Part shown: positions 1-64,000 of the stretch, piece by piece
Layout of the letters: each line of letters opens with the position of its first letter
Numbering within the stretch: position 1 is the stretch's first letter
Assembly (NCBI RefSeq): GCF_004010195.1
Contig: NC_057719.1
Location: 15,806,844 to 15,870,843 of the forward strand
DNA: 64,000 nucleotides
Direction of reading: 5' to 3'
Origin: Chiloscyllium plagiosum
Taxonomy: Eukaryota
Notes under the pieces: generated by a model
What the model saw: only the letters and a program-made list of their open reading frames with translations
What the model was told of the DNA's origin: nothing
Database searches by the model: none
Program-made: the position numbers and the translations under genes

Positions 1-1006
1 CGAGACTCCCGATCCGGCTTGCATAGGATACTATCTGTCCCCCTAATTATAGAATCCCCTATAACCACTACTTGTCTATTAGCTCCCCCCTCTTGAATGG
101 CCTTCTGGACCATGGTGCCTTGGTCAGTTGGCTCATCCTGTCCAGAGCCCTTTTCCTCATCTGTACAGGGAGCAAGAATCTCGTACCTGTTGGACAATGT
201 CAAGGGCTGAGGCTCCTCCACTCCTGAACTCCGGTTCCCCCTACCTGCCTCATTTACAGTCACACTCTTTTGTGCCTGATCACTAGCTGAATGTGAATTA
301 CTTAATCTCCCAGGTGTGACTGCCTCCTGAAACAAAGTGTCCAGGTAACTCTCCCCCTCCCGGATGTGCCGCAGTGTTTGAAGCTCAGATTCCAGATCAT
401 CAACTCTGCTCTGGTGTTCTTCCAGCAACCAACACTTGCTGCAGATGTGGTCACTGCCGTTCACAATGGGATCAGCCAGCTCCCACATCATACAGCAACA
501 GCACATCACCTGCCCAGCCATCTCTGCTTAGTTAGTTAATTACTTACTTTGTACAAGTATGAGTTAGAATACCTTCTGATACCTCTCTGCTATAGTTTTT
601 TTTACCCTAAATAAGGACTTGATGTATACACACAAAAAAAAGAAGTAAATTTTTAACTAGTCCCTGGTAAAGAAATAAAAATCCTTACCTTAAAAGAAAA
701 AGCAGAGTAGTTAAGAAGGTTAGAGGAGGAGGAGGGTGGGTGGGAGATACTACAGGTGTAGAATCTCGGGTTTAGCCGCCTTCCTGACTTATATACTCAC
801 TTTTCCTTCCCGGCTGCCCCTCTGCTTGCCGTCACTTCCTCTGCTCCTCCCGCTCTTTCTGTGGAGAGAGTGTTTAAAAAAAAAAACACACCACTGCCCG
901 CTACAGGTAAGCAATTTTAAAACAAACTGTCTTACCTTTGCTGTAGTCTCCCGGGTTCGCTTTTACTTCGACGCTGCTCCCACTCAAATCCCTGCGACTC
1001 CAGTTT
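1..1006 (-). mobile_element. 5' end of a young CR1-clade LINE: 5'UTR plus open ORF1 (ATG at 521, runs off the window start)
   Basis: Minus-strand frame from 521 is stop-free: MAGQVMCCCC..ICSKC zinc finger, coiled coil, LSNRYEIL, VVVIGDSIIRG (GDSL esterase start); CpG-containing UTR. Confidence 0.85.
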
Positions 1007-1683
1007 TAGCATAACTCATATGATTTATTGGAAATGCTGTTTTGACCAACATAATTAAAAAGAGGTTTTTGACCCTTCCTAATAAAAGTCACCTTCACAG
1101 AACTGAAAACCGAAACCCTAATTACCTTGACTGTGGAGCCATAATAATAATATTTTACAAACATTCCGCATACAAAGAAAAAGTTACAATATATCGTGTA
1201 ATTTTGAAACTGAATTACTTGGTGACACTTCATTTGGATAGGTTGAGTAAAACAGTATGATCCTAGTAATGGTATAATTCAAGATTTAAAAACTGGGTGA
1301 AATCAAACAATAGATTTGTTTAAATAGTTGATAATGAATTGAGTTTCTATAGCACAGAAAAAGGCCCTTTGGGACCATCGAAGCTACACTTGTCAAAAGC
1401 ACTACTTAATGATTGTAATCTCACTTTCTAGCACTTGGCCCATAGTCTTGCATCACAAGTGTATATCTGGATATTTCTTCAATGTTGTTGGAGGGTGTCT
1501 GCCTCTACTACCCTTACAATTAGTAGTTCCAGTTTCCCATCACCCTTTGGGTGCAAAAGGTTTTCCTCACATCTCCTCTATGCATTCTGCCCCTTATTTT
1601 AAATTTTTGCCTCTAGTCATTGATCTCTCCACCAAGGGGAGATGTTCCTTCCCATATATCTTGACTATGTTCCTCATAATTCT

Positions 1684-2272
1684 ATATATGGTAAAAACGA
1701 GGACTGCAGATGCTGGAAACCAGAGTCTGGATTAGAGTAGTGCTGGAAAAGTACATCAGGTCAGGCAGCATCCAAGGAGCATTTGCTCGACATTTCGGGC
1801 AAAAGCCCTTCATCAGGAATAGAGGCAGTAAGCCTCCATGGCAGAGAGATAAATGAGAGTGGGGTGGGGGTNNNNNNNNNNNNNNNNNGGAGGGGAAATA
1901 AGGAAACTGGTGAAGTCCACCTTGATGCTATGGGGTTGAAGTGTTCCGAGGCGGAAGATGAGGCGTTCTTCCTCCAGGCGTTGGGTGGTGAGGGAGCGAC
2001 AGTGGAGGAGGTCCAGGACCTGCATGTCCTCAGCAGAGTGGGAGGAGGAGTTGAAGTGTTGGGCCACAGGGTGGTGGGGTTGATTGGTGCAGATGTCCCA
2101 GAGATGTTCCCTAAAGCGTACTGCGAGGAGGCGTACAGTCTCTCCAATGTGGAGACCGCATCGGGATGTATTCTCCTACTCCTCGGATATGCCTGACCTG
2201 CTGTGCTTTTCCAGCACCACTCTAATCCAGACTCGGGTTTCCAGCATCTGCAGTCCTCGTTTTTACCATATA
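1684..2272 (-). mobile_element. Penelope-like element 3' fragment (endonuclease C-terminus) with inverted pseudo-LTR copies at both ends
   Basis: HFNSSSHSAEDMQVL..EEERLIFRLGTLQPH; about 95-bp terminal inverted repeat (TATATGGTAAAAACGAGGACTGCAG... / ...CTGCAGTCCTCGTTTTTACCATATA). Confidence 0.85.
1787..1820 (-). ncRNA. Minimal hammerhead ribozyme motif, family A
   Basis: Minus strand: TTC-CTGATGA-AGGGC-TTTT-GCCC-GAAAT-GTC-GAG. Confidence 0.65.
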
Positions 2273-3096
2273 TAAAATTGTGAGGGATTGCATCTAGGAT
2301 ATATAATTTTATATATCTCAATTTCCTCCCTCCCCATCGACGACTCTGCTCCAACCTTTCTTTATACTTAAAACTCTGCAGCCCAGGCAATGTCCTGGTA
2401 AATTGCTCTGTACCCTCATCAGTGTAATCACTATTTCTGCTCCTTGAAATTGAAGAACTTTGAAAAAACATCCGCAGTAGGTTAAAAGTAACCTACCTCA
2501 TAACTAAGGGGAGTTAATGAACATATTATTGCTCGACTATTAATCCAGAAACTCAGCTCATGTTCTTGGTTTAAATGCTGCCATAGCAAAAGGTGGAATC
2601 TTTCTTTTCATCTTACATATACACTATGCCTCACAGTAAAGTTGAGAGAATAACCTACCTCCATGACTTGAATACTGCTGAACATATTGAGGTGACATGA
2701 CCATCGAATTAAATTTACCACTAGTTGCCTCTCTCTATTGAGAGAGCAGCCTTATGGTCCACTGGTACTATGGTGACTTTGCCTTCACCTTTACCACTTG
2801 AGAAATGCTAGATGTCTTAAATGTTGATCTAGCCTTAATATGTTTTAACATTTGGAGGGATATGGGCCAGAAATAGGCAGGTGGGACTTGTTTAGTTTGG
2901 GATTATGTTTGGCATGGATTGGTTGGACCAAAGGGTCTGTTTCCATGCTGTATGACTGTATGATATAATGCTTTGTCATCAATTTATATAAACTTATTTT
3001 TTGAAGGCATGTCATAGTGTTTTGCTGGTAACTGCTCAATCATACAATAACTTTTATTCCTTTTTTTTTTAAATTTCAGAAACTATTTCCAGCAGC

Positions 3097-3175
3097 ATGG
3101 AATGGATGCATATTGTAATCATCACGTTGATGAAACTATTGCTTTCTAACTCAGAACACATATTGAATTCTAAAT
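3097..3175 (+). CDS. CATSPERB: CATSPERB coding exon 1 (ATG, signal-peptide-like MEWMHIVIITLMKLLLSNSEHILNSK, phase-1 end); exon acceptor probably at 3079/3080
   Basis: Poly-T tract plus TTTCAG acceptor upstream; hydrophobic N-terminus. 26 codons + 1 nt places Cys35 and Cys60 at the same positions as in recalled human CATSPERB. Donor T|GTACAG is weak. Confidence 0.75.
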
Positions 3176-3336
3176 GTACAGTATAATTATTAGTCTATTT
3201 TAGTTCCATCTGGTAGTGTAATTTATCTGTGCATCTGTGTAGTACTTAAAATTTAAAAAGCAAAAGAAACTATTGGTCAATTTTGTTGTTTGACAAAATT
3301 TGAAGTATAGAGTCAATAATACATCAGACAACTATA

Positions 3337-3667
3337 GATTAGATTTTTTTTTTAGATTAGATTTCATTACAATGTGGAAACAGGCCCTTCGGCCCAACAA
3401 GTCCACACCGACCCGCCGAAGCACAACCCACCCATACCCCTACATTTACCCCTTACCTAACACTATGGGCAATTTAGCATGGCCAATTCACCTGACCTGC
3501 ACATCTTTGGACTGTAGGAGGAAACCGGAGCACCCGGAGGAAACCCACGCAGACACGGAGAGAACGTGCAAACGTGCACACAGTCAGTCGCCTGAGGCGG
3601 GAATTGAACCCGGGTCTCTGGCGCTGTGAGGCAGCAGTGCTAACCACTGTGCCACCGTGCCGCCCAC
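3337..3667 (-). mobile_element. HE1-type tRNA-derived SINE
   Basis: Minus head GTGGGCGGCACGGTGGCACAGTGGTTAGCACTGCTGCC with B-box GGTTCAATTCC; CR1-like tail ending in (TCTAA)n. Confidence 0.92.
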
Positions 3668-3914
3668 ACAGATTATACTTTAGCTTACAGAAAGTTCCAG
3701 TTGAATGTTATCCCATTTAATGTGTTTGCTTCAATATTGATTAGTTACATCAGGCAGGATTCTGATTAAGTCATATTTCCACAGATGGTAGCTTCATATC
3801 ATTGGCTCCTCAGCAAAGCACATGCCTGTTGTTCCTCTCCTATTGAGCAGGATTACAAATGCAACAAAACAGCCTCAGTAAGTTAACAGTAACCTACCTC
3901 ATAACTAAGAGGGG

Positions 3915-4275
3915 TTAATGACCCAGACGTATTATTGCTAGACTATTAATCCAGAAACTCAGCTCATGTTCTGGGGACCTAGGTTTAAATGCTGCCGTAG
4001 CAGAAGATGGAATTTGTATTCAATAAAAAATATCTAAAATTAAGAATCCACTGATGACCATGAAACCATTGTCAATTGTTGGTGGAAAAGCTATCGGGCT
4101 CACTAATGTCCTTCAGGGAAGGAAATCTGCCAGTTTCACCTGGTCTGGCCTATATGTGACTCCAGACCCATAGCAATGTGGTTGATCTGCAAGTGCCCTC
4201 TGGCCAATTCGGAATGGACAGTGAATGCTTACCTAGCCAGAGATGCCCACATCCTGCGATTGATTACAAAAAAAT
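3915..4275 (+). mobile_element. Older shark SINE-like repeat (family recurs at about 6715-7100, 11055-11370, 12780-13140, 33150-33460 and 44915-45070, all minus strand)
   Basis: Shared core CTAATGTCCTTCAGGGAAGGAAATCTGCC...GGCCTATATGTGACTCCAGACCC and degenerate tRNA-like head; multiple dispersed copies. Confidence 0.7.
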
Positions 4276-5734
4276 GTTAATGGAACCTGAAAACTTGTTG
4301 AATGTTGAGAGATCCATTTTTAATGGTATTTATTATATCTGAACAATCTGTGCCATTTTGACACAACCTTTCACACTCAACCTCTGAAGCTGAACCCCAC
4401 ACCTAATCTTCTGACTTGCAGCTGTTACCCATGGTGTATTGAAACCCAAGGCTGCACCAGCAAGCCTTCACCAACCTGGGGTCAGACTACTGCAGCATTC
4501 GCTACTTCACCTACTAACTGCCACTGTCCCAGACCAACCCCACCCCACAATGCATGACAGATTTACTTCTTCTCACTGGCCATGGGGTCCTAGCAAGTCC
4601 TTTAGAATAGAGTTCCATCACATTCTGTCCCTGCCAGGCAAAATCCAGCAACCTGTTTGCTCTGCCGTATCAGCTAAGAGTCATGATTTAGTACAAGAGC
4701 TGATTTGAACCCAGCCATGACAAACACCTAGAAGGAAAGGGCAGAAGGCCAAGAAGAGCAATCCCATCAAGAGTGTTGAGCACAAGGGGTGCTACAGCTC
4801 CCCATGTAAGATGTCAGCAGTCCACAAACAACAGGATCAGCAATGGCATGGGACCTGATCTGCAAAGATTACTTGGCACCATTCTGGGCAGTGCTCATAT
4901 TATAGGCTGCACTCTAGTTATAAACAATGATTACATTTGCTGATGTAGGAATTTAGCTTTTTAAAGTACTGTATTTCAGCTTACAAGCTACAGGCTTTGA
5001 TGGTTTTTTGGGGATTTGTTTTTCTGCAAAGGAAGGTCTTATGGAACCTAATGGCATTTTTAACTTCGGTTCCATGGGAGTCAGTACTTCACTTAAAGTT
5101 ATTTTACTTGAAATTGCAATTTTCAGAAATACAATCACAATTTTTTATTAGTCCCCTTATGTATGTCATTGTTTAATGTGTTAATTGGCATATATCATGG
5201 CAGAATATTATGATGAGTTTACAAGTGGAGTGACTATAAATTTTTGCATGTGGCCTTTCTGCACTCCACCATTCACTCCTGATCTGTTCACAATCTTAGA
5301 GTGATATTTAGGGTCAGCCCATCTACAGTTGTCCTATTTGAGGCCCATTAGTGGTCAGTTATTAAGGGCCATGTTCTAACTAATTGCAAACTTTTCACTA
5401 GCAGTGGAGGAAGTGGGGTGCACTTGGTTTACTGTCCCCTTTTCAAATTGGATATTCCTCCAGATTTTACATACTTGAAACATGCTTAACCTTGTCTTCA
5501 CAATCCCATTCCACTCAGTCTGTAGGCCTCCCCTCCAGTCTTCAGCACAGATCTCCAAATCTATGTGGTCTTGTGCACTAATGCACTTTAGACTAGTAGG
5601 GCTGCTTGTAATTCCAAGCTATTGCAGCCAGTTGTGCTGTTGAAATTCTACTGAACCACCCAATGCTGCGTGCCTTACGGAGGTTTAACACTCCGTGATA
5701 CATTTTTTGGTTGGAGCAGCTATTTTGCTCCTCA

Positions 5735-6115
5735 CTTGAGAGGATGACGTGATCAGATCCTGGATGTAGGTTTGCTTGTTGAGCTGGAAGGTTAATTTCC
5801 AGATGTTTCGTCACTCTACTAGGTAACATCTTCAGTGGGCCTCAGGTAAAGCACTGTACATGATTCCTGCTTTCTATTTATACGTTTGGGTTTCTTTGGG
5901 TTGGTGATGTCATTTCCTGTTTCTTTCTCAGGGTGGTAAATGGGGTCTAACTTGATGTGTTTGTTGATAGAGTTCTTGTTGAAATGTCATGCTTCTAGGA
6001 ATTCTCGTGCATGTCTCTGATTGGCTTGTCCTAAGATGGATGTGTTGTCCCCGTCGAAATGGTGTCCTTCCTTATCTGTATGTTAAGATGCTAGTGAGAG
6101 AGGGAGATACTAGTG
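5735..6115 (-). mobile_element. Penelope-like 3' fragment (same family as 42415-43680)
   Basis: Reverse complement matches the 3' part of the 42415-43680 element. Confidence 0.8.
5799..5838 (-). ncRNA. Minimal hammerhead ribozyme motif, family C
   Basis: Minus strand: CCA-CTGAAGA-T-GTTAC-CTAGTAGA-GTGAC-GAAAC-ATC-TGG; stem I CCA/TGG, stem II GTTAC/GTGAC. Confidence 0.7.
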
Positions 6116-7221
6116 ATCAGATCCTGCTGGCCATCCGTAGCAATCTATGACAAGGTTGCAAAGATGCAAAGTAATATAACTAGGTTAGTGACTAGACCAA
6201 AATAAAATTGACATTGAAATATAATGTAGTAAAATGTGAGATTTTTGTTTCTGCAAGTTAACAGATAGGTTTTTGTCTTATTTAAATTTCAACATTGATT
6301 TCACTGATTACAGCATTCAGACTTAGAGAGTCTTTCTTTACAATGCAGGGGTGCCGAATGGACCCTACAAACTAAGACTTCCACAGTTTACTGGTCCATA
6401 CTACTACATCAACACACTAAAATACTCAGGTTGCAGTTGTTTTTTAACATTTTTTTGTATATTCCTGAAAGAGTAAAACACCTATGTGTTTGTATTTTAG
6501 GACATAATTCACAGGAGATTGCTTTCTGCTGAGATGGGTAGTCAGTCGTTTATTATCTTTGAAACCAAAGGATCACAATCCAGTTTGTTTTGAATTGCAT
6601 CTCTCTCATTGTAGAGCTGTAGTTTTAAGTTCAGGTGTGACATTCTATAGTTCCTTTCAGGGTTCTGCCAGATCTTCACTAAATTTACATCTGCAGTCAT
6701 CTTCTGTTAAAGAGCGAAGGCAACATCCTTCAAGGGCTATGGGTGTCGCTAAGAAAGGCCACCATTTGTTGCCCATCCCAAACTACCATTGAGCTACATA
6801 GCCATTAGATCATTTCAGAGAGAGTTCAGTGTCAACCACATTGTTGTGGGTCTGGAGTACATGTAGGCCAAACATGTAGGCCCAAGTAAATTTTGTTCCC
6901 TCAAGATTATTGGTGAATTAGATAGGCTTTTATTAAAATAAATACATGGTCACAATTATGTGTGATTGAACTTCAGTTATTTTTTATTGAATTCAAAATT
7001 TACAGCTGACTAGGTGGTCTTCAAATCCGTGTCCTCAGAACATTGGTCTGGGACTTAGATTAGTAGTCCAGTGACATTACCTCCATACCCCCTACCTCCT
7101 TTAATCAGCCATGATCTTTTTGAATGACACTGTAGACCTACCCTTGTTTGTACTTTTTATGTTATGATCTTATGTGTTACCATGTGTAAAATTATAACCA
7201 CATTGTTTATTTATCTTTCAG

Positions 7222-7310
7222 TTAAAGACACAACAAGATTTAGATGTATAACAGAAAAAGGACACAATTTTACAGAAAGGATCAGAATGTACCTTTATTT
7301 AGAAAAATTG
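7222..7310 (+). CDS. CATSPERB: CATSPERB coding exon 2 ((F)KDTTRFRCITEKGHNFTERIRMYLYLEKL)
   Basis: TTTCAG acceptor, GTAAGT donor, 89 nt, phase 1 to 0; aligns with human RFACSNKG...IKLYLFLENL. Confidence 0.9.
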
Positions 7311-8344
7311 GTAAGTGATATGAACATAAGCTTGCTCTTGCTATTGTATTAATAGTTATATTGAAATCTGTTTCAAAAATGTGCCGTTGTTTCTATCTAT
7401 GTTTACTCGACACTAACTTTTCTCTCCTGTCTTAAATTGTACCTTAAAACATATTAATTAAGCTTTGATTTTATGAATTTGTGGTATTTCACGTGACTAA
7501 TTGTTAAATGTCTGATTACACATCTTTGAACTGGCTTGGGTACTACTTTGTGAAACATGCTCTATGAATGTTAATTTTCGTGCACAATTCCAACTTACAA
7601 TACAATAAACTGCTGAGAAAAAATGTATTATGCAACTAAATTTGTTGTTATCCGATGGCCAGGGTCACTATCTATGTGGGTCACTACCTGTGTGGCAGTT
7701 GTGGGACACCTCAGTAATATTAGTAGGAGATGACTTTTAAGTACCACTGCATGAATCAATTTTCTCCCCTCAAACTGTTTCATATCTTAAATTCTGTTTT
7801 CATGACTTTAATTAGGAAATGTGAAACTGTTAAAATCTCAGGATTGGACAATCTATTTGCTTTCTGTATTAGGAGTTTAGACTGACTTCTCACACTTTCG
7901 TATAGCAACCACTCCTACCTACCAGATGATCATGGCTAATTGAAGCTAATTGAATTCAATATGGTATTGAATATTCTTTCTGTTTGGTGAAGTGTAGGGT
8001 GGTAATTAATTTAGTAGACCGTTGCAAACAATCTCGTAAGTCACTCAGTTTGACTACTTCCATAATTTTGGCATTTTCTTGTCATGGTTCTGTTTGTCGG
8101 CACTTCTGAACTATGTACTAACATACATCAATATTGGGAGAGTCTTCTCCAAAACCCGAGTACCACAGTATAAAGGGGTCATTCTGGCTTGAAACATCTG
8201 AAGTAGGTGGGCTTTAAATATGGCACCAATGTCACTTCTTCCTGTCTGTCACACAAATCCCTGAGATTCAACATCTTGCTTGCATAATTAATGATGTCCC
8301 ACTTCAAAGAGTTGAAGCTGTCATTAAGACTGAATTGACCAAAG

Positions 8345-8715
8345 ATAGAGTCACAGAGATGTACAGCATGGAAACAGACCCTTCGGTCAACTCGTCCATG
8401 CTAACCAGATTAAGTTAATCTAGTCCTAATTGCCTGCACTTGGCCTATATCCCTGTACTCTGTTCATGTATCCATCCAGATCCCTTTTTAAATGTTATAT
8501 TTATACCAGCTGCCACCACTGCCCCGGCAGCTCATTCCATACAAACACCACCCTTTGCACGAAAAAGTTATCCCTTAGGTCTCTCTTTATATCTTTCCCC
8601 TCTCACCCTAAACCTAAACTCCCCCACCACAGGAAAAAGACCTTGTCTATTTACCCTATCCATGCCCCTCATGATTTTATAAACCTCTATAAGGTCACCT
8701 CTCAGCCTCTTACAA
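8345..8715 (-). mobile_element. CR1/HER1 3' end
   Basis: Canonical HER1 tail (AGAGTCACAGAGATGTACAGCATGGAAACAGACCCTTCGG) and ORF2 C-terminal remnant. Confidence 0.85.
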
Positions 8716-10584
8716 TATAATATTTGCTCAAGAAGATTAAAGTCATTGACAGAAAAAAAAGTATTATGACACTATATATATTGATTACCTAAGGGCCTGA
8801 GAGTGATGTGAGGTAACTATCTATGTGGGTCACGACCTGTGTGGCTTTTGTAGGGTTCCATTGTGATAATGAAAGGTTGTATGATTATTAAGCAACACTG
8901 ATCCTGTAAAGATAATTCTCAGGTCTATGTAAAAGACACAATGAAATAACAAACACCAACTTTTTAAAAATACTTTGGATAATTTTTAGTAAATATTTAA
9001 TAGTCAGGAATTTTAAATGCCTTGACAGCGCTCGTGTCAGTTTCCAATGAGGCTGACAATTCCAAAGAAATTTACAACTTAATCAGTTCATGCATTTTGC
9101 ATACACATTATTGTCTACATTTTACAATCTCAAATGTACCTGACTTCCTCAAAGGTGTCTTGAACTATGAATATAAGAATGCCTTTCAAGCTTCAAGGTA
9201 GCTCTTCAAGAGATTACTGTCCCTCACTAAAGAATACCAGCGGCATTTGACTTTCTCCTGGTTCCAAAGTGTACAAGTTGTGTTTTTGAACAGCCCAATA
9301 GTGAAAATGAGATCACTGTGAGGCAGCTGCACATTAACATGCAGTTACCTCTGTGAGCCTTGGACTTACAATTTAGAACTGCTCTCACTGCCATATTGAA
9401 ATTGGTTGCTGTCATTTTGGGGGCATCTCAGGACTTGAGATTCCTCCTCTGTGGTAGAGAGAATAAATACTTAAGATAGTGTTTTTCTGTGTCAATAGGT
9501 GGGCTGCTTTGTCTTTGTTAGAGTTGAAGGTAGTGAGTATCTTTTGAATTTCAGTCATCCATACTGATGGAAAGTATTCCATTATACTACTGTAACTTTA
9601 TAATAGAGGACAGGCTTTGGAAGGTCGGGAGTGAGTTAATTGCTAGAGAATGTTCATCATTAGTTGATCTTGTAAAGGTAGTGGTGAACAACCCTTCTTG
9701 AACCCCTGCAGTCCATTAGTTATCTAAGTGTATCCATTGTGGTTTTAGGGAGAGAGTTCTAGGATTTTGATCCAGTGACAGCAAAGGAATAGGTTGTCTA
9801 AATAAGTCTAAAATGCGCCTAAGGATAAGGAATGGCTTGGAGAAGAACCTTTGGTTTTAGGTGTTCCCAGATATCTGTTTCTCTTTTCCATCTCGATTTT
9901 GGTGGTTGAGTTTGGACAGTTCTGTCTAAGGAGCTTTGGTGAATTTTTTCACTACATCTTTTTAGAAGATACAGATTGCTGTTACTCTGCGTTGGTGGAA
10001 GAGGGAAAGAATGTTTGTGGATGTGGTGCTAATCAAGCAGGCTACTTTGAGTTTAATGTTGTCTAGCTTCTTGACTGTTGTAGAAATCTCATTCATTTAA
10101 GCAAGTGGGAACATTCCATCACCGTCCATACTTGTATCTTGTAGATGGTGGACAGGCTTTAAGGAGTCAGGAGGTGAGTTCCTTGCTTCAGGACATCTAG
10201 TCTGTGCTGGGCTTGTAGACACAGTGTTTATATGGCACATCCAGTTTTTTTTCTGGTTAATAGTAACCCCAAGAATGTTGATATTGAATGTTAAGCTCAT
10301 TGACCCATAGACTCTCGCTTGTTGAAAATGGTCATTGCCTGGTGCTTGCGTGGCATAAATGTTATTTACCAGTTGTGACTCTGAACATGGATATTGTATT
10401 ACTACATTTGAAAGTGGACTGTTTCAGCATTTGAGCAGTTGCAGATCATGAAGACTATCATGTAATCATCAGCCTACATCACCTATACTGACCTTATATT
10501 TTAGGAAAAGTCATTGATGATGCAGCTGAAGATGGTTGGATCTCGAACACTATTTGGAGGAGCGCCTGCAAATATTTTCTTGAA

Positions 10585-10840
10585 CAAAAATCACATAACC
10601 CAAGTTATAGTCCCAACAGGAGATTTGAAAACACAAGCTTTCAGAGTGCTGTTCCTTCATTAGGTGCTAGTAAAAGAGGAAGACCTTAGCCTAAATTCTG
10701 TGTCTAAGTTCGTTCTCTCTCACTAGCACCTGATGAACGAGCAGTACTCTGAAAGCTAGTGTTTTCAAATAAACCCGTTGGACTATAACCTGGTGTTGTA
10801 TGATTTTTGATCTTGTCCAATACCGGCACCTCTACATCAA
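10585..10840. mobile_element. Fold-back Penelope terminus (family B); two inverted arms of about 100 bp, each with a hammerhead motif
   Basis: Arms at about 10586-10682 and 10713-10809 are reverse complements. Confidence 0.75.
10727..10761 (+). ncRNA. Minimal hammerhead ribozyme motif, family B
   Basis: CAC-CTGATGA-AC-GAG-CAGTA-CTC-T-GAAAGCTA-GTG; stem I CAC/GTG; palindromic AGCT at stem III. Confidence 0.6.
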
Positions 10841-13800
10841 GATTTTCTAGAGCTGAGATGACCGACTTCCTACAACCACAAATATCTTCCCGGATGCTGG
10901 ATATCTCACCGATCAGCAGAGTTGGTTCTTATCGATTCTTATTTTGCTAAGGTTCTTTGCTGCCACATTTAGTCAAGCACAGACACTCAATCCTAACTAT
11001 TGGAATTCATTTGTCAAGTCTGAACCAAGGCTGTAATGCAATCAGAAACTGAGTTTTTTTTACTCACTCATGGGATATAGACATCACTGTCTAAGCCAGC
11101 ATTTATTGTCTAACTTGCATTGCCCAATATCAACCTTAGTTACATGTCAGCCAGACCAGGTACAGATAACAGATTTGTTTCCCAAAGGACATTAGTTAAC
11201 CAGATGGAATTTTGTGACAATTGATGATGGTTTCATGGTTATCATTAGACCCTTAATTTCCAGCTTCTTTTCAATGAACTCAAATTCTACCATCTGTTAT
11301 GGTGGGATTTGAACCCAAGTCCCCAGAACATTAGCTGACCTTCTGGATTAGTAGTCTGATGATAATAGTGATCATGGCAGAACTTAACTTGAGCAGGTGA
11401 AGAGGTTATTGCTAAGCAAATGTTCCTTGATAGCACCGTTAATGATCCCTTAAGTCAATTTTATGATAATTGAGAGTAGGCTAAAGGGGTGATATTTGGC
11501 TGGGTTGGATTTGTTCTGCTTTTTGTGTACAGGGCTACCAGTGTTGTAAGCATGAGAACAGCTTGCCTAGTTGCACTACAAGTTCTGGAGCACAGATCTT
11601 CAGTACTAATGTTGGAATATTGTCATGGTCTTTTGCCTTTGCACCAAAGGCTGAAAGCTTTCAAAGATTTCTTGGAAATACGTGGAGTTAGTTATTTTGG
11701 CTGAAGTCAACTGTAATGCTGGGCATTTCCAAAGGAGGGTGAGATGGATCATCTCTTCAGCATTCTTGGTGAACATTGTTCAAATACTTTAGCCATTTTT
11801 TTCCACCAGTGTGCTAGGTGCCTCATCATTGAGGTTAAGGGTGTTTGTGAAGTTTCCTTCTCTAGTGAGTTATTTAATTGTTCACCACCAATATGACTGG
11901 GTGTTGTATGACTGCTGAACTTGGATTGATCCTTAAATGAAAGCAAAGTACTGCAGATACCTAGATCTGAAATTAAAATGTAAAGTGCTGGAGAAACTCA
12001 ACAGTATCTGGGAAGAGAAAAACAGTGGTGGACTCTCCCTCATTATGGGCATTTAAGCGGGCATTGGATAGGCATATGGAGGATAGTGGGCTAGTGTAGG
12101 TTAGGTGGGCTTGGATCGGCGCAACATCGAGGGCCGAAGGGCCTGTACTGCGCTGTATTCTTCTATGTTCTATGTTCTAAAGTCTAATGTCTAATTTTGA
12201 GTCTAATGTGACTCTTCAGAACTGAAAGTGCTGGCAAGTGATGGTTTTAATGCTGTTAACAAAGGGTCAAGATGAGTTGAGTAGATGAGAGTTTCCAGGA
12301 CAAAACAAAGGAAATGCCATTGGTAGTGGAAGAGAGATATGAGGGCAAAAGAAAAGTGTCAATGATAGGTGTGAAGAGTCGAAAATGGATCAAATTTGCT
12401 GCAAACAAATCCCCATAAACCTCTTCTTCCTCCAATATCCCCCTACCACCTTTGTCGACAGCAAGAGAGTCCATCATTTTCAGAGAGCAGTTAAAACTCT
12501 CCATGATGTTGTTTAGGTGGGGAGTCATGCAGGCGTCACCTTCCTTCCATGAAAAACATTAGTGAAGCAGATGGCTAACATTTAATTCTGGATATTAATT
12601 AATCCAAATTTTATCATTCAAATTAGTAGGTTTCAAGCCCACAACATGGAATACTAGTCCAGAGATAGCATCACTACACTACTGCCTCTCAATCAGAGTC
12701 ACGAGTCATGTTGAATGGCTTTGAAACCATTTTTACCTGACAATCACTCTTTGGTTTGCAATGATTATTGAAATACATGTTTTTAAAATTCATTCATGGG
12801 ATGTGGGTATCACTGGCCACTTTTGTATTTATTGCCTATCGCTAATTGCCCAGAGGGCAGTTAAGAGTCAACCACAATGCTGTGGGTCCGGAGTCACATG
12901 TAGACTAGACCAGATAAGGGTGACAATTTCCTTTCCTAAAATACATTAATAAACCAGATGGGTTTTTCCTGATAACCACCAATTGTTTCATGGTCATCAT
13001 TAGACTCTTCATTCCAGATTTTTATTGAATTCAAATTCCACCATCTAGCATGGCAGGATTTGAATGCAGCTCTCTTATCATGATCTGGCTCTCTGAATTA
13101 ATAGTTTAATGATAATACCACAGAGTCATTGCCTCCCCAAGGCATGGTGTCAGTGAATGCTGCAAATTGAATACAATGTGAGTTGCTAAGATAGTGTGCA
13201 CCTGCTGTATGATGTGTATCAGTTGTCACACGCCAGTGCATCTTCATCAAGTGGAATTCCTATTGGTTCGAGTTTGTGGCTGACTTCGCACTGAATTTAT
13301 GCAAAATAATGCAGTCTGGTATTCTGCATTGTGAGATGGCTGCAATCTTTGTAAACATTCATGATCACTTTATCTTTTTGTCTCCGGCAAGAAAGAATGA
13401 AGTTGGCTGTCTTTGTGTGAAAGACCTTAATGATCTCTCCTATGCATCAGTGTAATGCTCATGAAAAGATGTGTCTGTCACCAGAGCACGCTGGAAGGAG
13501 CCCAATAAAGCACAGCTCAGAGCCAACACAGGTTGGAACACTGACTGTAGCACTATGTAGATTTCAGTAACATCATCTTTGGTGAGGCATAGGTGCTTCA
13601 TTGCATTGGTTGAGAGTGAAGTTCAGATAAAAGAATTACTCCCTGAGTATCCTGTGCACTTCTTTCACTCCTTCTTTTCCTCCAGATTCCAGCAGCTTGC
13701 ACTGTTTTGTATGACTTCTGCATAGCCTCCTGGTCATATCTAATGCGAAAGTGAAATGTTACAAGGACCCCTATCTGGAAACAGTTGGCTTATCTATAAG

Positions 13801-14286
13801 CCTTGTGGTTGCCAAAAAGGTTCTCCATCACTGGCTAGACCACTCTCTATGCCAATGACCGAGACTTTTACAATTTTGCAGAAGTGGACAATTAACGCTA
13901 TTTATAGCAGCACTAGCTAGAGGAAATAACCTTGCACCTAACATGTGAATGATTCACATCCCTTTAAATGATCTTTATTGGGAAGTGGAGATTTCTAGGT
14001 TGAATGAGGTTGAGTTAGGTCATCGGGTGGAAAGTGAAGCTGTAACATTGTATTAATAGTGTATCATGATCTGTTTGTATGGTTTTGCAGGACGTTATCT
14101 ATTTATAAAAACCCTGTTCACAAAAATGATTTCTTATACACTTCTCGAAAGTGAGTGCCCAAAAAATATCTGGTACAGAACTTAGTGGGTCTTCCTTGTC
14201 TATTTATTAAAAGTTCTTGCTAATTCTGTTGGTTTACTTCTTTGTAATTTTCAGAGTTGAAATGAAAAATTACTTATATCTTTCAG

Positions 14287-14436
14287 GAAATCATCTGTAA
14301 TTTGTACCATGTAGATAATATTGAAGGAGGCGTTATGAACATACTTTCTCCTTTATATACAAGTCTGGGGCTGACTCCAAGTTTAGAGATATTTAACAGA
14401 ACTTCCTTAATTGCATTCAAGTTTGAAAGAAGCTTG
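14287..14436 (+). CDS. CATSPERB: CATSPERB coding exon 3 (EIICNLYHVDNIEGGVMNILSPLYTSLGLTPSLEIFNRTSLIAFKFERSL)
   Basis: TTTCAG acceptor, GTAAGA donor, 150 nt, phase 0 to 0; TSLGLTPSLEIFNRT aligns with human TSGGLAPSLGIMNST. Confidence 0.92.
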
Positions 14437-15323
14437 GTAAGACCCTGTTTTATATACAAATGTATAATTATGATCTTAATTGCATTTGACAATGTAAGTA
14501 AGGGAATTTAGTCTTAAAGAACCAGCCAAAGTATTCCTATCAAAACAAATACAAACACCACATCAGTACAAGTAACTTGGGTAGGAATGGGATGTGCTGA
14601 AAGCAGATTTTGGGAAGTGAGTAGGAAATTGAAAGGCATGGCCTCTAAAGCAATAATATTGGATTGCACCCATTTCCCTGTGTATTTGGATACAGAAATA
14701 GGAGAATTGAGTGATTGAATAAGATGTTGAAATGCTGGTGCAGGAGTGTGCAGCTGATGTCTAGGGCATTGCAATCACTTCTCGGTTGGTAGAGCCTGTT
14801 AGGCTGTTTGCGCATGAAGAGGATCAGGTTACAAATGAGGCCATATGGTTCTGAATCAGAAAAGAGCAAGTTAATTAGAAAAGACAGACAAGAGCAAGTT
14901 AGAGAATAAAATAACTGAACTATAAAACTGCATTTATTTCAATACAAGAGGACTTACAGGCTGATGAAATTAGGGCATGTATGGGAACATAGGACTGGGC
15001 TGTTCTAGCAATTATAGAAACTTTACTGAGGGAAGGATAGACTGGCAGCTCACTGTTCTGGCTTTTAGATGTTGTAGGAAAGAGAAGCAAGAGAGGAGGG
15101 CCAGTGGCATTTTTGATTAGCATTCTAATTAGAGAAGATGTTTCTGAGGGATTGTTTAATGAAAATGTATGGGTTGAAATTAGAAATAGGAAAGGGATTA
15201 TCCCCTTGATGGGATTATATTATAGGTCCCCAATAGTCAGAGGGAAATAGAGAAGCAAATATTTAGAGAGCTGTCCAATATATGTTAAATAATAAAGTTG
15301 TAATTGTAGGGGATTTAAATTTT

Positions 15324-15448
15324 GAAGAAGGGTTTATGCCCGAAACGTCGATTCTCCTGTTCCTTGGATGCTGCCTGACCTGCTGCGCTTTTCCAGCAAC
15401 ACATTTTCAGCTCTGATCTCCAGCATCTGCAGTCCTCACTTTCTCCTC
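15324..15448 (+). mobile_element. 125-bp Penelope-terminus insert (family A) with 15-bp TSD
   Basis: GGGGATTTAAATTTT at 15309-15323 and 15449-15463; insert starts inside the hammerhead core. Confidence 0.85.
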
Positions 15449-16840
15449 GGGGATTTAAATTTTCCAAACATTGAGTGGGGACTGCCTTAATGGTGAAGAA
15501 TTTGTTAAATGCGTTCAAGCAAATTTTCTTTATCGATATGTAAAAGCTTGACATTCTCTTGGGAAATAAGGTAGTGCAAGTGACTGAAATGTTAGTAGGG
15601 GAATGTTTTGGGACCAGTGATCATAATACTACTGGTTTTAAAATAGTTATGGAAAAGGACAGGTCTTCCATAAGAATTAAGGTTCTTACTTGGAATAAGG
15701 CAAATTTTAAGAGTATGAAAGAAGAATTTTCAAAAGATGATTGAAGTAGACTCTTTGCAGGTAAAAGGATGACTGACAAGTTGGAGGCCTTCAAAAATAT
15801 GATAACAAGAGTTCAGAAGCATTCTGTTCCTTTTAGAGTGAAAGGCAAGGCTGGTAAGATTAGGGAACAATGGATGAATAAAGATATTGAAGTTCTAGTC
15901 AAGATTTTTAAAAAATCATATATTAAATGTAGACAACTGGGATCGACTGAATCTCTTGAAGAGTATAAAGAGTGTAGGGGCATCCTTAAGAAGGAAATCA
16001 GAAAGTTAAAGAAAGGATATTAGATAGCCTTGGCAAATAAGGTTAAAGATAATCCAAAATATTCTACAAATACTTTAAGACAAAGAGAGCAACTAGAGAG
16101 AGAATAGGACACTTTCCAGATCAAGGAAGTTATCTTTGTGTTGAACCTCAGAAGATGTGAGAGTCATTAAATGAATATTTCATGTCAGTTTTTACTGTTG
16201 AGATATAAATAGAGGCTAGAGAACTCTGGGAAATAAATATTGATGTTTTGAAAACTGTTCACATTACAGAAGTTTTGGAAACAGTTCACATTAGAGAAGA
16301 GGAGCTGCTGGAGGTCTTAGAAAACTTCTTGGTAGATAAGTCCTCAGGACTTGATCAAATGTGATATAGGATGTTGGGAGAAGTTAGGAAGCAAATTGTG
16401 GAGCCCCTAACCAAAATATTTTGATCATTTATTACCGTGGGTTAAGTACGGTAGGGTTGGAAGGTGGTTGATGTTGTGCCATTGTTTAAGAAAGGCTGTA
16501 AGGAAAAGCCTGGAATTTACAGACTTGTGAGTCTGACATCAGTGGTAGGTAAGTTGTTGGATGTGATTCTGAAGGATAAGATTTATATGCATTTGGAGAA
16601 GCAATGATTTGTTAGGGAGAATCAACATGGTTTTGTGTGTGGGAAATCATGTCTGAGAAACTTGATTGAGATTTTAATAATGTAACCAAAAAGATTGATG
16701 AGAGCAGAACGATAGACAGTATTTACATGGACTTTAGTTAAATCTTTGACATGACCACATGGTAGGCTAATTAGTAAAGTTAAATCACATAGGATTCAGG
16801 ATGAGCTTGCCAGTTGGATACAAAATTGGCTTTATGATAG

Positions 16841-17732
16841 ATTAGATTAGATTACAGTGTGGAAACAGGCCCTTCGGCTCAACAAGTTCACACCGACCTG
16901 CCGAAGCGCAACCCACCCATACCCCGACATTTACCCCTTACCTAACACTACGGGCAATTTAGCATGGCCAATTCACCTGACCTGCACATCTTTGGACTGT
17001 AGGAGGAAACCCAAGCAGACACAGGGAGAATGTGAGAAACAAAAGCTCACTCACTTTAATAATTTCAGTCCGAGACAAATATCTGAATCCGCCATTGTTT
17101 ATTTATACACCTATAGGTGGGTGCCCTGTCTCATCACCAGGTAAGGTAATGACAAAATGCACACTAAATCCAACAAACTCTCGAAATTTATACAGTTTGA
17201 ATCCCCATATTTTTCCTTATTCCATTGTTTGTTCCCTGCTTCGCTTACGTCACTCATTTCCTTAAGACTGATCCCACAACTTCTGTTTATCCTGTTTTGT
17301 CCGTGACAAACTCTTATCTCTGTCTCCCATAAGGGTGTTTGACGTCAGTCTATTGTAGATTATTGATTAGGCATATCTTTTCTTCTATCAGCATCTATTT
17401 CCATCCAGAGGCCACTTTGACCTCTTTGATTAGGGTTTGTTCCTGTGTCTCTGTACAAGCGAGGAGAACAGATGTTTTCCTGTTTGCCCATATATCCACC
17501 ATTGTTCTGTATTCATGTCTCATGCTCACATATCCTTTCTTTTTGCTGAATATGTATTTTCTCATTCCCATTCTGTATCAGAATTTATACTTGCAGAAAT
17601 AACATTAATTCATTTATATCCCACAGAGAACGTACAAACTCTATACAGTCAGTCGCCTGAGGCGGGAATTGAACCCGGGTCTCTGGCGCTGTGAGGCAGC
17701 AGTGCTAACCACTGTGCCACCGTGCCGCCCAC
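16841..17732 (-). mobile_element. HE1-type SINE, split by a solo LTR
   Basis: Same sequence as 3337-3667; short GATAG flanking duplication. Confidence 0.9.
17031..17625 (-). mobile_element. Solo LTR, 595 bp, 5-bp TSD GAGAA
   Basis: TGTGAGA...TCCCACA termini; GAGAA at 17026-17030 and 17626-17630; minus-strand TATAAATAAA and ATTAAA near its 3' end. Confidence 0.85.
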
Positions 17733-17809
17733 GATAGGAGACAGAGGGTGGTGGTAAAGGGTTGTTCTTTGGACTGGAAGCCTGTTCCACAGGAATCAGT
17801 ACTGGGTGC

Positions 17810-20800
17810 CCATTGCCAGGGTGTAGGACATCTCTGAGCAGCTTGAAAGGATATTGGAGTGGGAGGGTGAAGATTCAATTGTTATGGCCCACACTGGAAC
17901 AAACAATATAGGCACGGCTAGGAAGGAGGACCTGCTTGGGGATTATCAAGCATTAGGAATGAAATTAAGGTCCTCAAGGATCATAATCTCCAGATTACTG
18001 CCCAAGCCACATGCAAATTGGCTTAGGGATAAGAAAATTAGGAAAATAAACACATGGCTATGGAGTGGTGTGGGAAAGAGGGGTTCCACTTCATGAGACA
18101 TTGGCATCAGTTTTGGAACGTGCAGGAGCTGTACCAATGGGACGGTCCACCTGAACCGATCTGGTACCAATGGCAAAGGATAAATAGGTGGTCACTAGGA
18201 CTTTAAACTAGTGAGTCGGGAGGATAGAAAAGGGAAAACAACAGAAAGTATAATGGTAAATAAAAGGTTAAGCAGCAGGTTAGCATGTGTGCAGGAGAGT
18301 TTAAGTACAAGGTAGACTATGAAAGAAGTAAAAAGGAAGGATAACTTTGGAGATATTATGAGAGATGTTCGAAATCGTGAGGGTATGAAATCTAGCACAA
18401 GGGCACTGTATCTGAATGCTCGCAGCATTCGTAACAAGGTTGATGAGTTAATGGCACAAATCATCGTGAACGAATATGATTTAGTAGTCATTATCAGGAC
18501 ATGGTTATAGGATGGTCATGACTGGGAGTTAAATATCTGGGGTATCAGACTATTCGGAAGGACAGAGAGGAAGGTAAGGGAGGTGGTTTAGCTCTGATAT
18601 TCAAGGACGACATCAGGGCGGCGCTGAGAGATGATATAGGTTCTATGGAGAATAAGGTTGAAATTTGGGTGGAAATTAGAAATTCTAAGAAGAAAAAGTC
18701 ACTGATAAGCGTAGTCTATAGGCCACATTGGAGCAGGCAATAAACAAAGAAATAACTAATGCTTGTAAAAATGATATGGCAATTATCATGGAGGGTTTTA
18801 ATCTACACGTTGATTGGTCAAACTAGTTCGGCCAGGGTAATCTTGAGGAGGAATTTGTTGAGTGTATCTGTGATAAATTTCTTGGACACTATGTAACAGA
18901 ACCAACGAGGGAGCAAGCTATCCCAGATCTGGTCCTGTGTAATGAGACAGGAATAATTATGACCTCATAGTTAGGATCCTCTTGGAAGGAGCAATCACAG
19001 TATGGTTAGATTTAGAATACAGATGGAAGTGTGAAAATAAAATCCAACACCAGAGCTTGTGCTTAAACATGGGAGACTACAATAGAATGAGGAAGGACTT
19101 GGCTAAAGTAGAATGGAAGCAAAGACTTTATGGTGGGACAGTTGACGAGCAGTCGAGGACTTTCAAAACAATTTTTCAAAGTTCTCAGCAAAAATATATT
19201 ACAGTGGAAAGAGAGGACTGTAAGAAGAGGGGTAATCTGCCATGGGTGTCTAAGGAAATAAGGGAGGCTATCAAATTGAAAGAGAAAGCATACAAAGTAG
19301 CCAAGGACAGCAGGAAACTAGAAGATTTTAAAGGTCAACAGAAAGCCACAAAAAAGAGCTGTAAAGAAAACTAAGATAGAACATTAGAAAAAAAACTAGC
19401 ATAGAATATAAAGACAGATAGCAAAAGTTTCTATAAATTTAGCCACACATATATAAAATGAAAAAGAGTGGCTAAAGTAAACGTTGGTACTTTAGAGGAT
19501 GAGAAGGGACACTTAGTTATGGGGTCTGATGAAATGGCCGAGGCTTTGAACAAGTAGTTTGTATCGGTCTTCACAGTGAAGGACACTAATAACATGTCAG
19601 GAATTGACAAGGAAATGAAGGTAGGTGAGGACCAGGAAACAATCATTATTATGGAAGAGGTAGTGTTGGGCAAGCTAATGGAGCTAAGGATAGACAAGTC
19701 TTCTGGCCCTGATGGAATGCATCCCAGCATAGTAAAAGAGAGGGTGGGAGAAATAACTAGAGCACTTGTGGTAATTTTCCAAAATTTACTGGACTCTGGG
19801 GCAATTCCAGTAGATTGGAAAACAGCAAGTATGATGCCACTGGGGATTATAGACCACTTAGCTTGACTTCTGTAGTGGGGAAGATGCTTGAGTCTATTAT
19901 CAAGAAAGAAATAGCAAGGCATCCAGATAGAAATTGTTCTATTAGATAGATGCAGCAAGGGTTCATGAAGGACAGGTCATGCTGAACAAATCTTTTGGAA
20001 TTCTATGAAGACATTACGAGCAAGGTGGACGGTGCAGACTCAGTGGATGTGCTGTACCTAGATTTCTAAAAGGCCTTTGACAAGGTGCTGCACAAGAGGC
20101 TGCTGCATAAGATAAAGACGCATGGCATTTCAGGTAAAGTATTAGCATGGATAGAGGATTGGTTGACTAACAGGAAGTAAAGACTGGGGATAGGTGAGTG
20201 CTACTCTGGTTGGCAATCAGTAACTAGAGGCGTGTCTCAGGGATCAGTGTTGGGACAGCCATTATTCACAATTTATATAGATAATTTGGAATTGGGGATG
20301 ACATGTAGTGTGTCAAAGTTTGCAGATGACACTAAGATGAGTGGCAGAGCAAAGTGTGCAGAGGGCTGTGAAACTTTGCAAAAGGAACATAGATACTTTA
20401 AATGAGTGGGCAAAGGCCTGGCAGATTGAATACAATGTTAATAAACGTGAAGTCATTTATTTTGATCAGAGTAACAGTAAAAAGGATTATTGTTTCAATG
20501 GTAAAACGTTGCAGTGTGCTGCTGTGCAGAGTGACCTGAGTGTCCTTGTGCATAATACAGAGGATTGGTCTGCAGGTACAACAAGTAATTAGGAAGGCAA
20601 ATTGAATTTTGTCCTTCATTGCTAAAGAAATGAAGTTTAAAAGCAGAGAGATTATGTTGTGCTGTACAGGATGCTGGTGATGCCACACCTTGGGTACTGC
20701 GTGCTGTTTTGGTCTCTTTACTTGAGAAAGGATATACTGGCACTAGAGGGGGTGCAGAAGAGGTTCACTGTGTTGGTTCCGGAGTTGAAGGATGTGAGAA

Positions 20801-21556
20801 ACAAAAGCTCACTCACTTTAATAATTTCAGTCCGAGACAAATATCTGAATCAGCCGTTAGGCATATATTTTCTTCTATCAGCATCTATTTCCATCCAGAG
20901 GCCACTTTGACCTCTTTGATTAGGGTTTGTTCCTGTGCCGAGTAGGGGGAAACAGATGCTTTCCTGTTTGCCCATATATCCACCATTGTTCTGTATTCAC
21001 GTCTCATGCTAACATATCCTTTCTTTTTGCTGAATATGTATTTTCTCATTCCTGTTCTGTATCAGAATTTATACTTGCAGAAATAACATTAATTCATTTA
21101 TATCCCACAAAGGAGTTGGCTTATAAGGAGACAGTGAGTAGATTGAGATCATATTAATTGGAATTTAGAAGAATGAGGGGAGATCTTATAGAAACATATA
21201 ACATTATGAAGGGAATAGATAAGACAGATGTAGAGAGGATGTTTCCACTGGCAGATGAAACGAGGACAAGAAGGCATAGCCTCAAAATTGGGGGGAGCAG
21301 ATTTAGGACTTAATTGAGAAGGAACTTCTTCACTCAGAGGATTGTAAATCTGTAGAATTTCTTGTCCAGTGAAGTAGTTGACGCTACTTCTGTAGATGTT
21401 TTTAAAGCTAAGGTAGATAGTTTTCTGAACAATAAAGGAATTAAGGGATACGGTGACAGCATGGGTAAGTGCAGCTGCGTCCATGATCTTACTGACTGGC
21501 AGAGCAAGGTCGAAGTGCCTGTTAGCCTGCTTCTGCTCCTAGTTCTTATGTTCTAT
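17810..21556 (+). mobile_element. Second CR1 LINE (ORF1 esterase end through ORF2 to tail) nested in the first
   Basis: HTGTNNIG esterase, LYLNARSIRNKVDEL endonuclease start, KSSGPDGMHP, KFADDTK, (TTCTATG)-type tail. Confidence 0.88.
20793..21109 (-). mobile_element. Solo LTR, internally deleted 317-bp variant, 5-bp TSD AAGGA
   Basis: Same termini as 17031-17625; AAGGA at 20788-20792 and 21110-21114. Confidence 0.85.
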
Positions 21557-23055
21557 GTCCACTTTGGATTGTCATTTATATAAACGATTCAGATGGGAAT
21601 ATAGGAAGCAGGATTAGTAAATTTGCAGATGACACCAAAATAAATGATACAGTAGACAGTCAAAAAAGATTATCTAAGATTACAAAGAGATCTTGATCAA
21701 TTGGATCAATGGGCTGAGGAGTGGCAGATGGAGTTTAATTTGGATAAATGTGAGATATTGCATTTTGGTAATACAAACAAGGACAGGACAATTAATGGTT
21801 GGTCCCTACGTAATGTTGTAGAACAAAGACACCTAAGGGTTTAGTTATACAATTCTTTGAAATTTCTGTCACAAATAGGCAAGGTGGTTCAGAAGGAATT
21901 TAACACACTTGCCTTCATTGCTTAGATCTTTGAGAATAGGAATGCGTTTTCATGTTGCAGTTGTACAGGACATTGGTGAGGTCTCTTCTGTTTGCTGTAC
22001 TGGTTGCCCTGTATTGGAAGGATATTATTAAACAGGAGAGGGTTCAGAAGACTTTTACCAGGATGTTGCTGGAAATGGAGGGTTTGAAATATAAAAGGAA
22101 AATGGAAAGACTGGGACATTTTCACCTGAACATAAGGGTTTGAGGGGCAATCTTAATGAAGTTTATAAAATCATGAGGGGCATAGATAAGGTGAATGTCA
22201 AGGGTCTTTTCCCTAGGCTAGGATAGTCCAAAACTAGGGGACATATTTTTAAGGTGAGAAGAGAAAGATTTAAAAAGGACATGAAGGGCAACTTTTCTAC
22301 ACTGAGATTGTTTTGTGTGTGGAATGAAATGCCAGGGGAAGGAGTAGATGTAGGTACAGTTGCAACATTTAAAAGCTATTTGATTGAGTTCATAAATAAG
22401 AAACATTTGGAGGCATATGGGCCTAGTGCAGGCAGGTGGGACTCGTTTAGTTTGGGAACATGGTTGGCATGGACTGTAGGGTCTACTTCCGTGCTGTATG
22501 ACTATATGTCTCTAATTGGATTGAATGCAAAAAAAAAGGGGCAGCCACATTGCTAGTCATGTACTATGAGCTCCCAAATAATTAGAGAGAAGCAAATACG
22601 TAGCCAGATCCTGAGTGCAAAAGCAAAAGCATTCCTATTCTCAAAGATCTAAGCAATGAAGGCAAGTGTGTTAAATTCCTTCTGAACCACCTTGCCTATT
22701 TGTGACACAAATTTCAAAGAATTGTATATTGGGGATTTTAATAATCCAAAATATCAACTGGGATACAAGCAGTGTGTAAGGTGTAGAAGGCATATAATTC
22801 TTGAACTGTATTTAAAAGAGCTGTTTTAGCCAGCATTTTATAAACCCATTGAGAGATAGCACAATTCAAGCTTTAGTCTGACAAAACAAAGTTGGGCAAG
22901 AGGATGAAGTAGCAGTGAGACAGTTGGAGCATTGCACACTGTATTCCAGCTGTGCCCTAAATATCATTATATTCAGAGTGTCACAAAGCTGGTCGTTCTT
23001 TCTCAAAGTTACTGTGTCCTTGATTTTTGTCAGAGGGGTCGTAACAGAGCCCAGG

Positions 23056-23131
23056 CATCTGTTTAGGGGTAAACAAAAAGGGCCCCAAGAGTGGTCTATT
23101 GGGGCCCTTTTTGTTTACCCCTAAACAGATG
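23056..23131. repeat. Perfect 33-bp inverted repeat with 10-nt spacer inside the LTR
   Basis: CATCTGTTTAGGGGTAAACAAAAAGGGCCCCAA (23056-23088) and its exact reverse complement (23099-23131). Confidence 0.95.
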
Positions 23132-24160
23132 ATACCTCAAACCAAAGGCTTTCATGTTTTAGAATAACTTATGTAATGAAAGGTGAGTGGCCAGTCTTGG
23201 CAGCTGAGGTTTTTTGATCCAGTTGCAGCAGGGGATATATGAAACAAGCTGCTGGACTTTCTCTCTCCTTACAAACTGTAAGTTGCCTGTGCCATGTTTT
23301 ACTGTTTGTGCTAAGGGATGTGTGTGTTTTCAGAACAACACCATTAAGTTGAGTTTGTATAGGATAAGTTATGCAATATTCTGTTTTCTGTCCTTTGTGT
23401 TTAATTCTGTAATGTTGTAAATAAAGCTTATTTGTTTAAAACTTGGCAGTCGACCCAGCTAATTTACACCCAGAATATCCACTATACACTTAGCTAAACA
23501 AAGAGCAAAGTTATGGTCTGGGCTATCTGCTTATAATTTTGAGGGGCCTGACCTAGTCCATAACAGATTGGGAGCTCTTTGCAGGATTTAAACAGTGAGT
23601 GGTGGGTGTTAGTGTCTTTCATTTTAGGTGTTGATTTGGTGGTTTAAACAACACTTGGACAGCAATGGCTTTTGCAGTCACCAAGGGGTTTCTGGAGGTT
23701 GAAAGAGAGACCTTAAGGCTTTTATAAAAGGCAAAAAAAACCAAGCTGCAGGAATTAATAGATAAGCTGGGGTTGAATTTATCTCCTAATGTGAGGAAAA
23801 ATGCAATGATTTCAGCAGCAGCTCAGTATTTAAATTTGCTAGAAACACCATCAGGATCTGTAGAAATGGCAAGCATTCAATTGCAGATGATGCAGCTTGA
23901 GTTAGAGGTGGAGAAAAGGAAAGGGTAGCAGAAATGAAATAGTTTGAGTTATAATTAAAATCAGAAAAAAAAAATGAATGAAGGGCTTTAGCAAAAGAGA
24001 AAAAGAGAATGAAGGGCTCTAGCAGAAGAGGAAAAAAAGAGAGCTTGAACTTCAAAAATTGACATGAAAAGGGAAGTCAGCGTAAAAGAATGGAGATAAA
24101 GGATGAAGGTAGGCTTAGTGAGGAAGAGAGTGAGGATGAGCAAGCCCCTGGTAGTCAAAA

Positions 24161-24245
24161 CTGAAAATGTGTTGCTGGAAAAGCACAGCAGGTCAGGCAG
24201 CATCCAAGGAGCAGGAGAATCGACGTTTCGGGCATGAGCCCTTCA
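24161..24245 (-). mobile_element. 85-bp Penelope-terminus insert (family A) in gag
   Basis: Flanked by GGTAGTCAAAA / GGTAGGCAAAA (24150-24160, 24246-24256). Confidence 0.8.
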
Positions 24246-26741
24246 GGTAGGCAAAAGCCTAGTGAGAAGTCTAGTTTAAGTATCTTCAAGCATTGCATAA
24301 ATTTGATGAGAAGGATGTGGAAGCCTTTTTCATCTCGTTTGGAAAGGTGGCTAAACAAATGGAGTGGCCAGTAACCATGTGGGTTTTGTTGATCCAAACC
24401 AAACTTGGAGGTAGAACTTGTGAGGTATTTGCATCACTATGAGAGGAGGCATCTGGGGAGTGTGAGGTGGTGTAAAAAGCTATCTTAAGTGCATATAAGC
24501 TTGTACCAGAAGTCTATAGACAATGTTTCAGGAATCTAAGGAGGGACCCTGGTTAAATCTATATTGAATTTGAAAGGATCAAACAAAGTAATTTTGGTAG
24601 GTGGATAAGAGCTTTAAAAATAGAGCAAACTTACAGTGCCCTTATTTATTTTGGAGGAGTTCGAAAATTCACTGCCTGAACCAGTGCAAACTCATGTGGA
24701 AGAGCAGAGAGTTACAACAGCAAGGTTACAGCTGAAATGGTTGATGGCTATGAGTTGGTTCATTTGACTTTCCGAATCAATTTCAATCCATGACAGATAG
24801 AATTTGGCCAAAAGAGAAATCTTCACATGGAGATCATAAGGAGAACTCACCACAGGATAAAAAGGAAACCCTTAAGTTAAAAAGCTCTGTGTTTTCATTG
24901 TAATAAAGTAGACCACAAGAAATCACAGTGTTAGTGGGCTAGGAAACCACAGGAAAGCCAGATGTGGGAAGGCCGGATAAGCCTGGAAGCTTTGTTGGAG
25001 TGGTAACAGAAAGCACAGTGGAAGCTAGAAAGCTGTATCAGAGTGTGCAAGCTGATCAGAGGTTGGTTAAGGAGCAAGTGCCAGATCTGCTGAAAAAAAA
25101 TCCGCAAAGGTAAAATTTATTAACATCGGCCAGGAGTAACAGGTAAAGAGGTTACAGTATTAAGGGGCACAGAGTCTTTTGAGTCTGTGTTGCTGAAGGA
25201 TGAGGAGATATGTATTCCTGAAGGACTATTGCCAGAAAAGTTACTGGTAACAGGAATTCGTGATGTGACAAAAAGTGCTCAATTATGTATAGTGAGATTA
25301 GTATCCAGAAAAGTGTGGAGAATTTGTGGTAGGAGTACTGGACAAACTCTTGGCTCCAGGAATACAATATGTCCTTGCAAATGATATAGCTGATTCACTG
25401 GTAGGCGTGCTGCCTACTCTGGTTGAAAAGCCAGTGGAGACACAGGCAACTGAAGCAACGGAGGATGTTTATCCAGGAATCTTCCCTGATTGAGTAGTAA
25501 CAAGATCGCAGAGTCACAAGCTGAAGCAGGAGACATCAAAGGGCACAGATAAGGAAGCTGAAGTGGCATTAGCAGAGACTGTGTTCGGTCATATAAGTGG
25601 GATAAAACAGGAGCAAATAGGTAAACATCCAAGTATTTTTAACTCTGCTGAACTCATTGAGTTAAAGCAGAAAGATGAAAATTTAAAGCAGTTTGTATCA
25701 AAAGTCATACACAGTAAATGAGTCTGAATGCATCCCTATGTTATTAACTGAAAAGTGATGTTTTAATAAGGAAATAAAGACCATCACATAATCAAGCAGA
25801 TGAGAAATGGGCGAAGATTTATCAAATTATATTGCCAGTGGAGTATAGAAAGGAGGTGTTGAAGGTGACACAGGAGCTACCACTTGGAGATCATTTAGAA
25901 GTGAGGAAAACACAAGCTAAAATACAAAGGCATTTTTACTGGCCCTGGACTGCTCAAAGCTGTAGTTGAATTTTACCAGATGTATCATACATGTCAGGTA
26001 ATTGGAAAACTACAGGTGGTAATAAAACCTGCACCTTTAATACCTATTCCAGCATTTTCGGAATCTTTTACCAGAGTCTTAATTGATTGTGTAGGTCCCC
26101 TACCTCAAATAAAAAGTGGGAATCAGTATTTATTAACAATAATGGATGTATCAACGAGATTTCCAGAGGCTGTTCCATTACGTAATATCACAGCTAAAAG
26201 AATTGAAGAGGAATTACTCCAATTTTGTTACTAGATACGGACTACCAATAGACATACAGTCAGATCAAGGGTCAAACTTCACATCCAAACTATTCAAGGA
26301 AGTTATGGACAGCTTAGGAATAAAACAATGCAAATCTACTGTGTACCATCCAGAATCGCAGGGAGCACTAGAAAGATGGCATCAAATGCTAAAGACCATG
26401 TTGAGGGCTTACAATCAGGATCATCCAGATGATTGGGATAAGGGAATTCTATTTGTGCTTTTTGCAATCAGAGATGCACCAAATGAATCAACCAAATTCA
26501 GTCCATTTGAATTAGTTTTTGGGCATGAAGTGAGAGGACCATTAAAATTGATTAAGGAGAAATTGCTAAGTCAGAGTTCAGAGACCACACATTTGGATTA
26601 TATGTCAAATTTTAGAGACTGATTAAATAGAGCTGGTGGTTGACTAGACAGCATTTAAAAGTATCGCAGCATGAAATGAAACAGGAAGCAGATGAGACCT
26701 CAAAATTTGCAATTTTGCTATCAGGGATAAGATATTAGTGT

Positions 26742-27585
26742 TAGAATTCTTTGAGGAGTAACAAGCAAGTTCGACAAAGAGAGCCAGTATACGTGACCTA
26801 TTCAGATATGCATAAGACCTTTGACAAGATACCATTCAGGACACTGCTAAATAAGGTAAGAGCCCTAGTTATGAAGAAGGCATCTGCATGGTTAGAGGAT
26901 TGGCTGACTGGCAGAAGGCATGGTGTAGGGATAAATGGGTGTATTTTAGAGTGGCAGCTGATGAGTAGTGAAGTTCCATAGGGATCTGTGTTGGGACCAC
27001 AGCCATTCATGTTATACATTAACAAACTGGATGAAGGAACTGTGAGGGCATTGTTGCTAAGTTTGCAGATGACACAAAGCTAGGTGGAGGGACGTAGTAT
27101 TGAGGAAGAGAGGAGGCTGCAGAAGAATAAGGGAGTGGGCAAATAAGTGGCAGATGGAATACAACTTGAGAAAGTGTGAGGTGATATACTTTGGTAGGGA
27201 GAATAGAGGCATAGCCTATTTTCTAAATGGGGGAGAGGCTTCAGAAATCTGAAACACAAAGGGATTTAGGAGGTCCTAGTTCAGGGGTCTCTTCAGGTTT
27301 TCATGTAGGTTCAGTTGGCCATTATGAAGCAAATGCATTCATTTCAAAAGCGCTAGAATACAAGAGCAGAGATGTATGTTGAGGCTGTATAAGACTCTGT
27401 TCAGACCACATATAGAATATGTGAGCAGTTTTGGGCCTCTTATCTAAAGAAGGATTTACTGGTATTAGAGGGGTCGAGGGGAGGTTTAGAAGAATGATCC
27501 CGGAGATGAAGGACTTGCCATATGTGGGATTCTCCTTTCTTCTAAACCCCAGTGAGTATAGTCCTAACCAAGACAATTTCTTCAT
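26742..27585 (+). mobile_element. CR1 RT fragment with a short inverted 3' piece (about 27524-27585)
   Basis: DMHKTFDKIP, AKFADDTK; last segment reads as CR1 on the minus strand. Confidence 0.8.
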
Positions 27586-27792
27586 GAGGAGAAAGTGAGG
27601 ACTGCAGATGCTGGAGGTCAGAGTCGAAAAGTGTGGCGCTGGAGCACAGCAGGTCAGGCAGCATCCGAGGTGCAGGAGAGTCCATGTTTTAGGCATAAGC
27701 CCTTCATTAGCTTATGCCCGAAACATCGATTCTCCTGCTCCTCGGATGCTGCCTGACCTACTGTGCTTTTCCAGTGCCACACTTTTTGACTC
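27586..27792. mobile_element. Fold-back Penelope terminus (family A) with 12-bp TSD
   Basis: Two inverted arms meeting at the hammerhead stem II region; CAATTTCTTCAT at 27574-27585 and 27793-27804. Confidence 0.85.
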
Positions 27793-27834
27793 CAATTTCT
27801 TCATAAGTCAGTTCTGTCTCCCAGGAATAAGTCT

Positions 27835-29240
27835 AATTATAACTCCATCATAACTTCCTTGCTCTTGTATTCAATGTCCTGACTAGAGTCATAGAGTCCG
27901 ATAGCATGGAAACAAGTCCTTTGGCCTAAACTAGTCCATGCTGAACAAGATGTCCATCCACGCTCATCCCATTTTGTGCACTTGGCCCAATATCCTTCTA
28001 ACCCCTTCCTATCCAAGTATTTGTCCAAATGCCGTTTAAATGTTGTTGATGTAACTGCCTCAATCACTTATGCTGGCAGCTCATTCCATTTACGTACCAT
28101 CCATTGTGTAAAAAGGTTTCACCTCAGGTTCCCTTTTATTCTTTCCCCTCTAACCTTAAACTGATGCCCTCTAGTCCTCGATTCTCCAAACCTGGATAAA
28201 GACTAAGTGCATTCATCCTATCCATGCCTCTCATGATCTTATTACTTATAAAATGATCCCCACTCTGTCTCCTACACTCCAAAGAAAAACTCTCCCTACA
28301 ACTTAGACCCATGAATCCTGATAACATACTTTATGCTATTTGTCTTCTTAGCTACCTTATTGACCTATCCTACTGCCTTCAAGTGTCAATGAACATGCAC
28401 ATCAAGATCCTCCAATCCTCTGTACTTCCTAGGGTCTGACCATTCACTATATACACCCTTGCTTTGTGAGTGCTCCCAAATGCATCATCGCACTTTTCAG
28501 GATTAAATTCTGTTTGCCACTGTTAGGTCACCTAACCAGCCCGTCTGTATTATATTATAGTTTCCTCCTTGCTATTTATCACACCCCCAATTTTCCTCTG
28601 AGAACTTACTGAACATATTTGCCACATTTATTAACATCCACAACCAATAGCAAGGGACCCAGCACTGAACCCTGTGATATGCTACTGGACAAGGTTTAAG
28701 GTCACAAAGACATTTTTTGACCATCATCCTCTGCTTCCTGCCACAAGCTAATTTTGGACTCAATTTTCCAAATTGTCCTGGATCCTGTGGGCTCTTAGCT
28801 TCTTCACTGGTCTTCCACGTTTGTCAAAAGGCTTACTGAAGTCCATGTAAACAACATCAGTTACAACACTTTCATCCACATGCAGAGTTACCTCCTCAAA
28901 AGAATTCAATCCCCCCTTAGAAAGCTATGCTGACTATTCTTGATTAATCCTTGTCTCTGAAAATGGATATTAATTTTGTCCATCAGGATTTGTTTTCAAT
29001 AGTTTCCACATCACTGATGTTATACTCACTGGCCTTTAGTTTCCTGATTTACCCTTACCACCCTTCTTGAATACTGGTATCACATTAGCTGTCCTTTAAT
29101 CCTGTGGCCAGAGAGGATTTGAAAATTAATTTCAGAGCCCCTACAATCTCCTCCTTGCATCCCACAGTAGCTTGAGATACATTTCATCTAGTCTGGGGAT
29201 TTATGCACTTTCAAGCCTCCTAAATCTGCAAATACCTCCT
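27835..29240 (-). mobile_element. Decayed CR1 fragments (a 3' end at about 27885-28330 nested in an RT fragment)
   Basis: HER1 tail and RT remnants on the minus strand. Confidence 0.75.
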
Positions 29241-30334
29241 TTCTCAATGATCTCAATGCACTATTCAAGTGTATTTCAGTTCCCCATCCTGATTATTTAG
29301 ATAGAAATAATGGGGAAATAGGAGATCTGGAGCTAGGGAATTATATTCTTTTAATGGGACTGTTCAGGCATAAAAGACCAAATAGCCTCAAAACAATTTT
29401 GTGATTCCGATCATTTATGGAACTACCAAGGGGACAAGGGGAAAATAGTTGTATGAATGTCATGTAAGTGTGATGATGGACTTCAATGAATGCAAAGTAA
29501 AGTGGAATGTTGATGTGGGTTTGAGATGAGAAGGGGTTCAGAGCACAAGAGCCACTTCCTTTCGAATGTAAAGTACTATTCACTCATCCAGTGTTGCACT
29601 TTCACCAAACTGGTGCACATGCTTGCGACCAGGGCCATTGCGGAACAGATGATAGGGCTGCCAATGGTACGGTTCTGTACCTTGGAGCGATATGGGAGTG
29701 GCTTGCAACATAGTCAAGACTGAGTATACCACACCATCCTGTTGTGCTGTGCTCAGCACAGTTGAAGCAGGAAACATGACAATGTGATAGATGCTGAGTA
29801 GCCAGGGGGATAGAAGCAGTCATCTAAGGCGAAGGGTGAGGATATTGAGCTGCAGTAAACTCTGCTCGTGTATGTCAGAGCTCAATTGCATCAGGCTCTA
29901 CAAGGCAAACAGGGCCTGATTGACAATCAGTTCCAGTAGACTTTAGCTGGATGCAGAGAGGAACATTTGACTTGATTTGATTTACCATCACGTGTACCTA
30001 AGTATGGTGAAAAACTGAACATGGAATGTGAAAATCAAATTGTAGCATTTGGTTTGCATTATGTGTATCTATATTTGTTTCCTTTGCGTTACTTATTGCT
30101 AATTAGATATCAATAGAAATTTCACTGAGTCTCATGGTGAGAATCCTTCCAAATACCACAATGCAACTTACACTTAATCAAAATTTTAAGACCTGTATGT
30201 CTGTGTATCAGTGTGTGTATGTAATTAAGATATGAAGAAACTTTTAGCCGTAAGGTTTTGAAACTATTTTGCCAGTATTATTACTAAACATTTTTCGGCT
30301 AGTTTGTATTTATTTTATTTCTAATTTTACCTAG

Positions 30335-30395
30335 GTACGGAATAAGGCTGCATGGCATCTGACTATCCCTCGAGAAAGGATAATAATTCCTACAG
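30335..30395 (+). CDS. CATSPERB: CATSPERB coding exon 4 (VRNKAAWHLTIPRERIIIPT)
   Basis: Pyrimidine tract plus CTAG acceptor, G|GTGAT donor, 61 nt, phase 0 to 1; WHLTIPRERI aligns with human WLVDIPRENI. Confidence 0.9.
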
Positions 30396-30714
30396 GTGAT
30401 TTTTGGGCATGATGAGTTGGTCTCAGGACAAAGATGAAATAGAAATTGAAATTCCCCTTTACTCTTTGGAAACAATGACTCTTAATCCCTTCCATTATTT
30501 ACAAATTAAGGGAAAAATCATCTCCCACATTTGTATTTTAATTATTAGTTTGTACACTGTGACATTACATGTGATTATGAGCTTCTGGAATGTGGATATC
30601 ACAGACTGGTCCAACAGTTATTGTTTGTTCCTACTTGTCCTTGAGGAGGTGGCGATGAGCTATCTTCTTGAATCACTGCTGTCCATATGCCACTGTATGC
30701 ACTGCTGGTTATAC

Positions 30715-31090
30715 TCCAGATTTATTTGAAAGTAGTACTAGCTTTCAGAGTGCTACTCTTTCATCAGGTAGCTAGTGGGGCAGGATCATAAGACTCAGAA
30801 TTTATAGCACAAGATCTTAGTGTCATAATATGATACATTGAACAAACCTAGATCGCTGTTAAGTCTTTCATCTTTTAGAATGATTTGCAGGTTTCGATTC
30901 ATTAATAGGTGAATTCCGGAACTTCTTCCAAGATAACTGAAGGTTTTATAAAAAAAAGTGACACCTCCACTTAGACAATGAATTAAACATGTGAGGTTAG
31001 AGTCTGTCTGTTTTCCAGTCTTGAGTCAGACTGGTTCTGTTTCTAAAGTAGGAATTTATAAAATGTCACATGGATTGACTGCTTGCATTG
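30715..31090 (-). mobile_element. Penelope-like fragment (family B) with degenerate hammerhead at about 30737-30771
   Basis: Minus strand: TAC-CTGATGA-AAAGAGTAGCACTCT-GAAAGCTA-GTA; runs into the gap. Confidence 0.6.
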
Positions 31091-31590
31091 NNNNNNNNNN
31101 NNNNNNNNNNNNNNNNNNNNNNNNNNNNNNNNNNNNNNNNNNNNNNNNNNNNNNNNNNNNNNNNNNNNNNNNNNNNNNNNNNNNNNNNNNNNNNNNNNNN
31201 NNNNNNNNNNNNNNNNNNNNNNNNNNNNNNNNNNNNNNNNNNNNNNNNNNNNNNNNNNNNNNNNNNNNNNNNNNNNNNNNNNNNNNNNNNNNNNNNNNNN
31301 NNNNNNNNNNNNNNNNNNNNNNNNNNNNNNNNNNNNNNNNNNNNNNNNNNNNNNNNNNNNNNNNNNNNNNNNNNNNNNNNNNNNNNNNNNNNNNNNNNNN
31401 NNNNNNNNNNNNNNNNNNNNNNNNNNNNNNNNNNNNNNNNNNNNNNNNNNNNNNNNNNNNNNNNNNNNNNNNNNNNNNNNNNNNNNNNNNNNNNNNNNNN
31501 NNNNNNNNNNNNNNNNNNNNNNNNNNNNNNNNNNNNNNNNNNNNNNNNNNNNNNNNNNNNNNNNNNNNNNNNNNNNNNNNNNNNNNNNNN

Positions 31591-32292
31591 CATTCAATAA
31601 GCGTACCATCTTCTGTGTAAAAAAGTTGCCCGTCAGGTTCCCTTTTATTGTTTCCCCTCTAATCTTAAACTAATGCCCTCTGGTCCTTGGTTCCACAGCC
31701 CTGGGAAAAAGACTAAGTGCATTCACCCTATCCATGCCTCTCATGATCTTATGCACTTCTATAAAATGCCCCCTCAGTCTCTTATGCTCTAAAGAAAAAA
31801 AGTCTTAGTTTGTCCAAACTCTCCCTATAACTTGAGTCCTGGCAAATCCTTGTAAATTTCTTCTGAACTCTTTTCATATTAATAACATCCTTCCTATAGC
31901 AAGGTGACCAAAACTGAACACAACACTCCAAGTGTGGTCCCACCAATGTGCTGTACAATTGCAACATAACTTCCCAACTTCTATACTCAAGACCCTGACC
32001 GATGAAGGCCAGTATGCCAAAAGCTCTGTCTGCTTGAGACTCCACTTTCAGAGAACCTTGCACCTGAACTCCAAGATCCCTGATTTCCATTACACTCCTG
32101 AAGGTGCTACCATTCACCATAATATTCCTACCTTGATTTGACTTTCCAAAATGCAAAGTCTCACATTAGCTATATTAAGCTCCATTTACCATTTCTCGGC
32201 CAATTTCTCCAGCTGATCAAGGTCCTGCTGCAATTTCTGATAACTTTCCTCACTATCCAATATACCGCATATTTTAGTGTCACCTGCAAACT
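31591..32292 (-). mobile_element. CR1 ORF2 3' fragment
   Basis: HFGKSNQG..RDLGVQV..CVQFWSPCYRKD. Confidence 0.85.
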
Positions 32293-34398
32293 TTGTCATC
32301 TATTGTTGTAGCCACTGCTTTTATATGGTGAGTCCAGTTGAGTTTCTGATCAATGGTAACCCATAGGATGTTGATCATGGGGGATTCAGTAATGGTAACA
32401 CTATTGAATATCAAGGGGGCAGTGGTTAGATTGTGTCTTATTGGAGATGGTCATTGCTTGGCATTTGTTACATGCCTTTTGTTGGCCCAAGCCTGGATAT
32501 TGTCCAGGTGTTGTAGCATTTGAACATCAATATCTGAGGAGACACAAATCGTGCTGAACATTGTGCAATCATCAGCAAACATCCCAACTTCTGACTTTAT
32601 GATGGAGGGAAGGTCATTGACGAAGTAGCTGAAGATGCATGGGCCGAGGATACTACCTCAGGAATTCCAGCAAAGATTCCTGAGCTGAGGTGACTAACCT
32701 CTAAGCATGTTCATGTGTTAATATTACAGAGCTCAATATCAGTAGGGAATAATAGATCCTCCAGGTCATGAATATCCTCGAAGCATTAATAAAATGTGAG
32801 AGAAAAAAAAAGTCCAGTGCTTTATAACTGTCACCCAAATGTCTGAAATGAGATTACAGCCTTGGATGTATCCATTATTTTATAATTCTGAACATTGAAC
32901 TCCCCCACCCAGAATACATTTTGAATTTTTGCCACCGTCAGTACTTCTTCATAGTCTTATCAGCGTGATAATCAGGCAAGAGGTTTCCTTGCTCATGTTT
33001 AACCTGAAGCCAAAAGACTTCATGGGAGTCAATGTTGAGGACTTGCAGGGCAGCTTCTCCTGACTGTAAACTACTGTGCTGCCATCTCTGCTGAGTCTCT
33101 CCTGCCAGTGGTACTAGTTTCATTTCATTATTCAGACTTCGTAGTGATCAAGATAACTGAGTGGATTGCCAGGCCATTCCAGAGGGCAATTGAGAGTCAA
33201 CCACATTGCTGTGGCTCTGGAGTCGCATGTAGGCCAGGAGATGGCAGATATCCTTCTTTGAAGGACTTAGCGAGCCAGGTGCCTTTTCTGAAAATCTGAA
33301 ATTATTTCATAGTCATCAGTAGATTGTTAATTCCAGATAATTTGTATTGTACTCAAAGTCCACCATCTGTAATGGTGGGATTTAGACTTGAGTTCCCAGA
33401 ACATTAGCTGAATTTTCATAATAATAGGCTAATGATAATATCACTAGACTATCGCCTCCCCTAAGTTCTACAAGAAAGTAGTCACAGAAGTTTTACAACT
33501 TGAATCAGGATGAGGACAATCCTCTCAGTAGCTATGAAGTGACTGTCACTCTTAGATTTGTTATTTTGGAAAGATGCTGTGTAGATTTATTATTTTAGCA
33601 TAAAAAGTAGATTCAGGGCAGTTAGGGAGACACATTACAAAAAAAAATATTTCATCTTGTTGTGCCCCAGGATGTTACAAAAACATTTTTATGCACTGCG
33701 ATTGTGGGTTCTAAACGCATGTGACCGCACCCCTATCAACATCAGTAGGAAGTGATATCATAATCGCAAGGGATTACCACTGTTTTAATGTGTGCTTGAT
33801 GCAAGATCACACCAAGCAGTTCAACTACTTGAATGTCTGCTATCCTGACAGCAAACATGGTACAGCAACCATATTGCTTTTCTATTATTTGAAACCAAAA
33901 TATCACTTGTTGTCTGATCTCCTGCTTGTAAGTGAAAGCTGGGCTTTCCATGCAAGGATAATGATCTCTTTCTGCCATTCCCATGATTTGAGCCCAGAGG
34001 GACTTCAAAGAAGGCCATGGAACCACCTGCTATATTGCAGAGTAAAAGATTGGTTTCCTGAAGTAAAGGTTTTTCTTATTAGATCGCTTGAGATTGACTT
34101 GCAGCAGTACATACTGATTGGGTGTCTATTTTGCAGTGATGTCCATAATATTACAATCCTGAGGGAATACGCACTATATTCAGGGATACAGAGTCCGCCT
34201 CATGAGGAGAACAGTAAAGATAGGAGAGAAAACTACACTACCATGTGAATCGGAAGGACCAAGAAAAGTTCTTGAGTTTTGTTTTCATTGAATGAACATC
34301 CCCGCATGAGCATCAACCCACAGTCAAAACAATATATCCTATCAGATTCCCCATCAGGAAGTTGTCTTGGCTCACATTACCCAATGAAGCCAAAATAA

Positions 34399-34520
34399 AA
34401 TTCCTGATGAAGGACTTTTGCCCGAAACGTTGATTTTCCTGCTCGTATGCTGCCTGATCTGCTGTGCTTTTCCAGCGCTCTAATCTAGACTCTAGAATCT
34501 GCAGTCCTCACTTTTGTCTA
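34399..34520 (+). mobile_element. Penelope-terminus insert (family A) with mutated hammerhead
   Basis: TTC-CTGATGA-AGGAC-TTTT-GCCC-GAAAC-GTT-GA followed by the family A tail. Confidence 0.75.
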
Positions 34521-35344
34521 TAAAATACCATTGCTCAACCACTTTATCTCAAGCCTCAGTGTACAATGTCTAAAATTAGACAAGATGTTTCAATTGCAGT
34601 TTTCTTCAGTTCATTTTTTAATGCTTTATCAAGTGGCTTGTTGAATAGCAGGGAATGAATAAATGTTTTTACATATTGTTTTTAATACATGACATGCTTC
34701 ACCATAAGTTGGTTTTGGGGCAGAGACTAATAAAATCAACTAAATTAATTATTTGAAAAGGATTAAAGCAAAGGGCAAAGAAATGGATTTAGATTTGATG
34801 ATTTTTTTTTCTGGGAAGTAGATTTCCTACCAGATACAAAGCAGAGAAGAAAGTTGAGTCAACCTACTGCATGAAGTCCTCTGTCAGATTGCGCCTTGTG
34901 TGTTTTTCTGGGGCTTCTTCGTGATGCCACTGATCCTGCAATTTTAACATGTGCCTCCAATCCTAATATCTTAAAGATCTGGAAAGGAAAATTTCCTGTC
35001 TGCTTTTTCATTCCCCTTTGGCTTTTCTCATGGATTATCCAGCATAACTGCTTGATTAAAGATCTTCCTGATTCATTGACAACACCACAAAAGAATTATC
35101 TATTCATTATAACCTTGCTCTTTGTGAGCATTTTCTATTTGCATAATAGGTTCTGTGTTTACAAATGCGACTTTTTCAAAAAGTCCCCGTGAGGTCCTGT
35201 CTGCCCCCACCCACTGTTCGTGTCCCCGTCCGCCCCAATCCTGGCTAACCCCCCAATTTCCCCCCCCCCCCCCCCCAACCCTGTCCAATTGTATGATCTT
35301 ATATAAATGGACACCTTTCTTTATTTCATTCTGAAAACTTGCTT

Positions 35345-36330
35345 ACTTACAGGATAGGAGGACACTACAAGGGCATCCTGTGCTGGAGCCGGTGGACATG
35401 GGTGTGGTCTTAAATGTATAATTTTCATCTGTATTCACAGAGGGGAAAGAAATTGTAGCCAGGGATATCAGTTGGGATGGTCAGATTCGAAACACATTAA
35501 GATTAATAAGGAAGAGGCTTTAGATGATTTTAGCATGCGTGCAGGTGTATAAATCCTGATGAGATGTATCCTGGGGTGGTATAGGAGGCAAGGACAGAAA
35601 TTACTAGGACCCTAGTAGATATATTTAACACTTTTCTGGCCATAGGCAAAGCACCAGATGACTGGAGAACAACTAATGTGGTTCCTTTGCTCAAAATGGG
35701 CAACAGGGATAATCCAGCTAATTACAGACCAGGTAGTGATATTGATGAGGGTAGTGTAATTGATGCAGTTTACATGGACTTCAGTAAGATCTTTGACATG
35801 GAAGACTGGTCCAAAAGGTAAGAATCCTTGGAATTCAATGCAAGTTAATAAACCAGATCCAATATTGGCTTACAAGAAAGAGGCAATGAAGTATGGTGAT
35901 GCAACGTCTGAAACTGAACCTTCCAGCTTAGCGAGCAACCTCACTTCCAGAACCTTCAGAGATCTGTGGACTTGTACACTAAGGTTCCTTTGCTTCTCGG
36001 TACTCCCGAGGGACCTACCATTCATAATGTATATCCTTCCTTATTAGACCTCCTAACATGCATCATCTTGTACTTCTCAGGATTATATTCCATCTGCTAT
36101 TCTCTGCCTAATTTACCAGCAGATCAATGTCAGACCATAGCCTGAGACCATCTTCCTGACCAAACCACCAATATTTGTGCCATCTACAAACTTACTAATT
36201 AAACCTTCTACATTCATATCCAAGTCTTTAATGTAACTTGATACCACAGCATCAAATCCTGTGGTACACTACTGGTCACAGGTTTCCAATTATGAAAATA
36301 ACCCTTCACCATCACCACCTAGTGCTTTCC
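35345..36330. mobile_element. Decayed CR1 fragments (+ strand about 35345-35890; minus strand about 35950-36330)
   Basis: ANVVPL-like, DAVYMDFSK remnants. Confidence 0.65.
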
Positions 36331-36369
36331 ATTCTTGTGTATTGAGTGTGTTTCCTTCCTTTTTCCAGG

Positions 36370-36795
36370 ATACATGAAGATCAACTAGCCACAAAAAGAC
36401 TTGAGCCACTATCACTAGTGTCCTTACATGCAGATGAGGAAGGACGCCAATTTGACTGGGACAACACATCCATCCTAGGACAAGCCAAACAGAGAAACAC
36501 ATAAGAATTCCTAGAAGCATGGCATTCCAACCGGAACTCTTTCAACAAACACATAGATTTGGATCCCATTTACCAACCCCTGAGAAAAGGAGCGGGTAAT
36601 GGCATCATCATAGAAAATGATGTCACCACAGGAAATGACATCACCAACCCAAGGAACTGCAACTCTATCAACAAACACATCGATTTGGACCCTAACCACC
36701 ATACTACTTCAGTGAGCCTCCGGTGAAGTGCTGGTGATATGTCCCACTTTCTATTTATGTGTTTAGGTTTCTTTGGGCTGATGATGCCATTCCCC
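36370..36795. mobile_element. Rearranged Penelope family C fragments
   Basis: Matches 43285-43500 on the + strand, then an inverted piece. Confidence 0.75.
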
Positions 36796-36839
36796 CCTTG
36801 CCCTCTCCAAAAAGGTCACCCCTAGGGAAAATTGGTAGC

Positions 36840-39800
36840 TTAAAGCTGATAGGACACCTAGAACCCTTTTGAATTTTAATTTAGAAGATCTAGAGTTGAT
36901 ATGAACACACCCATGGGAAAAGGGCCTAGGGGAGTGCAGAAAGCAGGCCACTCGCCTACTATGTCGAGCATACCTGCAGCCGTTACCTCAACTCCTATGG
37001 TGGCACTCTTGGGTCCAAAGGAACAGCAGCATCTACTCACGAGTTTACAAAACTTCATGAAAGATTGAGGGAACGCTGGAACCAATCACTGCCATGCTGG
37101 CAAAGTATGAGCAGGAGATCTGGACCTTGGATCAGCACATTGGAGCTGCGGAACAAAGGACCATGGCCTTGGAGGCTGTGACAGAGAGCTCCGAGGAGCG
37201 GGTCTGAACCCTGGAAGGCCAGGTTTGCGCCCTGCAGCAACAGGTAAACAACCTCGAAAATTGAGGTTGGAGAAAAAATTTACAAATTTTGAGCTTACCC
37301 TCAAGGGATGGTTTCCAAAGATGCTGGGTCTGGATATTGAGTCGGGCCAGGTAGGTGTGTCGCAGACCTACTGTATCGCATTGCGCAGGCCCGGGCCATC
37401 TCAGGGCCTCCACCCTGTCCTAGTCGACTCCAGCAGTACAAGGAAAAGCATTTAATAATTGAAACAGCCAGACGACTGGGAAAGGATCCACAGGCTTTGG
37501 CTAATAAAGGCTTGAAAATAATGGTTTTTTTCATGTCTTCTCCGGGGTTGTAATTAAGAAAAGGAAGGCCTTTGATGAGGTAAAGAAAACTCTAAGAGAT
37601 TTAAACATTCAGTACTCCCTGAGGTACTGCTCAGGCAATGCTATGTTTCAACTACGAAGGAACTCACTACAACTATGACTCGGTGGAAAAAGTAAAAGAA
37701 TTTTGGATTCGCTGAAATGATAGACTCTGGCAGAAGAGAAGGGGTATGTGGATGATGGCATAATATGACCTTTTTCTCGTATCTTCTTTCTCTTTGTGTT
37801 TTTTCCCTTTTGGGGTCTCAGGTTTTATTGGCTTGATAGTTTTGGTGTTCCATCTAATGTGTTTTATATTGTATGTGTTTGGAGGTTATTAGCTATTCTG
37901 TTGTTCTGTTTTGCGGGGTGAGCGCTGGTTACTCCTTGGATGTAAAGATGTGTGGGGCTGAGATGAGGAAGGGAGGCGTGGCTGTCCATGGTTAACTGAT
38001 AAGAGTGTAAATAATATTTGTTTTTCTTGCTTGGGTCTGGTGCACGGCCTTAACTGGAAAGTACTAGGATGGTTGTAAGGTTGGAAGTGAATGGCCCCTA
38101 TGGGCAAGAGGGGAGGGATCTCTGGAAACTTGTGCTCTTTGTGTTCAGCTGTTTAATTTTGCAGTAGAGGTTAGTTTTTTTAGCTTTAGTAGGTTTGTAG
38201 GATTAGCCTTTAAATTTGATCGCTTTTTTTTCTCCACTCGTCGCACATTGATTGGGATTCTTCTTCTTGGGGGGGCTCTGGGCTGTAGTGTGTGGTCATG
38301 GCTAGCGGTCTGTTCAGGTGGTACACCTAGAATATAAGGGGGAGTCACTCCCCCATTAAAAGGAAAAAGGTACTCTCAAGTCTCAAGAAGGAAAGGGTTG
38401 ACATTGCGATGCTGCAAGAGACTGATAGGGAACATCTGAAGCTACAGCAGGTGGGTATATTAGGGTATTCTTTTCCTCCTTCAACCCCTGAAGCAGAGGA
38501 GTGGGCATACTGGCATGAAGAAACCTTTTGTTTCAGGTGACAGAGCAAATCAAAGATGAATATGAATGGTTCATCATTCTTAAGGTCCTGATACGCGGAG
38601 AAGAGTATGGCATTCTGAATGTTTACTGTCTCCCGATGCACCCTCTCAAATTTTTAGTTGACGCAGTCTGTAAGGTAATGTGCTTGGGGTGCGCCGTGTG
38701 ATTATAGGAGGAGACTTTAATTGTCTCATAGACCCTATGGTTGACAGGATGCCAAGAGGGCTGTTGGGTACACCTCAGCAGTCTAGGCACTTGGTGGAAT
38801 TGTGTGGGGAGCTGGGGCTAGTGGATGTGTGGAGGTGCCTCCACCTGAACAGGGGAGACTTTACCTTCTACCCCAACCCACACAAGTGCCACACAAGAAT
38901 CAACGTGTTCTCTATTCCGTCAGTTTGCTTGAACTGAGCAGAATTTGGAATATAACTACTTCAGACCATGCAGTAATATATTTAGATGTTAAGACCAAAG
39001 GTAGTGGAGTAGGCCTGCAGCAACGGCACATGGATCTATTTCTGTTGAAGGATGACAACTTTGTGGAGTATATCACAATGGAGTTCAGGGTTTTTTGGGA
39101 CATCAATTGGGGTACAGTAATCTGTCAATGCTCTGGGAGACCACCAAAGCATTCTTAAGGGGTGTGATTATTCCATACTCGGCAACGAGAAGGAGACGGA
39201 AGGGGGAGCAGCAGCGGATGCTTGAGGCCCGGTTGAAGGCAGCCGAATCAGCATATTACACCAGACCATCCGTGGTTAAATTGCAGCGGGTCACAGCCCC
39301 CAGACTGCTCTTGACTCAGTGCTCACACAAGTGGCGAAGAGAGGGGTCTCCTTTGCAAAACAAAGGCTGTTTGAATATAGGGATAAATTAGGTAGATACC
39401 TGGCTTACTTAGCTAGGAAGAAAAGTGCCCCTCAGTCCATTGTGTTTGTCCGAGAGAGGGCTGGCAATGTTACTCGTGAACTGAGGAAGATCAAAGCGGA
39501 TTTCGGGAGTTCTATACAGAGTTATACCGGTCAGAGGGACATGGGGAAGGAAGTGCGGTAATGGAATCCTTTTTTGACAACTTGGACCTCCCTAGTATAA
39601 ATGCAGATCAGGCCTCCCTTTTAAATGCTCTTTTAGCGGTGCAGGAGGTGGTAAGGCAGCTCCAGAGTGGTAATGCACCCAGTCCAGATGGATTCCCAAG
39701 TGAATTTTACAAGGAGTTTGTACACATGTTGGTTGAACTGTTGCTGGGGATGTATAATCATTCATATAGCCAGGACTGTCCTCCACCCTCTCTTAGAGAG

Positions 39801-42415
39801 GTTAATATCTCCATTATTCTAAAAAAGGGAATGATAGCGAAGATTGCGCATCGTATAGACCCATCTTGTTGCTGAATGTGGATTTTAAAATTTTATCAAA
39901 GGTTTTGTCTTTGAGACTGGAGAAGGTGCTGCCTGTTATTATAAAAGAGGACCAGACAGGTTTTGTCAAGGGTCGCAGCTCCTCTAATAATATCAGGCGG
40001 ATATTGAATATGGTGCAATATGTCAACAGAGGGCGATTCCGGTTTTGGTGTTTTTCCTAGATGTGGAGAAGGCTTTTGATCGTGTGGAATGGTCGTATCT
40101 CTTCGCTATTTTAGATCGTTTATGTCTAGGAGGGGCCTTCGCTAGGTGGATGAGAGTGTTACATAAAGACCGTAGGTAGCAGTTATTACAAATGGGGTTA
40201 AGTTGAGTAATTTTGATCTGGAGAGACGTAACCAACAGGAATGTCCCTTGTCGCCGCTACTGTTCACTTTTGTTCATGAACCACTGGCGGAGACTATTCG
40301 AGAAAACTCTAAATAAGGGCACTTAAAGTTGGAACTGGGGAACACAAAATCACTCTTTACGCAGATGATATCCTTCTATTTCAAGCTAACCCGGAAAATT
40401 CCATGCCCCAAATATTAAATTATGTGGTGGCTTTTCGGAATATAGGATACATTTCACAAAATCTGAAGTGATGCCCGTGGTTGGGTTGGTGGAGACACCA
40501 AAGTTGGAGGGCGGAATGGAATTTCTCTTTAGATGGTCACAGAAAGGTTTTCTCTATCTTGGAACTTTTATTACTCCTTGCTTCCAGCAGCTGTATGGAA
40601 CTAACTTTGTACAGCTGTTTGAGAGGATAAAGCAGGACTTCTAGCAATGGGAGGGACTGTCCATATCATGGCTTGGCCGTATAGCCTTGATTAAGATGAC
40701 TCTTCTCCCTCAGTTGCTATATGCTATGACAATGCTCCCATTATTATTACCTAAAGAGGTGCAGCGGAGATTTGCCGGATGGCTTGGATTGTTTATTTGG
40801 TGCCATAGGCACCCTTTAATTAAATTTACCAAGTTGCAGCTTCCGCAGGATATGGCTGGGATGGATCTCCCGGATCTGAAGAAATATCAAATAAACACTC
40901 TGCTGTCATATGTAGGTGGATGACCTGAAATCGATATGGTTAGATGTGGAGGCCTCTCAGGCAAAGTGTCCCCTCATAAACTTGCATTTCATGGATAAAG
41001 TGAGATTGGTAATTGAACACTGTGCAAGTCCGCTTATTATAAATACAGTAAAAGCATGGAAGATAATGCAGCAGGGTGAGGGCAATTTGCTCAAGACTTC
41101 GCCGTTTATCCCGTTGCGGGGAGCTCCAGGATTTAAGCTGGGGTCAATGGACTCTGGCTTTAGAGCATGGGAGGGTAACGGAATCTCCTGACTGGGAGAT
41201 CTGTTTGAGGGAGAGGTCTTGATGTCTTTTAGCCAATTAAGTCAGAAGTACAGAATCCCTAATAGGGATCTTTTCTGATATTTCCAAGTTAGGGATTATA
41301 TACAGAAAAAAAAACATGTTTTTGACCCAGCCATACAAGTCAGATGTAGAACACAGTCAGTTAGTACCATATATCATCTGCAAAGAGGGAATGCCTGGGG
41401 GGATATGGAGAGGCTTCATGAGATTTGGAGTCAGGAGTTAGGGGAAGAAATCTGGTCAGAAACATGGGAGGATATATGGGGGAACGTAAAGAAGATTTCA
41501 ATATGTAATAGGGCTCAAGCGATGCAATTGAATTTCCTCCATAGGGCCCATATGGCACTAGAGAGACTAGCAAAGTTTAAAAAGGATCTTCTCAGAACTG
41601 TCCCAAATGTAAAAACAGTTTTGAAACCCTTACGTGTTGTTTCTAGTCCTGTCACAAAATCTGCAGATATTGAGGGCCATAGTGAATGAACTGGAAGTGA
41701 TCTTGGAAATGGAAGTAAGGGGGGAATCCAGTGTTCCTCCTCTTAGAACTACCGAATCTTTCCTCTTTGAATCAGCATGGGAGGAGATTATTCAACATTC
41801 TGATGTACTGTACAAGGAAATCATCCTAATGAATTGGATATCAGAAAAGTCACCAGGTCTTGTAGATGGCGCAGATTTGTGATGAAACAGGTCTCTCAGG
41901 ATTACTTAACAAGTATAGTGCAGCACAGAACAGAAAAATTTTATAAGACGTCGTGGCCCTTTTTAAATTATATAGACATAGATTTGTTGATGGCATTGAT
42001 AAGGACCTTCGCATAGCTATGAGGACCATATATGGCAGTCTGGGGACCCCGAGGTGGGAGGAGGGGGTATAATCACTGTTGCCCCCGTGGACGGGACCCT
42101 TTATGGAAGTGCGGCAAGTGGAGTAATGTAATATAGTACAATGTGGTGTAATTTAGTTTTGGTGAATTGTAATTTAATTTAATGTCTTATTTAATTTGAG
42201 TTTGTGTTAGTTTGGTTTAAGTTAATAAGAGTCGACTACAATCTGGAGAATAGTAGGCAGTTTATTGTTAACTTTATTGTAATATAACATAATAGTGCGA
42301 TATTATTCCTACTTTTCTGTGCTTTTGTACTTTTATAACTTTGTTTTCTTTTTTTCTTTTGGTTTGTGTTTTTTGTAAAAAACAAAGTAACATTTTTTTC
42401 AATAAATATATACAT
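36840..42415 (+). mobile_element. Near full-length decayed L1-clade LINE (ORF1, long spacer, ORF2 EN-RT)
   Basis: ORF1 NNLEN*GWRKNL; EN NIRGSHSPIKRKKVLSSLKKERVDIAMLQET and GGDFN; RT LLNVDFKILSKVL, DQTGFVKGRSS, LYADD; T-rich 3'UTR with AATAAA; many frameshifts. Confidence 0.88.
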
Positions 42416-43680
42416 AAGAGAAAGAACCAAAGACAGAAACAACTTCATCAACAATGACAATATCGTCAAGTTAGTGGACCTATGCCTCACCACCCACTTC
42501 ACATTCAATAGCAAGACCTATAAACAAATCAATGAAACACCCATGGGAACACTGACATCAGGGTTCTTAGCAGAAGCAATAATGCAGAAACTTGAACAAA
42601 CAGCTCTCCCAACCATCCAACCCAAACTTTGGGTCCGCTACGTGGATGACACCTTTGTCATTGCTAAATGAAACAAATTAGAGGAAACCTTCAAGACCAT
42701 CAATAATATCCTTACTGGCATAAAATTCACTAAAGAGGAGGAAAACAACAACAAACTGCCATTCCTAGATGTCACAGTAGGGCGAACAGTCAATGGGGAT
42801 CTTCAAACCAGTATCTATAGAAAACAACACATATAGAATAACTACTTAACTACAGAAGCAATCATCCCAACACCCACAAATGAAGCTGCATAAGGATATT
42901 ATTTCAATAAGTCACCACACTGCAGCACCGAGGAACTATGAAGAGTAGAAGAAAATCACCTCTCCTGTGTATTTAAGAAGAATGGGTACCCAATAAACAC
43001 AGTCTGCTGATCTTTCAGCAACAAACTCAAACAAGCAGACAAAACATGCCCAGAAACCCTAGCCACTTCACCCTACATCAAAGACATCTCCAAAATGACT
43101 GTCAGACTACTCAGACCTCTTGGCATCATGATAGTCCACAAACAAACCAACATACTTAAACAGTAGCTAATGAACTTAAAAGACCCTATACAGATAACAA
43201 GCAAAACAAATGTCATTTACAAAATACCTTACAATAACTGTAACAAACACTACATTGGACAACCAGGCAGAAAACTAGCCACTAGGATTCATGAACATTC
43301 AACTAGCCACAAAAAGACATGGCCCACTATCACTAGTATCTTTACGTACAGACAAGGAAGAACACCACTTTTACTGGGACAACGCATCCAAACAGAGACA
43401 CGCATGAGAGTTCCAACTGGAACTCTATCAACAAGCACATTGATTTGGACCCCATCTGCCATTCTCTGGAAAAGAGACCAGAAATGGCATCATCAACTCA
43501 AAGAAATCTAAATACATAAATGGAAAGCGGGACATAACACCAGCGCTTCACCAGAGGCTCACTGATGATGTTATCTAGAATGGTGACGACACGCTTGAAA
43601 TCAAACCTTCTAGCTCAGCGAGCAAGCTTACATCTAGAACCTCAACCTGAACTACAAATCTTTTCAAAACTCACTAATCC
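42415..43680 (+). mobile_element. Penelope-like element 3' half (RT plus GIY-YIG), decayed; family C hammerhead remnant at about 43559-43598
   Basis: FNSKTYKQINETPMG, WVRYVDDTF, NVIYKIPYNNCNKHYIGQPGRKLATRIHEH; CTGATGA-TGTTATCTAGAATGGTGAC-GACAC. Confidence 0.9.
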
Positions 43681-44370
43681 CTGAAGGTGTCAGCATAGCT
43701 GGATAGGGGAGTGAAGAAGGCATACAGGATGCTCACCATCATTAGCCAGGAAGTAGAATATAAGACAAGGAAACCTTGTTGCAACTTTATAAAACATTGG
43801 TTAGGCAACTGATGGAATACTGTTTGCAGTTCTGGTCATCACCACTAGCAGAAAGATATGATTGCAGTGGAGAGGATGAAGAGAAGATTCACCAGGATGT
43901 TGCCTGACATGAAAAGTCTAAGTTATGAGGAGAGACAAGATAGGCTGGATTTGTTTTCCTTGGAGTAGAGGAAGTTGAGGCGACGATTGACATATACAAA
44001 ATTATAAGAGGCATAGCTTGAGTATATTGTGAAAATCTCTTTCCCCTGGAAGACATGTCAAAGACCAGAGGGCATAAGTTTAAGGTGAGGAGCAAGTGGT
44101 TTAGAGGAGACCTGAGAAAAATCTTTTCACTCAGAGGGTGATAGATATATGAAATTTGCTCCAAATCATGAAATTTGCTACCTGAGATGGTGGCGGAGGC
44201 AGTACTCTTGCAACATTTAAGAATCATCTGGATGAGTACTTAAAATTTCAGGGAATAATAGCCAATGGGAAAAGTGCAGATAAGTGGGATTATTGTGGTT
44301 TCCTGTTTGTGGATCAGCGTTGACATAGTGGACTGAAAGGCTTTGTTTCTACGCTGTATGATTCTACATC
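43680..44370 (+). mobile_element. CR1 3' end
   Basis: LQLYKTLVRQLMEYCLQFWS; HER1-like tail. Confidence 0.8.
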
Positions 44371-44707
44371 CACTCTGTACAACTGGATGAAGTGAGACCC
44401 TCATTTCAGTTAAAAAGAAGTTCTTCACCCAACAATGGACCACGTTTTCTAGTGCATGCATTTCAGACTCCCTGTTACAAAGTTCCCTTTGATCAATACC
44501 AATGAAAGCCAGCAGCAAATCCATTCACTTGAAGTATTTGAGGTGCAAATGCAGACACAATTGCATCCTAAATAAACAATAGAAGGTTCAATGTTATAAA
44601 TGTCATCAGTTGAAATAATATTTCAAGTTCAAGTGTGTATTAATTGTCAGATTTCTTTTTGAATTGTTTGACCCATGAAAATTGACACTTATTATTTTAT
44701 ACAACAG

Positions 44708-44803
44708 ATATATTTCCTGCAGATGAATGGTACGTGAGATTCAAACTGCACTATGGAACACGTTTGTTTTCAACAGAAGGAACCTTACTGGATGTTGTGA
44801 GGG
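44708..44803 (+). CDS. CATSPERB: CATSPERB coding exon 5 ((D)IFPADEWYVRFKLHYGTRLFSTEGTLLDVVR)
   Basis: AACAG acceptor, G|GTAGGT donor, 96 nt, phase 1 to 1; strong match to human EEWLVRITLHHGLNIYATEGTLLDVIR. Confidence 0.95.
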
Positions 44804-45611
44804 GTAGGTTGAAAACTGAATCTGCTTGAAATTTAGTTTGCAAATGTCTACACAGTTATTCCCACTAAATTAATGAAGTCCTCTTTCTGATTCCCATGTT
44901 AACTAATATTGCTCCCTAGGTAATATGATGACCATTAGGCTCGATTTTCATTCCATATTTTTATTGGATTCATGTTTCACCATCAACTGTGATGGCATTC
45001 GACCCCTTGATCAACAGGCCATTAGCATGGGATTCTGGATTACTAGTCAAGTAACAGGGTGACTATGTTACTGTCTACTCTGCTATCATCAATTTTCTTA
45101 AAAATAAATCTTTTTCATTCACTCATGAAATGTGGCTGTTGCTGCCTGGGCCTTGATATATTCCTCAAGCCTAATTGCCCTTAGTTGGTGGATGTGAGCT
45201 GCTTTCTTGAACCATTTTAGTTAATTTGCTGCAGGTACACTCAGATTATCATTAAAAAAGGAATTCCATGATTTTGATCTTGTGACACTGAAGGAATGGT
45301 GATACATTTCCAAGTATGGATGGCGAGTAACTTGGAGGGAACTTGCAGGTGGTAGTCTTCCCATGTATCTGCCACTCTTGTCTTCCTCAAGGGAAGTCAT
45401 CATGGGTCTGAAGGTACTGTCTAAGGAGCTTTGGTGAAATTCTTCAGAACATTATACACTGCTATTGCTGAGGATTGATGGTGGAGGGAGTAGGGGTTTT
45501 AGCTCTGGTGCAAATCAAGCAGGCTGCTTTGTTCTGGATGATGTCAAACATCTTAAGGGTTTTTGGAACTGCACTCATCCTGGCCAGTGAGGACTATTCC
45601 ATCATCCATGA

Positions 45612-46435
45612 CTTGGGCTGAGAAGTGGCAGATGGAATTTAATTTAGATAAATGTGAGGTGCTGCATTTTGGGAAAGCAAATCTTAGCAGGACTTATACA
45701 CTTAATGGAAAGGTCCTTGGGAGTGTTGCTGAACAAAGAGACCTTGGAATGCAGGTTCATAGCTCCTTGAAAGTGGAGTCGCAGGTAGATAGGATAGTGA
45801 AGAAGGAGTTTGGAATGGTTTCCTTTATTGGTCAGAGTATTGAGTATAAGAGTTGGGAGGTCATGTTGCAGCTGTACAGGACATTGGTTAGGCCACTGTT
45901 GGAATATTGCATGCACTTCTGGTCGTCTTCCTATCTGAAAGATGTTGTGAAACTTGAAAGGGTTCAGAAAAGGATGTTTCCAGAGTTGAAGGATTTGAGC
46001 TATAGGGAGAGGTTGAATAGGCAAGAGCTGTTATCCCTGGATAGCCAGAGGCTCACGGGTGCCCTTTAGAGGCTCACAAAATCATGAAGGGCATGGATAG
46101 GATAAATAGACAAAGTCTTTTCCCTGGGGTGGGGGAATCCAGAACTCGAGGACATAGGTTTAGTGTGATAGAGGAAAGATATAAAAGAGACCTAAGGGAC
46201 AACTTTTTCACGCAAAGGGTGGTACATATATGAAATGAGCTGCCAGAGGAAATGGTGGAGGCTAGTACAGTTGCAACATTTCAAAGGCATCTGGATGGGT
46301 ATATGAATAGGAAGGGTGTGGAAGGATATGGGCCACATGCTGGCAGGTGGGACTAATTTGGATTGGGATATCTAATCAGCATGGATGAGTTGGAGTGAAG
46401 GGTCTGTTTCCATGCTGTACATCTCTATGACTTAG
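45612..46435 (+). mobile_element. CR1/HER1 3' end
   Basis: WAEKWQMEFNLDKCEVLHFG..RDLG..LYRTLVRPLLEYC. Confidence 0.9.
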
Positions 46436-47530
46436 AATCATAGAGTTTTACAGTACAGAAGGAGGCCAATGGTCAGGCTTTGGGTAGTCAGAAGCTAAGT
46501 GACTTACTGCAGGATTTCTTGCCTCTGACTTGCCCCTGTAGCCACAGTATTTACTTGCAGAACCAATTCAGTTTCTGGTCATTGGTAACACTGATACTTG
46601 GGGCTTTATTAATGGTAATGCCATTGAATATCAAGAGTCAATGGTTTGATTCTCTATCCCCACTGTTACCAGCTCTGTAACAAGTTCACTCTTTAACTAA
46701 ACTCTAACTTGTGTACCTCTCTGCTCTTTCCCTTGAACCTTTTTTTGTTGGCAGTGTGATTTAGTTTGCTTACAGTTTGACAATTCCCACTAGCAAGGTT
46801 TGTGATCACCCAGTGTCCCAGAGAATGCTGATTTCTTTCTCTTGTGTTTAAAGCAGTCAGTGGTCACCCATCCTTTGGACAGAACTCCAAACAGTTATCC
46901 TGGTCAACAGTCATGAGCAAATACTGACTACCTTTAATTCTAGAGACACTGGTTTTACAGCTTGAGTTTCTGAGGATGTCAAATCTTTAATTTTCCGTAA
47001 ACACACCAAGTTTCCTTCAACAGTACCTTCCAATCCACAGTGTATTCCAAACCTATGGCATTTTATCATCTGGATTGACAGGAATAGCAAATACAATGGA
47101 ATACCACTATCTGCAAGCTTTCTTTCAAGCCTTACCATCCTGACATGGAATTATTTTGCTTGGTTATCATCCTTGGACAACTTTCATGACAGCACTGTGG
47201 GTGTTCATAAACCATATGGAAGCACCACTCTCCTGAAGCCAACTAGAAATATGCAATGAATGCTGGCCTAATGAACAACACCCACATCAGATGTCCAATT
47301 TTATTTAACAAAATAATCTGGCGTGCATTACCTGAAAATCAGTTGGAAACAGAGAATTAGAGCTGTATAATTACCCTTCTGTTTTCAACTCATGGCTGGT
47401 GAGATTCTGCCAGTATTAGTGTCTCATAAAATGATATCTGAGTTTTCATCCAAACAAAATACTCAAAAACAAGGAGCAGTTATTTACAATTGTTCTAGTG
47501 TGATGCCTTTTTACCATTGTGTTCTTACAG

Positions 47531-47689
47531 AACCTCTCTTGCAGTGGGAGCTTGGTGTACAAGTTGAAGTAGCTGATATATTTCCGATCCTACAACTTGC
47601 ACATACTCTGATAATTGTAAGGCGGCTTTGTGCTTCTGACATGGCTATTATTGCACCTGTGTTCACCAGTCATGAATTGCCTAATGCAG
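47531..47689 (+). CDS. CATSPERB: CATSPERB coding exon 6 ((E)PLLQWELGVQVEVADIFPILQLAHTLIIVRRLCASDMAIIAPVFTSHELPNA)
   Basis: TTACAG acceptor, G|GTACAT donor, 159 nt, phase 1 to 1; EPLLQWELG aligns with human EPILQWTPG, CASDMA with CANDVA. Confidence 0.93.
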
Positions 47690-48130
47690 GTACATAGGTT
47701 GCATTTTTTTTTAATCAATGCAATGTAAGTCATACATGTTGCACTAATTGAAGTGGATATTGGATGCTTCTGAATGTAAATAGACAAGACTTATGAAGCT
47801 GTTACATACTATGCTCAAGTTCTATAAAAGTAGACAGTATTAGTGAAAAATTTCAATTCGGTAGCATTATTTTACAAAGGTAATATATAGAGTTTCACTG
47901 TGTCTAAGTACAGGTATTTCCAAAAAAATGCCTTTCAGAATGAATTACTTTGAAATGATTTATATAGGAAATGTCCATTTTAAGTGCCATTTTCCCACTT
48001 TTTCTATTTTTATTCACTTTACATATGTTTCCAGAAATGAAAATATTGAACTTTAACAGATTGTACTTTGTTAAGAAAGAGAACATTCTAGATTCATTTT
48101 CGGTATTTCTTGATTTGTGTTTCTATCCAG

Positions 48131-48223
48131 GTGTTTATTTGTTGGTAACCAAGAGTGCATTTAAGGCAGAGAATGACAAGTGGTATGATGTCAAACCTAA
48201 ACTCTGTGCTTTACTCAATGGAG
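48131..48223 (+). CDS. CATSPERB: CATSPERB coding exon 7 ((G)VYLLVTKSAFKAENDKWYDVKPKLCALLNG)
   Basis: TCCAG acceptor, G|GTAATT donor, 93 nt, phase 1 to 1; aligns with human GVYIGITFGGFW...WFNM. Confidence 0.9.
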
Positions 48224-50639
48224 GTAATTTGAGTTAACTTAACGACTGCTTTTTTACGTAGAAACTTCCATGTTAGTTTAGTAAACTTAAGGCGTACACT
48301 TCTTGGGTTTCTTCAGGGCTTATCTGGAGCAGAAATGTGGCAATTATGTGATCTGTGAGTCAGAGTTTGAAATCTATAGTAAGTAAAACATTTAGAGAAA
48401 TTCGACAAGAGAAAATGATAAATGATCTACAACAACGAGCATTAGTTGAGGACAGAAAATGTCTCAAATCATCAAATAAGAAGAAAAATGTAAGTAGGAA
48501 TAATCAAGGTAACAGATATTTTGAAAGGGCTTTTAACAGGGGAGATAAAAGTTGAGAAGCTGAGAGCAGAGGGATTTAGGGAAGGTGTTCCAAAATATAG
48601 GATCTCGATTGTTAAATGTTTTACTGCTACTGCTGTGACAGAAAGGATGAAAGCCAATTCATAAGAGACCAGAAAAAAAGTCTAAGATGAAACTGTGCAC
48701 CAATAAGGGTCATGTTATTTTGTAAAATTTATTTATTGATTGTGGACATTGCAGGCAAGGGCTGCATTTACTGTCTTCAGGTAACCTTAAAAATGTGTGT
48801 GACATGTTTTTTGGAACTGTTGCAATATATGCATTCAATGTATTACTCCTTTACACCTTTGGCTAAGTGTGAGTTGTGTTGGGTTTGGCCATGAGGGTGG
48901 GTGGCTTTTCTTAGCATCACCAGTTGCCTTTGGGCCTTACGGTCTAGTCCTGCAGGGAGTCTCCTTCCCAAATACCGCTCACCCTCCTCAGCTTGACCAT
49001 TGCACATGTTAGGATTTAGCAGTGGGGAGATGGAGGGGCTGGGCACCTATAGATTGTTCTGACAAGAGTCTTCTGGGTGTGCGAGTGTCACTCCTCCTCT
49101 GTCCTAGTCCTATATCCTGTGGCTTGGGATAGGGCCTTCAATGGCAGTGATCCTTCCAGTGGCACTACAGCTGACTGGACCTCAGCAGGTTTTGGTTGAA
49201 TAGCCCCAGTAGCTCCAAGCTTGTACTGAGGGTGGCATTTATGTGGCTTCTCTAGCCTGGGTGCAGGAGTAGCAGTAGGTACTGTTCCTGGTGACAGTAC
49301 GAGGTTGAAGAGGTGCAAACCCTACAATTGGTTAGCTGCTTCTGGAAGTGGGAATTCATTCCTTTAGGGGTTAAAGCATTAACAGCAAGTCAAGAGCTGC
49401 CTAATTGCCATTGAGTGTGGTCAGGGCGTTTGAAACAATAAAAACATTGTAAAGTTCAGTTTACTGTTTGCAGATCACACCGTCAACATTGTGAAGGGGG
49501 ACTAGCACTAGACATAGATTTCTATTCTCACATCATGTGGATGCTGAGGTGGCAAGGTGAATTTTGTCTCTAATTCACCTTGATCTCCATGGAAATGCTT
49601 CAAACTGTTGTCTCTCCCAGCAAATTTGGGCAATTGAATTCTGTGTCTCTAAAGTTTGGGCTTATCACTTTTAAAACACTAGTTTGGCTGGAGATTTGTT
49701 TTCAGTTCTGGGCATCAGATATAAGAGAGAATATCAAACCTCTGTAGTTGGGGGTATATTTACTGGAATGACAGCAAGCATGAGTTGCTTCAGTTCTGAG
49801 GAGAAACTAAAGTACCTGAGATCCTTTTCCCTAAGAGCACAGAAGGTCAGGGGAAAAATAATAGAAGTGCTAATGATTAGGATATGGATTTTGATAGACA
49901 AATAAGGAGACACTGTTTCCACTAGCAGAGGAGTTGATTTTAGAGTGTACATACTTTTTCTGAATTTAAGATAATTGGCAAAAGGGGTAGAATAGTGTAG
50001 GAGAATTAGAAGACTATTGTAGGTGATGAGGTTTTATGATCTGAAATCTTAAATGTTTTCAGTGGGGTTAGTCATTCAATTAAATGAAATTAAACGGTCA
50101 CCAAAAACAAAAGTGATGAACAACTTTGCATGAACCTGTAACCAGTAAGATCTGAAATTCTTCACTTATATTGAGAACAGGAGTTGCTGTACCTCATGTA
50201 TTTGTGATACATTAGAGTACAAATAGGAATTCTGGATGTATAGCATGACTAACTACAAATGATCTCATGAGAAATTGCACAAAGGGATGAAATGCTCATT
50301 GAAGTTCAGGGAAAATAATTTAAACATGCACATTCAATGGTAATTATATTCTCCTGAGTTTCCTTTCTTGAAGTTAAATTACTACATTGTGAGTATGCCA
50401 GAAATAATGAAGAAATGCATTCTCTATTATGTGTTATAATTAGCAGTTAGTGCCAGAGGTAAACTCGTAAAACTGTGTTGAGTGTTCATATTAATATTCA
50501 TATAAACTTCCACTTATTTGTGCACTCTCATGCTTTCCCTTAAACTTAGGTAATTTCATCAGCTTTTCTTGGCAACAAAATAATTCAGGGAAATATATTT
50601 TTTCCATTAGTTGTGTAATATGTTATATTTTATCTTTAG

Positions 50640-50755
50640 CTTGTGATAATATTGCTCTAAAGAATATTGTACTGACTAATCGACATGTGCTACTATTGAC
50701 AACGCATGGCCTTTTCATAAGCCATAACTTGCTCGATGTAGGAAAGAATCCAAAG
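50640..50755 (+). CDS. CATSPERB: CATSPERB coding exon 8 ((A)CDNIALKNIVLTNRHVLLLTTHGLFISHNLLDVGKNPK); gene continues beyond this exon
   Basis: TTTAG acceptor, AAG|GTATGT donor, 116 nt, phase 1 to 0; VLTNRHVLLLTTHGLFIS aligns with human VLTNHFLVILTSLGLFVS. Confidence 0.92.
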
Positions 50756-51667
50756 GTATGTGCATTCATTCATTGATAGTCAAGTGAAATGTAACAAAAC
50801 TAGAATTCCAATTTGTACAAATCTAGGAGATATGGCTATGACCAAAATTTCCAGAGACCTGCAGTTGAAATGTTCTATCTGTAATTTTATTTTTGTTTTA
50901 CACTGAAAGTTGCATGAAAATATATAATTAATGACTTACGTTGCTGTTTACATGTACCTAAATTTACAGGGACCTTTGTGCTGCTCCAGCAATACTTTTA
51001 CTGCAACCAGTGAAAGTTAAATTAAAAATAGCTACATATTTTCTGGCTTTTGCCTGTTTAATCACAGCAATCATTATACTGAAAATATAAGGCGTAAGTA
51101 AGTGTATTTAAATCTGAATTGAAAATAATTAACTAAAATAAATAGGCCTGTCCTGCCTTTGTCTTGATATTTTAAAAACCTGGCTGAAATCCATCAAAAC
51201 ACATATGGATCATTACATTTATTACAAGGTTTAGGGAAAAGTATACACATAGTAAAGTGCACTGAAGTGACTGCACATGCCAATGATGAAAGTAAGAATT
51301 GGGAAGAAATATGTTTTTTGTTCTAAAATTGTGGTTGTACCCTATATTATAGACTCACAACTCATTCATTATTCAGTGCTCATTCAGTTTATTTTCTGAA
51401 TAATTCTGGTGAGCTATGCAGCCTGTGACGCGTTGGTTTCCTTTGGACCAATTTGGACCACCTGTAAGACTGATAGAATGGTGAAATGAGATTCATGTAC
51501 ATGATGATGCAACTGCTTACATGACTATGACATCATAGGGCGTGAGGCGTGATGCTATGCTGACTATTCCTAATCAAACTCTGTCTTTCCAAATGCATGT
51601 ATATTTTGTCTCAGAAACTTCTCAAGTAACTTACCTACTGCAGATATTAGGCTTACTGGTCTACAGT

Positions 51668-53610
51668 ACAGTTCAAAAAAGGAGGTATGCCTCAGGTACA
51701 AGCAGCTGGGATCAAGGGAATCCCTGGAGGTATATAGGGAATACAGGAGTTTACTGAAGAAAGAAATCAGGAGGGCGAAAAGGGGGCACAAGATAGTCTT
51801 GGCTGAGAAGATTAGGGTGAATCCAGAGATTCTTTAAGTATGTTAAAGGAAAAGGAACAACTTGAAAGAGAATAGGACCCCTCAAGGACAAGAGTGAATA
51901 TGTATGTGTAGAACTGCAGGAGATGGGCAAGGTCCTCAATGAATATTTCTCCTCTGTGTATACCATGGAGAAAGACATGAAGACTTGGGGAAATTAGTGG
52001 CCATATCCTGGGGACAGTCCATATCACAGTAGAGGAGGTGTTGGATGTATTAGAATGTATGAAGGTGGATAAATCTCCTAGTCCTGACCAGATGTATCCA
52101 AGAACACTGCAAGAGGCTAGACAAGAAATTATGGGGCCCTGGCTGATGATTTGCATCATCATTAGCCACAGGTGAGATCCCAGAAGACTGGAGCGTAGGA
52201 ATGTTGTGCCCTTATTCAAGAAGGGCTGCAAAGAAAATCCTAGGAACTGTAGACCAGTAAGCCTAATATCTGCAGTAGGTAAGTTACTTGAGAAGTTTCT
52301 GAGACAAAATATACATGCATTTGGAAAGACAGAGTTTGATTAGGAATAGTCAGCATAGCATCACGCATCACGAATTTGTTAGATTTCTTTGATGAAGTGA
52401 CCAGGAAGGTTGATGAGGCAAGGTGGTAAATGAGTCTATAATGGATTTCATTAAGGACTTTGATAAGGTTCGACATGGTAGACTGCTCTAGAAAGTTACA
52501 TAGCATGGATTCCAGGGGGAACTGGCAAATTGGATACACAATTGGCTTGATAATAGGAAGCAGAGGGTAATAGTGGAAGGATGCTTGTCAGTCTGGAGGC
52601 CTGTGACTAGTGGAGTGCCTCAGGGGTCAGTGCTGGGTCCATGCTGTTTGTTACCTATATCAATGATTTGGATGAGAATGCACAAGGCATGATTAGTAAG
52701 TTTGCAGCTGAAACTAAAATTAGGAGGTATCGTATCCATTGAGGAAGGCTATCAGAAATTACAGCAGGGTATCAGCTGGGTAAGTGGCTGAGAAATGGCA
52801 AATGGAATTTAATATAGATAACTGTGAGGTCTTGCATTTTGGAAAGTCAAATCAAGGCAGGAATTTCGTAGTGAATGGCAGGGCCTTATGGAGGGTAGTA
52901 GGGCAGAGCGACCTTGGAGTTCAGGTGCATGGTTCTCTGAAAGTGGAGTCACAGGTAGACAGGGCAGTGAAGAAGGCTTTTGGCATACTGGCCTTCATCA
53001 GTCAGGGCACTGAGTATAGAAGTTGGGAAGTTATGTTTCAGTTGTGTGGGATGTTGGCAAGGCCGCACTTAGAATATTGCATTCAGGTTTGGTCACCTTG
53101 CTATAGGAAGGATGTTATTAAACTGAAAAAAGTGCAGAAGAAATTTATAAGGATGTTGCCAGGATTCAATAGTCTGAGTTATAGGAAGAATTGGACAAAT
53201 TAGGGACTTTTTTTCTTTAGAGCATAGGAGACTGAGGTGTATATAGAAGTGTATAAGATCATAAGAGGCATGGATAGGGTGAATGCACTCAGCCTTTTTC
53301 CCAAGGTTGGGGAATCAAGGAATAGAGGGCATCCATTTAAGGTTAGAGGGGAAAGAATAAAAGGGAACCTGAGGGGCAGCATTTCTACACAGAGGGTGGA
53401 ATGAGCTGCCAGTGGAAGTGGTTGAGGCAGGTACATCAACAACATTTAAAAGGCATTTGGATAAATACATGGATAGGAAAGGTTTAGAAAGATATGGGCC
53501 AAGTGCAAGGAAATGGGATTAGTGTTTATAGATAATTTGGTTGGCATGGACCAGTTTGGGCCAAAGGGCCTGTCTCTGTGTTGTAGGACTCTATGACTCT
53601 ATAACTCTAC
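51668..53610 (+). mobile_element. 5'-truncated CR1 LINE
   Basis: RT and C-terminal remnants; tail (CTATGACT)n. Confidence 0.88.
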
Positions 53611-54049
53611 AGTATGTAAAGAGTTGAAGTGCCTTACTTAGAGTTACAAAGGAACTGCACTCTGAAAGCTAGTGCTTCCAAATAAACACGTTGGCATATA
53701 ACCTGGTGTGGTGTGATTCTTATTTAGAGATAAGGAGCAAGCAACCTCAGGGATGCTGTATGTGCAAACATCCACAGCTTAAGTAATCTAGACTGGAATC
53801 TCAATGTGCAGATTACAGTATTTGCTTAAAACAAAAGATAAAATAAGAAGTTGACTTCAGGTAGATCCTGGGATCAAGAATGATGAATGAGAGTGGATCA
53901 AGTGGGGTCTTTCTGTGGAGCCAGAAGCAGCAGTCCTGCACCTCTTATTTGCGCATTAAGCCAAGTTATATGACAAACCTGATTTTTTTTGGCACTTTTC
54001 AAGATTTTCAGAATGGCTAGACCACAGAAGGAACTGGAAAAGAAAATTT

Positions 54050-54360
54050 TGATTTAGATTTGATTTGATTTATTACTGTTACGTGTATATGTCAAAGTAT
54101 TGTTTTGCGTGCTAACCAGATAAACCTTACATAAATACATCAGAATAATAGAACAGATTGCAGAATATAGTGATACAGCTATAGAGAAGGTATAGAGAAG
54201 GGTCAACTCTAATATATAAGGGGTCCATTCATAAGTGTGATAACAGTGGGAAAGAAGCTGTACTTAAACCTGTTGGTATGTCGTTTCAAACTTTTATATA
54301 TTCTGCCTGATGCAAGAGGGTGGAAGAGAGTATAATCAGGGTGGGAGGGGTCTTCGATTA
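54050..54360 (-). mobile_element. Rex1/Babar-type LINE 3' end
   Basis: IIEDPSHPDYTLFHPLASGRIYKSL..RFKYSFFPTVITLMN; (AAATC)n tail. Confidence 0.8.
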
Positions 54361-55190
54361 TCAATTTGGAGAGGTCTGATTTATAACAGTGCTGGAAGTT
54401 TAAATTACCCTTCAACTGGACATCTTACTAGCAGTTCCAGTTGTTAACATATTAGTAATTTGACGTTTGGCCTCTGGATTTTCATGGTTATTTGACTTCA
54501 CTTTCCATAGAAACCACAATAAGGGTCATTTTTCTTTTAAGCCATTATTAGATTTTTGTCTAATATAGATAGTATGAAGGCCCCATTTTGTTTCATTTCC
54601 AATCCAGAATAATTGTTTAATATTAAACAAAGAACTGCAGATGTTGAAGATCTGAAACAAAAACAGAAATTGCTGGTGAATAGCAGAGTTTTTGTTTTGA
54701 GTCAGGTTTTATCAGGTTTTGTTTTATCAGGTGCTGCTAGACCTGCTTAGTTTCCTAGAAATTTCTGGGGTTTTTTCAGAATAATTGTTTACTTTTCTTT
54801 GTAAATTTCTATTTTGTTACTGGATGTAACCAAGAATCCTACAGTCCCATTTCACAATCTGTCAATATCACTGCTTATACATTTCGAGGTTTTTGTCTCC
54901 TTTGCCTAAGTCAAAATAATATAGAACTCCCTAAACATCTCAACGGTATACTTCCTCTATTATCAATTGCTACAACCCTGTTTTCTGTCTCTTGGTCAAT
55001 TCTGTGTCCGTCCAGTCATTGCTGTTTAAACACATGGGCTTTAATTTTGTGAACAGTTCTTTGGAACTTTAAGTCCACATACTTGATCTAAGTTAAAAGT
55101 CATGCAACACCAGGTTTAGTCCAACAGGTTTAATTGGAAGCACATTAGCTTTCAGAGCACTGCTCTGTCATCAGGTGACAATCACCTGAT

Positions 55191-55529
55191 TAGATTAGAT
55201 TAGATTAGATTAGATTACTTACAGTGTGGAAACAGGCCCTTCGGCCCAACAAGTCCACACCGACCCGCCGAAGCGTAACCCACCCAGACCCATTCTCCTA
55301 CATTTACCCCTTCACCTAACACTACGGGCAATTTAGCATGGCCAATTCACCTAACCCCTGCACATTTTTTTTTGGATTGTGGGAGGAAACCGGAGCACCC
55401 GGAGGAAACCCACGCAGACACGGGGAGAATGTGCAAACTCCACACAGTGTCGCCTGAGGCGGGAATTGAACCCGGGTCTCTGGCGCTGTGAGGCAGCAGT
55501 GCTAACCACTGTGCCACCGTGCCGCCCAC
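55191..55529 (-). mobile_element. Young HE1-type SINE
   Basis: Intact tRNA-like head; (TCTAA)n tail; TGAT flanking duplication. Confidence 0.92.
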
Positions 55530-55585
55530 GGTGATGAAGGAGCGGCACTCCGAAAGCTAGTGTGCTTCCAATTAGTGTGCTTCAT

Positions 55586-55620
55586 TTCCTGAAGAAGGGC
55601 TTATGCCCGAAACGTCGATT
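55586..55620 (+). ncRNA. Minimal hammerhead ribozyme motif, family A (best-preserved copy)
   Basis: TTC-CTGAAGA-AGGGC-TTAT-GCCC-GAAAC-GTC-GATT: full CUGANGA/GAAA core, 4-bp stem II, GUC triplet, palindromic ACGT. Confidence 0.75.
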
Positions 55621-56329
55621 CTCCTGTTCCCTGGATGCTGCCTGACCTGCTGCGCTTTTCCAGCAACACATTTCCAGCTGCTTCCAATTAAACCTGTTGG
55701 ACTAGAACCTGGTGTTGCATGATTTTTAACTTTGTACACCCCAGTCCAACACCGGCATCTCCAAATTATGAATACTTGATCTAGATACTGGACTGTGGAA
55801 GACTGGATACAGTTGGGATGTTGGATAAAACTAGGAGATATCCAAACCAATTTTTCTTGCTATGCTTAGAGACATGTAAGCTATGTGACTGGAAGCTCAT
55901 TAGGCACTAAGTTTCCAAATGGTTTAGTTTAACCTTCACCATTTGCTAGGGAAAGTTTTCCTGGGATCAAAATTTCTAATGGGGATCAAAGAATTTGAGC
56001 AGGTCTTCACAAGTTCAGCAATGGATGGCGGACATGCGTTTAACAACTTAGCAGTAACAGAGGATTCATGACAAGTGAGAATAAGATAGAACTGGTGTCA
56101 TCAGTGTTTATTTACATGGGATGCAACTTTGATAAGAAATGTTTTGATATTGTGGCTGGCCTGAAATCTGATTAGAGGGTTTTAGGTTGAGGGAAAGAAT
56201 TCAATAGGTGACAATGCGATCAAAGACTTTGGCAGGAAAAGGGTATAGAAATGAGGCTGTTGTTTGCATGGACAAAATGGTGCAGTTTTTTATAAATGGG
56301 CAGGCTGTGATAGAATTGCTACAATATGG

Positions 56330-56708
56330 AAGCCTATACCTATAACCTTGTATTTCCCGTGGATAATCCACTTTGCCTGCAAATCCCTGGGCACTATGGG
56401 CAATTTATAATGGCCAATCCACCTAATCTGCATATCTTTGATCTGTGAGAGGACGCCAGAGCACCCAGAGGAAACCCACGCATGTGTGGAGAGAATGTGA
56501 AAACTTCTATGGCTCTATCAGATGGGAGTAGTTTAATTTGGGATTATGCACGGCATGGACTGGTTGGACCGTGGTGTCTATTTTGATGATGTATAACTCT
56601 ATGTCTATGACTCCACGCAGATAGAGTGGTGTTCACCCAAGGATGGCATGAAACCCAGGTCACTAGCACTGAGGCAGCAGTGCTAACCACTGAGCCACCA
56701 TGCCGCCC
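56330..56708 (-). mobile_element. Older HE1-like SINE with a CR1-tail fragment inserted
   Basis: Diverged SINE head at 56640-56708; + strand CR1 tail at about 56515-56612. Confidence 0.7.
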
Positions 56709-58114
56709 CTGGTGAAAGCAGATTTGTTGAAGAAGGGTAGTACCTAAGGGAGAGAACTATTATTGGCCTCAGTTAACATGGAAGCAAGAAAAATAATTGG
56801 GTCATGAGCTCTTTAATAAGAAAAGGATTAAGGAGCAGGAGGTGGGTGACAAAACAAATTCACTGAATAACTAAGTAGGCTCAAAGGGCACCATGATCTT
56901 CTCCTGTTTTTACTTTCCTGTACCTATCTGTTATCATTTGCTCCTGGTCTCTGTCTAAATTTACAGGATTTACTATTCAAAAAACACAAATCCTCTAATT
57001 TGCCAGCCATGTAGCTTTCTCCTATAGAATTAAACAGTTTACAAAATGGCATTGTTGGAATTGACTCTTCCTGTTCCTATTTATAAAATTGCATAACAGG
57101 TATTGCAAGGATGAAAAAAAGGAGCATGTAGCTGCGGATCATCGATGAGTTCCAAGGATAGGCACGTGCTGCTGAGTAAGATAGTTACCAATAAATGCAT
57201 AATGTACTAGGAGCAATGCAAAGGTGGAGAAAAAGGAGTAAGTGATTGAAAAGGAAAACCACAGAATGGAAATAATGGTTATGCATTTATGAAGCATAAA
57301 AATTAGTTCATACAGTGAAATGGAAACTTCTAATCCAATCATTTCTAGCTTTGGAAGAAAATCCTCTGTACCTCACTGTTAACAGGGATCTAACCATCTT
57401 TTTCATGCTGTACTCATGAATATAGACTATCATGTGATAATTTTTTCGAGGAAAACATTTATAGTACTGTGAGATATTATTTTGTAGTTCCGTCACTAAC
57501 CCATTCACAAGTGTTTTATATTTACTCATTCATAACTCCTTCACTAACCCACTCACAAGCGAACACCACGTTTGAGTTTCATTCATTTATGTATAATTCC
57601 CTACTATAACGTAGTTGCATTCATTCATTCATAAAACAACGGTCCTGTAGTATTTTTACTATTACAAGATAGACCAAATTAAGACAACGCTTTCAACCAA
57701 TTACTAATCAAAACAACCCTTTCAATCCATTAATGCTTTTTTCACACCTTCAATCCTTATCAGCCCTTGCCCCACACGAGATGATAATATTAATCAGCCT
57801 ATACCAACCTTCTCTTGGACGTGAATAGGTTACAAATGCCAGTTTTCCCGAATAGTATGCAAGACTACAAGCCCAGAAGACATCAGAGCAGAAATTAGGC
57901 CATTCAACCCATTGAGTCTGTTCTGCAATTCAATCTTAGCTGATAGATTTTTCAACCCCATTTTTCTACTTTCTCTCCATAAGAACTTATCTATCTCTGT
58001 TTTAAATATACTCAATGACCTGGCCACCATAGCCTTCTGTGGCAATGAATTCCACAGATTCATCACTCTCTGGCTAAAGAAGTTTCTCCTTATCTCCGTC
58101 CTGAAAGGTCTTCA

Positions 58115-58448
58115 GGCAGCACGGTGGCTCGGTGGTTAGCACTGTCGCCTCACCGCACCAGGTATCCGCATTCAATTCCAGTTTTGGGCGACTGTCTATA
58201 TGGGGTTTGCACATTCTCCCCCTGTCTGTGTGGGTTTTCTCCAGGTGCTCCGGTTTCCTCCCACAATCCAAAGATGTGCAGGTCAGGTGAATTGGCCATG
58301 CTCAATTGCCCATAGTGTTAGGTGCATTAGTCAGGGGTAAATATGGGATAGGGGAATGGGTCTGGATGGGTTACTCTTCGGAAGGTTGGTATGGACTTGT
58401 TGGGCTGAAAGGCCTGTTTCCAGACTGTGGGGAATCTAATCTAATCTA
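58115..58448 (+). mobile_element. HE1-type SINE inserted in a minus-strand CR1 3' end (about 57870-58515)
   Basis: GGCAGCACGGTGGCTCGGTGGTTAGCAC head; (TCTAA)n tail; GTCTTC flanking duplication. Confidence 0.88.
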
Positions 58449-58515
58449 GTCTTCCTTTATTTTAAGGCTGTGTCCTCGGGTCCTCATCTCTCCTGCCAAT
58501 GGAAACATCTTCCCA

Positions 58516-60889
58516 AGCTCAAAGTCTTCTTCTCAACCGTCGAATATTCCTGCTGATGAATATTTAACTTTCTGGAGAAATATCTGATAGGTCTTTCTGT
58601 CTTCTCATCATCTTCCTGTAAAAGCACAGCAATGACACCCACATCACTCATATCGACAGCCACATTGAATGGCTTTGCGTAATTAGGTGTGGTTAACACT
58701 GGGGTAGTGATTAACATAGCTTTCACGCTGTCAAATGCCTTGTGACAGTTTGCTATCCACTGAAACGTCTTGCGTTTCTTTAGCAATTCAGTGACTGGAG
58801 CAGCCACACTGTTAAGATTTGGCGCGAATGTTTGATAAAATTCACTCAATTTCAGGAATTGTAGTACTACTCTTTTTGTCAATGGTATGGGAAACTCCTC
58901 AACTATCCTTGTATTTGCATTCTGTGGGACCATTCCATGTCCAATAACATGGTCCAGGAAGGTGACTTGGACTTTGGCAAATTTACTTTTACACAGGTTT
59001 ATCACCAAGCCTGCCTCCCGAAGTTGGTTGAACAATTCTGATAAATGTTGCAAATGTTCCTTCCATGTGTGACTAAAAATCACCAGGTCATCTATATATA
59101 CAACACAATGGTAATCTGGCAGTGACCTCATTGGTTAGTCTCTAAAATGTGGCTGGCACGTTTCTCATAGCAAATAGCATAAGTTTAAATTGATGCAGTC
59201 CATTTGGTGTTGTGAAAGCTGATATAGTCGTCGCTGTTTTGGACAAATGTACCTTCCAGTATCTTCTGAAAAAGTCCAACTTAGACATATAAATTGCTTT
59301 GTTCCACCTTTTTAACACAGTCTTCTAAATGTGGAATCAGATATGCATCAGATACTTCATTGACTTTGTGATAGTCCGTACATAACCGTTGGGTACCATC
59401 TGGTTTTGGCACCATTACTCTGGGTGAGCTACAGTCACTGTAAATCACTTTGATTATGTATCTTGGAGCATGCGTTCAATCTTCTTTTGAACCTGTACCA
59501 AAGAGGATTATGCCTATATGGATATTGCTTAATTGGAACAGCAACTATTTTTCCATCATGGATAATTAAGGTAGTACTTCCCATCTTATTTCAACATATC
59601 TCCCATGCGATTGTAATAACACTTCCAGGTCATTTTGATTTGCCTCTGGAAGGTTACTCAATAATTTATCCAAATTTTTGACAACTTCCTCATTGTCCAA
59701 TTTAATTTGAGGAATGTCCAAATCAGAATCCTCTGAACTTGGTTCTTCACTTTGTGTTGTAATCAATAACATAGTCTCCTTTTGCTTTCCTTCCCTATCA
59801 AAATACCTTTTGAGCATATTCACATGACACACTCTGTGAGATTTCTTTCTGTCTGGATTCCTTATCAATAGTTCACCTCACTCAATCTCCTTTCAACTTG
59901 ATAGGGTCCATTAAATCTTACTTTTAAAGGTTCACCTCTGACTGGAATTAACACTAACCCCTTATCTCCAGTAGCAAAATTGTGAGTTTTTGATTTCTTG
60001 TCTGTTTCATTATATGCTGTGATACTTTTAAATGCTGTCTAGCCAACTTCCCCGCTCGATTTAATCATTCCCTAAAATCTGACATTTAGTCTAAATATGT
60101 GGTCTCTGAATTCTGACTTACCAATTGTACCTTAATCAATTTTAGCAGTCCTGTCACTTCATACCTCAAAACTAAATCAAACAGACTGAATTTGGTCAAT
60201 TCATTTAGTGCATCTGTGATAACAAAAAGTACAAATGGAATTCCTTTATCCCAATCATCTGGATAGTCTTGATTATAAGCCCTCAACGTGGTCTTTAATG
60301 TCTGATGCCACCTTTCTAACACTCCCTATGATTCTGGATGGTGTACAGTTGATTTGAATTGTTTTATTCCTAAGCTGGCCATAATTTCCTTGAATAATTT
60401 GATGTAAAGTTTGACCCTTGATCTGACTGTATCTCTGTGGGCTGTCCATATTTCGTGAAAAATTTGAGTAACTCCTCTACAATTCTTGGCCTCTGGAAAT
60501 CTAATGGACACATCTATTATTGTGAACAAATACTGATTCGCACATTTTGTTTTAGAGATCCTCTGTTATCAATTAGACTCCTATAAAAGGTTCCTCAAAT
60601 GCAGGAATAGATATGAAAGGTACAGGTTTTACGAATGCCTATGGTTTTCCAATTACCTGACAGATATGACATGCCTGGCAAAAATCAATTACATCTTTGT
60701 GCAGTCCAGGCCAGTAAAAATTGTTTTGTATTTTAACTTGAGTCTTTCTCACCCCTAAATACCCCCTACTAGTAGGTCATGTGCCACCCCAACACCTTCT
60801 TTCTTAACCCACTGGCAATGTGACTTGATGAACATCTGCCCATTTCTCAACTGCCTGAATATGTGATGGTCTCCATTTCTTCATTGAGA
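58516..60889 (-). mobile_element. Gmr1-like Gypsy pol remnant: integrase, GPY motif, RT, RNase H (in that order)
   Basis: Reading minus: LERWHQTLKTTL (60322-60086), RVCHVNMLKRY (about 59830), VYIDDLVIFS, AVDMSDVGV, YFSRKL (59131-58520). Confidence 0.9.
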
Positions 60890-61427
60890 CATGAGGGTGA
60901 TTGGAAAGGCTGGTAGGTATAGGGAATGCTGGATGATGAAAGAAATTGAGGGTTTGGTTAAGAAAAAGGAAGCATATGTAAGATATNNNNNNNNNNNNNN
61001 NNNNNNNNNNNNNNNNNNNNNNNNNNNNNNNNNNNNNNNNNNNNNNNNNNNNNNNNNNNNNNNNTGTGTGGAGCCACAGAAAATGGGGGAGATACTAAAT
61101 GAATATTTTGCATCAGTATTTACTGTGGGTATAGAAGGATATAGAAGATATAGACTGTAAGGAAATAGATGGTGACATCTTGCGAAATGTCCAGATTACG
61201 GAGGAGGAAGTGCTGGATGTCTTGAAACGGTTAAAAGTGTATAAATCCCCAGGACCTGATCAGGTGTACCCGGGAAATCTGTGGGAAGCTAGAGAAGTGA
61301 TTGCTGGGCCTCTTGCTGAGATATTTGTATCATCGATAGTCACAGGTGAGGTCCCGGAAGACTGGAGGTTGGCTAACGTGGTGCCACTGTTTAAGAAGGG
61401 TGGTAAAGACAAGCTAGGGAACCATAG
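60890..61427 (+). mobile_element. Young CR1 ORF2 fragment spanning a gap
   Basis: KSPGPDQVYP..EDWRLANVVPLFKKG. Confidence 0.88.
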
Positions 61428-62618
61428 CTGAAAAACGACGTTGTGCCGAACATTTGTCCTAGCTTAAGCACCCATCCATGTACCTATCCAATTGCCGCTT
61501 AAAGGTCACCAAAGATTCTGACTACCACTCCCACAGACAGTGCATTCCATGCCCCCACCACTCTCTGGGTAAAGAACCCACCCCTGACATCTCCCCTATA
61601 CCTTCCACCCTTCACCTTAAATTTATGTCTCCTTGTAACATTCTGTTGTACCCGGGGAAAAAGCTTCTGACTGTCTACTCTATCTATTCCTCTGATCATC
61701 TTATAAACCTCTATCAACTCACCCCTCATCCTTCGCCGTTCCAACGAGAAAAGGCCGAGAACTCTCAACCTATCCCCGTACGACTTCCTCTCCATTCCAG
61801 GCAACATCCTGGTAAATCTCCTCTGCACCCCCTCCAAAGCTTCCACATCTTTCCTAAAGTGAGGCGACCAGAACTGCACACAGTACTCCAACTGTGGCCT
61901 AACCAAAGTCCTGTACAGCTGCAACATCACTTCACGACTCTTGAATTCAATCCCTCTGCTAATGAACGATAATACTCCATAGGCCTTCTTACAAACTCTA
62001 TCCACCTGAGTGACAACCTTCAAAGATCTATGTACATAGACCCCAAGATCCCTCTGTTCCTCCACCTGACTAAGAACCCTACCATTAACCCTGTATTCCG
62101 CATACTTATTTGTTCTTCCAAAATGGACAACCTCACACGTGGCAGGGTTGAACTCCATCTGCCACTCCTCAGCCCAACTCTGCATCATATCTAAGTCCCT
62201 CTGCAGCCGACAACAGCCCTCCTCACTGTCCACAACTCCACCTATCTTCGTATCATCTGCAAATTTACTGACCCACCCTTCGACTCCCTCATCTAAGTCA
62301 TTAATAAAAATTACAAACAGCAGAGGACCCAGAACTGATCCCTGCGGAACTCCACTTGTAACTGGGCTCCAGGCTGAATATTTACCATCTACCACCACTC
62401 TCCGACTTCGACCAGTTAGCCAGTTTTCTATCCAATTGGCCAAATTTCCCTCTATCCCATGCCTCCTGACTTTCCGCATAAGCCTACCATGGGGAACCTT
62501 ATCAAATGCCTTACTAAAATCCATGTACACTACATCCACCGCTCTTCCCTCATCCACATGCTTGGTCACCTCCTCGAAGAATTCAATAAGACTTGTAAGG
62601 CAAGACCTACCCTCCACA
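61428..62618 (-). mobile_element. Very young CR1 LINE 3' part with an open 372-aa RT/C-terminal frame
   Basis: VYMDFSKAFDKVPH, GVPQGSVLGPLLF, KFADDTK; no stops; 5' end lost in the gap. Confidence 0.95.
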
Positions 62619-62917
62619 NNNNNNNNNNNNNNNNNNNNNNNNNNNNNNNNNNNNNNNNNNNNNNNNNNNNNNNNNNNNNNNNNNNNNNNNNNNNNNNNNN
62701 NNNNNNNNNNNNNNNNNNNNNNNNNNNNNNNNNNNNNNNNNNNNNNNNNNNNNNNNNNNNNNNNNNNNNNNNNNNNNNNNNNNNNNNNNNNNNNNNNNNN
62801 NNNNNNNNNNNNNNNNNNNNNNNNNNNNNNNNNNNNNNNNNNNNNNNNNNNNNNNNNNNNNNNNNNNNNNNNNNNNNNNNNNNNNNNNNNNNNNNNNNNN
62901 NNNNNNNNNNNNNNNNN

Positions 62918-63757
62918 TAAAGGTGGATAAATCCCCAGGACCTGATCAGGTGTACCCTAGAACTCTCTGGGTAGCTAGAGAAGTGATTGCTGGGCGTCTT
63001 GCTGAGATATTTGTAACATCGATAGTCACAGGTGAGGTGCCGGAAGACTGGAGGTTGGCTAATGTTGTGCCACTGTTTAAGAAGAGTGGTAAGAACAAGC
63101 CAGGGAACTATACACCAGTGAGCCTGACGTTGGTGGAGGGCAAGTTTTTGGAGGGAATCCTGAGGGACAGGATGTACATGTATTTGGAAAGGCAAGGACT
63201 GATTAGGTATAGTCAACATGGCTTTGTGCATGGGAAATCATGTCTCACAAACTTGATTGAGTTTTTGAAAAAGTAACAAAGAGGATTGATGAGGGCAGAG
63301 TGGTAGATGACATCTATATGGACTTCAAAAAGGCGTTCGACAAGGTTCCCCATGGGAGACTGGTTAGCAAGTTTAGATCTCATGGAATACAGGAGAACTC
63401 GCCATTTGGATACAGAACTGGCTCAAGGGTAAAAGACAGAGGGTGTTGGTGCGGGTTGTTTTCAGACTGGAGGCCTGTGACCAGTGGATTGCCACAAGGA
63501 TCGGTGCTGGGTCCTCTATTTTTTGTGATTTACATAAATGATTTGGATGCGAGCATAAGAGGTACAGTTAGTAAATTTGCAGATGACACCAAAATTGGAG
63601 ATGTAGTGGACAATGAAGAAGGTTAACTCAGATTACAACAGGATCTTGATCAGATGGGCCAGTAGGCCGAGAAGTGGCAGATGGAGTTTAATTCAGATAA
63701 ATGCGAGGTGCTGCATTTTGGGAAAGCAAATCTTAGCAGGACTTACACACTTAATGG
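62918..63757 (+). mobile_element. CR1 RT fragment
   Basis: KSPGPD, QHGFVHGKSCLTNL, PQGSVLGP, KFADDTK; a few frameshifts. Confidence 0.9.
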
Positions 63758-63759
63758 AA

Positions 63760-64000
63760 GGACATTTGTAAAGTTTGAATGGTGACCTGGTGAAACAAAT
63801 TAATGAACATTCGCATGCAGCTTCGACATCTAAGGTGGAAAGAGATACCGTCATTTCAAAGATAAAAGTACGAGCTGCTGAAACTGTAGAGGGAACTTTC
63901 CAAGTGATTAACGAGTGCCTAGAAAATTTGTCGGAAGCTTGCCAAGGAACGATGCCTAACAACAGAGCGCTGAAGAAAATGGTTAATAGGACAAGGAAAG
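63760..64000 (+). mobile_element. FLYWCH/MULE (Mutator-like, Phantom-type) transposase fragment, running off the window
   Basis: Open frame 63772-64000: SLNGDLVKQINEHSHAASTSKVERDTVISKIKVRAAETVEGTFQVINECLENLSEACQGTMPNNRALKKMVNRTRK. Confidence 0.6.

Follow-up and report, generated by a model that had tools for sequence, protein, structure and literature searches.

The CATSPERB locus of the shark Chiloscyllium plagiosum contains a series of hammerhead-like motifs, and the question is what carries them and whether they act on the host transcript. The window analysed here is the whole stretch of 64,000 nucleotides (contig NC_057719.1, positions 15,806,844 to 15,870,843). In all probability, the motifs are minimal type I hammerheads at the 3' ends (pseudo-LTRs) of three repeat families, A and C being joined to Penelope-like elements (PLEs) and B likely so; the copies are likely dead retrotransposed stubs, with no ribozyme-cleavage effect on CATSPERB.

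Hammerhead motifs in the window

A preliminary description of this DNA listed 13 sites in at least three families. A hammerhead-like motif of the stated family is recognisable at all 13 in the window, and the three families are A, B and C, with no fourth emerging from a covariance model. The minus-strand coordinates given earlier mark the low end of each motif and not the core C3, which lies at 1816, 5835, 10669, 30767 and 55174. Five further pieces were found at 53644-53723 (+, family B), 35890-35958 (+, family C), 36709-36794 (-, family C, half core), 27586-27706 (-, the second arm of a family A pair) and about 2168-2290 (+, a tail-only arm). The insertions are as follows.

1690-2166, minus strand: family A PLE 3' end with GIY-YIG remnant (1933-2166), hammerhead (C3 1816), helix III decayed to AUGU, and tail (tblastn with P0001, descriptor)
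2168-2290, plus strand: inverted tail-only arm of the preceding insertion, beginning 1-2 nt past the predicted cleavage position; its inverted repeat extends about 20 nt into flank-like sequence
5763-6112, minus strand: family C 3' end comprising the endonuclease C-terminus and a hammerhead (C3 5835) whose helix III has decayed to ACAU; target duplication of 14 nt (5749-5762, 6113-6126)
10584-10841, both strands: family B head-to-head pair, C3 10669 (-) and 10730 (+), stem II mismatch in both; tail on the plus arm only, AATAAA at 10768-10773
15324-15448, plus strand: family A stub whose 5' end falls within the core, C3 being lost; target duplication of 15 nt (15309-15323, 15449-15463)
24155-24245, minus strand: family A stub, core cut, without tail
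27586-27792, both strands: family A head-to-head pair with a cut core in each arm, a tail on the minus arm alone and a 12-nt target duplication
30700-30805, minus strand, antisense to CATSPERB: family B copy (C3 30767) whose core is intact, with a stem II of 5 bp, a stem I of 3 bp and the AGCU palindrome; AATAAA at 30721-30726
34402-34519, plus strand: family A stub, intact core, one stem II mismatch, 7-nt direct repeat at its ends
35890-35958, plus strand: family C stub, 5' end inside stem II
36364-36794, both strands: two converging family C pieces, an endonuclease end (+) and a pseudo-LTR piece (-) ending at CUGA
42400-43676, plus strand: family C element truncated at its 5' end, in which remnants of RT, thumb and GIY-YIG, interrupted by stops and frameshifts, precede the hammerhead (C3 43562, GAAA broken); Pfam RVT_1 E 2.5e-5
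53644-53723, plus strand: family B stub, core cut; AATAAA at 53681-53686, GU-rich stretch at 53705-53711
55091-55771, both strands: family B head-to-head pair, C3 55174 (-), plus-arm core split, 12-nt target duplication; tail on the plus arm only, ATTAAA at 55687-55692
55191-55530, minus strand: SINE inside the CUGAUGA core of the family B plus arm (junction sequences; further copies in the window), which we take to be HE1-like
55575-55678, plus strand: family A stub (C3 55589) nested in family B and flanked by a 12-nt target duplication; no other sense copy retains the full core together with stem II and the ACGU palindrome; cleavage is predicted after 55616, and stem I has 2 bp ahead of a U-U mismatch

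A strict descriptor (perfect core, stem II of at least 3 bp, stem I of at least 2 bp) finds four sites (1816-, 5835-, 30767-, 55589+), whereas none of 15 dinucleotide shuffles yields any; allowing one mismatch raises the count to five, compared with 0-1 in shuffles. The covariance model, built from 22 non-window loci and A-like, matches five family A copies in the window with E of 5e-6 or better, and with this A-like model the window copies of families B and C are non-significant. The motif pattern has no matches in viral contigs.

Most copies in the window are damaged, and core, stem II and a perfect helix III palindrome are all intact in only two. C3 is absent at 15322, the core is cut at 24245 and in both arms at 27700, and stem II carries a mismatch at 34404, 10730 and 10669. 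GAAA is broken at 43562, the SINE interrupts the core at 55531, and the first stem I pair is gone at 55174. The helix III palindrome has decayed at 1816 and 5835.

The motifs belong to the minimal hammerhead class

The core CUGANGA ... GAAA ... UH is present in type I order, and at the family level it is intact in the read variants. Loop III is absent. Helix III is a four-base palindrome, ACGU in family A and AGCU in family B; in family C it is decayed in the copies, with ACGU kept at 35875. All three families have an unpaired extra base before stem II. The G10.1-C11.1 pair is G-C in A, C and the majority of B, and A-U in two B copies. Stem II has 4-5 bp and stem I 2-3 bp; in most family A copies stem I comprises only 2 bp followed by a U-U mismatch, a stem I pairing variant making up 6%, 24% and 0.2% of the depth in three DNA runs.

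Minimal hammerheads (min-HHR) were described in the pseudo-LTRs of metazoan PLEs, including Poseidon and Neptune elements of fishes (Cervera and De la Pena 2014, PMC4209133). In the portion of that paper covered here, they resemble the window motifs in the type I core without loop III, the palindromic 15.2-16.2 and the extra base before stem II, as well as in the presence of several families per genome, mostly as solo copies with some opposite-strand pairs. The stems in the window are shorter. The same portion reports inactive monomers and slow dimers, and mentions neither a shark nor a poly(A) cassette. The window motifs belong to this class, known since 2014. In the open-access literature (subscription journals, Repbase and the supplement of the retrozyme preprint cited below lie outside this scope), we found no report on PLE ribozymes of sharks or cartilaginous fishes.

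The stem sequences of A, B and C differ, yet they pair. Covariation, suggested at the outset as a check, is weak within the window: in family B, three of eight pairs changed on both sides, a value reached in 17 of 500 shuffles. Outside the window the signal is stronger. Stem I, which is not part of the search pattern, pairs in 88 of 127 non-window core matches (permutation mean 15.9, maximum 28) and covaries there, with 23 two-sided cells versus 0/500 shuffles. In 16 of 124 loci, a core is found downstream of a P0001 match and in the same orientation. These metagenome loci have only the core in common with the window, and they therefore test the motif class and not the shark families.

It is hardly credible that the motifs are chance look-alikes inside repeats. 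The weak covariation within the window would fit this largely refuted reading, as would the Rfam scan proposed earlier, which was run and returned no hammerhead match in the window. However, the scan was equally blank for 8 of 8 clean-motif control loci, so its result in the window is uninformative. Core and palindrome are, moreover, common to three unrelated end sequences, and the covariation of stem I outside the window also argues against chance.

Among the variants listed for the family A motif across genomic copies, the non-CpG changes fall on N7, loop II and position 1.3, and CpG decay affects G12 and helix III at about 7-14%. CpG decay can also account for part of the two-sided pair changes in family B.

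The active fold did not emerge when monomers and dimers were folded freely, and for none of five copies was the cleavage-competent dimer the structure of lowest energy under an energy model that does not score the core. One RNA run, which is poly(A)-selected, shows no pile-up of read ends; 196 of its reads cross the family B cut site.

Assignment to Penelope-like elements

The proposed PLE origin is borne out for families A and C by coding remnants; family B is likely Penelope-like, judging from its architecture. In family A, a GIY-YIG remnant 82% identical over 79 amino acids to the shark RT-GIY-YIG protein P0001 (tblastn) ends about 120 nt upstream of the core at 1816, on the same strand. 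Only the endonuclease of this family is found in the window, the RT being present in the relative P0001. In family C, an RT-to-endonuclease remnant (67% over 313 amino acids, tblastn of P0005) lies upstream of 43562, and an endonuclease remnant lies upstream of 5835, both on the strand of the respective hammerhead.

A Cx2-5CxxC linker between RT and endonuclease is present in P0001, the closest family A relative, and absent in 4 of 4 family C relatives tested. By sequence criteria, family A is of the Neptune type in a broad sense (Neptune or Nematis clade), an assignment made through the linker of P0001, since the linker part lies outside the window. By the same criteria, family C is of the Poseidon type (Penelope/Poseidon clade), through the absence of the linker in its relatives.

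No coding remnant of family B was found in the window, and tblastn with seven PLE proteins gave no match near the B copies. An assembly gap lies 320 nt upstream of 30767, and a reading frame upstream of this copy, which has the appearance of an endonuclease end, has no Pfam match and plays no part in the assignment. Families A and B are very abundant, with 73,599-97,191 contigs per DNA run, copy abundance being taken from the contigs of three DNA runs only.

Insertion architecture and a possible mechanism

Target duplications of 12-15 nt flank 5 of 14 units (null frequency 0.0003 for at least 12 nt), and the remaining nine lack a convincing one. Four units are head-to-head inverted pairs, with a tail on one arm only in three of them. 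With ends set by hand and the interval chosen after the data were seen, the 5' ends of 11 of 17 arms fall in the stretch from -10 to +15 of C3, ahead of the cut site; one of the 17 starts at the cut site itself. This count omits three weak tail-like matches (E 0.2-0.4) and the rearranged unit 36364-36794, and becomes 11 of 20 when the three matches are added. This clustering of 5' ends shortly before the cut site points to uncut RNA as the template and limits models of the ribozyme's use to the element.

The portions covered of two papers on endonuclease-bearing PLEs (Arkhipova 2013, PMC3846280; Craig 2021, PMC8557442) describe features also present in the window, namely 5' truncation, head-to-head inverted ends, solo pLTRs, a 30-40 nt tail on one arm and target duplications, there of about 8-10 nt. 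In the window, target duplications reach 15 nt and most insertions consist of the end module alone, from the ribozyme core onwards. The Anolis Poseidon element PAc offers parallels, according to the part covered (Frangieh 2024, PMC11167929): RT initiates at two sites, 111-118 nt into the ORF that follows the ribozyme, which accounts for the tail; targets are AT-rich, the main template is uncut RNA and no read ends at the cut site. Cleavage in PAc is protein-assisted. PAc is an active full-length element tested in vitro, whereas the window holds dead stubs known from sequence.

Following published PLE work, the GIY-YIG domain of the element would nick AT-rich DNA. RT would then initiate within the RNA, some 90-130 nt past the ribozyme, with two start points accounting for the optional tail, and would copy uncut RNA, usually halting near the core, either at an RNA 5' end located there or by drop-off. 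In active master elements, two adjacent motifs may pair via the palindrome and cut slowly, likely aided by an element protein, while solo genomic copies, having no partner, would decay. In family B, the end module would likely also be the source of a poly(A) site, some 30 nt past the cut site.

It is unlikely that the short copies form a separate non-autonomous family, SINE-like or retrozyme-like, with transcription beginning immediately ahead of the core and mobilisation in trans. Their uniform length (80-130 nt), target duplications and clustered 5' ends would agree with such a family, and head-to-tail joints of family A occur in a few contigs (4-12) per run. Non-LTR (type I) retrozymes, whose type I hammerheads derive from PLE ends, are also known from one chondrichthyan genome, according to the part of the preprint covered (bioRxiv 10.64898/2026.07.22.740005). 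However, retrozymes are tandem arrays with a motif in each unit, whereas the window contains solo and head-to-head copies only, and no tandem array of motif units. Copies differ in their 5' ends (-9 to +15), and the core is incomplete in several of them. At 1816, 5835 and 43562, these same end modules are attached to coding remnants.

A probable poly(A) site in family B

A(A/T)TAAA lies 10-13 nt behind the cut site in four of six family B arms and is displaced by the nested A insertion in a fifth; none of the ten A and C arms has a signal of its own. A GU-rich stretch follows the signal in the genomic copies. In about 2% of the run of one RNA sample, 531 reads run 13 nt past the signal and then into an A-run, with an agreement of 0.96. 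RNA depth over the B core is 823 on one strand versus 92 on the other, and is balanced for family A. The poly(A)-bearing reads show at least three loop variants and thus suggest several source loci. The poly(A) site, which lies some 30 nt past the cut site, is probably real. At non-window loci the signal is not general (6/94 downstream vs 3/94 upstream). No report on a PLE poly(A) site was found in the open-access literature, a scope outside which subscription journals and Repbase lie.

In the portion covered of the work on the mammalian Clec2 3' UTR hammerhead, the cut site is upstream of the polyadenylation signal (PMC6765202), as in family B. The Clec2 hammerhead is single, split, monomer-active and domesticated, whereas family B is a high-copy minimal motif and a putative ribozyme.

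We regard it as quite doubtful that family B, with its tens of thousands of copies, is a mobile ribozyme and poly(A) cassette, providing poly(A) sites on host transcripts with a ribozyme 30 nt upstream that can remove the tail in a Clec2-like manner. The signals confined to B arms, the strand-biased reads entering an A-run, the GU-rich stretch and the loop variants all speak for it. Nevertheless, the reads come from a small part of one sample and are not tied to window loci, and, on the loose ends listed, a genomic A-tract with internal priming may be the source of the A-run. The reads are also uncut and without end pile-up, the signal is not general at non-window loci, and the sense B cores in the window are all broken, two of the three within fold-backs. 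If the cassette were real, the tail would be kept while the ribozyme is a silent monomer and lost once a dimer partner or element protein switches it on, a Clec2-like switch spread through the shark genome by a retroelement. The poly(A) site, if confirmed, would provide a direct in vivo test of whether these minimal ribozymes ever cut.

Position within CATSPERB

The presence of CATSPERB on the plus strand is confirmed, with collinear Pfam-matching exons from 14287 to 50755. The exons were called with Pfam on predicted exons, and their model positions rise in order.

Within 14287-14493, plus strand: CATSPERB exon (Pfam)
30335-30395, plus strand: CATSPERB exon (Pfam, weak, E 0.15)
44708-44803, plus strand: CATSPERB exon (Pfam)
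50640-50755, plus strand: CATSPERB exon (Pfam)

Among 132 of the 144 listed plus-strand frames, none supports an exon before 14287 or after 50755, and a protein search with one CATSPERB exon gave no match.

Sense copies do fall in CATSPERB introns, since supported plus-strand exons flank them, in line with the proposed location inside the host pre-mRNA. The importance implied for them did not hold up: all five sense copies between supported exons are broken, covariation within the window is weak and the class was already published. Cleavage of host RNA by the window copies is unlikely because every one of these five is broken; the sense copies are, in addition, kilobases apart or locked in fold-backs.

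Apart from their intronic position, the complete core of the family A copy at 55589 could suggest that sense copies cleave CATSPERB pre-mRNA and are retained for that role, a reading we consider very improbable. This copy is situated beyond the last supported exon, in a presumed intron; its stem I comprises 2 bp, and its neighbourhood contains no intact partner. Sense copies are 1.5-12 kb apart, except in one case where 58 nt lead to a broken copy whose palindrome differs. Arms with core remnants number nine sense and eight antisense, so a strand preference is not evident. The result adds a shark to the known min-HHR class and matters little for CATSPERB. On splice score and resemblance, 7222-7310 is presumably a candidate CATSPERB exon.

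Hammerhead motifs in the window

The hammerhead motifs in the window are real and represent a further case of the known minimal hammerhead class of Penelope-like elements (PLEs). All 13 sites listed in the preliminary description carry the motif. A strict descriptor finds 4 matches in the window and none in any of 15 dinucleotide shuffles, and 5 versus 0–1 with one mismatch allowed. Two copies, 55589(+) and 30767(-) (copies are named by core position C3), are alone in retaining both the core and stem II together with a perfect palindrome in helix III; the remaining copies are cut on the 5' side, mutated or interrupted. Five further pieces of the motif families lie beyond the 13 sites. Rfam gave no hammerhead match in the window, but also none in 8 of 8 control loci. 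Of the family A copies, 5 are recovered (E 5e-6 or better) by our own covariance model, which was built from 22 non-window loci and detects no further hammerhead family in the window. Stem I of family A is weak: most copies have 2 bp there and a U-U mismatch. Three weak tail-like pieces of families A/B, at 11947-12005(-), 54631-54685(-) and 11890-11923(+) (E 0.2–0.4), are old remnants, possibly of older subfamilies. A near-perfect hairpin of ~36 bp at 23056-23131 lies outside families A–C.

Element identity and insertion anatomy

The proposed PLE origin is borne out for families A and C by coding remnants upstream of the motifs; family B, with no coding remnant in view in the window, is assigned to PLEs by its motif and insertion architecture. 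The relevant features are:

1933-2166, minus strand: family A GIY-YIG remnant, ending ~120 nt upstream of core 1816
42400-43400, plus strand: family C coding remnant, aligning to the related protein P0005 (67% over 313 aa) from reverse transcriptase (RT) to endonuclease
55091-55771: nested unit of three events, a family B pair, a SINE in the CUGAUGA core of its plus arm and a family A stub in its 3' part

The family A remnant shares 82% identity over 79 aa with P0001, a shark protein that matches RT and GIY-YIG and has a Cx2-5CxxC linker. This linker is described as a mark of Neptune and Nematis (Craig 2021, PMC8557442), and through its relative family A would fit on that side. The family C motif at 43562 lies directly 3' of the RT-endonuclease remnant, and copy 5835 also carries the endonuclease end. 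The linker is absent in 4 of 4 family C relatives, which would fit the Penelope/Poseidon side.

Families A and C match the PLE minimal hammerhead class in the features that can be assessed from sequence; the window motifs would work alike, with cleavage putative. The window elements are not a tandem retrozyme; retrozymes are reported in one chondrichthyan in a 2026 preprint (bioRxiv 10.64898/2026.07.22.740005). In the open-access literature searched, we found neither a shark-specific PLE ribozyme report nor a PLE poly(A) cassette.

With boundaries set by hand, 12–15 nt direct repeats flank 5 of 14 units (single insertions; null frequency 0.0003), 7-nt repeats flank two more (null 0.056) and 7 have no convincing repeat. 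Four units are head-to-head pairs of arms (oriented end-module pieces), three with a 35–40 nt tail on a single arm, the same pattern that PLE insertions show in PMC3846280 and PMC8557442. For each of the three pairs whose sequence is complete, a fold-back along the arms is predicted. The nested family A stub lies 15 nt behind the family B cut site and has 10 additional bases that were copied from the target.

In one family A unit the inverted repeat continues on both sides for ~20 nt into sequence that resembles flank (1670-1690, 2268-2290), and a direct duplication of the target is absent, as though an already joined end had served as template for the second arm. The start of this arm lies 1–2 nt past the predicted cut site. 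Non-shark metagenome contigs (L071:741-931, L074, L091) likewise contain head-to-head motif pairs. Two inverted LTR-retrotransposon-like pol fragments (25905-26636 and 58487-60723; 84% alike over 351 nt) carry integrase core, RT and RNase H domains.

Contigs matching the 273-nt stretch 55528-55800 at 80% identity or more number 77,297, 97,191 and 73,599 in three DNA runs, totals that point to a very high copy number without giving a copy count.

Possible selection on the ribozyme structure

Covariation per family, suggested earlier as a check, is weak in the window: in family B, 3 of 8 pairs are changed on both sides, equalled in 17 of 500 shuffles, and CpG decay can mimic part of these changes. 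Evidence from the window alone is thus thin. At the class level it is strong. A pattern of core and stem II, leaving stem I outside, returned 124 of an estimated 590 metagenome loci, which are elements of other organisms and include related copies that inflate counts. Stem I has 3 Watson-Crick pairs in 88 of 127 matches (permutation mean 15.9, maximum 28; slid-partner controls 0–5), and in 9 of 40 after collapsing identical flanks, versus 1.8 expected by permutation. A P0001 match lies upstream on the same strand in 16 of the 124 loci.

Among reads and contigs on 55528-55800, the listed non-CpG variants fall at N7, loop II and position 1.3 in the A motif and at loop II in the B motif, and CpG decay runs through G12 and helix III. 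This pattern fits selected masters with neutrally decaying copies.

Clustered 5' ends

The 5' ends of 17 arms cluster near the core: 11 lie between -10 and +15 of C3. Of the others, one coincides with the cut site, one lies ~45 nt upstream and 4 reach far upstream. A constant-drop-off model in its most favourable form gives a probability of 1e-5 for the arm count and 3e-4 for 8 of 13 units, for an interval picked after seeing the data and with one rearranged unit and three weak matches left out. Since arm starts lie upstream of the cut site, uncut RNA would be the template. An uncut template was also found in vitro for an Anolis element (PMC11167929); here it is read from the 5' ends of copies.

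The cluster may reflect RT stalling, or the element RNA may begin there. Directly 5' of family A cores, the consensus of loose ends at 55586 reads TCATTCC. We take this to fit the YYANWYY initiator pattern, which would place +1 four bases before C3, and such an initiator-like sequence is a possible reason for the clustering.

A probable poly(A) site in family B

In one poly(A) single-cell run, of which ~2% was read, 4718 reads aligned to 55528-55800. Family A coverage is about equal on both strands, and the family B core is covered 823 versus 92 between strands. From the reference position 55574, 531 reads diverge (agreement 0.96, median loose length 83), complete ATTAAA and, 13 nt on, enter an A-run; they may derive from other family B copies. 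Reads that reach 5' of the family B core number 721, and 196 span the cut site, linking the core with the 3' part of B. No read-end pile-up occurs at any position in this sample.

In genomic family B copies, an A(A/T)TAAA signal follows the predicted cut site after 10–13 nt, and the position of the A-run is followed by a GU-rich stretch, the canonical spacing of poly(A) sites. The signals are located at:

10768, 30721, 53681, 55129 and 55687: family B A(A/T)TAAA signals, likely for polyadenylation

The A-run may instead be a genomic A-tract at the source loci. We consider it probable that the family B end carries a real poly(A) site. The signal is absent from window copies of families A and C and rare in non-window loci (6/94 downstream vs 3/94 upstream). 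This site is the sole lead of the locus that deserves follow-up.

A family B-like motif with an AGCU palindrome and stem I CAC/GTG is present in an unrelated metagenome contig (L108:301-360), with AATAAA ~19 nt behind the cut site.

Position within CATSPERB

The locus was correctly named after CATSPERB, a sperm-channel gene: predicted plus-strand exons match CATSPERB models, with model positions in rising order.

14287-14493, plus strand: CATSPERB exon match (E 4e-4)
30335-30395, plus strand: CATSPERB exon match (E 0.15)
44708-44803, plus strand: CATSPERB exon match (E 9e-6)
50640-50755, plus strand: CATSPERB exon match (E 8e-4 to 2e-3)

The 132 frames scanned contain no supported exon outside 14287-50755. 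Because CATSPERB is unfinished at 50755, the copies at 53–56 kb are probably intronic. High-scoring predicted exons at 7222-7310(+) and 48131-48223(+), without Pfam support, are candidate further CATSPERB exons. For the retroelement remnants, the nearest proteins carry the species names Chiloscyllium punctatum and Stegostoma tigrinum, consistent with a carpet shark.

Sense copies were proposed to lie inside the host pre-mRNA. They do lie between supported exons, but all 5 there are broken (15322, 27710, 34404, 35890, 43562), and the only complete one, 55589, has a 2 bp stem I and no intact partner. Published minimal hammerheads show no cleavage as monomers and little as dimers (PMC4209133). 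By analogy with these, and with the sense copies broken or partnerless, ribozyme cleavage of CATSPERB RNA is unlikely. A more plausible, putative effect on the gene is premature polyadenylation, at 53681 or 55687.
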